From Bdellovibrionota bacterium (GTDB lineage Bacteria; Bdellovibrionota_C; UBA2361; JAAYZI01): a stretch of DNA of 64,000 nucleotides. The position numbers were made by a program, and so were the translations under genes. The notes under the pieces are model-generated. The model was not told the DNA's origin, did not search any database, and saw nothing but the letters and a program-made list of their open reading frames with translations. Shown here one piece after another: positions 1-64,000 of the stretch (within the stretch, counting starts at the first letter, position 1; each line of letters starts with the position of its first letter). The stretch spans positions 192,001 to 256,000 of the forward strand of contig JBMNIF010000001.1 of assembly GCA_050950765.1 (NCBI GenBank), given 5' to 3'.

Positions 1-17
1 AATAAAACAGGGGTGTT

Positions 18-350
18 TTAGCAGAAGGTATAATCTTCTTCCTCTTGGAAATCTGAATTAGCTGAAAGAGAACTCAAGATAGAACGTGCATCGTCACGAA
101 TCAGGGAAGAGAGGCTGTTAATCAGAGAAACATGTCTATTAACTTCGTCCCACTCCTGTCTGTTGATGTGCACGCACAGTTCGCCTGCCAAATTGCGCTG
201 CTTTTGTAAGATCTCATCATAAGAGTTTAACCGTTCTATTACTGCTAAAGCAGGATTCCCATTCTTTAGCAAAGTTGTTTTTGCACCGTTAATAGCGCTT
301 TCTAATTCGGTAAGGGATTGAAATAATCTGTCTATAATATTTTTTTGCAT
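18..350 (-). CDS. Hypothetical helical protein (110 aa)
   Basis: ORF with ATG start, coiled-coil-like composition and an acidic tail; no recognised motif. Confidence 0.6.
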   Translation of the reverse strand: MQKNIIDRLFQSLTELESAINGAKTTLLKNGNPALAVIERLNSYDEILQKQRNLAGELCVHINRQEWDEVNRHVSLINSLSSLIRDDARSILSSLSANSDFQEEEDYTFC

Positions 351-737
351 AATCCACCCACAGTTAATTATCTTATAATCTTTTAGCTCAGTACTAATAA
401 TTTTAAAAACTAAAGTCTAATCTAACAGCAGCGACTGACAATCCCTTGTCGAATCCTCAAAAAATAAAGCGTTGTTTGTTCTGCGAATATCTAAGCAACG
501 CTAAATATTTAATGAGGAATGCTATCCATTGCGTGCGGTCTCGGAGTCATTTCAAAAAGCAAAAACTAGACCAAAACGTAACAGCTTGAATTCTTATCTC
601 TAAGAGTATAAAGGTTGGAGCTTTTTAGACAATGGATATTTAAAATTTATTTTAGTATCCTGTAAAAACGGGGACTTGGCGGGGTGTCGTATCGATATAC
701 ATAGTGTCGTTCTTTCAAACACCTGCCGACTTTAGCT

Positions 738-2135
738 ATGTTGCTTATATCGGTGATGTTATCGGAAAATAAAAGCAATAAAATGGGTAAAAAAGAGCAG
801 ATCTTAGATAAATTGATGGCTATTAAAGCAGAAGGCGGGTGCCATCGCTGTGGAACTTGTGTCGGAGTCTGCCCGAGCGCAGCTCTTGGAATCGATTCAG
901 ATTGTTATCCGCAGATAAAAGACAGGAGCGCTTGTATCGGTTGTGGCAAGTGCTTAAAAGTCTGTCCTAGCTCTGATTTTGATTGTAATGCTTTTACGCA
1001 AAAAAAACACGAATATGATTTTAACCTTACACACGGTTTTTTTGATTCTGCTATACTTGCGCATGCTACAAATAAAGTTATCAGAGAAACAGGATCTAGT
1101 GGTGGATTTGTTACGCAGATACTATTGTCTTTATTAAATAGTGGTGAAATAGATGGCGCTTTAGTTGTGGGTAATCGAGAGAACGAAGAGCAGATCTGGA
1201 GTGGCAAGCCGCAAATCGCTAGAACAGCAGATCAGATTATCGCAGCAGCGCAATCAAAATACACCATTGCATCGACTAATTCTGTTCTTTCTGAGATTAT
1301 TAAAGTTGATGGTAGGTATGCTGCGGTCGGATTACCATGTCAGATTCAAGGGATAAAAAAAGCGATCTCTCTTGATAAGCGTCTAGCAGAAAGGATCGTG
1401 CTGACCATAGGGCTTTTTTGTCATTCTACATTAACTCCCGAAGCTTATAAAAGTGTCTGGGATATTTTAAAAATAGATGAAGCTCATCGTTTCATCCCAA
1501 GACTGGGGAAGCACCCTGGTACGCCGTATCTTGAAATGATTAATGGTGAAAAAAAACCGTTATATTTCCCCGAAAAAAAAGGATTTCGTCCTAATTCCAC
1601 AGAGATGTTAAATGTCTTGTTTAGACTTTATACACAACAGCGCTGTTTCTTATGTCACGATGCCCTCTCAGAGTTTGCTGATATTTCAGTAGGAGATCCC
1701 TATCTGCCGGAACCGCAAGGAGTTTCTTTAAAAGATGGTTGGAGCTTTGCTTTAATTAGATCAGAACTCGGACGTAAAGCTTTAGATCTGTCACTGCAGC
1801 GAGGAGATATCGTTATAAAAGAGCTTAGCCAAGCTGAAGCATTAAAATGTAATGCTGTCATGATACGTGAGAAAAAGGATAGAGCTTATTATCAAATTAG
1901 GAAGAATCGGAGTGTTGGGAAGTTTTCACCAATCTATACGCAATCAGAAACAGATATCCCTTGTCTAAATAGAACTCAGAAAATAAAAGTAAAATTAAAT
2001 CTTTTGTCACATTGGTTTTGTGTGCGTCCTGCTGGAAGAGATCGCGCGCTACGTTTCTTTTTGGGGAATGTTGGCTATCAATTTTTAAAATTGAACCATT
2101 ATAGAAAAACTTTTGTTAAAAAATTTAAACGATAA
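738..2135 (+). CDS. Coenzyme F420 hydrogenase/dehydrogenase beta-subunit (FrhB/FdhB) family protein with 2x[4Fe-4S] N-terminus; true start may be ATG 783
   Basis: CHRCGTCVGVCP and CIGCGKCLKVCP ferredoxin motifs; GSSGG, SKY, VGLPCQ, IGLFC, RCFLC..D, ADISVGD motifs. Confidence 0.85.
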   Translation: MLLISVMLSENKSNKMGKKEQILDKLMAIKAEGGCHRCGTCVGVCPSAALGIDSDCYPQIKDRSACIGCGKCLKVCPSSDFDCNAFTQKKHEYDFNLTHGFFDSAILAHATNKVIRETGSSGGFVTQILLSLLNSGEIDGALVVGNRENEEQIWSGKPQIARTADQIIAAAQSKYTIASTNSVLSEIIKVDGRYAAVGLPCQIQGIKKAISLDKRLAERIVLTIGLFCHSTLTPEAYKSVWDILKIDEAHRFIPRLGKHPGTPYLEMINGEKKPLYFPEKKGFRPNSTEMLNVLFRLYTQQRCFLCHDALSEFADISVGDPYLPEPQGVSLKDGWSFALIRSELGRKALDLSLQRGDIVIKELSQAEALKCNAVMIREKKDRAYYQIRKNRSVGKFSPIYTQSETDIPCLNRTQKIKVKLNLLSHWFCVRPAGRDRALRFFLGNVGYQFLKLNHYRKTFVKKFKR

Positions 2136-2158
2136 AAATCATTTAAGGTCAATGCAAC

Positions 2159-2953
2159 ATGACAACAGTTAATACAGATTTAAAAGAGTGGGCGATAAAA
2201 TTATTTCAGAAATCACCCTTAAAACAGAATAAATATCGGATGATTACAGCTCTTTTGCCGAATTTATCGTCTGCAAAGTGTCTTGATGTCGGCTCTGATA
2301 ATGGTGTGATTAGTATGCTGTTAAGAGAAAGAGGAGGTGAGTGGTGTAGTGCGGATCTACTTCCTGAAACGGTGCAATCAATCCGAAGCTTAGTTGAAAG
2401 TAACGTATATCAGATCGCAGATGGCGAGAAACTTCCTTTCTCCGACGCAAATTTTGATGGGGTTGTTGTGGTTGATATGCTTGAGCATCTGCAAAATGAC
2501 CGCTTCTTTGTTGAAGAGATCTATCGTATTTTAAAGCCTGCGGGGTGGGTAATATTTAATGTCCCGAATCCGAAAGAGGGGCTACTAAGAAAATTTCAAT
2601 ATCTAATTGGTCAAACGGATGCAGCCCATGGACATCTTAGAGTAGGCTATACCAGTGCTCAGTTGCAATGCTTGATCTCTAAAAAGTTTGAAGTAGAGAA
2701 GCAACTTTCTTATTCCGGATTTTTTTCGGTCTTAATTGATACGATACTGACATTTGCTTTAAGTTGCCTGAAAAAGGGAGGACGTGGGGAAAAAGGAACT
2801 ATTGTTACGGGAGACGATCTGGATAAGATGCAAAAAAGTTTCAAGCTCTACACCTTGATTTATCCGGTAGTAGCGTGTTTCGTTAAACTGGATAACGTTT
2901 TTTTAAGATCTCATAGAAATATGCTGATTAGTTTATGTAAAAAATGTGATTAG
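2159..2953 (+). CDS. Class I SAM-dependent methyltransferase
   Basis: CLDVGSDNG motif I, LPFSDANFD, LEHL, RILKPAG. Confidence 0.85.
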   Translation: MTTVNTDLKEWAIKLFQKSPLKQNKYRMITALLPNLSSAKCLDVGSDNGVISMLLRERGGEWCSADLLPETVQSIRSLVESNVYQIADGEKLPFSDANFDGVVVVDMLEHLQNDRFFVEEIYRILKPAGWVIFNVPNPKEGLLRKFQYLIGQTDAAHGHLRVGYTSAQLQCLISKKFEVEKQLSYSGFFSVLIDTILTFALSCLKKGGRGEKGTIVTGDDLDKMQKSFKLYTLIYPVVACFVKLDNVFLRSHRNMLISLCKKCD

Positions 2954-2984
2954 TTTTAATTTAGTAGAGTAATCGCTCGCACCT

Positions 2985-3235
2985 TTAGGGGCGCTGCCTT
3001 TTGCTAATATATTGATATTATTAAGTTGCTGTAAACTTAAAGTTTGAATGCCTTAATTGTAAAGCGTTCAGCGCTGAAGGGCGGCACTTTTTACCTTCGT
3101 AAAAATCTAGCTAATTCGCTTTGCAGTTGCACCCCTTTTAACTGTTCTTAGAGGGTGGTGTTTCTACCTCCGTTAAAATCTAACCAATTCGTTTTTTAGT
3201 TGTAGCCCCTCAATCGTCATTGGTGGGTGGCACCA
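2985..3235 (+). repeat. Degenerate GGGTGGCACCA mosaic array (partial D module plus two A modules)
   Basis: Exact core at 3225, degenerate cores near 3079 and 3152, A-type module sequence, IHF-like site at 3005-3017. Confidence 0.75.
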
Positions 3236-3238
3236 GAG

Positions 3239-4384
3239 TTACAGGTTTTGCAATAGTTTCTTTGCCGTTCTTTCCCAAGTGAATTTTTGCAGAACCAGCT
3301 CTTTAAGCTTTTTTATAGCTGTAATCTTATTTTTATTGTTTATAGCCTTTTTTAATCCAGCATAGATGCTTTCTTGTGTATTGTCATTCAACACAATCCC
3401 GTAAGTATCATCTAAAATTAGATCTTCAACATTACAAGCTTTTGTACAAACTACATAGCTTTCACAGATTGCAGCCTCTAATAAAACACTAGCAAACCCT
3501 TCAGAGTCACTGGGAAGACAAAAAATATCTGTCTGATGTTGTAAAATAATACATTCTTCAAAAGAAAGTGACCCTAATACAATTATATTTTTATTGGCTT
3601 TTGCTTTTATCGTAGGATATAGAACGCCATCTCCGGCGATAAAAAGAAAAATATTTTTATTTTCTTCACTTAATTTCTGGAAAGCTGCTAACAATTGAAG
3701 AATCCCCTTAAATTTAAACAATCTCCCGATAAAACTTATTACTATTGCTTCTTTAGGAAGATGAAATTCGTCTCTAAAATTTCTTTTTCTTTTTGTTAAT
3801 ATATCTTCGATAGCATGACTATCAACGCAGTTTGGTAGTACACCCTGTCCCGTAATAGCAAAATGGTTCAACCATCTTTTCCCACCCGCAGAAACCGCAC
3901 AGAAATTTTTACAGTAGCGTTTAAGTAAAGAGGTAATGCAGTGTTCGTAAAGATTAGTAGCAAGATCCAGTAAGCGATTATTAAATGTTAAATGCGCTGA
4001 TCCGTGTTCTATCACTAGGCATTTAATGTTGTTTTTATAAGCTAAATAAGCCATAAGCAATGATTGTAAATAAAATCTGCAATTAATGACCATTGAATCA
4101 AAGCGAGCATCTTTTATCTGCTTTATCAATAGAAAAGATTTTGCACACGGATAAGGGATCGGGAAACGACCATGTATTAACATCAAACTTTTTAAACGGT
4201 AAAAAGAGATATCTTTATCTTTTTCATCAAGAGAATAGTTATCACAATTCGTTGTGACAACAGTAATGTGATGTCCCATTTTTGTTAATTCAGAAGCTAT
4301 GGATTGAGAATATTTACCAACTCCTCCTGTATATGGAGGATAATGTACAGTTGATATGCAGATCTTTTTCCTATCTTTTTTCAC
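3239..4384 (-). CDS. Glycosyltransferase family 4 (GT-B) protein
   Basis: N-terminal YPPYTGGVG, FIGRL..KG, DIFCLPSDSEGFASVLLEAA (ExF...LLEA), C-terminal FTWE. Confidence 0.9.
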   Translation of the reverse strand: MKKDRKKICISTVHYPPYTGGVGKYSQSIASELTKMGHHITVVTTNCDNYSLDEKDKDISFYRLKSLMLIHGRFPIPYPCAKSFLLIKQIKDARFDSMVINCRFYLQSLLMAYLAYKNNIKCLVIEHGSAHLTFNNRLLDLATNLYEHCITSLLKRYCKNFCAVSAGGKRWLNHFAITGQGVLPNCVDSHAIEDILTKRKRNFRDEFHLPKEAIVISFIGRLFKFKGILQLLAAFQKLSEENKNIFLFIAGDGVLYPTIKAKANKNIIVLGSLSFEECIILQHQTDIFCLPSDSEGFASVLLEAAICESYVVCTKACNVEDLILDDTYGIVLNDNTQESIYAGLKKAINNKNKITAIKKLKELVLQKFTWERTAKKLLQNL

Positions 4385-4560
4385 AAATTACGGCACTATT
4401 AAAATTATGCAGTATGTATAAAATTACTTTTCTTTTTCATCAAAATTACATTTTTTTAGTAAACTTACTAGCTAAAGAATATTTTCATTATGATTATTCG
4501 TGCCAGAGGCTAATTTCGTTAACAATTTCAATATGGCAATTGGCAAGAGCATGGGCATCC

Positions 4561-4720
4561 TTGAAGGGTGGCACTTTTTACCTTCGTAAAAATCTAGCTA
4601 ATTCGCTTTGCAGTTGCACCCCTTTTAACTGTTCTTAGAGGGTGGTGTTTCTACCTTCGTTAAAATCTAGCTAATTCGCTTTGCAGTTGCAGCCCGCTCA
4701 ATTGTCACTGAAGGGTGGCG
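4561..4720 (+). repeat. Degenerate mosaic array (two A modules); near-identical to 3075-3200
   Basis: tgaagggtggcactttttaccttcgtaaaaatctagctaattcgctttgcagttgcacccc...gagggtggtgtttctacc repeated at both loci. Confidence 0.8.
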
Positions 4721-4725
4721 TTAAG

Positions 4726-5145
4726 TTACCAGTTATGTTGCCATGAAATAGTGATGGAAAGATTGTGAGTTTTTGAATCTATTGTAACTATATTTATGGC
4801 GTTGCTGGAGTCTACTTTGTCTATTGTAAAAGAAGTTGGATGCGGATCTACTTCGTAGATAGCAAGGCGATAGAAATTTTTTGTACTTTCATCAAGGACG
4901 TTTTTTTCTTGAAGCTTAGCAAATAAACTTTTGTCGAGTAAGGTAGATGAAGGTGTCTCTGTTTTCGCATCACCTTTCATTACTACTGATGCAAGGAGAG
5001 AGTCCGCTTTCTGTTCTGATTTTTTAACGGTCAGTATATTGTCAAAATTAAGTGCATCCGAAGTAGCAAAGGTATCTGTGACAAATAACAGTAAAACCAT
5101 TAATGTAAAAAAAGTCGACGTGAACAGTATGCTTAAACACCTCAT
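4726..5145 (-). CDS. Hypothetical exported protein (likely start ATG 5145)
   Basis: AGGAG RBS before ATG 5145, hydrophobic signal-peptide-like N-terminus, C-terminal Trp. Confidence 0.55.
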   Translation of the reverse strand: MRCLSILFTSTFFTLMVLLLFVTDTFATSDALNFDNILTVKKSEQKADSLLASVVMKGDAKTETPSSTLLDKSLFAKLQEKNVLDESTKNFYRLAIYEVDPHPTSFTIDKVDSSNAINIVTIDSKTHNLSITISWQHNW

Positions 5146-5404
5146 AGCTTTCACTCCTACCGACAACACTACAAGCAAAAGAGTAAGATCTACTTCCCTC
5201 AATGAGCGGAACAGCCGCTTTAAAACCTCGTCAATTATTGCTTTGTACTTGATGTTTTGGCGTGTTTTTTAGAGGTAGAAAAGAATGTGCCAAGCGATGA
5301 AATGGTAATTTTGTAATAAAACTAAGATCTTATCTTAGAAAGAGCTAAGATATTTTTTAAGAAAAAGCACCTAACTTCCGAGCTCAAATACTACTAGGCT
5401 AGCT

Positions 5405-5890
5405 AGAGGGTGGCATTTTTAACCCCCGTCAAAATCTAGCTGATTCGTTTTGCAGTCGCAGCCTGTTCAATCGTCCCTGAAGGGTGGCACCAGTGACAGC
5501 CAGCTACAAAGAAGGGTGGCACCAGATCTGCCGAATTTTGGATTTTTGCTAATGTCTTGATATTATTAGATGTTATGATTTTGAAGTTTGGATGTCCTAT
5601 TTACGAAGCGTCTGCAACGCTGAAGGGTGGCACCAAATTTTATCCCGTCTTAGTGAAGGGTGGCACCAGTGACAGCCAGCTACAAAGAAGGGTGGCACCA
5701 GATCTGTCGAATTTTGGATTTTTGCTAATGTCTTGATATTATTAGATGTTATGATTTTGAAGTTTGGATGTCCTATTTGCAAAGCGTCTGCAACGCTGAA
5801 GGGTGGCACCAAATTTTTGACCTTCGTGAAAACTTAACCAATTCGCTTTTCAATATCAGCCCGCTCTGTTGTCCTTAGAAGGTGGCAAAT
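5405..5890 (+). repeat. GGGTGGCACCA mosaic array (modules A-B-D-E-B-D-A)
   Basis: Exact cores at 5482, 5514, 5625, 5658, 5690, 5801; degenerate terminal cores near 5408 and 5880. Confidence 0.95.
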
Positions 5891-5901
5891 TTCTCAAAAA
5901 A

Positions 5902-7851
5902 TTATTCATACCTTAAAGCATCAATCGGTTTTAAGCGAGCAGCTTTTAAAGCAGGATAGACACCAAAAAAGATTCCAACAGCGAATGAGAATCCAAGAGC
6001 CATAAAAACTGATTCCGGTGTAACGTAAGTTGCCCAATTTTTATAGTATGACAACGCTAAACTGGCACCCCAACCACAAGCCACACCGATTATGCCGCCA
6101 CAAGTGCTGATTAGGAATGATTCTATTAAAAATTGCATTAGGATATCACGTCTCCTAGCACCTATTGATTTACGAATGCCTATTTCGCGAGTTCGTTCCG
6201 TCACGGAAACAAGCATGATGTTCATAATGCCGATACCACCGACTAATAAAGAGATACCTGCGATAGAAGCAATTAACATTGACATGGTGCTACCCGTAGA
6301 AGTCATCATGTCTTGTATCTCTGCCATGTTGCGAATTAAAAAAGCATCCTCAATCTGAGAAGGTGGAACTTTATGACGTTTTATGAGTAGCTGCCTTATA
6401 CTTTCTTCAATGGAGAACATATCAGCAGCAGTAGACATTTCAACGTCTATTAAATCGATATAATTTTTCCCGAAAAGACGACGCATGGCAGTGGTGTAAG
6501 GGATAATCACAATATCATCCTGATCCATAGGACCCGATGAGCCTTTTTCCGGTAGAACTCCGATCACACGAAAGTTAATGCGATTAATTTTAATGGTGGC
6601 ACCAACCGGATTCTTGGTTCCAAACAACTCTCTAACTACGGTTACTCCAAGTAAAGCGACAGTGTCGCGTTGATCCACTTCCTGTTGATTAAAGAACCTG
6701 CCGATAGTTGGTGTGGCTGCTTTAATCTCTTCATAATCAACAGAGGTGCCTGTGATGGATGAGTTGCGATTGTTGTTTAAGTAAACCACTTGAGCATTTT
6801 GCCTGACTGATGGCGCAGCGTTTTTTACACCACTAATCTGTTTTTTAATGGCATTAACATCATCCATCGTCAGCTGAGTGACTAAGCCACTCTCGAGAGC
6901 AACACCCCCACTTTTAAAAGCTCCCGAACGAACCATTAAAAGGTTAGAACCCATCTTTGAAATCTGTTTCTCTATGGATTTTTGCGCACCTCGTCCGATG
7001 GCAAGCATCGCTACAACTGCAGCAACTCCGATTAAAATTCCCAACATAGAAAGGAAAGCGCGGATCTTATTAGCTCGAATTGATCGAATCCCCTGCCTAA
7101 AATGTTCCGATAATTCAGCTAAAAATGAGGGATGATGCGACTTTGCAGGTGAGGCGGAGTGCTTTTCTATTTGAGGTAACTGACCAAACTCTTCATCAGA
7201 AATGATCTTGCCGTCACGCATTCTGATAATGCGTCTGGCTTCCTTACCGATCTCTTCATTGTGCGTTACGATAACAACAGTAATACCTTGAGTGTTCAGA
7301 TCTTTTAATAAATTTATAATCTCACGTTCACTGGCAGAATCTAAATTACCGGTTGGTTCATCAGCAAGAATTAGAGTGGGAGTGTTGATAAGTGCTCGCG
7401 CTATTGCAACGCGTTGTTGTTGTCCACCGGATAGCTCTGTTGGACGATGTGTAGTGCGTTCCCCCATCCCGACCAAGTTTAACAGTTTGATGGCGTTAGT
7501 ACGTTCTTTTAAACGACCAGAATAGACAAGGGGGAGTTCTACGTTCTCTTTAGCGTTTAATCGCGGTAGTAAATTAAATTGTTGGAAGATAAAGCCGATT
7601 GTATCTCTTCTTAATTCTGCTAACTTGTCTTCATCGTAACTCTTAATCTCTTTGCCATTAAGGATATATTCCCCCGTGTCTGCGTGATCTAATAACCCTA
7701 TGACATTCATTAAGGTGGATTTGCCAGAACCTGAAGGTCCCATAATAGCGAGAAACTCACCATCCCTGATGGTTAAGGAGACGTCATCCAGCGCATGAAC
7801 ATCATTATCTCCGAGGTGGTAAGTTTTTTTTAAGTGTCGAAGTTCTAACAT
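5902..7851 (-). CDS. macB: MacB-type ABC transporter, fused ATPase and permease
   Basis: [35 protein letters not shown]; permease [24 protein letters not shown] and PIDALRYE. Confidence 0.92.
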
Positions 7852-7862
7852 AAGATAGTACT

Positions 7863-8822
7863 TTATTTTTTACGTCTGAATTGCGGCATAAAAGGGCTTA
7901 CTTGCCTCTCTGTATTTTCGAATAAAAGAGATTTTGTTACGTAGATAGTATCGCCAACCTGTAACCCATTTTTTACTTCAATTAAATCTCCTTCCGAATC
8001 ACCAACCTCTATCTGAACTTCTGTGATCTTGTCTTTAGCTGCAGGGATCTGGACATAAGTTTTACCATTTTTATATTTTACAGCACTTTGTGGAATAACG
8101 ATGATGTTTTCTTTTGTCTCTACGTTAAAAGTGATGTTGGCTGTCATCCCACTACGCATAAAAGCAGGCGTAGCTTCCGGAATAACATCAACAATGTAAG
8201 TAGTGACATTATTAACGGTAGTGGCTTCGTAAGCGATATGAGAAACGGTGGCAGGGATCTGCTCTTGAGGATAGGCATCCAATACAATTGTGGCTTTTTG
8301 TTGTAATAAAATTTGCCTTAAGTCTGTCTCATCAACTTGCGCTTTAACAACAAGCCTGTCGGACAATACAAAAACCGCTTCATTTGAAAAGGTTTGTCCT
8401 GGTTCTACGTCACGTAAAATAACGGTTCCTGAAATCGGAGCATAGATCGGAGTAGGTTTGTAGTACTGTTGCCACTTTGAAAGTTCAGCAGGGCTGATAG
8501 CGCGCGCTGCATCAAGCAACGCCGCACGTTCCGTAGAGCTCATCCATGCCAAAAGTTGACCGTTCTTAACCTGATCGCCTTCATTTACTAAAACCTCTTC
8601 AACACGACCTGCAATAGGAGGCTTTATCTCCAAACGATTTTGCGGTTCAACCGTACCCGTTGTTAAGACGGTAGTAGAAATTTTACCAAGTTTAACCGTT
8701 ATTTTTTGCAAGGGTTTTTCAGTTTCCTTACGAGGTTGAGAGAGGGCAACTTTTATTTGCAGTGTAAGTGGTAATATTAAAAGTGCAGCTATAATCAGTG
8801 GTTTTATAATTCTTTGTGTCAT
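7863..8822 (-). CDS. MacA-like periplasmic adaptor (membrane fusion protein)
   Basis: Lipoyl-like GRVEEVLVNEGDQVKNGQLL, APISGTV, VDETD, MRSGMTA; between macB and the OM factor. Confidence 0.88.
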   Translation of the reverse strand: MTQRIIKPLIIAALLILPLTLQIKVALSQPRKETEKPLQKITVKLGKISTTVLTTGTVEPQNRLEIKPPIAGRVEEVLVNEGDQVKNGQLLAWMSSTERAALLDAARAISPAELSKWQQYYKPTPIYAPISGTVILRDVEPGQTFSNEAVFVLSDRLVVKAQVDETDLRQILLQQKATIVLDAYPQEQIPATVSHIAYEATTVNNVTTYIVDVIPEATPAFMRSGMTANITFNVETKENIIVIPQSAVKYKNGKTYVQIPAAKDKITEVQIEVGDSEGDLIEVKNGLQVGDTIYVTKSLLFENTERQVSPFMPQFRRKK

Positions 8823-8825
8823 GGT

Positions 8826-10151
8826 CTATAAAGCTCCTTCTCCAATGGATTGTTCCCAATTTGCTTCTGCAACAACCCGCTCACGTTCGCTTAAAAGTTC
8901 AGATTTTTGATAATTGATTAATTCCGTTTCGATGATATCCCAATTTTCAAAATTCAGTAGACCGATATTGTATTTATGACGACCGATCTCGGCACGAACA
9001 GCGGAAGCTTCGCGTAGGTTGGTTTGAATCTGTACTTTGTCTTGAGCTGATTTCATAGCTGTATATGCAGACTTGATATTACTACGTACTGCTTGCATCG
9101 TGGCTACTTCAGAAGCTTTGGCTGCGGCTAAGTCAGACTTTGCTTTCGAAACTTTATTTTTATTTCTACCGAAAGTAAAAATCGGGATAGAGGCGTCTAA
9201 ACCTATCGCATAATTTTCCATACTATCCATAGAATCTCCATCCATCACCCCAGATTGTGCTGTTAGATTTATACTTGGATAGAGCGCTGATCTTGCAGTT
9301 TTTAGTTGTGCTTCTGCGTTCTCTTTACGAGCTTGGCTAAGTCTCACCTCCGGATGATTGATAATCTCTGTTTCAAGATCATATTTAGCGATCACTAAAG
9401 GCGGCATGTCACCATCAATGATCTGTAAGGTGCTTGCATCAGGTCTTCCTAAAACTTTTGCCAACGCTATACGTGAAGATTCCACTTCGCGCAGGGCTTG
9501 CTCTTTTTCATAGAGAGCCTGCTCATAAAGTGCTTTAGCTTGCAGATACGATCCCTTATTTTCATTTCCGCCTTTATAACGTAAAGACACGACATCTAGG
9601 TTCTCTTTTCGACGTTGAGTGATCTTTGTGGCGAGCTTAACGTAACGTTGCCAATACAGCAGAGTGCTAAAAGAAGTTTTTAATTCTGCGCTGATACGAG
9701 CTTTCGCTAATGCAATATTAGCTTTGCTTTCAGCATATCCGGCAGTGGCTTGCTCTAAGGCGGCATCATTAGCAAAACCTGAAAAGATATTCTGCGTAAC
9801 AGAGATAGTGCCTGTTACAGTAGTTCTATCTGAAGAAGCGCTGTTCATATTGGTGATGGATCCACCTTGGCTAAATCCGTTCCCGTAATTATTACGTCCT
9901 CCCCACGAATCACTACGTTGTGAGGAGAGTCCGGCACCGATGCTCGGACGATAATCTGCTTGAGCAACTTTTTGCTGAAAAGCTGAGGCATCTTTTGAGT
10001 GATAGAGAGACAAGAGCTCCGGATTATTTTCGTTAGTTTCTTTTACACAATCTGCAAATGAAAGGGGTGAAGTTTTAAGCTCTTCGGCAAAAACATTACT
10101 GGATAAAAATATCTGAATAATCAATATGTTGAATATTTTATTTATCATCAT
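8826..10151 (-). CDS. TolC-family outer membrane efflux protein
   Basis: Signal peptide, NNPEL, repeated OEP halves (YRPSIG / LYPSINL), first gene of the tripartite exporter operon. Confidence 0.85.
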   Translation of the reverse strand: MMINKIFNILIIQIFLSSNVFAEELKTSPLSFADCVKETNENNPELLSLYHSKDASAFQQKVAQADYRPSIGAGLSSQRSDSWGGRNNYGNGFSQGGSITNMNSASSDRTTVTGTISVTQNIFSGFANDAALEQATAGYAESKANIALAKARISAELKTSFSTLLYWQRYVKLATKITQRRKENLDVVSLRYKGGNENKGSYLQAKALYEQALYEKEQALREVESSRIALAKVLGRPDASTLQIIDGDMPPLVIAKYDLETEIINHPEVRLSQARKENAEAQLKTARSALYPSINLTAQSGVMDGDSMDSMENYAIGLDASIPIFTFGRNKNKVSKAKSDLAAAKASEVATMQAVRSNIKSAYTAMKSAQDKVQIQTNLREASAVRAEIGRHKYNIGLLNFENWDIIETELINYQKSELLSERERVVAEANWEQSIGEGAL

Positions 10152-10254
10152 GGTGTAAATATTTCGCGTTCTTTTTAAATGTATAAAAGAGGATGATAAA
10201 CATAAATAGGCGTCATTAAAAAGAGTTTCTAAGTTTCGAGTGTAGGCAATTTTA

Positions 10255-11035
10255 AATTTAGGATACCCACTTTTTACTGGGTTTTTAAGCTTTTGCTAAT
10301 GTCTTAATATTATTAACTATTGCAATTTTAGAGTTTGGATGTCCTATTTACAAAGCGTCTGCAACGCTGAAGGGTGGCACCAGATTTTTAACCCCCGTGA
10401 AGATCTAGCTGATTCGTTTTGCAGTTGCAGCCCGTTCAATCGTCACTGAAGGGTGGCACCAGAACTGCAGCCGCCAAGATCTGACAAATCTGCTTATACT
10501 GAAGGGTGGCACCAGTTTTTTAACCCCCGTGAAGATCTAGCTAATCTGTTATGCAGTTGCAGCCCGCCCGATCGTCCCAGAAGGGTGGCACCAAAACTGC
10601 CGAATTCTAACTTCTGCTAACATCTTGATATTATTAGCAGCGCTGGTGGGTGGCACCAGTGATAGCTAGCCATAAAGAAGGGTGGCACCAAAACTGCCCG
10701 ATTTTGGATTTTTGTTAACGTCTTGATATTATTAGCAGCGCTGGTGGGTGGCACCAACGACAGGCAGCTACAAAGAAGGGTGGCACCAGATCTGCCGAAT
10801 TTTAAGGTTTTGTTAATGTCTTGATATTATTAGATGTTGTAATTTTGAAGTTCGGGTGTCCTATTTGCAGCGCTGAAGGGTGGCACCAGTGATAGCTAGC
10901 TACAAAGAAGGGTGGCACCAGTTTTTTGACCTCCGTAAAGATCTAGCCGATCCGGTTTTGTAGTTGCAGCCCGTTCGGTCGTCCCCCAGATTTCTGAAGG
11001 GTGGCACCAGATCTCCGCTTTTTAGTCGCAGCCTG
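10255..11035 (+). repeat. GGGTGGCACCA mosaic array (11 exact cores)
   Basis: Cores at 10372, 10451, 10504, 10583, 10648, 10680, 10746, 10778, 10878, 10910, 10999, separated by A, B, D, short-D and unique modules. Confidence 0.95.
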
Positions 11036-11057
11036 CGCAACTTTAGAAAAAGGTTTT

Positions 11058-11200
11058 TTGCTTTCTTGATTTAAGTGTGGTATATCCGGCGCCGATTTCG
11101 CACTCGGTGACATAGTCTTGGTGGAGGGGTGCCCTTTTACCGCCGAGGAGGATGACTCGAGAACTTTGTTTTCGAGGATTAACTAAGACGGAGTATATAA
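11058..11200 (+). promoter_or_regulatory. Putative rpsB promoter and structured 5' leader (S2 autoregulatory / t44-like)
   Basis: TTGCTT-17bp-TATATC with a TG extension; GC-rich leader with hairpins (e.g. ctcgagaac...gttttcgag 11156-11176) upstream of rpsB. Confidence 0.45.
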
Positions 11201-12202
11201 ATGACTGAAAATATAGCAGAAAATACAGTAGAAGAGACCGCAGCGGCGGTGACTGAAGTGGTAGAAACAGTCAAGGAACCTTACGTTCCTGTGGCGGTAA
11301 CGATTAAAACCATGTTGGAGGCAGGTGCTCATTTTGGACATAAGGCAGAGCGTTGGCATCCTAAAATGTTACCATTTATCTTCGGTGTTCGTAATAAAGT
11401 TCATATTATTAACCTTGATACCACCCTTGAGTATTGGGAAAAGGCTCGTAAATTCGTAGTCGATGTGACATCTCGTGGTGGACGCATTCTGTTTGTTGGT
11501 ACTAAGCCGCAAGCTCGCGAAGCTATTAAAGAGGCAGCTGAAAGGTGCGGTGCTTATTACGTTAATAACAGATGGTTGGGTGGAACCCTTAGTAATCTTG
11601 CTACGATTAGAAATTCAATCTCTCGCATGAACAAGTTGCAGGATCTGTTACGTCAAGCAGAAAACAAGGAGGGCGGTGTACGTATCGCTAAAAAAGAGCG
11701 TTTAGCTATCGCCAAGCAAGTTGAAAAACTCATCACAAACCTTGGCGGTATTAAAGATATGGTGAAACCGCCGGAAGTAGTTTTTATCGTTGATATCTGC
11801 AAAGAGACGATCGCTGTCGCTGAGTCCCTTAAATTGCATATCCCAGTTATTGCTTTGGTTGATACTAATGTAGATCCTTCAAAGATTAAGTTTCCGATCC
11901 CGAGTAATGATGATGCTACAGGTGCCATACAGCTGTTTGCAAATGCCATTGCAGATGCCGCCATCGAAGGTCATAAAGTTTATGAAGCAAGGATGACGGA
12001 AAATAATTTAACCAAACGTGAGGAACGTGCTGCGTCAGATGACAAAGGTGGCGAGCCTGTGGTTGAGAGGCGTGGTCGTTCTGATAACAATAGAAAAAAT
12101 CGTGGCGGTAGGTTTACGAAAGCAACAAATCGCTCTGAGTCTAAAGAGGATGAAGAGGTTAAAACAGAAAGTGCTGATGAAGCTACCGAAGTTAAAGAAT
12201 AA
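11201..12202 (+). CDS. rpsB: 30S ribosomal protein S2
   Basis: MLEAGAHFGH, LFVGTK, RWLGGTLSN, DTNVDP, IPSNDDA. Confidence 0.98.
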   Translation: MTENIAENTVEETAAAVTEVVETVKEPYVPVAVTIKTMLEAGAHFGHKAERWHPKMLPFIFGVRNKVHIINLDTTLEYWEKARKFVVDVTSRGGRILFVGTKPQAREAIKEAAERCGAYYVNNRWLGGTLSNLATIRNSISRMNKLQDLLRQAENKEGGVRIAKKERLAIAKQVEKLITNLGGIKDMVKPPEVVFIVDICKETIAVAESLKLHIPVIALVDTNVDPSKIKFPIPSNDDATGAIQLFANAIADAAIEGHKVYEARMTENNLTKREERAASDDKGGEPVVERRGRSDNNRKNRGGRFTKATNRSESKEDEEVKTESADEATEVKE

Positions 12203-12248
12203 GGATAAAATTAAGAATATAGTTAAAGTTTAATGCAAGGAGGTTTAG

Positions 12249-12905
12249 ATGGCTGAGATAACAGCAGCTGCCGTTAAGGCTCTTAGGGAGCAAACGGGAG
12301 CGGGGATGATGGATTGTAAAAAGGCTTTGTCGGAGACTCAAGGAGATACTGAGAAAGCTATTGAGTTATTACGCAAATGGGGCTTGAAAGATGTTAGTAA
12401 AAGAGCCGGAAAGATCGCAGCTGAAGGAGTGGTTCTTTCTTACATTCATCCTGGTGATAGAGTCGGTGTGTTACTTGAATTGAATTGTGAAACTGATTTC
12501 GTTGCACGTGGCGAAGAGTTCAGAGAGATTGCGCACGGTATCGCAATGCACATCGCTGCTATGAATCCACCGTATGTTTCCAAAGAGGATGTGCCTGCGC
12601 AAGAGATCGAAAAAGAAAAAGAGATCTTGCTGGCAACATTAAATGATAAACAAAAACAGATGGCAGATAAGATCATTCCTGGTAAGTTAAATAAATTTTA
12701 CGAGGATAATGTTTTACTCGATCAGATTTATATTAAAGACGAGGAAGGTCAACAAACGATTCAAGCGCTTATTGATGATTTAAGTGCTAAGGTCGGGGAA
12801 AAAGTTAGAGTTCGTCGCTTCCAACGTTTTGAAGTTGGCGAAGGGATGGAGAAGAAGTCTGAAAATCTTGCTGAAGAAGTCGCTAAAACGATAGGGGAGG
12901 TTTAG
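12249..12905 (+). CDS. tsf: Translation elongation factor Ts (short form)
   Basis: [38 protein letters not shown]. Confidence 0.98.
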
Positions 12906-12909
12906 TCCT

Positions 12910-13653
12910 ATGTTTCAAACGCCGAGATACCGAAGGATATTGCTTAAGCTCAGTGGCGAAATATTAGCTGGCAAAAATGGTTTCGGTATCTGTGCTGAAA
13001 CTATCTCGAAGTTGGTTGATGATATTCACGAAGTTTATGAGATGGGGGTCCAGCTTTCTATTGTTATTGGTGGCGGTAATATTTTCAGAGGTGTTAGTTT
13101 AGGTTCTCAAGGTTTAGATCGCGCCACAGGCGACTATATGGGAATGTTGGCAACGGTTATGAACGCCCTGGCGTTGCAGGATGTCTTGGAGCAGCGCGGT
13201 GTCGATACACGAGTCCTCTCTGCGATCGAGATGCGTGAGATCGCAGAACCGTATATCAGACGTAGAGCGCAGCGGCATCTTGACAAGGGGCGTGTAGTGA
13301 TTTTTGCATCAGGTACCGGCAATCCGTATTTTACAACAGATACTGCTGCCAGCTTACGCTCAATGGAAATTGATGCTGAAGTGCTTTTAAAGGGTACAAA
13401 AGTTGATGCAATCTATGATAAAGATCCCAAGAAGTATGCAGATGCTGTACCTTATGCGAAATTGTCTTATATGGAGACTTTGCAAAAACGTTTAAAAGTT
13501 ATGGATGCGGCGGCTATTTCATTATGTATGGATAATAAATTGCCGGTTATCGTATTCAATATCGGAGTTCCCGGTAATCTCAAGAGAGTTGTCGTTGGGG
13601 AGCAGGTCGGTACTTTAGTAACTAATGAATCTGAAGGAGAGGCTGGAAAATGA
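12910..13653 (+). CDS. pyrH: UMP kinase
   Basis: [28 protein letters not shown]. Confidence 0.98.
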
Positions 13654-14207
13654 CAGTTGTAGATGATGCAGAATTAAGGGCCCAATTTGATGAAGCGATT
13701 GTTCATTTTAAAAAAGAATTGGCAAAGATGCGGACTAGTCGCGCGAACCAGTCTTTAATTGAGGATGTGCAAGTTAACTGTTACGGTACAATGGTTCCGT
13801 TAAAACAGTTGGGGATGATTAGCGCTCCAGAAGCTCGTTTGCTTACTGTACAAGCTTATGATCGTAATACTGTGGATTCGATCATAAAGGCGATACATTT
13901 GGCAGACCTCGGATTAAATCCCGCCAATGAAGGAACCTTAATTCGAATTACTGTTCCTGCATTGACAGAAGATAGACGTAAAGAGCTTGTAAAAACAATT
14001 AATAAATATGCCGAAGATGCGCGTATTTCAGTACGCAGTCAACGCCAAAAAGCGAACGATGTCTTGAAAAAACAACAGAAAAATAAAGAGATTTCAGAAG
14101 ATGATCTGAAGAGAGGGCAAGACGAGATTCAAAAAATAACCGACGAATATATCGCTGAAGTTGACAAGCTATTTGCTATAAAAGAGAAAGAGATGATGGA
14201 AGTTTGA
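13650..14207 (+). CDS. frr: Ribosome recycling factor
   Basis: [30 protein letters not shown]. Confidence 0.97.
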
Positions 14208-14233
14208 CCTTTTGTGGTGAGAGTCTTAATTCC

Positions 14234-14968
14234 ATGATTACGAAAGATAGTAAAATTCCGCAGCATGTTGCTATTATTATGGATGGAAATGGGCGCTGGG
14301 CAAAGAAGAGATTCTTACCACGTTCTGAGGGGCATCGTGCGGGTGGGAAAACACTTCAAACTATTATAGAGGTTGCAGCGAAGTCGGGGGTGCGTTATCT
14401 GACGGTCTTTGCTTTTTCAACAGAAAATTGGAAACGTCCTAAAGAAGAAGTTGATGCTTTAATGGACCTTCTAAAAAATTATCTGACTAATAATACAGAA
14501 GACCTAATAAAAAATAATATTAGAGTTAGAGTGATCGGTGATATTAGTCGCTTGTCTGTGGAAATTCAGGAGGCAATTTTAAAGGTAGAATCTGATAGTA
14601 AAGATTGCAGCGGTATGGATTTTATAGTTGCGCTTTCTTATGGAGGTCGCTCTGAAATAGTTGCAGCTGTGCAAAAGATAGCACAGGAGGTCGTAGCGGG
14701 GAGATTGGATCCTCAAGATATTTCAGAAGAAACCGTCACTGCAAATATGTATCTTCCAGAAGTTCCCGATCCTGATCTTTTAATTCGTACTAGCGGAGAG
14801 TGCCGCATCTCAAACTTTCTTTTGTGGCAGTTGGCGTACTCTGAAATCGTAGTGGCAGATCTTTGTTGGCCGGACTTTAAGGAAAAAGATTTCTTAGATT
14901 GTCTTGCACAATATGAGAAACGTAACCGACGTTACGGTCTAACTCAGGAGCAGATTAAAGAATCATAA
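14234..14968 (+). CDS. uppS: Undecaprenyl diphosphate synthase (ORF track start 14204; ATG 14234 more likely)
   Basis: PQHVAIIMDGNGRWA, FSTENWKRP, PDLLIRTSGE.RISNFLLWQ. Confidence 0.97.
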   Translation: MITKDSKIPQHVAIIMDGNGRWAKKRFLPRSEGHRAGGKTLQTIIEVAAKSGVRYLTVFAFSTENWKRPKEEVDALMDLLKNYLTNNTEDLIKNNIRVRVIGDISRLSVEIQEAILKVESDSKDCSGMDFIVALSYGGRSEIVAAVQKIAQEVVAGRLDPQDISEETVTANMYLPEVPDPDLLIRTSGECRISNFLLWQLAYSEIVVADLCWPDFKEKDFLDCLAQYEKRNRRYGLTQEQIKES

Positions 14969-14978
14969 AGGATCGGAT

Positions 14979-15911
14979 ATGAATGCAGACTTAAAAAAAC
15001 GGGTTATAACTGCCGGTATTTTAATCCTTGTTTTTATTCTCTGTACCGTCTTATCTGTAAAAGGTTTTTGGTCATCTGCTTTAATGTGGCTTACAGCTGT
15101 AGCTGTTGCCTTAGCCGCATGGGAGTTCGCCACAATCTGCAATAAGAAGAGGCCTTTTTGGTGGGTAATTAATTATTTTATAGTGTTGATATTACCAACT
15201 GCCTTAATACTCCTAGGATCAGATCCAGCAGATAGTGACTGGTGGTTTTCTAAGAGTTCTCTTCCTTATTGGTTAGGTTCTCTCTTTTCGATCTTTTATG
15301 CTTTGGCATTACTTATAATTTGCGGATACCGCTCTCTGGAAGAGGCTGAAAATCTGGCAAAAGATATCTTTATCGGAATAATTTTAGTGGGACTCGGCGG
15401 ATCTGCCGTAGTCTTTATAGCAGGGCTTGCAGCAACGGGAATAGGTATGCTTGCTCCTATTTTTTTAATTTTAGTAGTGTGTGCTAATGATATCGCTGCA
15501 TATTTTTGTGGGAAAAAATTCGGTGGTCCCGCTATGGCGCCGATCATATCTCCAAACAAAACTATTAGTGGCAGTATTGGAGGATTTGTCGGTGGCGGTC
15601 TGGTTGGTTGCCTTGTCTTGAGTTGTATTTTTTTCTTCCTTGTACCGAAAAGAGTAGAGTTTGAAAACACAGAATTATCTTCATTAGATGGGGTACCTTT
15701 TTGTTTAATAGCTTTTGCTTTGAGCCTGATCTTTGTTGCCGCTGCGCAGATGGGAGACCTCTTAAAGTCTTACGTAAAAAGAATTCATAACGTAAAAGAT
15801 TCTGGGAAAATTCTACCTGGTCATGGCGGCGTCTTGGATAGAATAGATGGGATCTTACTGGCGGCGTTCCTCCTTGCACCGTTAATTATCTTACTAAACA
15901 GCTATTTATAG
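14979..15911 (+). CDS. cdsA: Phosphatidate cytidylyltransferase
   Basis: NDIAAYFCG, ISPNKT, GDLLKS..KR...VKDSGKILPGHGGVLDRIDG; canonical position after uppS. Confidence 0.93.
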   Translation: MNADLKKRVITAGILILVFILCTVLSVKGFWSSALMWLTAVAVALAAWEFATICNKKRPFWWVINYFIVLILPTALILLGSDPADSDWWFSKSSLPYWLGSLFSIFYALALLIICGYRSLEEAENLAKDIFIGIILVGLGGSAVVFIAGLAATGIGMLAPIFLILVVCANDIAAYFCGKKFGGPAMAPIISPNKTISGSIGGFVGGGLVGCLVLSCIFFFLVPKRVEFENTELSSLDGVPFCLIAFALSLIFVAAAQMGDLLKSYVKRIHNVKDSGKILPGHGGVLDRIDGILLAAFLLAPLIILLNSYL

Positions 15912-15984
15912 TGTCAGATATTTTGTGTGGATATTTTTTTATTTTATTACCAAACTGAATTAAAGAATTTTAAAAGGACCTGAG

Positions 15985-16860
15985 ATGAATGCAAAATTTA
16001 AAAAATGGTGTCTAACTTCGGGATTCCTTTTACTTATTTTTGTGCTTTTTATTGTTGTTTCGTACATATTAGGTGTGGGTTTGTGGGAGTGTTCAGTACC
16101 TGCAAGGATTATTCTAGGTACATTAGTTACTATCTCGGCGTGGGAGTTTTCTGCAATATGTAATAAAGGAAGGTCTCTCTTCTGGAAAATAAGTTGTTTT
16201 ATTGTGCTGATCTTACCAATTGTTTGGATACTATTAGATCTCCCTTCTGAAGAAATTAAAATAGAAGACTTGGAGCTCCCTTATGAAAGTTATATTTATG
16301 CAGGTATTTATGCTTTAGTATTACTAATAGTTCGTGGACATTCTTCTTTGAAAGATACTGGAAGGTTGGCAAAAGATATCTTTATCGGGATGATTTTGCT
16401 AGGGCTAGGGGGTGGGGTCACTATAGCTTGTACTCTAACAGAAGATTTTTTAATTTTACTGTTCTATTCAATTCTGGTGGTGTGTGCAAGTAATTTTGTG
16501 GGGGGATTATTTGATAAATTTTTTAGTAGCAATCCATCTTCTAAGCTTTCACTTGCTTCATTTTTTGGGGGGCTGGTAGGTGGAGTTTTGGTTGGTGCTC
16601 CGCTTGCGATTTTAGGATATCTTGGAGGTGGCGCAGATTCTTTTACGTGGAAAATTTGGTCTAGCGTTATTATTGCGATTTCTGTTGTTTTAGCCTCGCT
16701 ATTGGGAAAGTTTTTATTGAACTATGTAAAAAAAGTTCATGGTGTAAAAGATTCGGGAAAGATCTTATTTGGGCAAGGTGGTGTATTAGATCAAGTGGTT
16801 GGGGTCTTAATGGCACCGTTATCCACTGTTCTTGCATTTTTATTTATACAATTATTTTAA
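15985..16860 (+). CDS. Divergent CdsA paralogue with degenerate catalytic motifs
   Basis: Colinear with upstream cdsA (AWEF, LAKDIFIG, VKDSGKIL) but SPxK is absent and the signature reads FGQGGVLDQVVG. Confidence 0.8.
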   Translation: MNAKFKKWCLTSGFLLLIFVLFIVVSYILGVGLWECSVPARIILGTLVTISAWEFSAICNKGRSLFWKISCFIVLILPIVWILLDLPSEEIKIEDLELPYESYIYAGIYALVLLIVRGHSSLKDTGRLAKDIFIGMILLGLGGGVTIACTLTEDFLILLFYSILVVCASNFVGGLFDKFFSSNPSSKLSLASFFGGLVGGVLVGAPLAILGYLGGGADSFTWKIWSSVIIAISVVLASLLGKFLLNYVKKVHGVKDSGKILFGQGGVLDQVVGVLMAPLSTVLAFLFIQLF

Positions 16861-18054
16861 ATGAGTAGATATGGGATGGTTTGTTGTGATCCGGAAAAAC
16901 AGCAACAAGGAAAAACGCGGTTGTGTATCTTAGGGTCTACCGGCTCTATCGGGCAAAGCGCTTTGCAAATTGTGCGTGATAATCGTGATCGCTTTGAAGT
17001 GGTAGCGCTAGCAGCTGGCTCTAATGTAGAGGAGCTTAAGAAACAGATTCTAGAGTTTCATCCGAAAGTAGCGGCGTTACACGATGAAAAAGCTTTTTTA
17101 AAACTTGAAAAGGTTTTGCCAACCTCTGCTTGTAATGAACTCTCTTGTGGAGCAAAAAGTATTGCAGAGATAACAACACGACAAGATGTTGATGTAGTAT
17201 TGGCTGCCATAGTAGGTTTTGCTGGGCTACGCTCCGTTGTTGCAGCGTTAAGTGCTGATAAGATAGTGGCGTTGGCAAATAAGGAAAGCCTTGTGTGTGG
17301 TGGGGCGATAATAAAAAAATTATTGGCAGAAGGGCACGGAAAAATTATCCCTGTCGATAGCGAACACTCTGCTATCTTTCAAGCTCTGCAAGGACAAAGC
17401 CCTGATGGTTTGAAGAGCTTGATTTTAACGGCTTCAGGGGGTCCTTTTTTTAAAACTCCCATAGAGGAGTTTTCGACTATTACAGTAGAACAAGCTTTGA
17501 AACATCCACGTTGGAAGATGGGACCAAAGGTTACAATAGACTCAGCTACTATGATGAATAAGGCTTTAGAGGTCATAGAGGCGTATTGGTTGTTTGGAGT
17601 TTCTGAAGAACAAATTTCTGTGCTTGTACATCCGCAAAGTATCGTGCATTCTTTAGTTGAATTTGTTGATGGTAGTCAGCTGGCACAATTATCACACCCT
17701 GATATGAAGGGACCGATCGCTTATGCTTTACGTTATCCGGAAAGAATGCCGCAAGTGATGTTGCCACTAGATCTAGCAAAAATAGGGAAATTGGATTTCT
17801 TTCCGTTAGATGATAAAAAATTCCCAGCTGTTAAGCTTGCGAAGGAAGCTATTAAAAAAGGAGGCGCAGCAACAGCAGTTTTTAATATCGCTAATGAAGT
17901 TGCTGTAAAATCATTTTTAAATGAAAAGGTCGGATTTGATAAAATTGTTCCTTTCGTCGAAGATGCCTTGAATAATTTTGGAGATAAAACATATTCATCT
18001 TTGGAAGAGTTGGAGATGATTGATCGCGAGGTGCGAAAAATATTGTTAGGATAG
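16861..18054 (+). CDS. dxr: 1-deoxy-D-xylulose 5-phosphate reductoisomerase
   Basis: ILGSTGSIG, LANKESLV, PVDSEHSAIFQ, TASGGPF, HPRWKMGPKVTIDSATMMNK. Confidence 0.98.
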   Translation: MSRYGMVCCDPEKQQQGKTRLCILGSTGSIGQSALQIVRDNRDRFEVVALAAGSNVEELKKQILEFHPKVAALHDEKAFLKLEKVLPTSACNELSCGAKSIAEITTRQDVDVVLAAIVGFAGLRSVVAALSADKIVALANKESLVCGGAIIKKLLAEGHGKIIPVDSEHSAIFQALQGQSPDGLKSLILTASGGPFFKTPIEEFSTITVEQALKHPRWKMGPKVTIDSATMMNKALEVIEAYWLFGVSEEQISVLVHPQSIVHSLVEFVDGSQLAQLSHPDMKGPIAYALRYPERMPQVMLPLDLAKIGKLDFFPLDDKKFPAVKLAKEAIKKGGAATAVFNIANEVAVKSFLNEKVGFDKIVPFVEDALNNFGDKTYSSLEELEMIDREVRKILLG

Positions 18055-18063
18055 ACGGAGTTT

Positions 18064-19299
18064 ATGGTTATGGATTGGTTAATTAGTGTTTTAACAACTA
18101 CCTGCATCGGTCTTATCGTGCTGGGAGTGTTAGTTATAGTGCATGAGGGTGGGCACTTCCTAGTTGCGAAATTGTGTGGCGTGGGGGTGCTTGAATTCTC
18201 CATCGGTTTTGGGAAAAAGATCTGGCAAAAGCGCATTAACGGCACCCGTTATGCTGTGGGGATAATGCCCCTCGGCGGTTACGTTAGGATGGTCGGAGAT
18301 GATCCCTATCAGGTTTACGGCGAAGAGAAACAAGATCAAGACAAAGATAAAAATCCTGACAATATTCTTCAGCCTATTGATGATACCGAAGATGAAGATG
18401 TAAAAAAGATGTTAGCTGATAAAAGCCGCTGGTTTTTGGAACGTGGATTTTTTTCAAAGTTTGCTATTGTCTTAGCGGGTCCAGCTTTTAATATTATCTT
18501 TGCGGTACTACTCTCCATCGTTGCTTTATGTATTTACGGCGTTCACAGACCTGTACACGATCCGATAATCGGTAGCATCTTTGAAAAAATGGATTTTCCA
18601 GCAGAAAAAGCGGGACTTAAAGCCGGAGATAAAGTTCTTTCAATAAACGGTAAGGCTATGGCGACATGGGGTGATATCGTCACTACCGTGCGTAACTCTG
18701 ATGGTTCTGAGATGACGTTCGTTATTGAAAGAAAGGTTGATGATGCTTTGCAAGAGTTGAGTATCGTCGTGACACCTATTCCGGAAAGCCCAGAAATGGC
18801 GATTATGAGTGATAATGACAAAGGATCTAAAACTAAACAGGAATACATTATTGGAATCGGTGCTCCACTTGGAGAATCTGAGTCGATTACATTTGCAAAA
18901 GCTGTGGTTCTTGGATCGCGCTATGTTTTTGATCTGTCGATTTATACCTTAAAAAGTTTAAAACTATTGGTCACGGGAGAGGTCTCGGCAAAACATTTAG
19001 GGGGACCTATTGCGATAGTTCAAGCGGCAGGAAGTTCCGCTGAAAAAGGAGGAGCGCCTCTTTTTAAATTCGTGGTATTTTTAAGTGTCAGTTTAGCGAT
19101 CTTAAATCTTTTACCGATTCCAATTTTGGATGGTGGGCATCTGATGTTCTTCATCGTCGGTGCTATCAAGGGGCTTTTTACCGGAAAATCTTCTCTTGAT
19201 ATAAAAACTCAAGAGTTTGCCAATAGGCTTGGGTTGGCATTTCTGATGGCGTTGATGCTTTTTGCTATTGGAAATGATATTTTTAGGTTGTTTAATTAA
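18064..19299 (+). CDS. rseP: RIP metalloprotease RseP with PDZ domain
   Basis: HEGGH, PLGGYVRM, AGPAFN, NLLPIPILDGG. Confidence 0.96.
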   Translation: MVMDWLISVLTTTCIGLIVLGVLVIVHEGGHFLVAKLCGVGVLEFSIGFGKKIWQKRINGTRYAVGIMPLGGYVRMVGDDPYQVYGEEKQDQDKDKNPDNILQPIDDTEDEDVKKMLADKSRWFLERGFFSKFAIVLAGPAFNIIFAVLLSIVALCIYGVHRPVHDPIIGSIFEKMDFPAEKAGLKAGDKVLSINGKAMATWGDIVTTVRNSDGSEMTFVIERKVDDALQELSIVVTPIPESPEMAIMSDNDKGSKTKQEYIIGIGAPLGESESITFAKAVVLGSRYVFDLSIYTLKSLKLLVTGEVSAKHLGGPIAIVQAAGSSAEKGGAPLFKFVVFLSVSLAILNLLPIPILDGGHLMFFIVGAIKGLFTGKSSLDIKTQEFANRLGLAFLMALMLFAIGNDIFRLFN

Positions 19300-19337
19300 A
19301 GTTTTTTCGCAGAAACTCTCTTTGTTAATAAGATTAA

Positions 19338-20024
19338 ATGCAAAGTATTTTAGCAATTGATACTAGTACTGAAATTACATTTGTAGCCGTTGCTTCGAGA
19401 GATGGTAGATCTGCTGCTAGATCTTCTGAAGTAGGACAGCACGATGATAAGTTAGCAGAGATGGTGCAAGCGGTTTTGCAAGATGCAAAAATTAATGCAG
19501 AAGAGTTAGATCTGATAGGTGTTGGAGCAGGTCCTGGTTCTTTTACAGGGCTTAGGATTGGGCTTAGTTTTGCTTCAGGTTTTGCACAAGGACTGGAAAA
19601 GCCGTTGTATACTATGGTGTCTTTAAAAGCTTATGCTGAAGAGTTTAAAGCACAAGCTAAAGTTGTTATTACCCTTTGTGATGCAAGGCGGCAGGAGATG
19701 TTCTTTGCTTCTTATAGGAGCGTTGATTTAGAGGAGTTGTCTACACCACAGATAGTTAACGCAGAAGAGTTGCAACACTACTTACTTTCTTTAGAAAAAA
19801 CGGGTGTTTCTAAAGAAGATATTTTAATTGTATCCATGGGGGAGGTTAGTCTTCCGCAAGGGTATCGAACAGAAAAACCTAAAAAAATAGCTGCTGCTAT
19901 AATAAGTCTTATTCAAAATGGAGAGCCTCCCTTTAATCGGGATGGTGCGGCTGCTCTGCTCTATATTAGAAAAGTTGCAGCAAAAACAATTGCAGAAAGA
20001 CTTCTTAAAGTAGAAAATAGTTAA
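19338..20024 (+). CDS. tsaB: tRNA t6A biosynthesis protein TsaB
   Basis: ILAIDTST, GPGSFTGLRIG, DARRQEMF. Confidence 0.93.
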   Translation: MQSILAIDTSTEITFVAVASRDGRSAARSSEVGQHDDKLAEMVQAVLQDAKINAEELDLIGVGAGPGSFTGLRIGLSFASGFAQGLEKPLYTMVSLKAYAEEFKAQAKVVITLCDARRQEMFFASYRSVDLEELSTPQIVNAEELQHYLLSLEKTGVSKEDILIVSMGEVSLPQGYRTEKPKKIAAAIISLIQNGEPPFNRDGAAALLYIRKVAAKTIAERLLKVENS

Positions 20025-20100
20025 AGTATTTACTGTTGTTAGAAGAGCTCTAAAAGCTCTTTATTGTGCAAGAGAAATTAAAATAAGCGAAGTCAATGTA

Positions 20101-20129
20101 TTGACGAAGAGGAAAAACGTGGGTAAAAT
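20101..20129 (+). promoter_or_regulatory. Sigma70-type promoter for rho
   Basis: TTGACG (20101-06), 17 bp, TAAAAT (20124-29). Confidence 0.65.
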
Positions 20130-20382
20130 TATTAATTGTAGGTGGTTATCACCACTTTTCTAAGATTCCTCTTTATATAGTAAATATATATTAACTAAAT
20201 ATTTATTAAATATTTTATCCTTGATTCTTTGAGCGACTCTTTTTGTTAAAGAATAACATTTTTGATGCCGTTCAATTTTAATAAAAAAAGCGATGGGAGC
20301 TTGATAAACTTTGTAAATTTATTGTGTTTCCTTTCCGAAAGGAAAACAGTGGTCGCGCTTATCTAAAACATCTCTAAGAGAA

Positions 20383-21642
20383 ATGGTTATGAACTTAAAT
20401 GAATTAAAAGCTAAAACTTCTGAAGAATTAGTGATGCTCGCTTCTGATTTTAAAATTGAGGGAGCTAATACAATGCGGAGACAGGATCTGATCTTTAGCA
20501 TCTTAACAGCCCAGTCTGATTCCAATGGCGGGATTTACGCGCAGGGCGTTCTGGAGTGTTTGCCTGACGGCTTCGGCTTCTTAAGAGCTCCTGAATATAA
20601 TTATTTGCCTGGATCCGATGATATTTATGTTTCTCCGGCGCAGATTAGACGCTTCGGATTGAAAACAGGTGATAGCATTGAAGGTCAAATTCGTCCTCCA
20701 CGACAGAAAGAAGGGGAGCGTTATTTTGCTTTATTAAAGGTGCAAACCGTTAATCAGGATCCCGTTGAAGTCTTAAGACATAAAGTACACTTTGATAATT
20801 TAACACCGATTTATCCGCAGGAAAAATTAAACCTTGAGAGGAAAAATGGGGAACTTTCAACACGTATCGTCGATCTCTTCGCTCCGATAGGAAAGGGGCA
20901 ACGCGCTTTAATCGTGGCACAACCTAAAACAGGTAAGACTATTCTTTTACAACAGTTGGCTAATGCCATTACGGAGAATAATCCTGAAGTTATGTTGATA
21001 GTGCTTTTGATTGATGAAAGACCTGAAGAGGTAACGGATATGCAGAGATCTGTTAAAGGTGAAGTTATTAGTTCAACCTTTGATGAACCAGCACAGCGGC
21101 ACGTGCAGGTAGCTGAAATGGTCATTGAAAAAGCAAAACGTTTTGTTGAACACGGACGTGATGTAGTGATTCTGTTAGATTCAATCACGCGTCTTGCTAG
21201 AGCGTATAATACGGTTGTGCCGCCGAGTGGTAAGATCCTTTCCGGTGGTGTTGATTCAAATGCTTTGCATAAACCGAAACGATTTTTTGGAGCTGCCAGA
21301 AATATTGAAAACGGTGGGAGCTTAACAATTATCGGCACAGCGCTGATTGATACCGGTTCAAGGATGGATGAAGTTATCTTTGAAGAGTTTAAAGGAACCG
21401 GTAATATGGAGTTGGCGCTTGATCGTAAATTGACAGAGCGTCGTATCTTCCCCTCTATTGATCTGAATCATTCTTCAACGAGGAGAGAGGAGCTTTTGAT
21501 TGATAATGATACGTTGCAAAAGATCTGGCTACTCAGAAAGGTTTTGCAGCCACTTACTCCTGTTGATGCGATGGAGTGGTTGTTGAGTAAAATGGAAGGT
21601 ACTAAAACCAATAAAGAGTTCTTTGATATGATGAAAGGTTAA
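20383..21642 (+). CDS. rho: Transcription termination factor Rho
   Basis: [43 protein letters not shown]. Confidence 0.99.
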
Positions 21643-21659
21643 AACTTGAGATCTTAGTT

Positions 21660-23054
21660 ATGTCTAAAAAACCGTTAATACTTGCCGCCGATGATAATGA
21701 GGATGCTCTTTTTGCTTTAAAAGAGATTTTAGATGTCGCGGGGTTTGATGTGCAGACTGCGATTAACGGCAAGGAGGCGGTTGAAAAAGCAAAACAGTTT
21801 AATCCCGATCTGATTTTACTTGATTTAGTAATGCCGAAGATGAACGGGTATGAAGCTACGCAGGTGCTAAAAGCAGATCCTGAGTTGCGTTATACTCCGG
21901 TAGTGTTGGTAACTTCAAAAGATAACCTTGAAGATATCGTGATGGGATTAAATTATGGTGCGGATGATTATATCAAAAAGCCGTTCCGTAAGGAGGAGTT
22001 ATTGGCACGCATTAATGCGGCGATGCGCATGCGTGCTTTGTATCAAGACTTGCAGCAGAGTCATGCTGATAATCGACGTTTGCGTTTAGAATTAAAAGAG
22101 GGCGCAGAGTTTGAGGGCATTATTGGAAGCAGCGCCTCAATGCGGGAGATCTATGCTTTGATCGATAAGATTAAAGAGTCGGATGTTTCGGTATTAATTA
22201 CGGGAGAGTCAGGTACTGGGAAAGAGTTGATAGCGCGAGCTATTCATACTACGGGACAGAGAAAGAACAGAGCTTTTGTAGCGCAAAACTGTTCTGCTTT
22301 TAATGATAATCTACTTGAATCAGAGCTCTTCGGACATGTGAAGGGTGCTTTTACGGGGGCGACACGCGACAAACAGGGGCTTTTTGAAGTTGCAGATGGT
22401 GGAAGCTTTTTTCTTGATGAGTTGGGAGAGATGAGCCCTGCTTTACAGGTGAAGCTGTTGAGAGTTTTGCAAGATGGTACCTTTATCCCTGTTGGTGCGA
22501 CAGCTGCAAAAAAAGTAGATGTTAGAGTTATCGCTGCAACGAATAGAGATCTGCGAGAGATGGTTAAAAAAGGACTCTTTAGAGAGGATCTCTTTTACCG
22601 TTTGAATGTTGTTAATATAGCGTTGCCGCCTTTAAGAGAGAGGCGAGTCGATATCCCGCTTTTAGCACAATTCTTTTTGCAGCAGATCGCTGCTAAAAAC
22701 GGTACAAAATGTAAAGTTCTTTCAGAGGAATCTCTGCGAGTTCTTTCTGATTATGATTGGCCGGGTAATGTCAGGGAGCTGCAAAACGAATTGGAGCGTG
22801 CCGTTATTATGAGTGGACACGTTGAGGAGATCTCCTTAGTTGATATCTCAAAGCATTTACAAAAAACAGATTCTTCAGATGAAACGAGAGGAAAACGGTT
22901 GGATGGTAAATTAAAGGATGCTATTGAGAATCTTGAAAAGAATATGATTGCAGCAGCCTTAGATCGGCATAATGGTAATAAAAGTGAAGCTGCTAAAGAT
23001 TTAGGGTTGTCTCGATCAACTTTAATCTCTAAGGTCGCCAATTATCAATTGTAG
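21660..23054 (+). CDS. Sigma54-dependent NtrC-family response regulator
   Basis: Receiver domain (DD..., DLVMPKMNG), GESGTGKE, ESELFGHVKGAFTGA, WPGNVREL, C-terminal Fis-type HTH. Confidence 0.95.
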   Translation: MSKKPLILAADDNEDALFALKEILDVAGFDVQTAINGKEAVEKAKQFNPDLILLDLVMPKMNGYEATQVLKADPELRYTPVVLVTSKDNLEDIVMGLNYGADDYIKKPFRKEELLARINAAMRMRALYQDLQQSHADNRRLRLELKEGAEFEGIIGSSASMREIYALIDKIKESDVSVLITGESGTGKELIARAIHTTGQRKNRAFVAQNCSAFNDNLLESELFGHVKGAFTGATRDKQGLFEVADGGSFFLDELGEMSPALQVKLLRVLQDGTFIPVGATAAKKVDVRVIAATNRDLREMVKKGLFREDLFYRLNVVNIALPPLRERRVDIPLLAQFFLQQIAAKNGTKCKVLSEESLRVLSDYDWPGNVRELQNELERAVIMSGHVEEISLVDISKHLQKTDSSDETRGKRLDGKLKDAIENLEKNMIAAALDRHNGNKSEAAKDLGLSRSTLISKVANYQL

Positions 23055-23091
23055 TCATACATAACCTAGTGAGATATTTTAGGAGGTTCTT

Positions 23092-24339
23092 GTGAGTAGT
23101 GTAAGGGAGGCGGCGATTGCAGCAAAAAAAGTTTCTGGAGACTTAGCAGCATTCTCCACAGAGAAAAAAAATCGCATACTGTTAAAAATCGCAGATTATT
23201 TAAGAGATAATAAACCGTATATTCTTAGTGCTAATGCAGAAGATATTCATCTTGGTGAGAAAAACGGATTAAATCAAACTTTAATTGATCGCTTAAGCCT
23301 TACTGAAGAACGTATTGAAGATATCGCTAAAGGAGTTGAGCAGGTCGCCTCTCTTCCAGATCCGATCGGTGTAGTGCTCTCAGAGTGGGATACTGCAGCG
23401 GGGTTACATATTCAAAAGGTGCGGGTGCCTTTCGGGGTTTTAGGAATAATCTATGAAGCGCGTCCAAATGTTACGATTGATGCTGCTGTGCTAAGCATAA
23501 AAAGCGGAAATGTTGCTTTGTTGCGAGGAAGTTCTTCTGCGCTTAATTCAAATCGTGCTTTAACAAAAATTGTGCAGGATGCTTTAGAAGTTGAAGGGGT
23601 AGCACGTGAAAGTGTACAACTACTTGATGCTGCTGGGTACGAAGCTACACAAGAGATGATGCAGCTTAGAGGGTTAATAGATGTTTTAATTCCAAGAGGC
23701 GGAGCTTCTTTAATTAAATCGGTTGTAGAGATGGCTGCTGTTCCTGTGATTGAAACTGGTGCTGGAAATTGCCATGTTTATATTCATAAAGATGGTGATG
23801 TAGAGATGGCTAAGAAGATAGTGCTTAATGCAAAAATACAACGCCCCTCTGTTTGTAATGCTCTCGAAACTTTATTGGTTCATCAAGAATGGGCTAAAAA
23901 ATATTTAAAAGATATAGTTGAGGCGTTACAAGAAAAAAGGGTGGAGTGTAGAGGGTGTGAAGAGGCTTGTCAGATCGTGAAGTCTTTAAAAGCAGCTACT
24001 ACTCAAGATTGGGAGACGGAGTTCCTTGATTATATTCTTGCAATAAAAATAGTTGATTCTGAAGAGGCAGCTATCGAGCATATCAACCATTATGGCACGA
24101 AGCATTCAGAAGCAATTATTACCCAATCTGAAGAAGTAGCAGAAAAGTTTATGCAGTACGTTGATGCGGCAGCTGTTTATCAAAATGCTTCAACACGCTT
24201 TACAGACGGATTCGTTTTCGGATTTGGCGCAGAGATAGGGATTAGTACGCAAAAATTGCACGCTAGAGGTCCTATGGGTTTGTGCGAAATGACATCATAT
24301 AAATATAAAATCTTTGGAAAAGGAGAGGTTCGATCTTAA
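23092..24339 (+). CDS. proA: Glutamate-5-semialdehyde dehydrogenase
   Basis: IIYEARPNVT, PSVCNALETLL, NASTRFTDG, GAEIGISTQKLHARGPMGL. Confidence 0.97.
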   Translation: MSSVREAAIAAKKVSGDLAAFSTEKKNRILLKIADYLRDNKPYILSANAEDIHLGEKNGLNQTLIDRLSLTEERIEDIAKGVEQVASLPDPIGVVLSEWDTAAGLHIQKVRVPFGVLGIIYEARPNVTIDAAVLSIKSGNVALLRGSSSALNSNRALTKIVQDALEVEGVARESVQLLDAAGYEATQEMMQLRGLIDVLIPRGGASLIKSVVEMAAVPVIETGAGNCHVYIHKDGDVEMAKKIVLNAKIQRPSVCNALETLLVHQEWAKKYLKDIVEALQEKRVECRGCEEACQIVKSLKAATTQDWETEFLDYILAIKIVDSEEAAIEHINHYGTKHSEAIITQSEEVAEKFMQYVDAAAVYQNASTRFTDGFVFGFGAEIGISTQKLHARGPMGLCEMTSYKYKIFGKGEVRS

Positions 24340-24365
24340 GAGTCTCCTTAGTTTTCTTTCACCTA

Positions 24366-25175
24366 ACTTTTTACCTCCGTAGAGATCTAGCCGAACCGTT
24401 CTGCAAGTTGTAGCCCGTTCGGTCGTTACTGGTGGGTGGCACCAGATCCACTAAGCTATCGCTGCCAATTAGGACACCCGCTTTTAGCTAAAGGGTGGCA
24501 CCAACGACAGCAGCTACAAAGAAGGGTGGCACCAAAACTGCCAGATTCTAGGCTTTTGTTAACGTCTTGATATTATTAGATGTTGTGATTTTGAAGTTTG
24601 GGTGTCCTATTTGCAAAGCGTCTGCGTCCCTGAAGGGTGGCACCAGATCCAAGCCAAACCAAAGCCCCATTAGCCAGCTACAAAGAAGGGTGGCACCAAA
24701 TTTTTAAACAGCCCGTCCGGTCGTTATGGTGGGTGGTACCAGTGACAGCCAGCTACAAAGAAGGGTGGCACCAAATTTTTAACCTCCAGTTTTTTGACCC
24801 CCGTTCTATCGTCCCTCAAGGGTGGCAACCAGTGACAGCCCCGATAAAGAAGGGTGGCACCAAAACTCTGAAGGGTGGCACCAAAACTACCTGATTTTGG
24901 GTTTTTGTTAACGTCTTGATATTATTAGATGTTGTGATTCTGAAGTTTGGGAGAAAACTCTAGTGGGTGGCACCAAATTTTTGACCTCCGTGAAGATCTA
25001 GCCGATCCCGTCTTGCAGTTACAGCCCGTCCGGTCGTTACTGGTGGGTGGCACCAGATCCTCCGTCAACATCTAGCCGATTCGGTTTTTAGTTGTAGCCC
25101 GTCTGATTGTTCTTAGAGGGTGGAGGGGTCGTTACTGAAGGGGTAGGGAGATCATCACCTGAAGGGGGCGGGGAA
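24366..25175 (+). repeat. GGGTGGCACCA mosaic array (10 exact cores plus variants) between convergent proA and lptB
   Basis: Cores at 24434, 24493, 24524, 24635, 24688, 24763, 24852, 24873, 24965, 25045; variants at 24731 and 24820; decayed G-rich tail. Confidence 0.95.
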
Positions 25176-25184
25176 GTAGAAACT

Positions 25185-25910
25185 CTACATCTCAAAATTT
25201 TCCCCTAAATAATACCTTTGAGCCTCTTTACTGTTGGTTATGATATCGGAGTCCCCTTCTACAAGAATTTTACCATCAACTACAATATAGGCACGATCGC
25301 AGATCCCGAGAGTTTCATGGACGTTGTGATCTGTAATAAGAACTCCGATCCCTTTGTCTTTTAACTGTCGCACGATCGATTGAATATCTGCAATCGCTAT
25401 CGGATCAATTCCAGCAAATGGTTCGTCTAAAAGAATAAAGTGCGGAGAACGTGCTAAGGCACGCGCAATCTCAACTCTACGTCGCTCACCACCTGAAAGA
25501 GAAGCTGCCATGTTATTCGCCAAGCTTGCGACACCCAGTTCATTTAAAAGTTCATTTAAACGGTTTTTACGCTCCTTTTCTGAGTTGAACTTTACGGTCT
25601 CAAGAATGGCCATAATGTTGTCTTTGACACTTAATTTTCTAAATACCGAAGCTTCTTGCGGTAAATATCCTATTCCTAAACGGGCACGTTCAAAAACAGG
25701 TTCTTTTGTAATGTCTTTTCCATCAATAAAGACCTTACCACTATTTGGGGTGATCAGCCCCACACACATATAGAAAGTCGTGGTTTTTCCAGCACCATTT
25801 GGGCCCAAAAGTCCGACGATCTCACCAGCGTTAACGTTGATTGAGATATTGTTAACTACTTTACGACCACCGTAAATTTTTGAAATGTTTTCAGCTGAAA
25901 GTGTGTGCAT
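25185..25910 (-). CDS. lptB: LPS export ABC transporter ATPase
   Basis: GLLGPNGAGKTT, YLPQEASVFRKL, LSGGERRRVEIARAL, LDEPFAGIDP, TDHNV. Confidence 0.97.
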   Translation of the reverse strand: MHTLSAENISKIYGGRKVVNNISINVNAGEIVGLLGPNGAGKTTTFYMCVGLITPNSGKVFIDGKDITKEPVFERARLGIGYLPQEASVFRKLSVKDNIMAILETVKFNSEKERKNRLNELLNELGVASLANNMAASLSGGERRRVEIARALARSPHFILLDEPFAGIDPIAIADIQSIVRQLKDKGIGVLITDHNVHETLGICDRAYIVVDGKILVEGDSDIITNSKEAQRYYLGENFEM

Positions 25911-26428
25911 TATTTTTTATCCTTACTTCCCTGTTTTACCAGTTTAACTCTGACATTACCTGTTGCTTCACTCTTGTTAGTCTGTAAATGGATAACGATG
26001 GAGTCTGCACTTAAAACGCTACCATCTTGCAAGAGTTCCGGATTCTCTGTCAATGTTAATGATTCTGAACTTTGCTCATAGATCGTTTTCTGACAGGTGG
26101 CACGAATTGAAGTTCCTTTAACGATAGTAACATTTTTTTTAGCTATCATCTTTGTAATCTGATTATTTTCGTTGTAGTACCCCTCCAACTCATCACAGGT
26201 CATGTGAAGATCTCCATGTAAGACATCAACTGCACCCGAATAAATGAAGACACGTTCGTTCGCTTTGAGAATCAAAGAGGTCGATTTAATATAGGTTGGA
26301 CTGTTACCCACATCGAACTCCATCTGATCTTGTTTTGATAACGAATCTAGTGGTGATGATGTCTCTGCTAGAGCAGTTGTGGAGGTGATTAGGGTGATTA
26401 TTAGTATAAGAATAAAGGGGGTCTTCAT
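25910..26428 (-). CDS. lptA: LPS transport periplasmic protein LptA (OstA-like)
   Basis: Signal peptide, beta-jellyroll-like pattern, position between lptC and lptB. Confidence 0.8.
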   Translation of the reverse strand: MKTPFILILIITLITSTTALAETSSPLDSLSKQDQMEFDVGNSPTYIKSTSLILKANERVFIYSGAVDVLHGDLHMTCDELEGYYNENNQITKMIAKKNVTIVKGTSIRATCQKTIYEQSSESLTLTENPELLQDGSVLSADSIVIHLQTNKSEATGNVRVKLVKQGSKDKK

Positions 26429-26441
26429 TTTTTTCTTTCTC

Positions 26442-27116
26442 CTATCTCTTTTTAGCTTTTTTTTGAAGTTCTGGTTTCTTATCCTCTTTCTTTAGAGCTT
26501 GCTTTAAATTTTGTTGACCATATTGAAAGATCGTAGTTGAAACATCTTTTTCTAATAGGAATTCTTTTGTTCCGAGATTGGCACGTAACTTCTTCCCTTT
26601 AAGAATTAAGCCTGGTTTTTCAATGGTAATTTCTCCTGGGGTTGTCACTGTCTGATCATCACCAGCCATTCTAGCTCTGTTTGTCGTTAACTTAATATCA
26701 TTTAGCGTAATTATGACGTTGTCGGAAAGTTTGACATCTTCAAGCTTAGCATCTTTGATCGTAATATTAGCTTTTTCTGAGGTGACAGTAATGACATCCC
26801 CATCTTTTTGATAAAACCATAGTTGTGCTTCCAATAGTTGCGCCGTTTGCTCAGTAGGATTATAACGACCTTCTTTCGACATAACCTCCCATAATTTTTT
26901 GCCGTCCTTTGTTTCGCTGCGGTGAAACTTTCCCATAACTAACTCTATATCAGAATCAGGCATAGCGGAGGCTATCTTTTCTGAAAGAGTTTGCTCTGCG
27001 GGGGGAGGGGGAAGATTATAGCTTTGGTTTGCTTTATGCAGGAAGCCCGCAACTAGGAAAAAGCAGATGATAACGCATCCCGACAGGATTAGACTTTGTT
27101 TGCGAGTTAGTCTCAT
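26442..27116 (-). CDS. lptC: LPS export protein LptC
   Basis: N-terminal TM anchor, DGKKLWEV-type motif, position after kdsA. Confidence 0.75.
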   Translation of the reverse strand: MRLTRKQSLILSGCVIICFFLVAGFLHKANQSYNLPPPPAEQTLSEKIASAMPDSDIELVMGKFHRSETKDGKKLWEVMSKEGRYNPTEQTAQLLEAQLWFYQKDGDVITVTSEKANITIKDAKLEDVKLSDNVIITLNDIKLTTNRARMAGDDQTVTTPGEITIEKPGLILKGKKLRANLGTKEFLLEKDVSTTIFQYGQQNLKQALKKEDKKPELQKKAKKR

Positions 27117-27157
27117 GAAGTAAAATTAACCTTAAAAATGTAGTATTCGTTTTCCTA

Positions 27158-28018
27158 CTAAAATGTCCACGCACTCTTATCATTTTTATCATTGCGTGCA
27201 CCTATTACACCCTCTCTAATGCGGCAAACTGTTTCCAATATCCCTCTGACCTTTGGGAGTGGTAACATACAGGCTGCATCGGAAGGAGCACGGTCGGGGT
27301 CTTGATGACATTCGATAAACAAACCATCTATTCCGACAGCAGTGGCTGCATAAGCAAGTGGCGCAATATACTCTCGGTGTCCGCCTGAAACTCCCTTTGC
27401 ACCCCCCATAACTTGCACACTGTGTGTAGCATCAAAGATAACGGGATATCCCAGAGATCTCATGATGCAAAGGTTGCGCATATCAACAACTAAATCATGA
27501 TAACCTAAACAGGTGCCACGTTCACATAATAGGATATTACTGTTACCGGTGTGCTCTATCTTAGCAGCGCTGTGTTTCATATCCGCTGCTGCCATAAATT
27601 GCGCTTTTTTGATATGAACTGGTTTGCCTGTTTCTCCAGCAGCAAGTAGTAAGTCCGTTTGTCTACATAAAAAAGCGGGGATCTGTAAAACATCAACCAC
27701 TTTTGCAACTTTTGAGGCTTGATCTGGAAGATGAACATCTGTAATGACCGGCACGCCCATCTTCTTTTTTACTTCAGAGAGGATGCGCAAACCCTCTTCT
27801 AAACCTGGACCACGTTTGCTATTCACGCTAGTACGATTAGCCTTATCAAAGGAGCCTTTAAAAACTAAAGAGATCGGAAGGTCTTTGACTATCCGTTTCA
27901 ATTCTTCCGCAATCATTAAGCTGTGTTCTATGCTCTCAAGTTGACAAGGTCCAGCGAAAAGGAGTAAGGACTGCTCTGATCCAACTTGAATATCTTTTGT
28001 AATTTCTACACTGTTCAT
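27158..28018 (-). CDS. kdsA: KDO 8-phosphate synthase
   Basis: AGPC, KGSFDKANRTS, LQIPAFLCRQTDLL, FDATHSVQ. Confidence 0.97.
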   Translation of the reverse strand: MNSVEITKDIQVGSEQSLLLFAGPCQLESIEHSLMIAEELKRIVKDLPISLVFKGSFDKANRTSVNSKRGPGLEEGLRILSEVKKKMGVPVITDVHLPDQASKVAKVVDVLQIPAFLCRQTDLLLAAGETGKPVHIKKAQFMAAADMKHSAAKIEHTGNSNILLCERGTCLGYHDLVVDMRNLCIMRSLGYPVIFDATHSVQVMGGAKGVSGGHREYIAPLAYAATAVGIDGLFIECHQDPDRAPSDAACMLPLPKVRGILETVCRIREGVIGARNDKNDKSAWTF

Positions 28019-28022
28019 ATCG

Positions 28023-29714
<1,692 letters not shown>

Positions 29715-30263
29715 TTAATATTTCAAGTCCGCGTGAGTATAGCGCGGAGGTGATTTTGAAACAACGATGACAAACAATTTAGTGTCTCGTTTTGTTGACA
29801 ATAAGAGCTATTAAAAATTTATTAGAGGGTATCTTAAAGCCGTTCCGATAAATTTAAAAAACGGGCATTTTTCTTTATACTAAGTTTCTTAAATAATTGT
29901 TTTATTAGTTTTGATGGGAGGAGATACGTCTGTCTGGTTGAAAATAAAACGGGTGTATAAATTGGCAAAGTTCTTAAAAAGTCAGTTAGTTAGAGCGGAA
30001 GGGGGGGTGTTCTTGAGCTTTCTTTTTTGATTTTATATATCTTACGAAGAAGGTAAAAATAGTGCTGCTTTTGCTTTCTCTTTAAGGTCGTATTTCTGAT
30101 CTTATATATATTGTCGGCGCTGTCTGCTGGTAATGTTAAGTTAAAACATTTATGCTCTACGGAGTGTTTTTTTCAGGAGTGGTGTTTAGACTACGCTAGT
30201 GAACAAAATCAGCTGCTGATAGTTGCAGACTCTACCTCTATATTTAATTTTGGAATTGAAGAT

Positions 30264-31508
30264 ATGGATAAAAGACGAGTTGTTATTACAGGAATTGGGA
30301 TAATTTCACCGTTAGCAAATACGCGTGATGAAACATGGGCTGCCATAAAAGAGGGCAAGTCTGGAATCGGTGCGATTACGCAGTTTGATGCTTCTCAATT
30401 TAACGCTCGTATTGCAGCTGAAGTTAAAAACTTTAATCCTGAAGATTATGTTGATAGTAAAGAGGTAAAAAAATACGATCTCTTCTCTCATTATGCTATC
30501 GCCGCTGCCAAAGAGGCACGTGAAGATGCCGCTTATGCCGAGACAACTTATACCCCAGAACGGAGTGGATGTATTCTCGGTGTTGGTCTTGGTGGACTAC
30601 CTGTCCTTGAGAAATATCATCGAATCTGTATTGAGTCGGGACCACGTCGTATCTCACCGTTTTTAATCCCTGCTTTGATTTCAAACTTAGCTGCCGGTAA
30701 TGTTGCTGTTAAACATAACTTGAGAGGAACAAGTTACATCGTAACAAGTGCTTGTGCTTCTTCAACGCACGCTATCGGAGAAGCCTATCGGATGATAGCC
30801 GACAATCTGCAAGATATAGTTTTTACAGGTGGTGCAGAAAGCACGATTACTGAGATGGCAGTTGGTGGTTTCTGCTCTTGTAAAGCGCTTTCAACTCGTA
30901 ATGATGAGCCGGAAAAGGCATCGCGTCCGTTTGATCGTGACCGCGATGGCTTCGTGATAGGTGAGGGCGGTGCTATCTTAATCTTAGAAGAGTACGAAGC
31001 TGCAAAGAAAAGGGGTGCAAAGATCTATGCTGAAGTTGTGGGCTACGGATTTTCATGTGATGCCTATCACATTACGGCTCCGCATCCAGATGGCATCGGA
31101 GCCATAAACTCTATGAAGATGGCGCTGGATTGGGCGAAATTAAACCCCGAACAGGTGGGGTATATCAATGCGCACGGTACTTCAACAGGTGCTAATGATG
31201 TAATGGAGACAAAAGCTATTAAAGAAGTGTTTGGCGATTACGCTAAACACGGTTTAATGGTTAGCTCTACGAAATCTATGGTCGGACACCTCTTGGGAGC
31301 GGCTGGTGGAATTGAAGCTGCTTTTTCGGCTTTAGCTATTACAGATGGTGTGATCCCGCCGACGATTAATCTTGATCACCCTGATGATGAGTGTGATTTG
31401 GATTATGTTCCGAATGTTGCTCGTGAGGCTAAGGTGAAATATGTCATGTCCAATTCTTTTGGTTTTGGTGGCGCTAACGGCACTATTATTTTAGGTGCAG
31501 TAGAATAA
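30264..31508 (+). CDS. fabF: 3-oxoacyl-ACP synthase II (start ATG 30264)
   Basis: RRVVITGIG, SACAS, NAHGTST, KSMVGHLLGAAG, SNSFGFGG. Confidence 0.96.
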   Translation: MDKRRVVITGIGIISPLANTRDETWAAIKEGKSGIGAITQFDASQFNARIAAEVKNFNPEDYVDSKEVKKYDLFSHYAIAAAKEAREDAAYAETTYTPERSGCILGVGLGGLPVLEKYHRICIESGPRRISPFLIPALISNLAAGNVAVKHNLRGTSYIVTSACASSTHAIGEAYRMIADNLQDIVFTGGAESTITEMAVGGFCSCKALSTRNDEPEKASRPFDRDRDGFVIGEGGAILILEEYEAAKKRGAKIYAEVVGYGFSCDAYHITAPHPDGIGAINSMKMALDWAKLNPEQVGYINAHGTSTGANDVMETKAIKEVFGDYAKHGLMVSSTKSMVGHLLGAAGGIEAAFSALAITDGVIPPTINLDHPDDECDLDYVPNVAREAKVKYVMSNSFGFGGANGTIILGAVE

Positions 31509-31549
31509 AGGCGACGTTTTTGACACGCACTGAATATGTAAATCGAAAA

Positions 31550-31590
31550 GAGAAAAAGGGGCTTTTAAAAAGCAAAGTGCCGTTTTTCTC
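31550..31590. terminator. Hairpin between fabF and hisS
   Basis: gagaaaaaggggc...gccgtttttctc imperfect inverted repeat. Confidence 0.4.
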
Positions 31591-31611
31591 TGTAAAAAAA
31601 GCGGATTTTAT

Positions 31612-32937
31612 ATGGATAGTTCAAAAAAGGTAGAAGCACGAACCCTTAAGGGGTTCAGAGATCTGTTACCTGCTGAAGCTCTACTTAAAGAGCGTTTATT
31701 GCAAAAGATAAAAGCAGTTTTCTTTTCGTTCGGGTACGCTCCGATTGAAACTCCGCATATTGAATATACCGATGTCTTAATAGGGGAGACGAGTGGAGAG
31801 ATCGGGAAACAACTTTATCGTTTTGAAGATCAGGGGAAACGTGATGTCTGTTTGCGTTTTGATCTGACGGTGCCGTTTGCACGTTTTATCTCACAACATA
31901 AAGCGGATCTGGGAGTGCCGTTTAAACGTTATGCCGTTGGAAATGTTTTTCGTGGAGAGCAGCCGCAGTTCGGACGTTATCGTGAGTTTACACAGTGTGA
32001 TTTTGATTTTGTTGGTGTAGATACTCTCACTGCTGATGCTGAAATAATAGAACTTATTATGGCGCAGATGCAGGGCTTAGGGTTAAGCGATTTTGTAGTT
32101 AGAATTAATAACCGTAAAAGTATGAACGGGCTGGCGCACTCTTTAGGGATACAAGACAAAGCTTCTGATATGCTTAGAGTAATAGATAAGTATGATAAGA
32201 TCGGAAGAGATGGTGTGAGATCAGAGTTGAAGAAAGAGCTTTTAATAGGTGATGATCTGATAGATGAGGTCCTTGCGTTTGTTGAAATTACAGCAGAGTC
32301 AGACGCTACCGTTTTTGAAAGAGTGCAAGTTTACAAAGAGAAAAATGAACTTTTAAAAATAGGCTTGGAAGAGTTGGAACAGATCTCTGATATCCTCAAG
32401 CAATCCGGATTGGGTGCATACTTTAAGATCGATTTCACCATAGCTAGAGGCTTGGGATATTATACGGGGATAGTTTATGAGACTAATTTAAAGTCGATGC
32501 CTGAAATAGGTAGCGTGTGTTCCGGCGGACGATATGACGGATTAACGCAGAACTTTAGTAAAGAACGACTCCCTGGGGTTGGTGCTTCCATAGGGCTGGA
32601 TCGTTTGATCGCTGCACTATTAAAATTAGAGATAATGGAGACGGCTAATACACCAGCTAAGTTACTTCTGACCTTGATGGATATTAAAGAGTGTGGTGCT
32701 GTTCACAAATTAGCTGCACAGTTTAGATCGCTAGGAGTTGCTACGGAGGTTTATCCAGAACCAGCTAAGTTGAAAAAACAGTTTCAGTACGCCGATAGAA
32801 AGGGGCATAAGTTCGTAGCAGTAATCGGTGCAGCAGAATTAGCTGCTGGAACAGTTTCACTGCGTAACGTAGAGAGCGGAGATCAACAAAGTTGTGCTTC
32901 AGTACAGGAAGCTGTGAAAATTATCACTACTACTTAA
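31612..32937 (+). CDS. hisS: Histidine-tRNA ligase
   Basis: KGFRD, LRFDLTVPFAR, GRYREFTQCD, RGLGYYTG, GGRYD. Confidence 0.97.
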   Translation: MDSSKKVEARTLKGFRDLLPAEALLKERLLQKIKAVFFSFGYAPIETPHIEYTDVLIGETSGEIGKQLYRFEDQGKRDVCLRFDLTVPFARFISQHKADLGVPFKRYAVGNVFRGEQPQFGRYREFTQCDFDFVGVDTLTADAEIIELIMAQMQGLGLSDFVVRINNRKSMNGLAHSLGIQDKASDMLRVIDKYDKIGRDGVRSELKKELLIGDDLIDEVLAFVEITAESDATVFERVQVYKEKNELLKIGLEELEQISDILKQSGLGAYFKIDFTIARGLGYYTGIVYETNLKSMPEIGSVCSGGRYDGLTQNFSKERLPGVGASIGLDRLIAALLKLEIMETANTPAKLLLTLMDIKECGAVHKLAAQFRSLGVATEVYPEPAKLKKQFQYADRKGHKFVAVIGAAELAAGTVSLRNVESGDQQSCASVQEAVKIITTT

Positions 32938-32979
32938 GAAAAAGCGTCCTTAAAAACTTCTTCTTATATTTCAATAGGT

Positions 32980-34035
32980 CAGTTTTTTAACCCCCGTGGA
33001 AATCTAGCCGATTCATTTTTTAGTTGCAGCCCGTCCTGCCGTCCTTGAAGGGTGGCACCAGTTTTTTAACCCCCGTGGAAATCTAGCCGATTCATTTTTT
33101 AGTTACAGCCTGTTCTATCATCCTTGAAGGGTGGCAGCAGATTTTTGACCTCCGTAGAGACCTAACCGATTCGGTTTTTAGTTGCAGCCCGTTCAACCGT
33201 CCTTGAAGGGTGCCGTTCTTGGTGGGTGGCACCAGTGACAGCCAGCTAAAAAGAAGGGTGGCACCAAAACTGCCGAATTTGAAACTTTTGTTAACATCTT
33301 GATATTATTAGAAGTTGTGATTTTGAAGTTTGGGTGTCCTATTTGCAAAGCGTCTGCGACGCTGAAGGGTGGCACCAGTGACAGCCAGCTAAAAAGAAGG
33401 GTGGCACCAAAACTGCCGCATCCTTGAAGGGTGGCACCAGATTTTTGACCTCCGTAGAGACCTAACTGATCCCGTTTTTTAGTTGCAGCCCGTCCCGTTA
33501 CTGGTGGGTAGTACCAAAACTGCCGAACCGATAAAGAAGGGTGGCACCAAAACTGCCGAATTTGAAACTTTTGTTAACATCTTGATATTATTAGAAATTG
33601 TGATTTTGAAGTTTGGGTGTCCTATTTGCAAAGCGTCTGCGACGCTGAAGGGTGGCACCAAATTTTTAACCTCCGTAGAGACCTAACCAATTTGTTTTTT
33701 AGTTGCAGCCCGTCCCGTTACTGGTGGGTGGCACCAAAACTGCCGAACCGATAAAGAAGGGTGGCACCAAAACTGCCGAATTTTGGGTTTCTACTAACGT
33801 CTTAATATTATTAGAAGTTGTGATTTTGAAGTTTGAGTGTCCTATTTGCAAAGCGTCTGCGACGCTGAAGGGTGGCACCAGTGACAGCCAGCTAAAAAGA
33901 AGGGTGGCACCAAAACTGCCGAATTTGAAACTTTTGTTAACATCTTGATATTATTAGATGTTGTGATTTTAGAGTCTTTTAGCTCTAATGGGTGGCACCA
34001 AATTTTTCAGTTCCTAATGGGTGGCACCAAATTTT
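32980..34035 (+). repeat. GGGTGGCACCA mosaic array (14 exact cores; largest in the window) between convergent hisS and nth
   Basis: Cores at 33050, 33224, 33256, 33367, 33399, 33429, 33539, 33650, 33726, 33759, 33870, 33902, 33990, 34019; variants at 33129, 33208, 33506. Confidence 0.96.
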
Positions 34036-34668
34036 TTAGTTGTTAATGTTGCAAGAGGGGCAGATCTTACATAGCTTACACTCATCACAGAGCGGATTTC
34101 TTGCTTTGCAGACACGACGACCGTGATAGATCAGTTGATGATGAAGATCGCGCCAACTGTCAGCAGGAAATTGTTTTGTTAAATCACCCTCAACCCCCTC
34201 TGGCGTTTTGGCGGAAGATAACCCTAAACGGTTTGAAACTCTAAGTACGTGCGTATCAACCGGCATTGCTGGTCTAATCCCTTTTTCACACTGTATAACA
34301 TTAGCAGTTTTTCTCCCTACCCCGTGAAGACTTATCAGATCGTCATGCTCCGTAGGTAAAGTGCCATTAAAATTTTCCATAATGCGTTTGGCAAGTTGTA
34401 CAATATTTTTTGACTTCGTCTTGTAGTAATTAACTTCACGGATTATCTCCTCAACATCTTTCTCTTTAGCAAGACTGAGCTCTTTAAAGTTACGATACCT
34501 CTTAAATAAAGAGGGTGTAACTTGATTAACTTTTTTGTCCGTACATTGAGCAGATAAGACTACTGCGATAATTAATTGATAATCGTTTTTAAAGTGTAGC
34601 TCCGAAGAAGGGTTCGGATAAAGTTCTGATAAAAGAGTTAATAACCGTTTTCGCTTTTGAGGTGTCAT
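34036..34668 (-). CDS. nth: Endonuclease III
   Basis: LSAQCTD, HhH LHGVGRKTANV, VDTHV.RV, C-x6-C-x2-C-x5-C Fe-S motif. Confidence 0.97.
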   Translation of the reverse strand: MTPQKRKRLLTLLSELYPNPSSELHFKNDYQLIIAVVLSAQCTDKKVNQVTPSLFKRYRNFKELSLAKEKDVEEIIREVNYYKTKSKNIVQLAKRIMENFNGTLPTEHDDLISLHGVGRKTANVIQCEKGIRPAMPVDTHVLRVSNRLGLSSAKTPEGVEGDLTKQFPADSWRDLHHQLIYHGRRVCKARNPLCDECKLCKICPSCNINN

Positions 34669-34715
34669 AATAGCATCTATACCGTTATTTCAACTTTTAT
34701 TAAATTAAGTAAATA

Positions 34716-34875
34716 TATAAAAAATTATTTAAGAATATTAGAAGTATCAAAAGATATCACCTCCCCCTTTTTTATCTCTGGGATTGTGCTTAAGGTTTTA
34801 GCTAACGGTGCAAAATGCGGTACTAACGGGAGGGAACGTCCGGTCCGTTTAAGTTCTAGCCGTAGATAATATTGA
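34716..34875 (-). pseudogene. Decayed duplicate of the 3' end of the phosphotransferase gene (36960-37180)
   Basis: gctaacggtgcaaaatgcggtactaacgg is identical at 34801 and 37041; flanks align with substitutions and one ~65 bp deletion. Confidence 0.85.
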
Positions 34876-35089
34876 AATAGATCCCCCCCCTTACGTATGT
34901 TAAGAGGTAGTATCTTCCATTAATAAGACGTAATTCCTTTCTTTTATCTCGATATTTTATTGCCTAATTAGGAGGGGGATTTTTGTTTTCTTTTTATCCT
35001 AAATTCCGCAATTTTTATCTTTTCTCCATTCCAGAAATAAGCCACCGTATTTTTTATTGATATTTTAGTTAGTTATATATTTTTCTATA

Positions 35090-35117
35090 TTGACATTTCC
35101 TGTTTGTATGGTATGAT
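35090..35117 (+). promoter_or_regulatory. Transposase promoter
   Basis: TTGACA, 16 bp, TATGAT with TG extension; GGGAGG RBS before ATG 35146. Confidence 0.65.
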
Positions 35118-35145
35118 TGCCCTATACATATTAGGGAGGTTTTTT

Positions 35146-36759
35146 ATGAAAAAAATAACTAAAAAAGTTGACTTACCAGATAGGCAAATTGCTCGTAAGA
35201 AAAACAAAAATGGGACTACTTATATCTATTACAGGATGAACTTTCGTCGTGAAAATGGAGAGCCTACGTTTGATGAAATAGGTATAGGGAAGCTAGATGA
35301 AAGCGGTAAGAAATTAATTCCTAATAGAAATTACTATGATTTGTTTCCAGATGATTCTAATAGATATGTTATTAGCAATAAATCTTTTGGTCTTACTTAT
35401 GTTTTAAATAAGATTGTAAAAGATTTAAGGTTAGACAAGACATTGCTTTCAATTTTTGGAAATGACACATACGAGATTTTAACTTTAGCGTTTTATATTC
35501 TAGCAAATGGAAATGTAGTATCACATGCTTCAAGTTGGATAGATGATAGTGTCTTACCATATGAAATTTCTGAATTAACAAGTCAAAAAATAAGTCGTCT
35601 TTTTGAACGTATTGACTACGAGAAAAGACTTAATTTTTTTAAGAAATGGACGAAGCGATATTTAGCTCAAGAATGTTGGTATTATGACGTAACTTCCATA
35701 TCTTCTTATAGTAAAAAAATAAGCATATTGGAGTTTGGCTATAATAGGGATATGGATAAATTGCCGCAAATAAATATAGGTATGTGCTACGGCTCTACAA
35801 CGAAGCTTCCTTTATTCTATCAAGTTTATAATGGCAGCATTACAGATAAGACATATTTTAGTTTTCTTTTAAGAGACTTTCCATTTATTAGTCTTAATAA
35901 TCGTATTAACCTTGTTACGGATCAAGGTTTTGTGACGCAAGATAATTTAGCGGAAGTAGCAAATGAAGAAGGGCAAAAGTTTGGACTACTTTGTCCTTTG
36001 CCACTATATTGGAATGACGCTAAAAGAATATTAGAAAATCACACTGCACTTATTAAGCAAGATGCTAATTATATAAAAGGAACCTCTACTTTTGGTTGTT
36101 CTGTAATAGATACTGTTATGGGACAACCTGTAAAGATTTATGTTTATTACAATATGGGAAAGGCGCCATATGAGATAGTTCAATTTTACGAGAAAATTTC
36201 TAGAATGGAAGAAGAGTTAGAAGAACTGAAAAAATTAAAATACTCTTTGCTGGATCGTAAAAAATATAGGAAATATTTTGATATTAAAATAAATGAAGAT
36301 GGTTTCACTTATGAAAAAAAATCAGAAGCTATAGATGAATACTTGAGAAATTGTGGCTTCTTAATTTTGATTGGTATTGGTTGTGATTCAAATCCGAGTG
36401 AAGCACTTTTTCGTTATCGTCAAAAAGATGTAATTGAAAAACAATTTTTCCAGCTAAAAAATGAAATTGATTTTAGAAGACTTAAAACACATAATCTTCA
36501 AACCACAGAAGGAAAACTTTTTGTTGGATTTTTAGCTCTTATACTTAGAAGTTATATTCTTAATTTACTTAAAAATGATACAAGGCAAAAAAAGTTTAAT
36601 ATACCTGATGTCATTAAAGAGCTTCAAAAAATTAAAGTTATAGAAACTAAAAATGGCAGTAAATTAATGGTTCCGTTAACAAAAAAACAAAAGGATATTT
36701 TGAAAATTTTCAATATTGAAGAAGATGACTTTCTAAAAAGTATTTTTAAGAAAAAGTAA
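35146..36759 (+). CDS. IS1634-family DDE transposase (start ATG 35146)
   Basis: YYDVTSISSYS, FGYNRD..KLPQIN, YNGSITD, VTDQGF, YRQKDVIEKQF...LK, GKLFVGFLALIL. Confidence 0.9.
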   Translation: MKKITKKVDLPDRQIARKKNKNGTTYIYYRMNFRRENGEPTFDEIGIGKLDESGKKLIPNRNYYDLFPDDSNRYVISNKSFGLTYVLNKIVKDLRLDKTLLSIFGNDTYEILTLAFYILANGNVVSHASSWIDDSVLPYEISELTSQKISRLFERIDYEKRLNFFKKWTKRYLAQECWYYDVTSISSYSKKISILEFGYNRDMDKLPQINIGMCYGSTTKLPLFYQVYNGSITDKTYFSFLLRDFPFISLNNRINLVTDQGFVTQDNLAEVANEEGQKFGLLCPLPLYWNDAKRILENHTALIKQDANYIKGTSTFGCSVIDTVMGQPVKIYVYYNMGKAPYEIVQFYEKISRMEEELEELKKLKYSLLDRKKYRKYFDIKINEDGFTYEKKSEAIDEYLRNCGFLILIGIGCDSNPSEALFRYRQKDVIEKQFFQLKNEIDFRRLKTHNLQTTEGKLFVGFLALILRSYILNLLKNDTRQKKFNIPDVIKELQKIKVIETKNGSKLMVPLTKKQKDILKIFNIEEDDFLKSIFKKK

Positions 36760-36979
36760 GATTATACCGCTCGAAAGCTACCTTTAAAAACACGTTTGTA
36801 TGGTATAATTTCGCGGGAATTCAGGTTATACCTAAATACGTATATCAAAACAGCAAAAAAGCTAACCCCTTTTATCGCTAATTTTTAAAAGATTTCTATC
36901 GGTTATAACAATATTGCTACTTCATAGTTACGTAAATTACAGAAAAGTTTGAGATAGATATAAAAAATTATTTAAGAGA

Positions 36980-38068
36980 TTAGAAGTGCCAAGGAGATGA
37001 CAGCCCCTTTTCTATCTCTGGGATTGCGCTTAAGACTTCAGCTAACGGTGCAAAATGCGGTACTAACGGAAGGGAACGTCCGATCCGTTTAAGACAACCT
37101 GGGATCCAGCTACGATAAATAGGATTTTGTACCTTCTCAGAGAGTAGATTAAATTGACCAGCTAGCCGTAGATAACGTTGAATCAGAGCTTCGTGGTAGC
37201 TGCGTCGATCTTGCAAAAGGGTAGTATTGTCAAAAAAATAGTTGGCAATTTGAGTGCAAAGATCATCTCCAAGCGCCTGATCCGCATCGCGATCATGAAT
37301 CAACGAAACGATATCGTAGGCAGCAGATCCGACTAACATATCTTGATAATCGATGGTGATAATCTCATTTTTTTGTGAAAGATGGATATTCCAAGGCATG
37401 AAATCTCGGTGCACGAGGGTGCGTGGATGCGCTGCAACACCTGCACAAAGTTCATCCAAAAGGGGCTCCAGCGAAGCGATCATGGAAGGAGGATATCTAT
37501 TTGGCTTTAAGTAGTGCTCAATAAAACGTCTACTTTCTATCTGATATTGATCAAACTCAAGGCTACGCTTGCAAGCGATACTATCTGCAGTAGTCGGGAT
37601 CTTTTGTAGTGTCAGGATAGCGTTAACGGCTTTTTTATATAGTTCGAAGGTAAAAAGAGGGGAGCTTTTTTTAGAGTCGTTGTTTTCGGTGGTGCTTAAT
37701 TTATTAAACGTAAAGTGCCAAAGGGGGAGGTCTCCTGCATCTTCTACAAGGAGAGCGTGTCTATCAGCACTTACTGCAAATATTTTCGGCACACGGTAGC
37801 CGTGACTATTTAAAAATGGGGAGAGCTCGATAAAAGCAAGGTTCGGATCGATAGGTGTTTCAGAGCAAACTACGGGACCTTTGATCTCTGTGGTGAGCAT
37901 TAAGATAACAGAAGCGATCTTTGAGTCAGTAAGAAGGACTCTTAAATAACGCCGCCCAGAGGCATCACCTGTCAGAGGTGTAATCTTAGAGATGCGTGCA
38001 GTTGAAGTAGTAACATTGCTGTTGAGTAGATCTCGTGTCAGACCATATAATTCATCGTCTATCTTCAT
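36980..38068 (-). CDS. APH-family phosphotransferase, AmgK-like (MurNAc/GlcNAc kinase-like)
   Basis: LTGDASGRRYLR, EDAGD, LVHRDF..WNI, IDYQD...G..YDIVSL. Confidence 0.8.
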   Translation of the reverse strand: MKIDDELYGLTRDLLNSNVTTSTARISKITPLTGDASGRRYLRVLLTDSKIASVILMLTTEIKGPVVCSETPIDPNLAFIELSPFLNSHGYRVPKIFAVSADRHALLVEDAGDLPLWHFTFNKLSTTENNDSKKSSPLFTFELYKKAVNAILTLQKIPTTADSIACKRSLEFDQYQIESRRFIEHYLKPNRYPPSMIASLEPLLDELCAGVAAHPRTLVHRDFMPWNIHLSQKNEIITIDYQDMLVGSAAYDIVSLIHDRDADQALGDDLCTQIANYFFDNTTLLQDRRSYHEALIQRYLRLAGQFNLLSEKVQNPIYRSWIPGCLKRIGRSLPLVPHFAPLAEVLSAIPEIEKGLSSPWHF

Positions 38069-38098
38069 GCTTCTGATTTTACCATGTCAGATTAAACT

Positions 38099-38977
38099 TT
38101 AATATCTGTTATCAGGGGCTATTTCTTGAAAAATTTCATCAAGAACATCAAAAACCATTAAATGCCCCCCCTCTGGAATCGCTTTAAATTTAGAGTGTGG
38201 AATCTTTTCTGCATTGTAACGTCCCATAGCGATCGGAACATAGCAATCATCTTCTCCGTGCCAGATAGACACTGGTATCTCTATACTATCAAGTGCAAAA
38301 CCCCACTCTCGACAGAGGAGCTCAAAATCTTTTGCTGCACCACGCACTCCGTTTTTTAGACCTTCATTGATGGGGGTGGCAACAGAGGTGTCTTTCTTCA
38401 TTTTACTTTCAAGAAGGTCCTTATCACCTTTTGACATAAAAGTTTTTAACCAATAGAACATTAAGGTTGAACTGTTTTTCCATAAAGATGCAACGACGTA
38501 AACAATAGCCGTAGTGCATTTCGGGAAAATTCGACCTGCCTTTAAAAATAGTTTGTTGATAAAAATCATACCGTCAAAAACAGCAGCACCGTCTAAAGGA
38601 GATACTCCACTTACGATATAAACTTTATCAAGTCTGTTCGGAATAAATTTGGCGCAAGCTGCTGTATAAGATGCGCCGCCTGATACTCCAAGAATTGAGA
38701 ACGTTTTAATTTCGAGAGCGTCCGCAATTTCTGTGATAGTGGCGGGAAAATCTATAACTTTTCTATCTTTTATAAAGGTTGAATTGCCATAGCCAGCACG
38801 ATCAATGGCGATTAATCGTATGTGGTATTTTTGTGCAACTTTAAGCGCTGCAAACGCCTCTTTCCTACATCCCGGGAAACCGTGAATATAAAAAACCACA
38901 GTCTCTGATGCTAAGTCTCCTAATTCTAGGATGCCGATCTCAGTGCCGTTTTTTGATTTAAAAACCCAATCTTTCAT
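38099..38977 (-). CDS. Alpha/beta hydrolase
   Basis: HGFPG, DRAGYG, GVSGG nucleophile elbow, WHGEDD, GGH. Confidence 0.9.
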   Translation of the reverse strand: MKDWVFKSKNGTEIGILELGDLASETVVFYIHGFPGCRKEAFAALKVAQKYHIRLIAIDRAGYGNSTFIKDRKVIDFPATITEIADALEIKTFSILGVSGGASYTAACAKFIPNRLDKVYIVSGVSPLDGAAVFDGMIFINKLFLKAGRIFPKCTTAIVYVVASLWKNSSTLMFYWLKTFMSKGDKDLLESKMKKDTSVATPINEGLKNGVRGAAKDFELLCREWGFALDSIEIPVSIWHGEDDCYVPIAMGRYNAEKIPHSKFKAIPEGGHLMVFDVLDEIFQEIAPDNRY

Positions 38978-39019
38978 AACTTATTTAACTCGATAAAGAT
39001 GCGCAGTAGGTGTTGCTAC

Positions 39020-39646
39020 TTAGAAATGGATCTGCTCCAGTGATAGGTTAGTCAAAGCAACCCCTTTTATGCAAGTGGCTATGGTGTAATTTGTTAAGTG
39101 ATTGATGATCTGAAAGGTGCACTCTTTAAAATCTTTTTGAGGTGTCTCCAAGAGTGAGATCTGTTCTGAAAGGTTTATACAAAAAGAAGCGGGCGCTAAG
39201 TGGAATCCAGTACCTATACACTTTAGATAGCTCTCTTTGAGAGTCCAAAATTTATAAAAAGTTTCAACACTTTTGTGGCTATTATAATATTCTAGCTCAA
39301 GAGGGTGTAAGATCTTGGCAGCGATACCGTCAAAATCTTTTATACCGTGTTTTTCAATATCACATCCGACCTCACTCTTAGCGCAGAGTAAAATAACGAA
39401 ATCGCCGCTATGAGAGAGATTGAAGTGAAGATCGCCTGAGATATACGGCTTGTTAAAATCGTTTTCTAAGATAGCGGCATCAGATCCGAAAAGGTGTTGT
39501 AAAAGTAAAGCTGCTGCCAGAGAACGTAATCTATCTTGCGGACGACGATAGCGCTGCATCTTTTGTAAACGTGCTGAAGATATTAAAGATGTATAAGACG
39601 CATCTTCAGAAAGGTCTCTTATATCAGTGTAATAAAGTGCAGGCAT
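39020..39646 (-). CDS. Sfp-type 4'-phosphopantetheinyl transferase
   Basis: KPY, HFNLSHSG, VGCDIE, FWTLKESYLK. Confidence 0.92.
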   Translation of the reverse strand: MPALYYTDIRDLSEDASYTSLISSARLQKMQRYRRPQDRLRSLAAALLLQHLFGSDAAILENDFNKPYISGDLHFNLSHSGDFVILLCAKSEVGCDIEKHGIKDFDGIAAKILHPLELEYYNSHKSVETFYKFWTLKESYLKCIGTGFHLAPASFCINLSEQISLLETPQKDFKECTFQIINHLTNYTIATCIKGVALTNLSLEQIHF

Positions 39647-39781
39647 ATAGCGCTTAGGGAAAAATCTTTAAAATATAGAGTGCTTCCGTACTTTAAATTG
39701 AGACGGTGACCTTTGCAATATCAACAAAGTGCTGGGGCGCACTACACAGTGTAAATATCAGAGCGCTAAAGTGCCTAAAAG

Positions 39782-39988
39782 TTAGGCTAAAATATCAAGA
39801 ATCTCGTCTTCTGTCTCAGCTAACTTTTTTATAACAACTGCTTGAGCCTTGACGTTCGTTGTCTGAACTTTTACATCAACGATATTTTCTGCGCCTAGAT
39901 CTCCTTTTGAGACTTTTTCTGCTGCTGTCGCAAGACGTGCCTCTGCTACTTGTAAACCTTTTAAAGCATTAGATAACGGGTCAATCAT
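39782..39988 (-). CDS. Small flagellar basal-body rod/hook-like terminal-domain protein (68 aa)
   Basis: N-terminal ALKGL...RL..AA..V helix and C-terminal KAQAVVIK...E.ILDILA helix resemble axial-protein termini; upstream sigma28-like promoter. Confidence 0.65.
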   Translation of the reverse strand: MIDPLSNALKGLQVAEARLATAAEKVSKGDLGAENIVDVKVQTTNVKAQAVVIKKLAETEDEILDILA

Positions 39989-39996
39989 GCTTGGGA

Positions 39997-40023
39997 TGAT
40001 CGGTCAACGCTGAAAAAAGTTTA
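39997..40023 (-). promoter_or_regulatory. Sigma28 (FliA)-like promoter
   Basis: Minus strand TAAA-N15-ACCGATCA versus consensus TAAA-N15-GCCGATAA. Confidence 0.6.
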
Positions 40024-40095
40024 GCTTTTAAGGCTATTTTTTATTTAGGTTAATAATAAAAATCAGCCTAGAAGTTAAAAGATTAAAGAGAGAGA

Positions 40096-40428
40096 TTATT
40101 TAAACTCCATACGGAACTCTTTGCCGTGATCTTCAAAGCCGAGCTTCAGGTATAGCTCATGAACTTTAGGGCGAGCATAACGACTTGTTGCGAGGAGTTT
40201 ATAGCAGTGACGCGCCTTTGCTTCTTCTATAATCTGTTTAACAAGGGTAGTTCCGATCCCTTGTCCTCGAAACTCTTCCTCTACAAAGACATCTTCAAGG
40301 AGTCCAAAAGGCTCAACGTGCAGGTCATTTGTCATTAAAAAGAGGGTGGCACGCCCCACCTCTTTCCCGTTTTCTAAGATAGCAATTCTGATCCCTTCTG
40401 CTTTAACAGGATCCTTTTTTATCTCCAT
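40096..40428 (-). CDS. GNAT-family acetyltransferase
   Basis: EDVFVEEEFRGQGIGT motif A, CYKL, LYLKLGF. Confidence 0.9.
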   Translation of the reverse strand: MEIKKDPVKAEGIRIAILENGKEVGRATLFLMTNDLHVEPFGLLEDVFVEEEFRGQGIGTTLVKQIIEEAKARHCYKLLATSRYARPKVHELYLKLGFEDHGKEFRMEFK

Positions 40429-40643
40429 CGGAACACTCCTCCGCCTTTTAAAAACAATCCAAAAAAATAAAGGTATTAAATCTGCGTAGTTGTACTATAT
40501 TTAAGGAAGCAATAAAAGTAACACTTAGGTTTATAAAGAGTAAAAGGGATTTTCTTTGAATAACTTTCTTTAAATCTATATAATTGCTTTATCTTTGTAG
40601 AGTGGAAGAAGGTAAGGAATTGTATTTGTAAAGGAGTTTAGCG

Positions 40644-41240
40644 ATGTTAAAGCAAGGTTCGCATAAACCGGCTGAAGGGGTGTCTGCTGAAGTGCCAGTA
40701 CAACCGGCTGAAGGGGTGTCTTTAGAAAAAGCTAGTCTTTTTGTCGCGGAGGTCGAAGGATATAGAGATGGGGAAGAAGTGGTGAAGTACCCTTGTTTAA
40801 AAAATGAGGACTACTATCAGGCTAAAACTACATCTCGATATCGGGGTGACATACTTGTAAATTTAAATACACAACTTGAAAAAATATCTGGATTAAAGCC
40901 TACGGGAGAAGTGTATTATATCGATTGCACTCCTGTTAAGAGAGGAGATATCGACTTTCCTTCTTCTTGGGTACCAGTCCTTTCTTTAAATAAAATTGAC
41001 GGATATCAAATTAATATTCCAGATAATAACGATGAAATGATCAGTTATTCTATGATTATCCAAAATACGGATTCGAACCGTATTGAGGAGATTTATAAAA
41101 ATTTACTTAAAAAGTTAGCAGAAGGTAGCATTCTTGCAGATACTGTGAATGAGGTGGCGAAAGAGGTCTCGGAGACTGGAATCGAAACGGGAGTATCTGT
41201 TTATAATTCTAAATATGGAACTATTACTATCGTCAGATAA
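40644..41240 (+). CDS. Hypothetical protein with an N-terminal PAEGVS duplication
   Basis: AAGGAG RBS, 198-aa ORF, no recognised motif. Confidence 0.6.
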   Translation: MLKQGSHKPAEGVSAEVPVQPAEGVSLEKASLFVAEVEGYRDGEEVVKYPCLKNEDYYQAKTTSRYRGDILVNLNTQLEKISGLKPTGEVYYIDCTPVKRGDIDFPSSWVPVLSLNKIDGYQINIPDNNDEMISYSMIIQNTDSNRIEEIYKNLLKKLAEGSILADTVNEVAKEVSETGIETGVSVYNSKYGTITIVR

Positions 41241-41276
41241 AAAAGACACTTAACCATCCCTTATAAAGGTAAAAAA

Positions 41277-41822
41277 TTAAAGTCGTTTAATATATAAAAT
41301 CAAGGTATTGCCGTACCGTTTTTGTCTGGATTCTGCAAAATTAGAGCAGTTAAGTGGTTTGTATTCACGGGGATCGATCTGAATAACGAGCTCTCCGTCA
41401 GGATTAAGTAGGGTAGGCTTAGCATCGACCTCAGATAAAGCTTTAAGCCAGAGCTCTTTATATTGTGGCGGTGCAACGTAAATAATATCAAAAGTTTTTT
41501 CTGTGGTGCGTAAGTAACGAAAGGCATCAATACGGTGTATCTCCGCTTGTGCAATAAGCTTAGTAGTCTCAAGATTTTTTTTGATAATCTCGCAAGCTTT
41601 ATGGTTCATCTCTGTAAAGGTGCAATAGGCAGCACCTTGACTTAAAGCTTCGATACCGATCTGTCCTGTTCCTGCAAAAAGATCTAAAAAAATTGTATCT
41701 GCTAAGGTAGGGCGTAGCGTATCAAAGAGCGCCGTTTTTACACGATTTAAGATCGGTCTGGTGCCATCACCTGGAACTGCCAAGAGTTTTCTGCCTTTTG
41801 CTTTTCCGGCTATAACGTGCAT
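41277..41822 (-). CDS. rsmD: 16S rRNA m2G966 methyltransferase
   Basis: MHVIAG.AKGRKL, TRP, LDLFAGTGQIGIEALS.GA, APPQY variant of DPPY. Confidence 0.92.
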   Translation of the reverse strand: MHVIAGKAKGRKLLAVPGDGTRPILNRVKTALFDTLRPTLADTIFLDLFAGTGQIGIEALSQGAAYCTFTEMNHKACEIIKKNLETTKLIAQAEIHRIDAFRYLRTTEKTFDIIYVAPPQYKELWLKALSEVDAKPTLLNPDGELVIQIDPREYKPLNCSNFAESRQKRYGNTLILYIKRL

Positions 41823-42052
41823 AATAATTAAACTCCTTTCGAGGTTTAAGTAATGTAATATCAGTGCTTGCCTCTTTTATTTAACCTTGAACCGTTAACT
41901 ATAACTGAGATTTTAAACTCTTTAAAGCGGCTGATCCCGTTTGTGGTGCGTTGCCGCTATACTGTTTAAATAAATATATCTTAACCCTAAAGGAAAGGTT
42001 CAAAACTTGAGGTTGGAATAATTTTTATAAATATTAAGGTGTAAATAGAACG

Positions 42053-42823
42053 GTGCCTAAAGTCAGAACGCAGATTTTTGAAGAAAGTGTTGAAGATCCA
42101 GAAGTGGGGGGCTTGCTGAAAGTATCGGAAGAGAATCTGCACCATTTGCGGGATGTATTACGGGTAAAAAATGGGGATCTGTTAAAGATAGTTATTAATT
42201 CTAAAGAGGTGGCTTTAGCTGAGGTCATTCTTGAAAAAAAGCGGATCTATGCCAAAATTTCCGAAATAAAAGAGATTGAGCGTGTTATCAATCCGATTAC
42301 TACCCTCTGTTTTGCTGTGTGTAAATCTGCACAAAATGAGTTGGTTGCTGAAAAAGCTACTGAATTAGGGGTTGAAAACATTCTTTTTTGGAGATCTGAA
42401 CATACAGGGATTAAGGTTAACGAAAAAGAGTTCGCTGCAAAAACGGTGCGGCTTAAAAAAATAGCAGAGGGGGCAGCACGACAATCCAAGCAACTTTTTA
42501 TCCCGCAGATCTTTATGAAGAATAGTTTATCAGAGGCGCTCTCTTTTGTGCAAAGTTCTTATGGAGGGGTCTTAATTTATGCTGCTTTAGAGGATAACGC
42601 TCGTTACGTTCATCAAATAGAAGCTCTGAAAAATGGGTTAGATCAGCAGCTGCACATCTTTATCGGGCCGGAAGGCGGTTTCTCTGAGAGAGAAAGAGAT
42701 TTTTTGCAAAAAACGGCGTTGCCGCTCTCTTTAGGGAGTTCCGTTTTAAAAGCGGAGACTGCTGCTATTGTAGCGATCAGTCAGCTACAAGCTTTTTGTC
42801 GTATCTCTGAGACCTCTTTGTGA
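42053..42823 (+). CDS. rsmE: 16S rRNA m3U1498 methyltransferase
   Basis: HHLRDVLR, EKATELGV, AARQS, IGPEGGFS, LG..VLKAETA. Confidence 0.95.
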   Translation: MPKVRTQIFEESVEDPEVGGLLKVSEENLHHLRDVLRVKNGDLLKIVINSKEVALAEVILEKKRIYAKISEIKEIERVINPITTLCFAVCKSAQNELVAEKATELGVENILFWRSEHTGIKVNEKEFAAKTVRLKKIAEGAARQSKQLFIPQIFMKNSLSEALSFVQSSYGGVLIYAALEDNARYVHQIEALKNGLDQQLHIFIGPEGGFSERERDFLQKTALPLSLGSSVLKAETAAIVAISQLQAFCRISETSL

Positions 42824-43477
42824 TGTGGTGTCAGGAGTAAAATTAAAAAGTGAGAGAAAGTTTTTAATGATAAGGTTTTCTACTTCAGAGAAATCTACCG
42901 CACGGTCTGTTTCTTCTGAGATTGAAGTCATCTGAATATCGTTAAAGCCGCACGGATTGATCAACTTAAATTTATCAGATGCTTTAACGTTTAAGGCAAA
43001 GCCGTGTAGGGTACACCACTTTGAGATGCGTACACCGATAGAAGATATTTTTTTACTCTCTGAAAGCCAGACCCCTGTGCGATCTTTTAAACGGATGCCG
43101 TTAATGTTGAAGGCAGCTAGCGTTCTTATTACTGTCTCTTCAAGGTTATAAATATAACGATGCACACCACGTTGCTGTAACTTTTCAAGGTTAATGATGG
43201 GGTAGCAAACGATCTGCTCCGGTGTGTGTAGTGTAATATCACCGCCACGTTCAATCTTTATAACCTCTATGCCGAGAGTTTTTAAGGTTTCGTTTGTGAC
43301 GAGGATGTTTTTTGTATCACCACGTCGTCCCAATGTTATGATAGGGTTGTGGCGGCATAAGATAAGGGTATTGAAATCTATGCCGCGCATTAAATCTGCT
43401 TGAAGGCGACGTTGAAGTTGTAAGACGGTAGTGTAATCTGTCAGCCCCAACTGTTTAATAACGAGATTATTTAACAA
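42785..43477 (-). CDS. lipB: Lipoyl(octanoyl) transferase
   Basis: H.PIITLGR, RGGDITLH.P.Q, KISSIG, HGFALNV, INPCG. Confidence 0.95.
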   Translation of the reverse strand: MLNNLVIKQLGLTDYTTVLQLQRRLQADLMRGIDFNTLILCRHNPIITLGRRGDTKNILVTNETLKTLGIEVIKIERGGDITLHTPEQIVCYPIINLEKLQQRGVHRYIYNLEETVIRTLAAFNINGIRLKDRTGVWLSESKKISSIGVRISKWCTLHGFALNVKASDKFKLINPCGFNDIQMTSISEETDRAVDFSEVENLIIKNFLSLFNFTPDTTSQRGLRDTTKSL

Positions 43478-43487
43478 ACCTATCCCT

Positions 43488-44891
43488 TTATGAATTGATC
43501 GGTCGCTTTAAAGCTACGGCAGCAGCCTCCGAAAGAGCTTCAGAAAGGGTGGGGTGAGCATGAATACTGTTTAAGAGGTCTTGAGCCGTGCCGTTTGCCG
43601 TACGAACTTGACACGCTTCTGCGATTAACTCCGCTGCTTGCGGGTGTAAGATATGCACGCCTAAGATAGTATTATCTTTAGGAGACGTTAATAGCTTTAC
43701 GAACCCTTCTGTTTCTGCCGTAGCTTGAGCTTTACCGATGGCTAAGAAGGGGATCTTCGAGACGGTATATTCGAGACCGGCTTCTTGCAATTTACCCTCC
43801 GTTAAACCGACGGATGCCACCTGTGGTCTGCAATATGAGCACGCTGGAATATTGTCATAGTGCATCACTGCATCCATGCCAGAAGCGACTTCTGCAGCAA
43901 CTAGCCCTTCGTGAGCGGCTTTGTGTGCTAGTAGTGGCGGCTTCGTGATATCACCGATAGCATAACAGTGCGGAAGAGAGGTTTGCATCTTTTCATTTAC
44001 GGGGATGAAGCCGTTTGAGAGGGAAAGTCCGACCTCCTCCAATCCGATCTCTTCAGTGTTTGGAACAACGCCTATCGCTAAGAGACAACTATCACCTACC
44101 CAAGAGATGTCTTCAGTTGGAGTGGATATCATCGCTGTAACGGTATCTTTCGTGCGTTTTATAGCACTAACCTTTGAAGCTGTTTTGATAATCATACCAC
44201 GACGGGTAAGGATCTTTTGTAGCTCCGCAGCGATCTCGCTATCATCAAGGGGTAAGATCTGATCCAGCATTTCAACCAATGTAACTTTTACGCCGAGGGT
44301 ACTGAAAAAATAAGCGAGCTCAACACCGATCGCTCCCGAACCGATTACAAGAAGGCTTTCCGGCAACTTCTTTAAGGCTAGAATAGTGCGTGATGTGTGT
44401 AAGACCTCTCCGTCAGGTTCAAAGTTTGGCATAAGGCGAGGGCGTGCGCCCGTTGCAAGGATAACGTCGGTATAAGCCAGCTCAGTAAGGGAGGAGTCGG
44501 CGGAAGGTTGAAGTAAGACCTTATTTTGAGGGGCAAGTTTTGCAAAGCCTGTAATGACCTCGATATTATTCTTCTTCATTAAGAAATCGACACCACGTCC
44601 GATTGTTTGAGTAACTTGACGAGATCTTTCGATGATGCGTGGGAAGTCAACTTCAAAGCCTGAAACTTTAATCCCGAAACGGGAAGCGTTTTTTATCTCC
44701 GTTAAAAGTTCAGCTGATTTTAAAAGAGCTTTTGATGGGATGCAGCCCCAGTTAAGGCAGGTGCCACCTAAGAGGTCTTTTTCAATTAAGGTAACTTTAC
44801 GTCCGAGTTGAGAAGCACGAATGGCAGCAGTGTATCCAGCAGGACCAGCTCCGATAATAACTAAATCTTTAATCTCCATAACCCACCCCAT
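43488..44891 (-). CDS. lpdA: Dihydrolipoamide dehydrogenase
   Basis: GAGPAGY, GGTCLNWGCIPSK, GSGAIG.E, LAHKA, HAHPTLSE. Confidence 0.97.
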   Translation of the reverse strand: MGWVMEIKDLVIIGAGPAGYTAAIRASQLGRKVTLIEKDLLGGTCLNWGCIPSKALLKSAELLTEIKNASRFGIKVSGFEVDFPRIIERSRQVTQTIGRGVDFLMKKNNIEVITGFAKLAPQNKVLLQPSADSSLTELAYTDVILATGARPRLMPNFEPDGEVLHTSRTILALKKLPESLLVIGSGAIGVELAYFFSTLGVKVTLVEMLDQILPLDDSEIAAELQKILTRRGMIIKTASKVSAIKRTKDTVTAMISTPTEDISWVGDSCLLAIGVVPNTEEIGLEEVGLSLSNGFIPVNEKMQTSLPHCYAIGDITKPPLLAHKAAHEGLVAAEVASGMDAVMHYDNIPACSYCRPQVASVGLTEGKLQEAGLEYTVSKIPFLAIGKAQATAETEGFVKLLTSPKDNTILGVHILHPQAAELIAEACQVRTANGTAQDLLNSIHAHPTLSEALSEAAAVALKRPINS

Positions 44892-45077
44892 AATTAATAA
44901 AAATGATAAAATATAGAGTCACAGATAATATAGAATAAAATAAGAGGAAAGAACAAAAAAGAGATATTTAGTAGGTTAGATAGAATTTAAAGACTAGCTA
45001 ATTAACGGATTACCCTCCTTTACTTTAAAAAAACCTTAAACAGAAGCTTAAAGTGATCTTTACTTACAGGTAAAAAC

Positions 45078-45112
45078 AACGGGGGAAAACGGTGCTCCCT
45101 TTTTCCCCCGTT
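45078..45112. terminator. Intrinsic terminator-like hairpin downstream of the 871-aa ORF
   Basis: aacgggggaaaa ... ttttcccccgtt inverted repeat. Confidence 0.6.
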
Positions 45113-45236
45113 AGTTTCAAGGATAGGTATACCTTTCTTTTACGCCCTTTTTAAGGGAAAGGCAGAGCTATATGACATACCTTTTTCCCCCGTTAGCTTC
45201 AAGGATAAGTATACCTTTCTTTTACGCCCCTTTTAG
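45098..45236. repeat. Two-copy direct repeat (~55 bp unit, 82 bp period)
   Basis: cctttttcccccgttag(t/c)ttcaaggata(g/a)gtatacctttcttttacgccc at 45098 and 45180. Confidence 0.85.
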
Positions 45237-45245
45237 ATCGATCGT

Positions 45246-47861
45246 TTAATTGCGGTTAGGGCGAGTTAGTTTTCTTTGTCCTTCAATCTTTTCAAGACCG
45301 TGTTCTACAGCGGTGCGTGCCGTCCTAGAGAAATTATTTTCATTAAATTTATCGACAATAAAGGGTTGAGCGTATATGTCGTTGCCAACTTTTAAGAAAG
45401 CCACTAGGCGTACCTCATCTCCGTTTGAATTAGGTATGTCTTTGACGACTTTATCGGTGAAAGCTATACTAGTTATCGTTATACTTCTTTCTTCTTCTAA
45501 TTTTTTGGCATAAGCCTCAAATTCTCTCGGAATAATAAAATCGTGAGGCGGTCTACCTTGCTGTTTATCCCATTCATTTGGAAATGGAATAAATTGGAGT
45601 TCATACTGCCTGCCATTGAATTTCTTTAACGGGTTGTCATTAGGGCGTTCCTTTAAATTTATAGGTCCAGCGCTACCTTCTGGTATAGCATTTCCACGAC
45701 CAATCACCTTTTCTACTTCGTGACAGAGAGAGCGATAACCTCCTGTTAATCGAATTCGCCCGACCCCGTCGAAAGAGATATAATCTTTAAGTTCTAGCGC
45801 GTACTCAACATTGGTACCATTGTCACCATTGGTACCGACCTCAAAGACGATAAGTGCTCCCCTACCATCTTCACTTACTCCAAAATCTGTAATATTAATA
45901 GAGGGAAGATTTTTTTCTTTTGCAAATCTATGTAATTCCTTATTTGCGTTTATAATATGATCCCTCAATGCAGGTGCATCTGCGTAGGAGTGAAAGTGTT
46001 CATTTACATACTTATAGCCATTTTCGTCATAACGAAATAGATTATCAACACCAGCCTTACCTGTAGCTAGAGTAAATGGTTTTTGAAGATTAGGATTGTT
46101 CGCAAGTCTATCTACTTTAGCGATTTTTTCTTTAAGCTTTTCTATTATTTCTGGATTAGGTATTTTACGACCAAGATGATCTTCTACCACTAAATTATTA
46201 ATAAGTTCTGTTTTATCTTGGGCGTTAAATTCAAGGGAGATCTTGTGAGAGTTGCGAGAGGTGTTAGAACTTGTGCAATAAAAGGTTATAGAAGAAAGTT
46301 CAGAAGGGCTTTCTGATACTGTTACCGAAGCAACACCAAATCTATCCCCCAAATCTTTTTGACCTCGTATAAAAGCATCGACTATATCACGCTCTGCTCT
46401 TGAAAGCTCGTCAACTGTAAATACTCCTGTTATTGCTCGGACTGAGCCATCTTTTTTCGGTTCAACTGGTACTCCGTTAAGTCCTTTTTGTGATGATGCT
46501 TCGATTAGCCTTCCTTCTTTTATGTGGCTCCTAAATTGATCTAGTGCATCGGGATAAGGGTTTTTGTTCGGATCTGCAATGATTCGTTCAGAATGGTATT
46601 GTTGTCTGTAAGGACCAGCTTCGCCCCTTGCAATAAAATCAAATGAGTGGGCAGTTGCTGATTCATCGGTGACGGATCTAACGCGTTTAATATCAAAAGT
46701 AATTTCTTTGCCATCGGCGTTTTGTGTAGTGAAATTTTTAATTTGTTGTTCTTTGGGGATGTTATCCATCTCTTCAAAGTTTGATGGAAGTTGACATTCT
46801 TTTAATTCCCCTTTCCCCATAGCTGTAATAAATTCTTGTTGAATTTTGGTAATATCAGTTTCAAATGTTTTAAATTCATAACAGTGAGTAGGTGCTTTTC
46901 GAGTTTCATATTTGACTTTTCCTCCTGACCTAGCGGCTGCTTGATTCTTCCTAAAATTGTCTAACCCAACACTTCTTTTTTCTTCTTTGGTAGGACCAAC
47001 TTCTACATAATAAGTGGTCATAGGCATAGTAACTTCTTTTTCGTTGCATAGAAGTTCGACAATTTGATGATTTTCGTAGGTTTTAAAGTTAAGCTCTTCT
47101 AAACGGTCTGTAGAATCATGTCGTGTTATTTCTGATTCCCCGACATTGACATTATTTCCAGCAACAGCGCTACTTGGGGCGGGTTTAGCGCTAGTGACGA
47201 CTTCTGTATCTTTTGGAAGTCCTCCTTTTTCTGCTACCTTCCATCTCCCTGTGCTTATATTCTTCTGAAACTCCTCAAATGCAGCAGCAAGACCTTCTTT
47301 GCCTGGTTTGCCAGAAACTGTGCGGATGGTGTGGTATAGTTTCCCATCAGATCCCATCTTTTCAATAGAGAAGGTATATTCACGAGATTCTTCATTCCAT
47401 GTAACTGTAAAAGAAGTAAGCTTTGCCCTTGGGTCTCTCCTGTGAAGTATATCAGCAATTATTTTTGTCTGTTCTTTTGTTGCTAAATTTGGGGAGGTGT
47501 TTGTAACAGAGGCAGAGGCATCTTGTGCAGCCGTTGAAGTAGGATGAATAAGAGGATCCACATCAGAAGGAAGGTTGGGAATGTTTGCAAAACGATTTAG
47601 ATCTTTTTTTAATGCCATGCTAGTAGCCGCAGGCTGATCTTGGTTCCTAGACGTAATAGGTTGATTAAGTGCAGCCATTACTGAAGAAGGGAAAAAAGAG
47701 CTGGCAATGACAACTCCGTTTGCAAAATGGTGGAGAGACCCATTATCAGGATCGAGACGTTCTTGATCAAGTTTGATTCCTTCCTGAGCTATTTGTTGAA
47801 CATTTTTACCAGCTGCCGAACTTTTTGTTGTTCCAACTCCGTTGTCCCTGTTTGCAAACAT
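45246..47861 (-). CDS. Large orphan hypothetical protein (871 aa)
   Basis: Long ORF with GGAG RBS; low-complexity N-terminus; no recognised motif. Confidence 0.75.
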   Translation of the reverse strand: MFANRDNGVGTTKSSAAGKNVQQIAQEGIKLDQERLDPDNGSLHHFANGVVIASSFFPSSVMAALNQPITSRNQDQPAATSMALKKDLNRFANIPNLPSDVDPLIHPTSTAAQDASASVTNTSPNLATKEQTKIIADILHRRDPRAKLTSFTVTWNEESREYTFSIEKMGSDGKLYHTIRTVSGKPGKEGLAAAFEEFQKNISTGRWKVAEKGGLPKDTEVVTSAKPAPSSAVAGNNVNVGESEITRHDSTDRLEELNFKTYENHQIVELLCNEKEVTMPMTTYYVEVGPTKEEKRSVGLDNFRKNQAAARSGGKVKYETRKAPTHCYEFKTFETDITKIQQEFITAMGKGELKECQLPSNFEEMDNIPKEQQIKNFTTQNADGKEITFDIKRVRSVTDESATAHSFDFIARGEAGPYRQQYHSERIIADPNKNPYPDALDQFRSHIKEGRLIEASSQKGLNGVPVEPKKDGSVRAITGVFTVDELSRAERDIVDAFIRGQKDLGDRFGVASVTVSESPSELSSITFYCTSSNTSRNSHKISLEFNAQDKTELINNLVVEDHLGRKIPNPEIIEKLKEKIAKVDRLANNPNLQKPFTLATGKAGVDNLFRYDENGYKYVNEHFHSYADAPALRDHIINANKELHRFAKEKNLPSINITDFGVSEDGRGALIVFEVGTNGDNGTNVEYALELKDYISFDGVGRIRLTGGYRSLCHEVEKVIGRGNAIPEGSAGPINLKERPNDNPLKKFNGRQYELQFIPFPNEWDKQQGRPPHDFIIPREFEAYAKKLEEERSITITSIAFTDKVVKDIPNSNGDEVRLVAFLKVGNDIYAQPFIVDKFNENNFSRTARTAVEHGLEKIEGQRKLTRPNRN

Positions 47862-48189
47862 AACTAAAAATCTCCAATAAAACTTCTTACTCCTCTAAAA
47901 GTTTTTTTAGAATTAAGTCTGCACCTTAAAAACTTATAAAGGGCTTAGAGATCTGTATTTTATAAAAAACTTTGCTTAAGAGGTTTTAGGTAGTAGAAGT
48001 ATTAAAATTAAGTAAAGGGCTTCTTAGGCACCGCTGTTACCCTTCCAACCTAAAAACCATAAAAAAAATATGAGGCTCCCTCTTAAAAATAAAATATCCA
48101 AGTACATATCAAAGTTAAGAAGAGAAATGCTGCTGTTTTTCTGATACCTAATTTAATGATAAGTTAGGGGCGCATAAATTATCTTTAAT

Positions 48190-48255
48190 ATTCAAAGGGT
48201 TATGTAAAAAATTAAAAGCTGTTTTGTAAAAAATAAAATTGGTCTGAACCTTGCA
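48190..48255 (+). promoter_or_regulatory. Sigma54 (-24/-12) promoter with upstream IHF-like site
   Basis: TGGTCTGAACCTTGCA at 48240-48255 (GG-N10-GC); ATTCAAAGGGTTA at 48190-48202 (1 mismatch to WATCAANNNNTTR). Confidence 0.65.
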
Positions 48256-48338
48256 TAGCTAAGAAGAGAGTCAAAACTTTAGGACACTTAAGAGAGAAGA
48301 AGTTGTATTAACGAAGATAGTGCTAAACGAGTTGTTTT

Positions 48339-51300
48339 ATGAATGATTATAGCTATTTACTTATATATACCAACGCTCCAATTGATGAGTTAGAGGGTGC
48401 TGCCGAGCGTAGTGCAGGTGTCGAAATAGTGACATGGCAGGCGCTTGTCCATTCGTTGCTAAAACAGGGGGGGAGGCGTGTCTTTGTAGCAGGAGATGTA
48501 GTAGGTGGAGATCGTACAAAAGATGGGGTTGAGTACCTTGATATCGGACTAGAGAAAGATATCACCTTAGCTATAAATAGAGTTCGTAAAGAATCTCAAG
48601 CTTATCACGTGATCGTTATCGGACGTGGCGCAGATCTATCAAGTATAGTTAGTGACGAAAGGTGTTTAAGTTGCTTTGTTATTAATCATGAAAGTCAAAC
48701 AGCCACTACTTTAAGCTCTGAAGAGGTAGGGGCTGCCTTAGATTGTATGGCACGACTTTCAGAACCTCAAAAAAGAGTTACAAAACCGGTTTTAATACCC
48801 CTTTCTGAAGTTATGATAGCTTCAGAAGAAGATTTCAAAATAGATTTTCAAGGTGAAGTTGAGGAAGATCTCGAAGAAGACCTTGAAGAAAAAACTTTCC
48901 TACAAGACGGCGGAATTTTACTTAAAGAGAGTTTTGAGGATGACGCTGAAACGTTCTTTAAAGGGGTGCCTGTAATAGAGGAAGCGACAGAGGGTGCGTC
49001 GCTTGAGACTAATATTATCGAAAGTGGTGCTACGAGAGGTCTTGAAGATAACGGGGAAGATAAAGAGGATAAGATTAGTGTGAGTCAAATTTCTGACACT
49101 TCTGACGGAGAGAAAAAACTTAAGATCTTAATGCAAAATAGAGGTGGGACTTTTACGCAGCGCGGTGGGGATACTATTGTTATTGAAAAGTTAAGTGAAG
49201 GTCTTACAAAAAGAGGGCACGAAGTGGTGATTGATCTCGATGGTAGTGCAGACCCTGCTAAGTTTGATATCGTGCACCTTTTTAACTTTGTTCTACCTGA
49301 TTTTATTGAAGAGCGTGCTAAGGCAGCCTTAGCAGCAGGAACTCCGTTTGTTGTTACAACTTTAAATGAAGACCTGCCGAGCTTTCACAATCAATCAATT
49401 ACGTACGCCAACTTTTTGATACACTATGTACAGTACGGGCAGGATCGTGCTTGGTACAGTAAAAATGAGCCGGATTTATATGAAATAACGCCGTGCTCAG
49501 GAAATGATAACACCTTTGCTGTTAAAAACGCAGCGTTGCTCTTTACCACAGGTCAGGCAGAAAACCTTATTTTGCAACGCTCTTACGGGGACCTTTCAAA
49601 TCTTTGCGAAATAAAGCTAGGGCATGAGATCGGAGAAGATGTATCTCCCGAACTCTTTCAGGAGGCGTATAAGTTACAAGATTTTATCTTATGCGTCGGA
49701 CGTTTGGAATCTCGCAAAAATCAACTAATGCTCCTTAAAGCGTTAGAAGATAGTAATCTGCCCCTTGTTCTCGTTGCCGGAAATGTTTGTTATCAACCGG
49801 CTTACGCCAACGCCGTCAGGTCTTTTAGACGACGTGGGCAAACACTAATCTTGGACTACCTTTCTTCAGAGATGTTGGCATCTGCTTATGCGGCTGCCAA
49901 AGTGCATGTTTTACCGAGTTGGTATGAACTACCTGGCTTAGTCTCGCTAGAAGCGGGTGCTAGAGGATGCCAAGTGGTTGTAAGTGATTCCGGAACAACG
50001 CGGGATTATCTGGGAGATAACGCCTTTTACTGTGACCCCGATGATGAGAGGTCAATCCGTGTTGCGGTTATGTCTGCTTACCACGCCTCTGCTAATGAAA
50101 AAATAAGAGATCTGTGTCGTTCTTATAATTGGGAGGATGCTGTTCTTAAAACGGAGGCAGCTTATAAAAAAGTGTGCAGGGGCGAAGGTGCTCTTGTAGA
50201 CGAAGTTGTTGTTGAAAATAAGGAGAAAAATGAGATGAGTACATTAGGATTTGATGATAATACCGCTGGGACTGTTCCACCACCTGTCACTGCCGGTAGT
50301 TATGATTGCGCCCTTGGTGCTGTCGAATTCCAAGAAGTGCTGGAACGGGGAGAGATGGCGGCACGCAATAAGGAGTACAATATTGCTCATGCCTGTCTTG
50401 AAAGAGCAGAGAAGTTAAACCCCCTTTCTGCACGCGTTTTTAGAGCTAGAGGCGCTGTTTTCTTAGCAGAGAATAATGTCACTCATGCCTTTGAATGCTT
50501 TAATAAAGCGCTTGAAATTGATGCAAATGATGCGCGTTCTTGGAGCGGCTTAGGGATGTGCGAGCTGCATGAAGGAGACCTATCTGAGGCGTATGATCAT
50601 TTTGTAAAAGCGTTGACCTTAGAAGGTGATCAACTTGTTTCTATCTTACAGTTGGTGGAATGCTCTTATAAACTTAACAGATTCGACGATCTGATCACGA
50701 TTCTGCGAAAGTATATCGCAGAGCATCCTGATAATCTGGATATGCGCTACTGTTATGCAGGAGCATTATATAAGAGTGGCGATTTTGATAACGCAAGTAG
50801 CGTGGTTGATGAGATCTTGAATGAGGATCCGACTAATCTCGGCGCAAAGCAGTTACGCTCTGCCATAGATGAGGCGCAGCAAGATCTTGCGCAGCCGACT
50901 CCTGTATCTATGAGTGCCATCGAGAAAAAAATAGCAGAGAGTGTGCCTGAAGTAGATGGCATTTCAAAGCATCTGCGCAAACTTGTTGCTCTGGAAGAGT
51001 TAAAGCGGAGCCATGATTATGAAAAAGTGCTTGCTGGATGTGATGATATTTTGAGAGTTAACGGATTATCTCCGCAGGAGCGAGAGTGGAGCACCCTTCT
51101 GAAGGGAGAGGTTTTTGTTCTAACAGGACAATCCGATACGGCAGCGCAGATATTTGCTGATGTCTTAAAAGATAATCCGAACTCTGCTCGTGCACTGAAT
51201 GGTCAAGGAGCTTTGGCGATAGCTGCTGGAGATTGGAATAAAGCTAGGGAGAGCTTTCAAGAGGCTTTTGAAATAGAGCCTAGCAACGATGTGGCGCTAG

Positions 51301-51644
51301 CGGGGCTGGGCACTTGCGCTGTGCAGCAAGGAGATACGGAGATGGCGTGGCGATATTACAGTAAGGCGCTTTCGAAGAATCATGAAAACGTACGGGCCTT
51401 ACTCGGCTCCATAGAGTTAGGATATCAACTAGGTAAAATGGATGAGGTTGAAAAGGTTATTAAGAATTATCTTGAACTGCATCCAGCTAGTGTTGATTTT
51501 ATCTATTCCTTAGCGGGGTGTTACTTCGTTCAAAATAGATTGCAGGACGCTACGGATCAGTTGGAGAAGATCGCATTACTTGATCCTGAGAACGCACGTG
51601 CCTTAGAGTTACGTGGTTTAATTCAGGAGCGTTTAATGCAGTAG
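48339..51644 (+). CDS. GT4 glycosyltransferase fused to multiple TPR repeats
   Basis: GGD...IE, DIVHLFN, VGRLE.RKNQ, VLPSWYELPGLVSLEAGA, YNWE; C-terminal ~450 aa of TPR-like repeats. Confidence 0.88.
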   Translation: MNDYSYLLIYTNAPIDELEGAAERSAGVEIVTWQALVHSLLKQGGRRVFVAGDVVGGDRTKDGVEYLDIGLEKDITLAINRVRKESQAYHVIVIGRGADLSSIVSDERCLSCFVINHESQTATTLSSEEVGAALDCMARLSEPQKRVTKPVLIPLSEVMIASEEDFKIDFQGEVEEDLEEDLEEKTFLQDGGILLKESFEDDAETFFKGVPVIEEATEGASLETNIIESGATRGLEDNGEDKEDKISVSQISDTSDGEKKLKILMQNRGGTFTQRGGDTIVIEKLSEGLTKRGHEVVIDLDGSADPAKFDIVHLFNFVLPDFIEERAKAALAAGTPFVVTTLNEDLPSFHNQSITYANFLIHYVQYGQDRAWYSKNEPDLYEITPCSGNDNTFAVKNAALLFTTGQAENLILQRSYGDLSNLCEIKLGHEIGEDVSPELFQEAYKLQDFILCVGRLESRKNQLMLLKALEDSNLPLVLVAGNVCYQPAYANAVRSFRRRGQTLILDYLSSEMLASAYAAAKVHVLPSWYELPGLVSLEAGARGCQVVVSDSGTTRDYLGDNAFYCDPDDERSIRVAVMSAYHASANEKIRDLCRSYNWEDAVLKTEAAYKKVCRGEGALVDEVVVENKEKNEMSTLGFDDNTAGTVPPPVTAGSYDCALGAVEFQEVLERGEMAARNKEYNIAHACLERAEKLNPLSARVFRARGAVFLAENNVTHAFECFNKALEIDANDARSWSGLGMCELHEGDLSEAYDHFVKALTLEGDQLVSILQLVECSYKLNRFDDLITILRKYIAEHPDNLDMRYCYAGALYKSGDFDNASSVVDEILNEDPTNLGAKQLRSAIDEAQQDLAQPTPVSMSAIEKKIAESVPEVDGISKHLRKLVALEELKRSHDYEKVLAGCDDILRVNGLSPQEREWSTLLKGEVFVLTGQSDTAAQIFADVLKDNPNSARALNGQGALAIAAGDWNKARESFQEAFEIEPSNDVALAGLGTCAVQQGDTEMAWRYYSKALSKNHENVRALLGSIELGYQLGKMDEVEKVIKNYLELHPASVDFIYSLAGCYFVQNRLQDATDQLEKIALLDPENARALELRGLIQERLMQ

Positions 51645-51689
51645 CACCTTTCGTGCATAGGAGAGCTTTATATTCTAATTGGGAACGAT

Positions 51690-53006
51690 GTGAAGATCTT
51701 ATTACTGAATCAGGATTGGTTTGCGGATGATTTCAGAGCATGTGGACATGAAGTAGTTACAGCTGGTACAAGAACACACCTCGATCTTCTATTAGAGTTT
51801 CCGATAGAGGATATCCATTCTCTGTTGGCACGTTTACCGAACGGATTTTATCCTGATAGGATCGTCGTTTACGATGAAAGCGCTGCTATTTTTGTTTCCG
51901 GATTGGAAGATATCGATATTCCGCTATTATTTTACTCTGTAGATACTCATCACCATAAAGAAATTCATAAACACCTAGCAGCTATCTTTGATTTAAACTA
52001 TGTTGCTCATAAAGATTATGTAGAAGTATTAAAAGAAAGTACAAGTAGAGTGGAGTGGTTGCCGCTCTGGGCTTCTTGTAATATGACCCCCTCAGATCAA
52101 AAAGAGTACGGCGCAGTTTTTGTCGGAAGCCTTAATGCCAAGCTTAATCCAGAAAGGGTACATTTTTTTACGGAGTTACAAAAAGTGGCTCCTGTCCTCG
52201 TTAAAAGTGGCGATTTTTCCACTATTTTTCCAAAAAGTGAAATCGTTATCAATCAAACTGTCAAGGGAGACCTGAACTTTAGAGTTTTTGAAGCGATGAT
52301 GTCGGGAGCGATGCTTCTGACTGAAGATTCTGAAAACGGTCTGCATGATTTATTTGAAAGCGGGACTCATCTTGTGACGTATAAAAAAAATGATGTGCAG
52401 GATGCTGCTGAAAAAATAAAATACTATCTTGAACATAAAGAGGAAGCGAAGAGGATCGCCAACGCTGGACGATCTGAAATCTTACGACTACACTCCTCTA
52501 AACAACGTGCTGAACGAATTTTAAACGACCTCGAAAAACTGGAACGGACGTTCAATAAAAATAGGCATTATGCGATAATTCCAAACTATATCTGGGGAAC
52601 AAGCATTTTAGAAAAAAGATCGGAAGTGGCAAGAGCTCAAGTCTTGGAGTGTGCCTTGAAAAGTATAAATCAAGCGCTGGAGAATAATGAAGAGGCTAGT
52701 GCAGAGATCGCTCCTTTTGTTATTAGTGCCTGCTTAAAATTCGATAAGATCTTGCAGTCAGATATGGGGCAACGCCTTTTGGAGGTAGTTTGTCAGAAGC
52801 ATTCAGAGATGCTTATTTTTCAATTGGCATACTTTTGGATGTTACAGGAGCACGGGCAGAGAGATGAGGTTATTGCGACAATCAATCAGATAGATGCCTC
52901 AATAGATGTGCAGTATATCTTAGACCAAGCGACGGAGCTGATAAATACAATTATGCAACAGAGCCGGACTCAATATCCATCAGATGAAATTTTACAATGC
53001 CGTTAG
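51690..53006 (+). CDS. CgeB-like glycosyltransferase (Glyco_trans_1_2 type)
   Basis: WLPLW, VFVGS, IVINQT..GDLNFRVFEAM.SGA.LLT, IANAG. Confidence 0.82.
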   Translation: MKILLLNQDWFADDFRACGHEVVTAGTRTHLDLLLEFPIEDIHSLLARLPNGFYPDRIVVYDESAAIFVSGLEDIDIPLLFYSVDTHHHKEIHKHLAAIFDLNYVAHKDYVEVLKESTSRVEWLPLWASCNMTPSDQKEYGAVFVGSLNAKLNPERVHFFTELQKVAPVLVKSGDFSTIFPKSEIVINQTVKGDLNFRVFEAMMSGAMLLTEDSENGLHDLFESGTHLVTYKKNDVQDAAEKIKYYLEHKEEAKRIANAGRSEILRLHSSKQRAERILNDLEKLERTFNKNRHYAIIPNYIWGTSILEKRSEVARAQVLECALKSINQALENNEEASAEIAPFVISACLKFDKILQSDMGQRLLEVVCQKHSEMLIFQLAYFWMLQEHGQRDEVIATINQIDASIDVQYILDQATELINTIMQQSRTQYPSDEILQCR

Positions 53007-53188
53007 TTTCTAACGTTTTTTAAAATAATACCTAAGAGATCTTTTTCTTACGTTATAACGTTACTTTTATTCTAAATTTCTTCCGTATTTGATTAAGTAC
53101 AAGATAAAAATTACTATTCCAGCTGGAAGAACACCTAAAAACTATCTTTTTATTTATGGTGTTGCAAAGAAAGATGGGAGAGGAATTA

Positions 53189-54250
53189 ATGCTTGGAGTA
53201 GGTAGGGATTCAGAGATAAATGGGGGCTCAAAGATAAGATTTGAAGACGCTGTAATGCCAAGTATAAGATTTGAAGAAGTTGTAATGAAGCTTGGAAATC
53301 TTAGAGAGGGCTTTGCTAATATTGAAAGATCTATGCATGAAATTTTTAAAGAGGGAGGGCTATTAAGGGAGAATAAGGCTATTCCGGAAGGCTCTGTTGC
53401 AGTGAAGAAGATAGCAGCTTCTGCCGCAATTCTTTCAAATCAAATTGAGGAGCAGATCAACACACCAGGTGCGATAGAGATTGGTGTGCAGATTGCAAAA
53501 ATTGGAAAAGTTGGAGAAGAGAAATTTAGGTTCTGTTTCCCTGGAGGGGGTGTCCTTTCTGATCAGGAGTTAGCGTGGATAAAAGCAAATCCTAATAGAG
53601 AAGCACCACAAAATCTTTTTTATATCTTAGCTCAAGAGCAATTGAAGAATATGGGTAAGTTATGTTTTACCTATAATAATATGGAAGGGGAGGGGTGTTC
53701 TGCCTTTTTAAAAAAGTTGCAAGAAAATTTAGAACGAGAGCTTTCTGAGGAGATGGGGAAAGATGTTGAGAAACTTGTTCGTATCAAGAAATTTCTTTCT
53801 GAAGAGAGGGAAACAGTTTTAACTGCAATGGGTCTTCCTGATTCTGTTATTGCTAGAGAGATTGCGGAGAAATTGCAAGATAGAGGGGTAACGCAAGATG
53901 AAAAAGGGACTCTTCATGGTATCTATACTACAGTTATTGAACGCATAGCAGTGGCAGAGTCGGATCAGCTGTGGCGTATAGCTGCAAGATCTGGAAGTAA
54001 TGAAGAGCAGAGAGGTATGACGGTTAAAACACTTAAAGAACTTTTGGAGATAGGTGAAAGAAGTGCTGAAAACTTAAAAGCGTATCTTAATTATGATATT
54101 GTGCATTGTGATCAATATGAGAAAGACGGAGGAGTTTCTGGATTTCGTAATCCGAGTTTTGCATGGGGCTTGAAACAGGTTGTCGCATATCTTGAAAATA
54201 GTGTAAAAGAAGCCGACCCTTACAAAGAAGGAGCAAGACGGCAGAGGTAG
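53189..54250 (+). CDS. Orphan hypothetical protein (ORF track start 53156; ATG 53189 has the RBS)
   Basis: Long ORF, GAGG before ATG 53189; helical and charged; no motif recognised. Confidence 0.65.
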   Translation: MLGVGRDSEINGGSKIRFEDAVMPSIRFEEVVMKLGNLREGFANIERSMHEIFKEGGLLRENKAIPEGSVAVKKIAASAAILSNQIEEQINTPGAIEIGVQIAKIGKVGEEKFRFCFPGGGVLSDQELAWIKANPNREAPQNLFYILAQEQLKNMGKLCFTYNNMEGEGCSAFLKKLQENLERELSEEMGKDVEKLVRIKKFLSEERETVLTAMGLPDSVIAREIAEKLQDRGVTQDEKGTLHGIYTTVIERIAVAESDQLWRIAARSGSNEEQRGMTVKTLKELLEIGERSAENLKAYLNYDIVHCDQYEKDGGVSGFRNPSFAWGLKQVVAYLENSVKEADPYKEGARRQR

Positions 54251-54302
54251 TTGTTTGGGCTAAGTAGATAGAATAATCGAAAAACTAAAAAGGGAGAGTG
54301 GT

Positions 54303-55073
54303 GTGATATTAGATAAAACCGTTATCGGGATGTTGCATGTAGAAGCTTTACCTGGAACGCCGTATCATAAACTACCCATCTCGCAGATAATACAACATAC
54401 AATTGAAGAAGCTGAAGTTTATCTTAAGCACGGTATCGATACTCTACTTATTGAAAATATGCACGATCTCCCGTATCTAAAACGCACCGTCGGTCCCGAA
54501 ATAACTGCGGCGTTGGCAGTTATCGCCTATGAAGTAAAAAAACGCTTTGATGTAACTTTAGGGATTCAAGTTTTAGCTGGTGCTAATAAAGAGGCGTTAG
54601 CGTGCGCCTTAACTGCGGGTGCTGATTTTATTAGAGTGGAGGGGTTTGTTTTTGCGCATGTTGCCGACGAAGGTTTTATGGACGGCTGTGCTGGAGAGTT
54701 GCTTCGTTATCGGAAATACCTTGCAGCGGAAAATGTAAAGATTTTTGCTGATATCAAAAAGAAACATTCAGCACACGCTATTACGGCAGATCTCTCTATT
54801 GTAGAGGCGGCTAAAGCTGCCGAGTTCTTTGGAGCTGATGGTGTTATTGTAACGGGTAATTCAACTGCTGCCCCTGCAGATCTGATGCAGTTAAAAGATG
54901 TGAAGGAAAATGTATCGATACCTGTTTTAGTCGGGTCTGGGATTACATCTGATAATATTAAGGAATATCAACTATATTCAGATGGTGTAATTGTTGGATC
55001 ATATTTTAAAGAGGGTGGTAAGTGGCAAAATCCTCTATCTAATGAGAGGATTAAGAAGTTGCTTAGTGCATAA
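54303..55073 (+). CDS. BtpA/SgcQ family TIM-barrel protein
   Basis: IGMLH..ALPGTP, IENMHDLPY, FADIKKKHS, ADGVIVTG, LVGSG, IVGSYFK. Confidence 0.92.
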   Translation: MILDKTVIGMLHVEALPGTPYHKLPISQIIQHTIEEAEVYLKHGIDTLLIENMHDLPYLKRTVGPEITAALAVIAYEVKKRFDVTLGIQVLAGANKEALACALTAGADFIRVEGFVFAHVADEGFMDGCAGELLRYRKYLAAENVKIFADIKKKHSAHAITADLSIVEAAKAAEFFGADGVIVTGNSTAAPADLMQLKDVKENVSIPVLVGSGITSDNIKEYQLYSDGVIVGSYFKEGGKWQNPLSNERIKKLLSA

Positions 55074-55369
55074 GAGATAAAAGAGAAGTTAGAAGGTGGA
55101 TGAAGGGGTGCTTGGCGTGTAAAGGGTGTTATTAGAAGGTTAGTGCATAAGAGATAAAAGAGGGGTTAGAAGGGGGGTAAGGGGTGTTTGGCGCGTAAAA
55201 GGTGTTATTAGAAGGTTAGTGCATAAAAGATAAAAAGAGAAGTTAGAAGGTGGACAAAAGGTGTTTAGCGCATAAAGAGGTGTTGAAGGAGGTTAGGTGC
55301 TTAAAAGATAAAAGAGAAGTTAGAAGGTGGACAAGAGGTGTTTAGCGCATAAAAGGAATTATTAGAAGG
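55063..55369 (+). repeat. Purine-rich tandem repeat, 4 x ~77 bp
   Basis: Units start at 55063, 55140, 55216, 55293 (ttagtgcataagagataaaagagaagttagaagg...). Confidence 0.9.
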
Positions 55370-55473
55370 TCAAAATTTTGTAAAATTTGATTAGCAAAAT
55401 TATGAATGGCATAATCTCGGGCGGTAACGCAGGCTACCTTAATCTTGGAACAATTGTGTGTAATGGAGTTGTT

Positions 55474-57012
55474 ATGAGTAATTTTGGCGTTGGGACGGGC
55501 GGGGGAGAATCATTATTGGCTAATGGATTACCACGAGGAATAGGTCTTACTAATTTTAGTGGTCTTGGAAGTGGCGAAGCTATCGTTAACTATGCAGAAG
55601 AATTGGCTGAGAGTGGTGATTGCCAGAGAGCAATGGAGGTACTGTCTAAAAACTATGGAACATTTGAGCCAGAAGTAAGAAGAGATGATGAAGGTAAGAT
55701 AAAACATATCGCACGATGTTATGTACAGTTCGTGCGAGAGACAGCTAAAGAGTTAGCCGAAGCAGGAGAAAATAATAAGGTAGAAGCGTTTAAAAGGTCG
55801 CTAAATGAGAGATTAAAAACCATAGGTAATGCCTTAACTGACGAGGAGATAGGAGAATTTAAATCTTTGGAAAAACATGCACTAGATCAAGCTGAAAAAA
55901 TCGCTTGGAATTCTATTAAAGAATTTGTTGAGACTGGGGAAGTTAGGCGTGTTAAATTCCAGATTATATCTTATGAAGATAGGTTTGGTAAAATTGATGA
56001 AAGTTCTCCTCTTACTATTAAATCTGCTCTTATTAAAGAAGCAAAAGAAAACGCCTTGCAAAGAGCGTTAGGTGAAATAAGTTATTTTAATAACGAGGGG
56101 AATGTAGAGGCTGCTTTAAAAACCTTAGAGGAAGTTAAAGAGGAAGTGGGGGAGAGGTTTCCTGAAGGGAACTTTTTTTCTATTGCAAAAAATAATATTT
56201 ATAAAAATGCGGTTAAAAAAGCATTGGAACAGGGCAGAGATGCTACTGCTGCTGGGAACGTAGAAGAAGCTATTAAATTGCTTAACTTAGCAGGGAAATA
56301 TGCTGAATACTGTGATACGAGATATGATTATACACATTTCAAATGCGAATTTTATCAAATCAAATGCAAAATTTATCAAAATGGAATAGACCAAGGTTTA
56401 ATTGAAATATCTTCAATCCTTGAAGAGGGTGATATTAATAAAGCTGACAGAAATTTACAAAAGGTTTTGGAATATCAAAGAGGAATAGAAGGTCTGGGAG
56501 GATTTTTCAGTAAAGACGCTTTAAAGAAAATTGAAAACGTTAAAATTGCTATAGCTAAAAAGAGGGTGGTTGAGGACTTCTCTCCGCTTGAGCGTAATTT
56601 GGAAAAATTAGAAGAGCTTTGTGGGGGAAAGACCCCTTATAAGGATGCTCAGCATGTTACACTACTTCTTGATAAAGTTTTCGAGAGGATTCAAACGATG
56701 GAGGAAGCTTTAAAACTTCTTCAAGATAGCTCTTTAGTTGGTTCAATGCAGGCTGATGAAATAAGAGATAAATTAAAAAATGTAAGAGATACTGCTTGCC
56801 ACTATGGAATTAAAAACGAGCTTCGACTTGTTTCCATCTATGCTGCTAATGGAGATGAGAGAACCATTGGAGCTTCTGAAAAAGCCATTCGTAAATACCA
56901 TAAGATGCTTGGTAGTGAGGTGCCAGATGAAATTGAGAATTTTCTAGATGATGCAAGAGCATTATGCGACAAACGCATAGAGGAGAAACAATCAGAGTGG
57001 GATGATTTATGA
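55474..57012 (+). CDS. Orphan all-helical (TPR/solenoid-like) hypothetical protein (ORF track start 55387)
   Basis: GGAG before ATG 55474; recurring GNVEAA / GNVEEA / GDINKA helical repeats. Confidence 0.7.
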   Translation: MSNFGVGTGGGESLLANGLPRGIGLTNFSGLGSGEAIVNYAEELAESGDCQRAMEVLSKNYGTFEPEVRRDDEGKIKHIARCYVQFVRETAKELAEAGENNKVEAFKRSLNERLKTIGNALTDEEIGEFKSLEKHALDQAEKIAWNSIKEFVETGEVRRVKFQIISYEDRFGKIDESSPLTIKSALIKEAKENALQRALGEISYFNNEGNVEAALKTLEEVKEEVGERFPEGNFFSIAKNNIYKNAVKKALEQGRDATAAGNVEEAIKLLNLAGKYAEYCDTRYDYTHFKCEFYQIKCKIYQNGIDQGLIEISSILEEGDINKADRNLQKVLEYQRGIEGLGGFFSKDALKKIENVKIAIAKKRVVEDFSPLERNLEKLEELCGGKTPYKDAQHVTLLLDKVFERIQTMEEALKLLQDSSLVGSMQADEIRDKLKNVRDTACHYGIKNELRLVSIYAANGDERTIGASEKAIRKYHKMLGSEVPDEIENFLDDARALCDKRIEEKQSEWDDL

Positions 57013-57047
57013 ATAGCTGAAGTCTTAGCAAAAACGGTATAATTGCG

Positions 57048-57095
57048 AAAAAAAGAAAGGCTGGGAAATAAAAAAAATCCGTAGCCTTCCTTTTT
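57048..57095. terminator. Bidirectional terminator-like hairpin
   Basis: aaaaaagaaaggct...agccttcctttttt between convergent genes. Confidence 0.55.
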
Positions 57096-57113
57096 TATTT
57101 TGTATTCACCTCT

Positions 57114-57455
57114 CTACCACGGCAATAAAGGTAGGTGTCGCCTATGCGGTGGTGGTGGCGGTGGGGGTGGTAGATGCCTGTGAGGTGGTGGCATGTGCCG
57201 ATATCTATGATGTGGCGGTATGTGCCTATATCTCGCTGGTGGTGGCGGCATATGTCCGTGATGCGGCGGTGGGGGTGGTAAGCGTCTATATTCCGCTGCT
57301 GGTGGTGGCGGTGGGGGTGGAGGTCTATGACCATACCTATGCGGTGGAGGTGGTGGCGGAGGGGGAGCCCAACCTTGTGCGTTGGCGATAGAAGGCGCTG
57401 TTGTAGATGCACAAAGTGCAACTACGAAAGCGACTAATACTAAGTAACGTTTCAT
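57114..57455 (-). CDS. Secreted Pro/His/Arg-rich low-complexity protein (start ATG 57455)
   Basis: GGAG RBS, signal peptide MKRYLVLVAFVVALC...ANA, then poly-Pro runs interspersed with HR/RY. Confidence 0.7.
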   Translation of the reverse strand: MKRYLVLVAFVVALCASTTAPSIANAQGWAPPPPPPPPHRYGHRPPPPPPPPAAEYRRLPPPPPHHGHMPPPPARYRHIPPHHRYRHMPPPHRHLPPPPPPPPHRRHLPLLPW

Positions 57456-57738
57456 AAGTTCTCCAATAAATAATAAATAAAAAGGTTGTTCAATTTTTAC
57501 TTGCACTGTGTATGATAAAGCGCTTCATACCTTAATTTATTCTAAATAGAATCTCTTGTATGACGAGTACTTTAAAACGGTATTAAGTGTAAGCACTGCT
57601 ACGTTAACACCTTGAGCAGAACTGCAACAGTAAGAGAGGAATAATTCTTTTTTTTATTTTTTAATGAAAAATACTTTAAAGAGGGTAAAAAGAAAGGAAG
57701 CGCCGCTAAAAAGTGTGATAAAGAAGGGAAAAGAAGCG

Positions 57739-58971
57739 TTATTTTACCGTTATAAGGATGCCTCCTAAGACCTTTTTGTCACCTTCGTTAAAGTATAAGG
57801 TGTTTTTTTGTGCGGTACCTTTTTTTGAAAAAAAGATTTTCAAAACACCTTCATTAGAAAACTTATCCAAAGAAGCTTGCAGGGTTACCTTTTGTAAAAG
57901 ACGTGTCCTTCGTTTTGAAATATCAAGGTAGACCTTAGCAGGAAGAACTCCCTTGAATTTAGTTGGTGCATCTTTTATCGGTGTGATGTCGCCTGCTATC
58001 TTTATCTTAATTATCCACGGTTTGGGAGGAACCTCTTCTGCCACTTCTAGAGGGGTTAATTCAGGTGGTCTTGGAGTGCTGATCGTTACGGTAGTTTCAA
58101 GCGTGTTCGCATCTGTAAGGTTTAGATCAGCTTGTGCTGAAAAAGTAGTGTTTGAAACTTCTCCGTGAAAAAAATGAGGAGCTTCTTCTATTACGGACTC
58201 GGTGTCGGGGATAATGGAGGTTTGAAGTGGTTTGTTTTTTAAGTCACTTTGAGTTTGATCGATCTCCTGCGGTTTAAAGAGAAGAGCTATTGCAAAAACA
58301 GGGATAACTAAGATTAACGAAGCTAGCGATGTTTTAAATTTTTCATTTTGTAGTAACGTCTGTAAAAACTTTTTAATACGGTTGTAATGAGCATTTGAAG
58401 GTAGGGAAAGCTTTTTAGGAGGAGTGAAGCTTGAGGGAGAGGGTAGAGAAAGTTTTTTAGGAAAAGTGAAGATTGAGGAAAGGGACAGAAAAAACTTTTT
58501 AGGAAAAGTGAAGATATAGGAAAGGGATAGAAAAAACTTTTTAGGAAAAGTGAAGATTGAGGAAAAGAGTTTAAATTGTTTTAGCTTTTCAGGTTGTCGT
58601 GGTTGTTTTGAGGCTTGAGGTTCTAAGAGAGAGGGAGAGGGTTTTGGGGTAGCGATAGTGCTTGCTGCACGTTTGTCTCTATCTATTAAGCGCATAATGG
58701 AGTCTTCTGCAGTAGTGGTATCTTTTTGCAGGATAGGTTTATTGAGACCTTCTAAGAGGTCTTTTAATTCGGCATCTTCGTCAAAGGAGGAGTCTGCATC
58801 ATCTTGCGGAGTCAGAGTATACACCCGTGGTTCCTTACTCCTTTGAGGAGTGGAAGAAACTTCTAACTCAGAAAGATCCAACTCGATCTCAAAAGAATCA
58901 TCCAAGAACTCTTCAGATTCAGGGTTGGTGCCTTTTAGACCTGATTGTGACGAGAAAGTATCATCACTCAT
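57739..58971 (-). CDS. Hypothetical single-pass membrane protein with acidic N-terminus and 14-aa repeats
   Basis: GGAG RBS, acidic N-terminus, (S)SIFTFPKKFFLSL x3, TM segment SLILVIPVFAIALLF. Confidence 0.7.
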   Translation of the reverse strand: MSDDTFSSQSGLKGTNPESEEFLDDSFEIELDLSELEVSSTPQRSKEPRVYTLTPQDDADSSFDEDAELKDLLEGLNKPILQKDTTTAEDSIMRLIDRDKRAASTIATPKPSPSLLEPQASKQPRQPEKLKQFKLFSSIFTFPKKFFLSLSYIFTFPKKFFLSLSSIFTFPKKLSLPSPSSFTPPKKLSLPSNAHYNRIKKFLQTLLQNEKFKTSLASLILVIPVFAIALLFKPQEIDQTQSDLKNKPLQTSIIPDTESVIEEAPHFFHGEVSNTTFSAQADLNLTDANTLETTVTISTPRPPELTPLEVAEEVPPKPWIIKIKIAGDITPIKDAPTKFKGVLPAKVYLDISKRRTRLLQKVTLQASLDKFSNEGVLKIFFSKKGTAQKNTLYFNEGDKKVLGGILITVK

Positions 58972-59083
58972 AAAACCTAATCTCCATACTTGTCAGATCG
59001 GTATTTGCGTTAATATCCTAAAGTGCAATTATCAAAGGGAGATGGAAAACGTGTTGTTGAATCTCCTTTCCCTTTAAGCTTCC

Positions 59084-59240
59084 GAGTGTTTTGGAGATTT
59101 TTCCCCTCTTTTTGTTTAATTTTTGAGTTTTTTTTTGAGGTGTTTTTTTCACTCTCTGTATAATTTTTAAGTTTTTTTGAGGTGTTTTTTCCCTCTCTCT
59201 GTTTAATTTTGAGTGTTTTTTGAGTGTTTTTTCCTCTTTT
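59084..59240. repeat. T-rich imperfect tandem repeat (~44 bp, ~3.5 units) upstream of menA
   Basis: Recurring gagtgtttttt / gaggtgtttttt(c)cctctct / gtttaatttt blocks. Confidence 0.7.
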
Positions 59241-59250
59241 TGGAGAAGCG

Positions 59251-60141
59251 ATGAGTTTTTTTAATGCAATAAAAATTTGGTTTTGTGCGTGTCGTCCTAA
59301 AACGTTGGTTGCTTCTGCTATGCCAGTTTGTGTTGCTTTTGTTATGGCGGCTGAAAAAGAGGGTGCTAAGCCGCTAGTATTTTTTATAACACTGTTTTGC
59401 GCTATTGTGATACAGATTGCGACTAATCTGATTAACGATTACTTCGATTATTTAAAAGGTGCTGATACGGAGAATCGTTATGGACCAACACGGATGGTGA
59501 CGGCAGGGCTTGTTTCGGTACGATCAATACGTATTGCGATAGCGATCTGTTTAATTGTAGCTCTGCTACTTGGTGGTTATCTGGTGCTACTTGGTGGGTA
59601 TCCGATCGCTATAATCGGTATTATCTCTTTAATTTGTGCTTTTGCATACACGGCAGGACCTTCTCCATTGGCGTATAACGGCTGGGCGGATCTCTTTGTT
59701 TGGATATTTTTCGGGCCGGTGGCGGTGGGTGGAACGTATTATCTTTTAACAGGTGGTGTTACGTTTAGTAGTTTGCTTGTAGGCGCTGCTTTAGGTTCTC
59801 TTATAACATCGATCTTGGTGGTGAATAATTTGCGTGATGTGGATGGAGATCGGAGGGTAAATAAAAGAACTTTGACGGTCAGATTTGGCGAGAAGTTTTC
59901 AAAGGCGCAATATCTGATCTTAATGTCACTTGGTGCTATCATTCCGATAGTGTTGCTCTCTTTTTTGGAAAAGCGGTATGGGGGGTTGCTTTCTCTGTTG
60001 TATCTTATTTTAGCACTCTCGTTGATGAAAAAAGTTGTCACACAAAAGAAAGAGAAGTTAAATCGAGTCTTGGAATTGACAGGTGCGACAGTGTTTCTGT
60101 TTTCCCTATTTTTTTCTATCGGCTGGTGTTTGCATATTTAA
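59251..60141 (+). CDS. menA: 1,4-dihydroxy-2-naphthoate polyprenyltransferase (start ATG 59251)
   Basis: RPKTL, QIATNLINDYFD..KGAD, YTAGP.PLAY.G, VNNLRD...D....KRTL.VR.G. Confidence 0.95.
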   Translation: MSFFNAIKIWFCACRPKTLVASAMPVCVAFVMAAEKEGAKPLVFFITLFCAIVIQIATNLINDYFDYLKGADTENRYGPTRMVTAGLVSVRSIRIAIAICLIVALLLGGYLVLLGGYPIAIIGIISLICAFAYTAGPSPLAYNGWADLFVWIFFGPVAVGGTYYLLTGGVTFSSLLVGAALGSLITSILVVNNLRDVDGDRRVNKRTLTVRFGEKFSKAQYLILMSLGAIIPIVLLSFLEKRYGGLLSLLYLILALSLMKKVVTQKKEKLNRVLELTGATVFLFSLFFSIGWCLHI

Positions 60142-60248
60142 TGTTTTATGGGGTACACAAAAAAAAAATCTTTTGATACAATCAACCTCAACGCAAGGAG
60201 GTCTCAGTTTTTATAAGTGTAACTTACCGTGTTTTTTGATGTGTTAAT

Positions 60249-61667
60249 ATGCAAGAAAAAGAAAACCTTGAAGTAGCTGCTCTTCGTAAATTATTGGAAC
60301 AAGATGGGATATCGACGATCTCTGTAAATAATGCGGTAAAAAATTATGCGCGTTTTTTGGCGGGGGAAACAGGCTATGTGCCTGCCTCTGAAATCAAATC
60401 TGTTGATGATGTGGTTCATTATGAAGAGTTGATTAATTATGCAGGTTTCGGAGAAAAAGCTCTCTCAAAGGTGGCTATCATTAATTTAAATGGTGGTCTT
60501 GGAACTAGCATGGGGTTGTCATCGGCGAAATCTCTTTTGAATATTAAGGATGGTTTCTCCTTTCTCGATATTACGGTGGCGCAGGTCGAATACATGAGAA
60601 AAAAGTATGAGATAGATCTACCGTTATTATTTATGAACAGCTTTAGTACTGATGCAGATACAAAAGCGGAGCTGAAAGATTTTGAAAATAAAGGGGATTT
60701 ACCAGTCTCTTTTTTACAAAGCAAAGTTAGGAAGATAGATCTTAAGACGTTGCGTCCTGTTAGTCATGAGGAAGACAGGAGTTTAGAGTGGTGCCCTCCA
60801 GGGCATGGGGATGTTTATGCAGCGATGTATCAAAATGGGATCCTTGATCTTCTACTTGAACACGGGTTTGAATATATTTTCATATCTAATGTAGATAATC
60901 TTGGAGCAACATTAGATCTCAATATCTTAGGATATCTAGCAAAGACTGCAGCTCCGTTCATTATGGAAGTGGCAGATCGGACAGAGGCTGATAAAAAGGG
61001 TGGGCACCTAGCGCGTAGGAAAAGAGATAATCGCTTAATTTTGCGCGAGTTGGCGCAGTGTCCTGAAAATGAGCAGCAAGAGGGTGGAGATTTTCAAAAT
61101 ATCCGTAAATATAAATACTTCAACACTAATTCTTTATGGTTAAACATAAGATCTTTAAAAGACCTTATGGATAAGACAGGCGGCGTGATGGAGTTGCCTT
61201 TGATTGTAAATCGGAAAACTGTAGATCCGAGGGATGAAACGACTACGGCAGTGGTACAACTTGAAACGGCAATGGGGGCAGCTATCTCTTCTTTTGATGA
61301 GGCTGTGGCTGTGCGTGTGCCGCGTACTAGATTTGCACCCGTAAAGTCCACTGACGATCTGATTGTGTTAAGGAGTGATCGTTATAGACTTACTCCGGAA
61401 AAGGAGATCGTTTTAGATGTTGGATGTGTTGGTTCTGCTGGTATCTCTATTAAGTTAGATAAGTGTTTTAACAAAATTGACGATTTTGAAGCACGCTTCA
61501 GTGAGGGAGTTCCTTCAATGATCGCTTGTGAAAGTCTACTTATAGAGGGAGATTTCTCTTTCGGATCTGGTGTTAAATTAATAGGCAATGTTAAGTTGTG
61601 TAACAAAACAGGAGCGCAGGTGCAGATCCCCGCTGGCGCAGAGCTAAAAGGTAAAATAAGTTTTTAA
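60249..61667 (+). CDS. UTP-glucose-1-phosphate uridylyltransferase, UDPGP (eukaryote/UgpA-type) family
   Basis: LNGGLGTSMG, KSLL, WCPPGHGD, SNVDNLGA, DKKGGHL, FNTN.LW, LETAMG, RFAPVK; C-terminal beta-helix. Confidence 0.92.
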   Translation: MQEKENLEVAALRKLLEQDGISTISVNNAVKNYARFLAGETGYVPASEIKSVDDVVHYEELINYAGFGEKALSKVAIINLNGGLGTSMGLSSAKSLLNIKDGFSFLDITVAQVEYMRKKYEIDLPLLFMNSFSTDADTKAELKDFENKGDLPVSFLQSKVRKIDLKTLRPVSHEEDRSLEWCPPGHGDVYAAMYQNGILDLLLEHGFEYIFISNVDNLGATLDLNILGYLAKTAAPFIMEVADRTEADKKGGHLARRKRDNRLILRELAQCPENEQQEGGDFQNIRKYKYFNTNSLWLNIRSLKDLMDKTGGVMELPLIVNRKTVDPRDETTTAVVQLETAMGAAISSFDEAVAVRVPRTRFAPVKSTDDLIVLRSDRYRLTPEKEIVLDVGCVGSAGISIKLDKCFNKIDDFEARFSEGVPSMIACESLLIEGDFSFGSGVKLIGNVKLCNKTGAQVQIPAGAELKGKISF

Positions 61668-61679
61668 AGGAATTCGCTG

Positions 61680-62650
61680 AAGGCGAATTTGGTGCCACCC
61701 TTCTTTTTTGCTGCTTTGACGGCTTAGGCGACTGGATGGATTTGGTGCCACCCACTAGGGACGCAGACGCTTCGTATCGTATCGTAAATAGGACATCCAA
61801 ACTTCAAAATTACAACATCTAATAATATCAAGATGTTGGCAAAAACCCAAAATCGGGCAGTTTTGGTGCCACCCACCAGTAAAAAGTGGGTGTCCTAATT
61901 AGCATCTACTAAAAACGAATCGGTTAGGTTTTCACGGGGGTAAAAATTTGGTGCCACCCTTCAGCTAAAAGTGGGTGTCCTAATTAGGATCTAATAATAT
62001 TAAGACGTTAGCAAAATCTTAGGGGTTGGCGAATTTGGTGCCACCCTTCTTTTTTGCTGCTTTGACGGCTTAGGCGACTGGATGGATTTGGTGCCACCCA
62101 CTAGGGACGGTAGAACGGGCTGTAACTGCAAGACGGGGCAAAAATTTGGTGCCACCCACTAGTAAAAAGTGGGTGTCCTAATTAGCATCCCACCCACCAG
62201 TAAGACGGGATCTGGCAGATTTGGCTGGGCTTGGATCTGGTGCCACCCACTAGGGACGGTAGAACGGGCTGATACTGAAAAACGAGTCAGCTAGGTCTGA
62301 ACGGGGGTTAAAAATTTGGTGCCACCCTTCAGGGACAACAGGACGGGCTGCAACTTGTAGTGGATCTGGTGCCACCCACCAGTAAAAAGTGGGTGTCCCA
62401 ATTAGCATCTAATAATATCAAGATATTAGCAAAAGCTTAGGGTTCAGCGAATTTGGTGCCACCCACCAGTAACGGGACGGGCTGCAACTAAAAAAACAAA
62501 TTGGTTAGGTCTCTACGGAGGTTAAAAAACTGGTGCCACCCTTCAGGATACTCCCTTCAGGGACAACTGAACGGGCTGTAACTGAAAAGCGGGGTCGGCT
62601 AGATCTGGACGGGGGTAAAAAGTGGGTGTCCTAATTGACACCCTTCAGCT
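61680..62650 (-). repeat. GGGTGGCACCA mosaic array in reverse orientation (12 exact cores)
   Basis: TGGTGCCACCC at 61690, 61743, 61864, 61949, 62036, 62089, 62147, 62238, 62317, 62367, 62454, 62531. Confidence 0.95.
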
Positions 62651-62669
62651 TTGGATCCTCTGCAAAAAA

Positions 62670-64000
62670 TTACATATAACCTAAACTTTGCAACTGTTTA
62701 ACTTCTTCTGGGGTGATAATTACATTCTTTTGAAGAGTTTGTGGGGTGGTGCGTTCATATTGTAAGATTAGGTCGAGCATATTCTTTAACTGCTCTGGAT
62801 TCTGTTTTGAAATATCTTTCTTCTCAAGAGGATCAACCGAGATATCAAACAGCTCAAAGGTTTCTTTCATTTTATCATGAATAAGTTTGTATCTACCTTT
62901 TATGACTGCTGTTATATTTGCGTCCTTATTATGTGTTGAAGAGACAAAATCAACCTCAGAAAAAATGTTTTGATCCGGTCTTTTTTGAGCGTTCCCGAAA
63001 AGTAGGGGGATAAGAGAGAGCCCTTCGATCTCCGATGTGGCTTTTTTACGAATGAAATCAAGTAGTGTTGGAAAGATATCAACTTGCGATACGGGATTAT
63101 TTATTACCTGTGGTTTTATTATATCAGGCAGAGATATGATTAATGGAATATTAATTAATTCGTTGTACAGAGTGCGCGTATGACCGAACCAGCCACGCTC
63201 CATTAACTCTTCCCCGTGGTCTGCTACAAATACTATCAGGGTATTTTTTGAAAGTCCTGCTTGTTCTAGGTATTCAAAGAGTCGTCCCAGCTCTTTGTCT
63301 GTGAATAAGACCTCTTCTGTGAAGAGTCCACGAACATATTTTATATCATTCGGATTCAACTCGTTTGCATAAGATCTAAGCTCGCGAACATCCATGCCAG
63401 AAGTGAGTTTACCACGATACCACGATGTTTGGTCGAATTGCGCATGATGGATGTAATTATAGTGCGGATCAAAGTAGTGCAAAAATAGGAAAAAGTTCTG
63501 TGAGGAGTTTCTTTTTTTTAGCCAGCCAATAGCTGTATCGGTTACTTCTGTGCCTACTATGGCTTGATGCGGATCTGGTGATGTATTTACATTTTTGAAA
63601 GCATCAAACCCTCTGCTAAAGCCGTGTTTCGGCGTTAAGATCGTATGACTGATGACGGCAGCTGTTTGACGTCCGGAAGCCTTCATGATTTCAGCAACCA
63701 TAGGTATGGAGTCGGGGAACTTGCTATTCATACGTTTAACTCCATGTGTGCGCGGCATGACACCCGATAAAATCGTAGCAATCGATGGTTTTGTCCAAGG
63801 GGCTGCTGCGTAGGTGTGTGCAAATCTAGCGCCCCCTGCAGCAAACTTGTCAATGTTGGGGGTTTTTACAGGAGCACCGTAGGCGGAAAGGGCTCGTTCA
63901 GGGAGGGTGTCAACGATAATTAACAAAACATTTAGATCTTCAGGGATCTCGGATATGCGCTTATCGTAAGGTTTGTTACATGATGATGTAAGAACTAAAA
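62670..64000 (-). CDS. Sulfatase-like (alkaline phosphatase superfamily) probable lipoprotein; 5' end lies outside the window
   Basis: NVLLIIVDTL, APWTKPS..TILSG, HYFDPH, ADHGE, H...LY.E; frame stays open to the window edge and includes lipobox-like LTSSC. Confidence 0.85.
   Translation of the reverse strand, partial: LVLTSSCNKPYDKRISEIPEDLNVLLIIVDTLPERALSAYGAPVKTPNIDKFAAGGARFAHTYAAAPWTKPSIATILSGVMPRTHGVKRMNSKFPDSIPMVAEIMKASGRQTAAVISHTILTPKHGFSRGFDAFKNVNTSPDPHQAIVGTEVTDTAIGWLKKRNSSQNFFLFLHYFDPHYNYIHHAQFDQTSWYRGKLTSGMDVRELRSYANELNPNDIKYVRGLFTEEVLFTDKELGRLFEYLEQAGLSKNTLIVFVADHGEELMERGWFGHTRTLYNELINIPLIISLPDIIKPQVINNPVSQVDIFPTLLDFIRKKATSEIEGLSLIPLLFGNAQKRPDQNIFSEVDFVSSTHNKDANITAVIKGRYKLIHDKMKETFELFDISVDPLEKKDISKQNPEQLKNMLDLILQYERTTPQTLQKNVIITPEEVKQLQSLGYM

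Follow-up and report, generated by a model that had tools for sequence, protein, structure and literature searches.

An 11-nt intergenic core repeat of a Bdellovibrionota genome as the probable end sequence of a RAYT-like Y1 HUH element

The 11-nt core GGGTGGCACCA is present in 943 exact copies, grouped in 129 arrays, in the 2.64-Mb genome of this Bdellovibrionota bacterium. It probably serves a Y1 HUH single-strand DNA endonuclease-transposase of the RAYT/TIRYT class as end repeat or recognition site and has spread as a non-coding repeat family. Such a family is comparable to REP/BIME repeats and to families derived from TIRtron ends, while its one-directional mosaic arrays are unusual. The window, which is the whole stretch of 64,000 nt that was analysed, carries six of the array loci.

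The core repeat and its arrays

A preliminary description of the window, made from its letters only, had counted 54 exact cores by hand. All 54 were located (54/54), whereas shuffled sequence gave 0.01 on average and never more than 1, and allowing one mismatch gave 59 sites, five more than the exact search. Exact copies occupy six loci rather than the seven originally proposed. All six lie between ORFs of at least 100 aa, in keeping with the intergenic placement claimed for them, and every window array has its cores in one direction throughout, as had also been stated. The loci are as follows.

2985..3235, plus strand: degenerate array; its modules are D-like and A-like, its cores decayed (GGGCGGCAC, GGGTGGTG) except for a single exact one (3225-3235)
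5405..5890, plus strand: array with six exact cores (5482-5811) and a truncated core at each end; its modules run A-B-D-E-B-D-A
10260..11009, plus strand: array with 11 exact cores (10372-11009)
24360..25130, plus strand: array with 10 exact cores (24434-25055) and one core with one mismatch (24731), flanked by convergent genes
32974..34029, plus strand: array with 14 exact cores (33050-34029) and one core with one mismatch (33129)
61690..62541, minus strand: array with 12 exact cores, all on the minus strand, flanked by convergent genes

The single exact core of the degenerate array stops 3 nt short of the stop of a minus-strand ORF (3239-4384). Similarly, the final core of the array at 32974..34029, which lies between hisS (plus strand) and a gene for an HhH-GPD glycosylase (minus strand), stops 7 nt short of the stop codon of the latter. 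The array at 10260..11009 is preceded by an outer-membrane efflux gene (minus strand, start 10151) and followed by rpsB (plus strand, start 11201), and that at 61690..62541 lies between a UDPGP family gene (plus strand) and a sulfatase gene (minus strand). A hairpin-type context, CTGGTGGGTGGCACCAG, occurs twice in the array at 24360..25130 (at 24429 and 25040).

The genome-wide count suggested in the preliminary description gave the totals reported above; together the arrays span 64.2 kb (2.4% of the genome). The core is much better conserved than the modules between its copies, since only 140 one-mismatch variants accompany the 943 exact copies, while mean pairwise identity within module families is 75 to 91%. 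The dyad GGTG-G-CACC lies within the core. Most copies are unable to form a hairpin, as a full 6-bp stem is formable at 69 of the 943 and the 5-bp form at 215.

Placement of the arrays is REP-like, extragenic with convergent spaces favoured. Genome-wide, 892 of 943 cores are outside ORFs of at least 100 aa, and 41 of 129 arrays occupy convergent spaces, twice the expectation from all intergenic spaces (321 of 1963). One-directional arrays predominate (112/129), the remaining 17 being mixed. The replication-strand bias of core orientation is weak (535 leading versus 408 lagging), and in a 20-kb tally a single core was found on contig C2 between 460 and 800 kb, around the GC-skew minimum.

The enrichment in convergent spaces and the abutment of arrays on stop codons might indicate that the arrays act as RNA or transcription signals, such as terminator or stabilizer arrays, protein-sponge RNAs or sigma-54-type promoters. 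On the core strand, modules contain more C (25.1%) than G (18.3%), which would also suit this, and N4-CTGC follows 81 cores, giving TGGCAC-N5-CTGC, which is near the -24/-12 spacing consensus of sigma-54 promoters. However, the TTGC form is present in none of these 81 sites, and array orientation is independent of the flanking genes, the contexts being (+,-) 41, (-,-) 45, (+,+) 25 and (-,+) 18. Furthermore, an Rfam search of the window returned zero matches and modules A and D fold no differently from shuffled sequences, so a signalling role is very improbable.

Mosaic structure of the arrays

The modules named in the preliminary description are present in the window arrays, and the order A-B-D-E-B-D-A given for the array at 5.4 kb reads as stated. 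Clustering of inter-core segments, which had also been proposed there, recovered recurring families genome-wide. Family A (~68 nt) is the largest (157 of 796 segments), with 20 segments in the full D family (~100 nt) and 25 of the B kind (21 nt). The idea of a small reusable library holds as far as families recur; it fails as a clean small set, as there are 700 different sequences among the 796 segments, and clustering returned 382 groups. Truncation or fusion of modules is common among the segments, and many modules have lost internal stretches without regard to the core.

Short repeats in the same orientation between variable segments are reminiscent of a CRISPR-like or integron-like array, in which repeats stand between acquired units and a Cas or integrase system serves the array. 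Here, however, the segments form recurring families rather than unique spacers, the repeat is just 11 nt long and 129 loci are involved. A recombinase associated with the arrays had been suggested, but the three tyrosine recombinase genes found in the genome are each at least 14 kb away from the nearest array with five cores or more. An acquisition system of this type is therefore scarcely credible.

Homology between arrays tends to break at cores, as a core-joined mosaic predicts. Of the ends of alignments between arrays, 50.6% on the left and 45.2% on the right fall no more than 6 nt from the edge of a core (18.3% for random positions), and across the core the heads and tails of modules pair independently. 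The nearest relative of a module is mostly in the same array (A family 86/132, expected 3.3; D 14/14; F2 15/20; F5 9/9), and therefore arrays have grown mainly by local duplication. This disfavours free shuffling from a common pool. Blocks of several modules are also duplicated in tandem, for example B-D at 5.4 kb.

Kinship within arrays, tandem duplication of blocks and the common internal deletions and fused modules would equally be expected of satellites shaped by host processes only (slippage, unequal crossing-over and short-homology recombination), with the Y1 gene described below as a bystander. The cores would then be the longest stretches of homology, and homology-driven exchange would likewise put breakpoints at them. 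Slippage leaves unexplained how the same core and module families came to be spread over 129 loci, and why the core is exact alongside modules of 75 to 91% identity. These points, together with the gene arrangement and the homologues described in the next section, make satellites of purely host origin improbable.

A Y1 HUH gene bounded by inverted cores

No candidate enzyme is encoded in the window, as was noted from the start; six copies of a Y1 HUH gene (~97.5% nucleotide identity, encoding a protein of 322 aa) are located elsewhere in the genome, the nearest 7 kb to the left of the window (C1:184282-185247). They account for the six PF01797 matches in the genome, which lie within open frames of 332 to 350 aa. 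In all six copies a common 1.4-kb unit is delimited by a reverse core on the 5' side and a forward core on the 3' side; all additional cores up to a few hundred bases upstream are reverse, and those directly downstream are all forward. Thus, arrays point outward on both sides of each gene copy, an arrangement of opposite directions that host processes acting on satellites leave unexplained. The 5' inverted core pair (z -5.64) and two CTGGTG-GGTGG-CACCAG hairpins in the 3' flank (z -3.26) can fold, and in G000 the gene stands between exact 19-bp inverted repeats that contain the core. The suggestion of a HUH/RAYT-type partner is upheld to the extent that this gene, with six copies and inverted cores at its bounds, is the best candidate; cutting at the core and movement of modules as cassettes, which belonged to the same suggestion, are putative.

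The protein carries the HuH and tyrosine motifs NHFH and YIYINP. H61, H63, Y121, Y123, N125 and P126 are invariant across 15 homologues, and S142 and S143, forming an SS motif after the catalytic region, are nearly invariant in the same alignment. PF01797 matches with E = 1.2e-6 (29.1 bits, cut-off 23). The NCBIfam model REP_Tyr_transpos gives E = 1.2e-18 and 67.4 bits, below its cut-off of 80, and the protein is therefore a relative rather than an equivalog; the NCBIfam IS200 model reaches only 17.7 bits (cut-off 55). By sequence the protein matches TnpA-REP (PDB 4er8, E = 5.2e-5). With its predicted structure (pLDDT 88.5) as query, 4er8_A was the top match in both Foldseek (E = 5.2e-7, TMt 0.71) and VIA-align (Z 14.3, rmsd 2.8, 154/165 aligned; runner-up Z 7.8), so that, as judged from the predicted model, the closest structure is that of E. 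coli TnpA-REP. The protein gave no HTH Pfam match. Its C-terminal 170 aa form an uncharacterized domain, which is kept in at least 276 sequence clusters.

Full-length homologues were found in 80 of 91 genomes of the order, often several per genome (1 to 16 matches). Among 19 homologue loci in which an ORF was found, nine have exact inverted repeats of at least 10 bp flanking the gene. The downstream repeat lies at ~200-330 bp (~200-255 bp in eight), and in seven of the nine the outer ends read CTGG.../...CCAG. At one homologue GGCACCAGTTCGTGGG(G), which is related to the core, is repeated 11 times in tandem directly at the 5' end. The geometry of the six gene copies recurs around homologues in other genomes, with lineage-specific end repeats, and such ...CCAG-ended repeats at equal distances are not accounted for by host-process satellites. 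In three relatives that were checked, the end motif has few copies beyond the gene flanks (11, 11 and 4). Arrays may have been lost from short-read assemblies. In public assemblies, ~320-aa RAYT-like genes are nearly always on very short contigs; therefore, the repeats are probably under-assembled and under-reported.

The same 11-mer also occurs in G019, a distant genome from another family (39 copies), where the modules are unrelated and no Y1 gene was detectable (genome 92% complete, 20 contigs); its RpsB is 50% identical to that of the genome studied here. Together with the conservation of the core far above that of the modules, and with a dyad that would suit a dimeric protein, this could indicate a host-protein site (nucleoid, DNA-uptake or segregation/termination) kept by selection, which the Y1 element has copied or targets. 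A site of this kind is nevertheless improbable, to a similar degree as host-built satellites, because the copies are crowded into arrays in 2.4% of the genome rather than spread along it and only one is present in the 340 kb around the GC-skew minimum on C2. Moreover, in relatives the equivalent motif varies with lineage and is found at the ends of Y1 genes, which is the behaviour of a transposon end.

Proposed mechanism, related systems and significance

On the preferred reading, in which the core is an end sequence of the Y1 element, the enzyme would bind and nick single-stranded DNA at or beside a core and rejoin it at another core. This would seed core-bounded segments at new intergenic sites and turn cores into exchange hot spots. 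An existing array would then expand chiefly as single or several core-bounded modules are duplicated locally, and decay through internal deletions. Core binding, the nick site, strand transfer, cassette movement of modules and any host benefit are putative components of this scheme. Kinship of modules within arrays could also be obtained by host recombination or slippage, and an enzyme acting on single-stranded DNA of the lagging strand might be expected to leave a stronger strand mark than the weak bias observed. The small number of hairpin-capable cores, the one-directional arrays, the G019 core without a Y1 gene and the rarity of the motif in relatives are further points against it.

The closest known systems are REP/BIME-RAYT and TIRtron/TIRYT, and the repeat family is an unusual variant of the REP/RAYT kind. 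As in REP/BIME-RAYT and REPIN-RAYT systems, in the aspects described by Nunvar 2010 (PMC2817692), Bertels & Rainey 2011 (PMC3116915) and Bertels 2017 (PMC5581495), an abundant extragenic short repeat is inverted around a Y1 HUH gene. Composite mosaics with limited linker types, enrichment downstream of genes and the structural match to E. coli TnpA-REP are further likenesses. However, a canonical REP is an imperfect palindrome of 20 to 40 nt with a GT[AG]G foot, whereas most cores here lack such a hairpin; the core does contain GTGG, not at a hairpin foot. BIMEs consist of regularly spaced repeats that alternate in orientation, in contrast to most arrays here, with recurring linkers in both. 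The RAYT gene of a REPtron is vertically inherited and typically single-copy, whereas six copies are present here, and classical RAYTs lack the 170-aa C-terminal domain.

A TIRtron is described as a RAYT-like tyrosine transposase gene with inverted repeats at its termini (Di Nocera et al. 2013, PMC3733652). It shares with the present element a Y..NP Y1 HUH gene between inverted repeats other than GTAG hairpins, a protein longer than classical RAYTs with an SS motif after the catalytic region and, according to the same account, end repeats that can form families in dimers or clusters. The families in that account are "moderately abundant", in contrast to the 943 copies in long one-directional mosaics and the six near-identical gene copies (97.5%) found here. 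To the GGGGWSAS motif published there for the end repeats of some TIRtrons only, GGTGGCAC fits at 6/8 positions and the G015 form GGGGGCAC at 7/8.

Most TIRYTs have been assigned to TnpA-Y1 subclass 2.1 (Quentin et al. 2018, PMC6006769), for which the median given is 238 aa compared with 322 aa and no HTH Pfam match here. Subclass 2.3 (median 325 aa, NHYH, multi-copy) agrees in length and copy number; in that source its members come from Chromatiales and Alteromonadales, and no flanking repeats are reported for them. By the published Table 1 descriptions the fit is thus partial, NH[YF]H and the SS tail agreeing with 2.1 and ~325 aa and multiple copies with 2.3. IS200/IS605 elements, considered together with their miniature derivatives, share the Y1 HUH fold, and the multi-copy, near-identical gene unit is insertion-sequence-like, but IS200 transposases have Y...Q where Y..NP is found here (PMC6006769). 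They also measure ~150 aa, and the elements have same-strand subterminal hairpins, not inverted repeats, at their ends.

A further likeness is to neisserial dRS3/RS mosaics. In these, a short dyad repeat bounds a few reusable non-coding intergenic units, and an IS110-like recombinase encoded by filamentous prophages targets dRS3. The sequences are unrelated, however, and no IS110-type gene was found in a search of the genome.

How REP/BIME arrays are built has been a question since RAYTs were first described, and their construction is still treated as a proposal in the accounts cited here (PMC6006769, PMC3733652). This genome is a clean case, with one Y1 family, one mostly hairpin-less 11-nt core, 129 arrays and outward orientation, and module genealogy can be read across the arrays. 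It also draws attention to a ~320-aa RAYT-like family with an uncharacterized C-terminal domain, present in most genomes of an uncultured order. A bolder version, tentative and rather unlikely, is that the Y1 enzyme nicks and rejoins single-stranded DNA at the core, with every core-bounded segment a miniature non-coding cassette open to copying, deletion or swapping at any other core, the C-terminal domain being an adaptation to hairpin-less ends. If true, this would amount to integron-like, one-directional shuffling of intergenic DNA and would provide a working model for the building of BIME-type mosaics.

Core repeat arrays in the window and in the genome

The 11-nt repeat GGGTGGCACCA (the core, with the dyad GGTG-G-CACC) occurs as 54 exact copies in the 64-kb window, against a mean of 0.01 in dinucleotide-preserving shuffles, and only five extra sites appear when one mismatch is allowed. 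This recount reproduces the number in the preliminary description, although the exact copies occupy six loci and not the seven that it claimed.

Core loci in the window (exact matches)
3225: one copy, at the end of a decayed array beginning near 2985
5482-5811: six copies
10372-11009: 11 copies
24434-25055: 10 copies
33050-34029: 14 copies
61690-62541, minus strand: 12 copies

All six loci lie between ORFs of at least 100 aa. Within each array the cores are co-oriented, as described, and the named modules between them (A, B, D, H and others) are present, in the order claimed at 5.4 kb. An Rfam scan of the window matched no family. Arrays reach the stop codons of convergent genes at 3225-3241 and 34019-34038, the final core being separated from the stop codon by 3 nt and 7 nt, respectively.

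The assembly (2.64 Mb, five contigs, 40% GC), in which the window is C1:192001-256000, contains 943 exact cores. With arrays defined by gaps between cores of no more than 400 nt, these fall into 129 arrays of up to 28 cores each. The cores have a single orientation in 112 arrays and mixed orientations in the other 17; together the arrays span 64.2 kb (2.4% of the genome). By crude ORF calls, 892 of the 943 cores are outside ORFs. Core density peaks on contig C5 (113 kb), where 96 cores give approximately 0.85 per kb versus 0.36 per kb genome-wide; this contig also bears one copy of the Y1 gene treated below.

The core is much better conserved than the modules between cores. The 943 exact copies compare with 140 one-mismatch variants and with 413 two-mismatch variants, the latter being approximately at chance level by arithmetic, and the extended consensus is cTGAA-core-rAT. 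Mean pairwise identity is 0.75 in module A, the largest family (157 copies), and 0.79 to 0.91 in five other families. Clustering of the 796 inter-core segments, 700 of them distinct in sequence, gave 382 groups, and many modules are truncated or fused (a D head with an A tail is one example, A without its middle another). The small reusable library of modules that had been proposed is therefore real but ragged.

Genome-wide, N4-CTGC comes directly after the core in 81 cases, as the beginning of a D- or H-type module, giving TGGCAC-N5-CTGC (in the window, for example, at 10583-10605 and 33256-33275); none of the 81 has the TTGC form. This arrangement is similar in spacing to the -24/-12 elements of sigma-54 promoters.

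Arrays are enriched approximately two-fold in convergent intergenic spaces, which hold 41 of the 129 arrays and make up 321 of the 1963 spaces overall; a similar enrichment has been reported for REPs (PMC3733652). No rule was found relating array orientation to the flanking genes. The replication-strand bias is weak (535 leading versus 408 lagging cores, those of one array not being independent). On contig C2 the stretch from 460 to 800 kb (approximately 340 kb), around a GC-skew minimum that is the likely origin, contains a single core in a 20-kb tally. Both ends of this contig are array-dense.

The Y1 HUH protein and the repeats around its gene

As the preliminary description had stated, no candidate enzyme is encoded inside the window. 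A Pfam Y1_Tnp search of the genome gave six matches, in open frames of 332 to 350 aa, the nearest (C1:184282-185247) being 7 kb to the left of the window. The 322-aa protein contains the motifs NHFH and YIYINP. It matched the NCBIfam model REP_Tyr_transpos with an E value of 1.2e-18 (67.4 bits, below the equivalog cut-off of 80) and the IS200 model weakly, and by sequence it matched E. coli TnpA-REP (4er8) with an E value of 5.2e-5. A structural model made from 15 homologues (pLDDT 88.5) had 4er8_A as its best match both in Foldseek (E 5.2e-7, TMt 0.71) and in VIA-align (Z 14.3, rmsd 2.8 over 154 residues), IS608 scoring far lower in the latter (Z 7.8).

A second domain (residues ~155-322) is also conserved, with C266 and C283 nearly invariant. 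Whole-model fold searches gave no convincing structural match for residues 160-322, the best being HAMP-like helical hairpins (Z 5.4). Searched alone against 1.84 billion representatives, this domain matched 276 clusters at E ≤ 0.001 and 78 at E ≤ 1e-10; its position is constant in the full-length matches, which are proteins of approximately 320 aa.

The six gene copies lie in a common unit of approximately 1.4 kb (~97.5% identity), the minimal common stretch running from 2 nt ahead of a reverse core to 5 nt past a forward core. Read in the direction of the gene, reverse cores lead up to the reverse core of the unit, which is followed by 35 nt, a forward core, approximately 150 nt and the Y1 gene; on the 3' side, approximately 230 nt separate the gene from a forward core, beyond which lie more forward cores. 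In all six copies, nearby cores are in reverse orientation on the upstream side of the unit and in forward orientation on the downstream side, and the arrays therefore point outward from it. Insertion of the unit into a pre-existing one-directional array would give a different pattern.

The 3' flank of the gene contains two perfect CTGGTG-GGTGG-CACCAG hairpins (z -3.26; none of 200 shuffles as good), and the inverted core pair at the 5' end folds with a z of -5.64. The full CTGGTG-type stem is present at only 69 of the 943 cores and its 5-bp form at 215, and A and D modules taken together with their cores show no more folding than shuffled sequences do. Outside the window, at approximately 8.8-9.1 kb on contig C2, the final 422 nt of the unit are duplicated in tandem with cores on both sides, yielding an ORF for an 85-aa fragment that is 84% identical to the C-terminus of the Y1 protein. 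Also outside the window, at C1:385498-385556, a gene-less array begins with an inverted core pair whose 35- to 36-nt spacer is the one found on the 5' side of the Y1 gene; this pair is a remnant or else a doublet able to move on its own.

Growth and rearrangement of the arrays

In alignments between different arrays, the left end lies no more than 6 nt from the start of a core in 50.6% of cases, and the right end equally close to the end of a core in 45.2%, versus 18.3% for random positions. Across the core, module tails (..GAA or ..GGT) pair freely with module heads (A.. or G..); the junctions of the mosaic are therefore at the core, in agreement with the proposal. Modules usually have their nearest relative in their own array: this holds for 86 of 132 A modules (3.3 expected), 17 of 26 F1, 15 of 20 F2, all 14 D, 10 of 12 F4 and all nine F5 modules (F1, F2, F4 and F5 being further segment families). 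Growth is therefore mostly by local duplication, and dispersal between loci is older. The earlier interpretation, in which a trans-acting enzyme would excise, duplicate and shuffle modules, is thus supported in part, by the core-joined mosaic and by the presence of a candidate Y1 enzyme in the genome, but the nearest kin of the modules are mostly local.

All or part of the window stretch was found in 20 sequencing-run rows, representing 13 digester and bioreactor studies, with no RNA run listed among them. In four runs that were compared, unique DNA is nearly identical (0 to 1 differences in an 8,024-nt contig). The stored contigs of these runs all break within arrays, and their many joints derive from other arrays of the genome, so that the comparison covers unique DNA and array variation between samples is unreadable from them. 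In one run (X3), a contig joins 32979 to 33059, omitting 79 nt (32980-33058) that correspond exactly to one A module and core. This may be an assembly collapse, because the two adjacent A copies have more than 31 identical bases in common.

Relatives and known systems

In a collection of 5.8 billion sequences only 16 related proteins were found, on contigs of no more than 4.1 kb, which is how a repeat-flanked multi-copy gene appears in short-read assemblies. Of 91 genomes from the order to which this one belongs, 80 gave matches at E ≤ 1e-10 (1 to 16 per genome), and most of the matches listed are full-length. An ORF with Y..NP was found at 19 of 20 homologue loci that were fetched. Nine of the 19 have an exact inverted repeat of at least 10 bp upstream of the start and downstream of the stop codon. 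The downstream copy lies approximately 200 to 255 nt past the stop in eight of the nine, and in seven the outer ends are CTGG.../...CCAG, with inner sequence particular to each. Immediately at the 5' end of one homologue (G015) stand 11 tandem copies of GGCACCAGTTCGTGGG(G), and a second genome (G007) has two copies of its own motif on each side of two Y1 gene copies. Away from the gene the end motif is rare in three relatives, including these two (11, 11 and 4 copies); their assemblies are fragmented, and arrays may be missing from them.

Among the 91 genomes, just one other is enriched in the exact core. This genome, G019, is from a different family (RpsB identity between it and the genome studied here is 50%, and between the latter and a same-family genome 64%). 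A search for GGGNGGCACCA gave 39 matches in it, almost all being exact cores, versus 2 in the control. Its flank consensus is AAAACA-core, and its modules are C/A-rich and unrelated to those described here. The Y1 gene was not found in this assembly (92% complete, 20 contigs). Several inverted core pairs in G019, TGGTGCCACCCTGTTTTA ... TAAAACAGGGTGGCACCA, enclose AT-rich segments of 110 to 150 nt (loci L156, L160, L161 and L162, on contigs C8 and C9) that resemble miniature inverted-repeat elements.

A 14-mer searched in genome contigs (596 billion bases) gave, among the matches listed, single scattered ones in unrelated phyla, at chance level. The pattern core-N40-70-core was present in at least 115 stretches of metagenome contigs. 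Nearly all of the 80 examined are unrelated coding or minisatellite repeats, on contigs of 45 to 74% GC, and one locus (L225) alone is similar to arrays of the G019 type. Close relatives of the present genome did not appear in this search, from which records of or near that genome may be excluded. Two metagenome loci (L185 and L186) contain an 18-nt minisatellite, GGGTGG(C/T)ACCAGTCTGT(C/G), with the same 11-mer dozens of times and a TAC microsatellite on the contig. This minisatellite looks unrelated and is possibly eukaryotic, and the 11-mer alone is therefore not diagnostic. No IS110 family member was found in the present genome (94% complete). A literature search limited to the 11-mer in full text and to RAYT/REPIN found no description of the repeat family, the 11-mer retrieving only primers and unrelated sequences.

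REP/BIME systems with RAYT have GT[AG]G-footed hairpin repeats, alternating in BIMEs, and a single-copy gene. TIRtrons (Di Nocera 2013, PMC3733652) consist of RAYT-like TIRYT genes between inverted repeats that are not related to REPs. A GGGGWSAS motif is common to some of them, and others are described with repeat families, termed "moderately abundant", that occur as dimers or clusters (PMC3733652). Most TIRYTs belong to subclass 2.1, with a median of 238 aa and an HTH-like tail (Quentin et al. 2018, PMC6006769), while subclass 2.3 has a median of 325 aa, NHYH and multiple copies without flanking repeats (PMC6006769). The Y1 protein has features of both subclasses, although its tail differs. 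Its end repeat has undergone an approximately hundredfold expansion into one-directional mosaics. The feature thus belongs, as a variant, to the REP/TIR-RAYT kind, and the initial observation is confirmed and extended. The arrays of this genome make the formation of such mosaics accessible to study.
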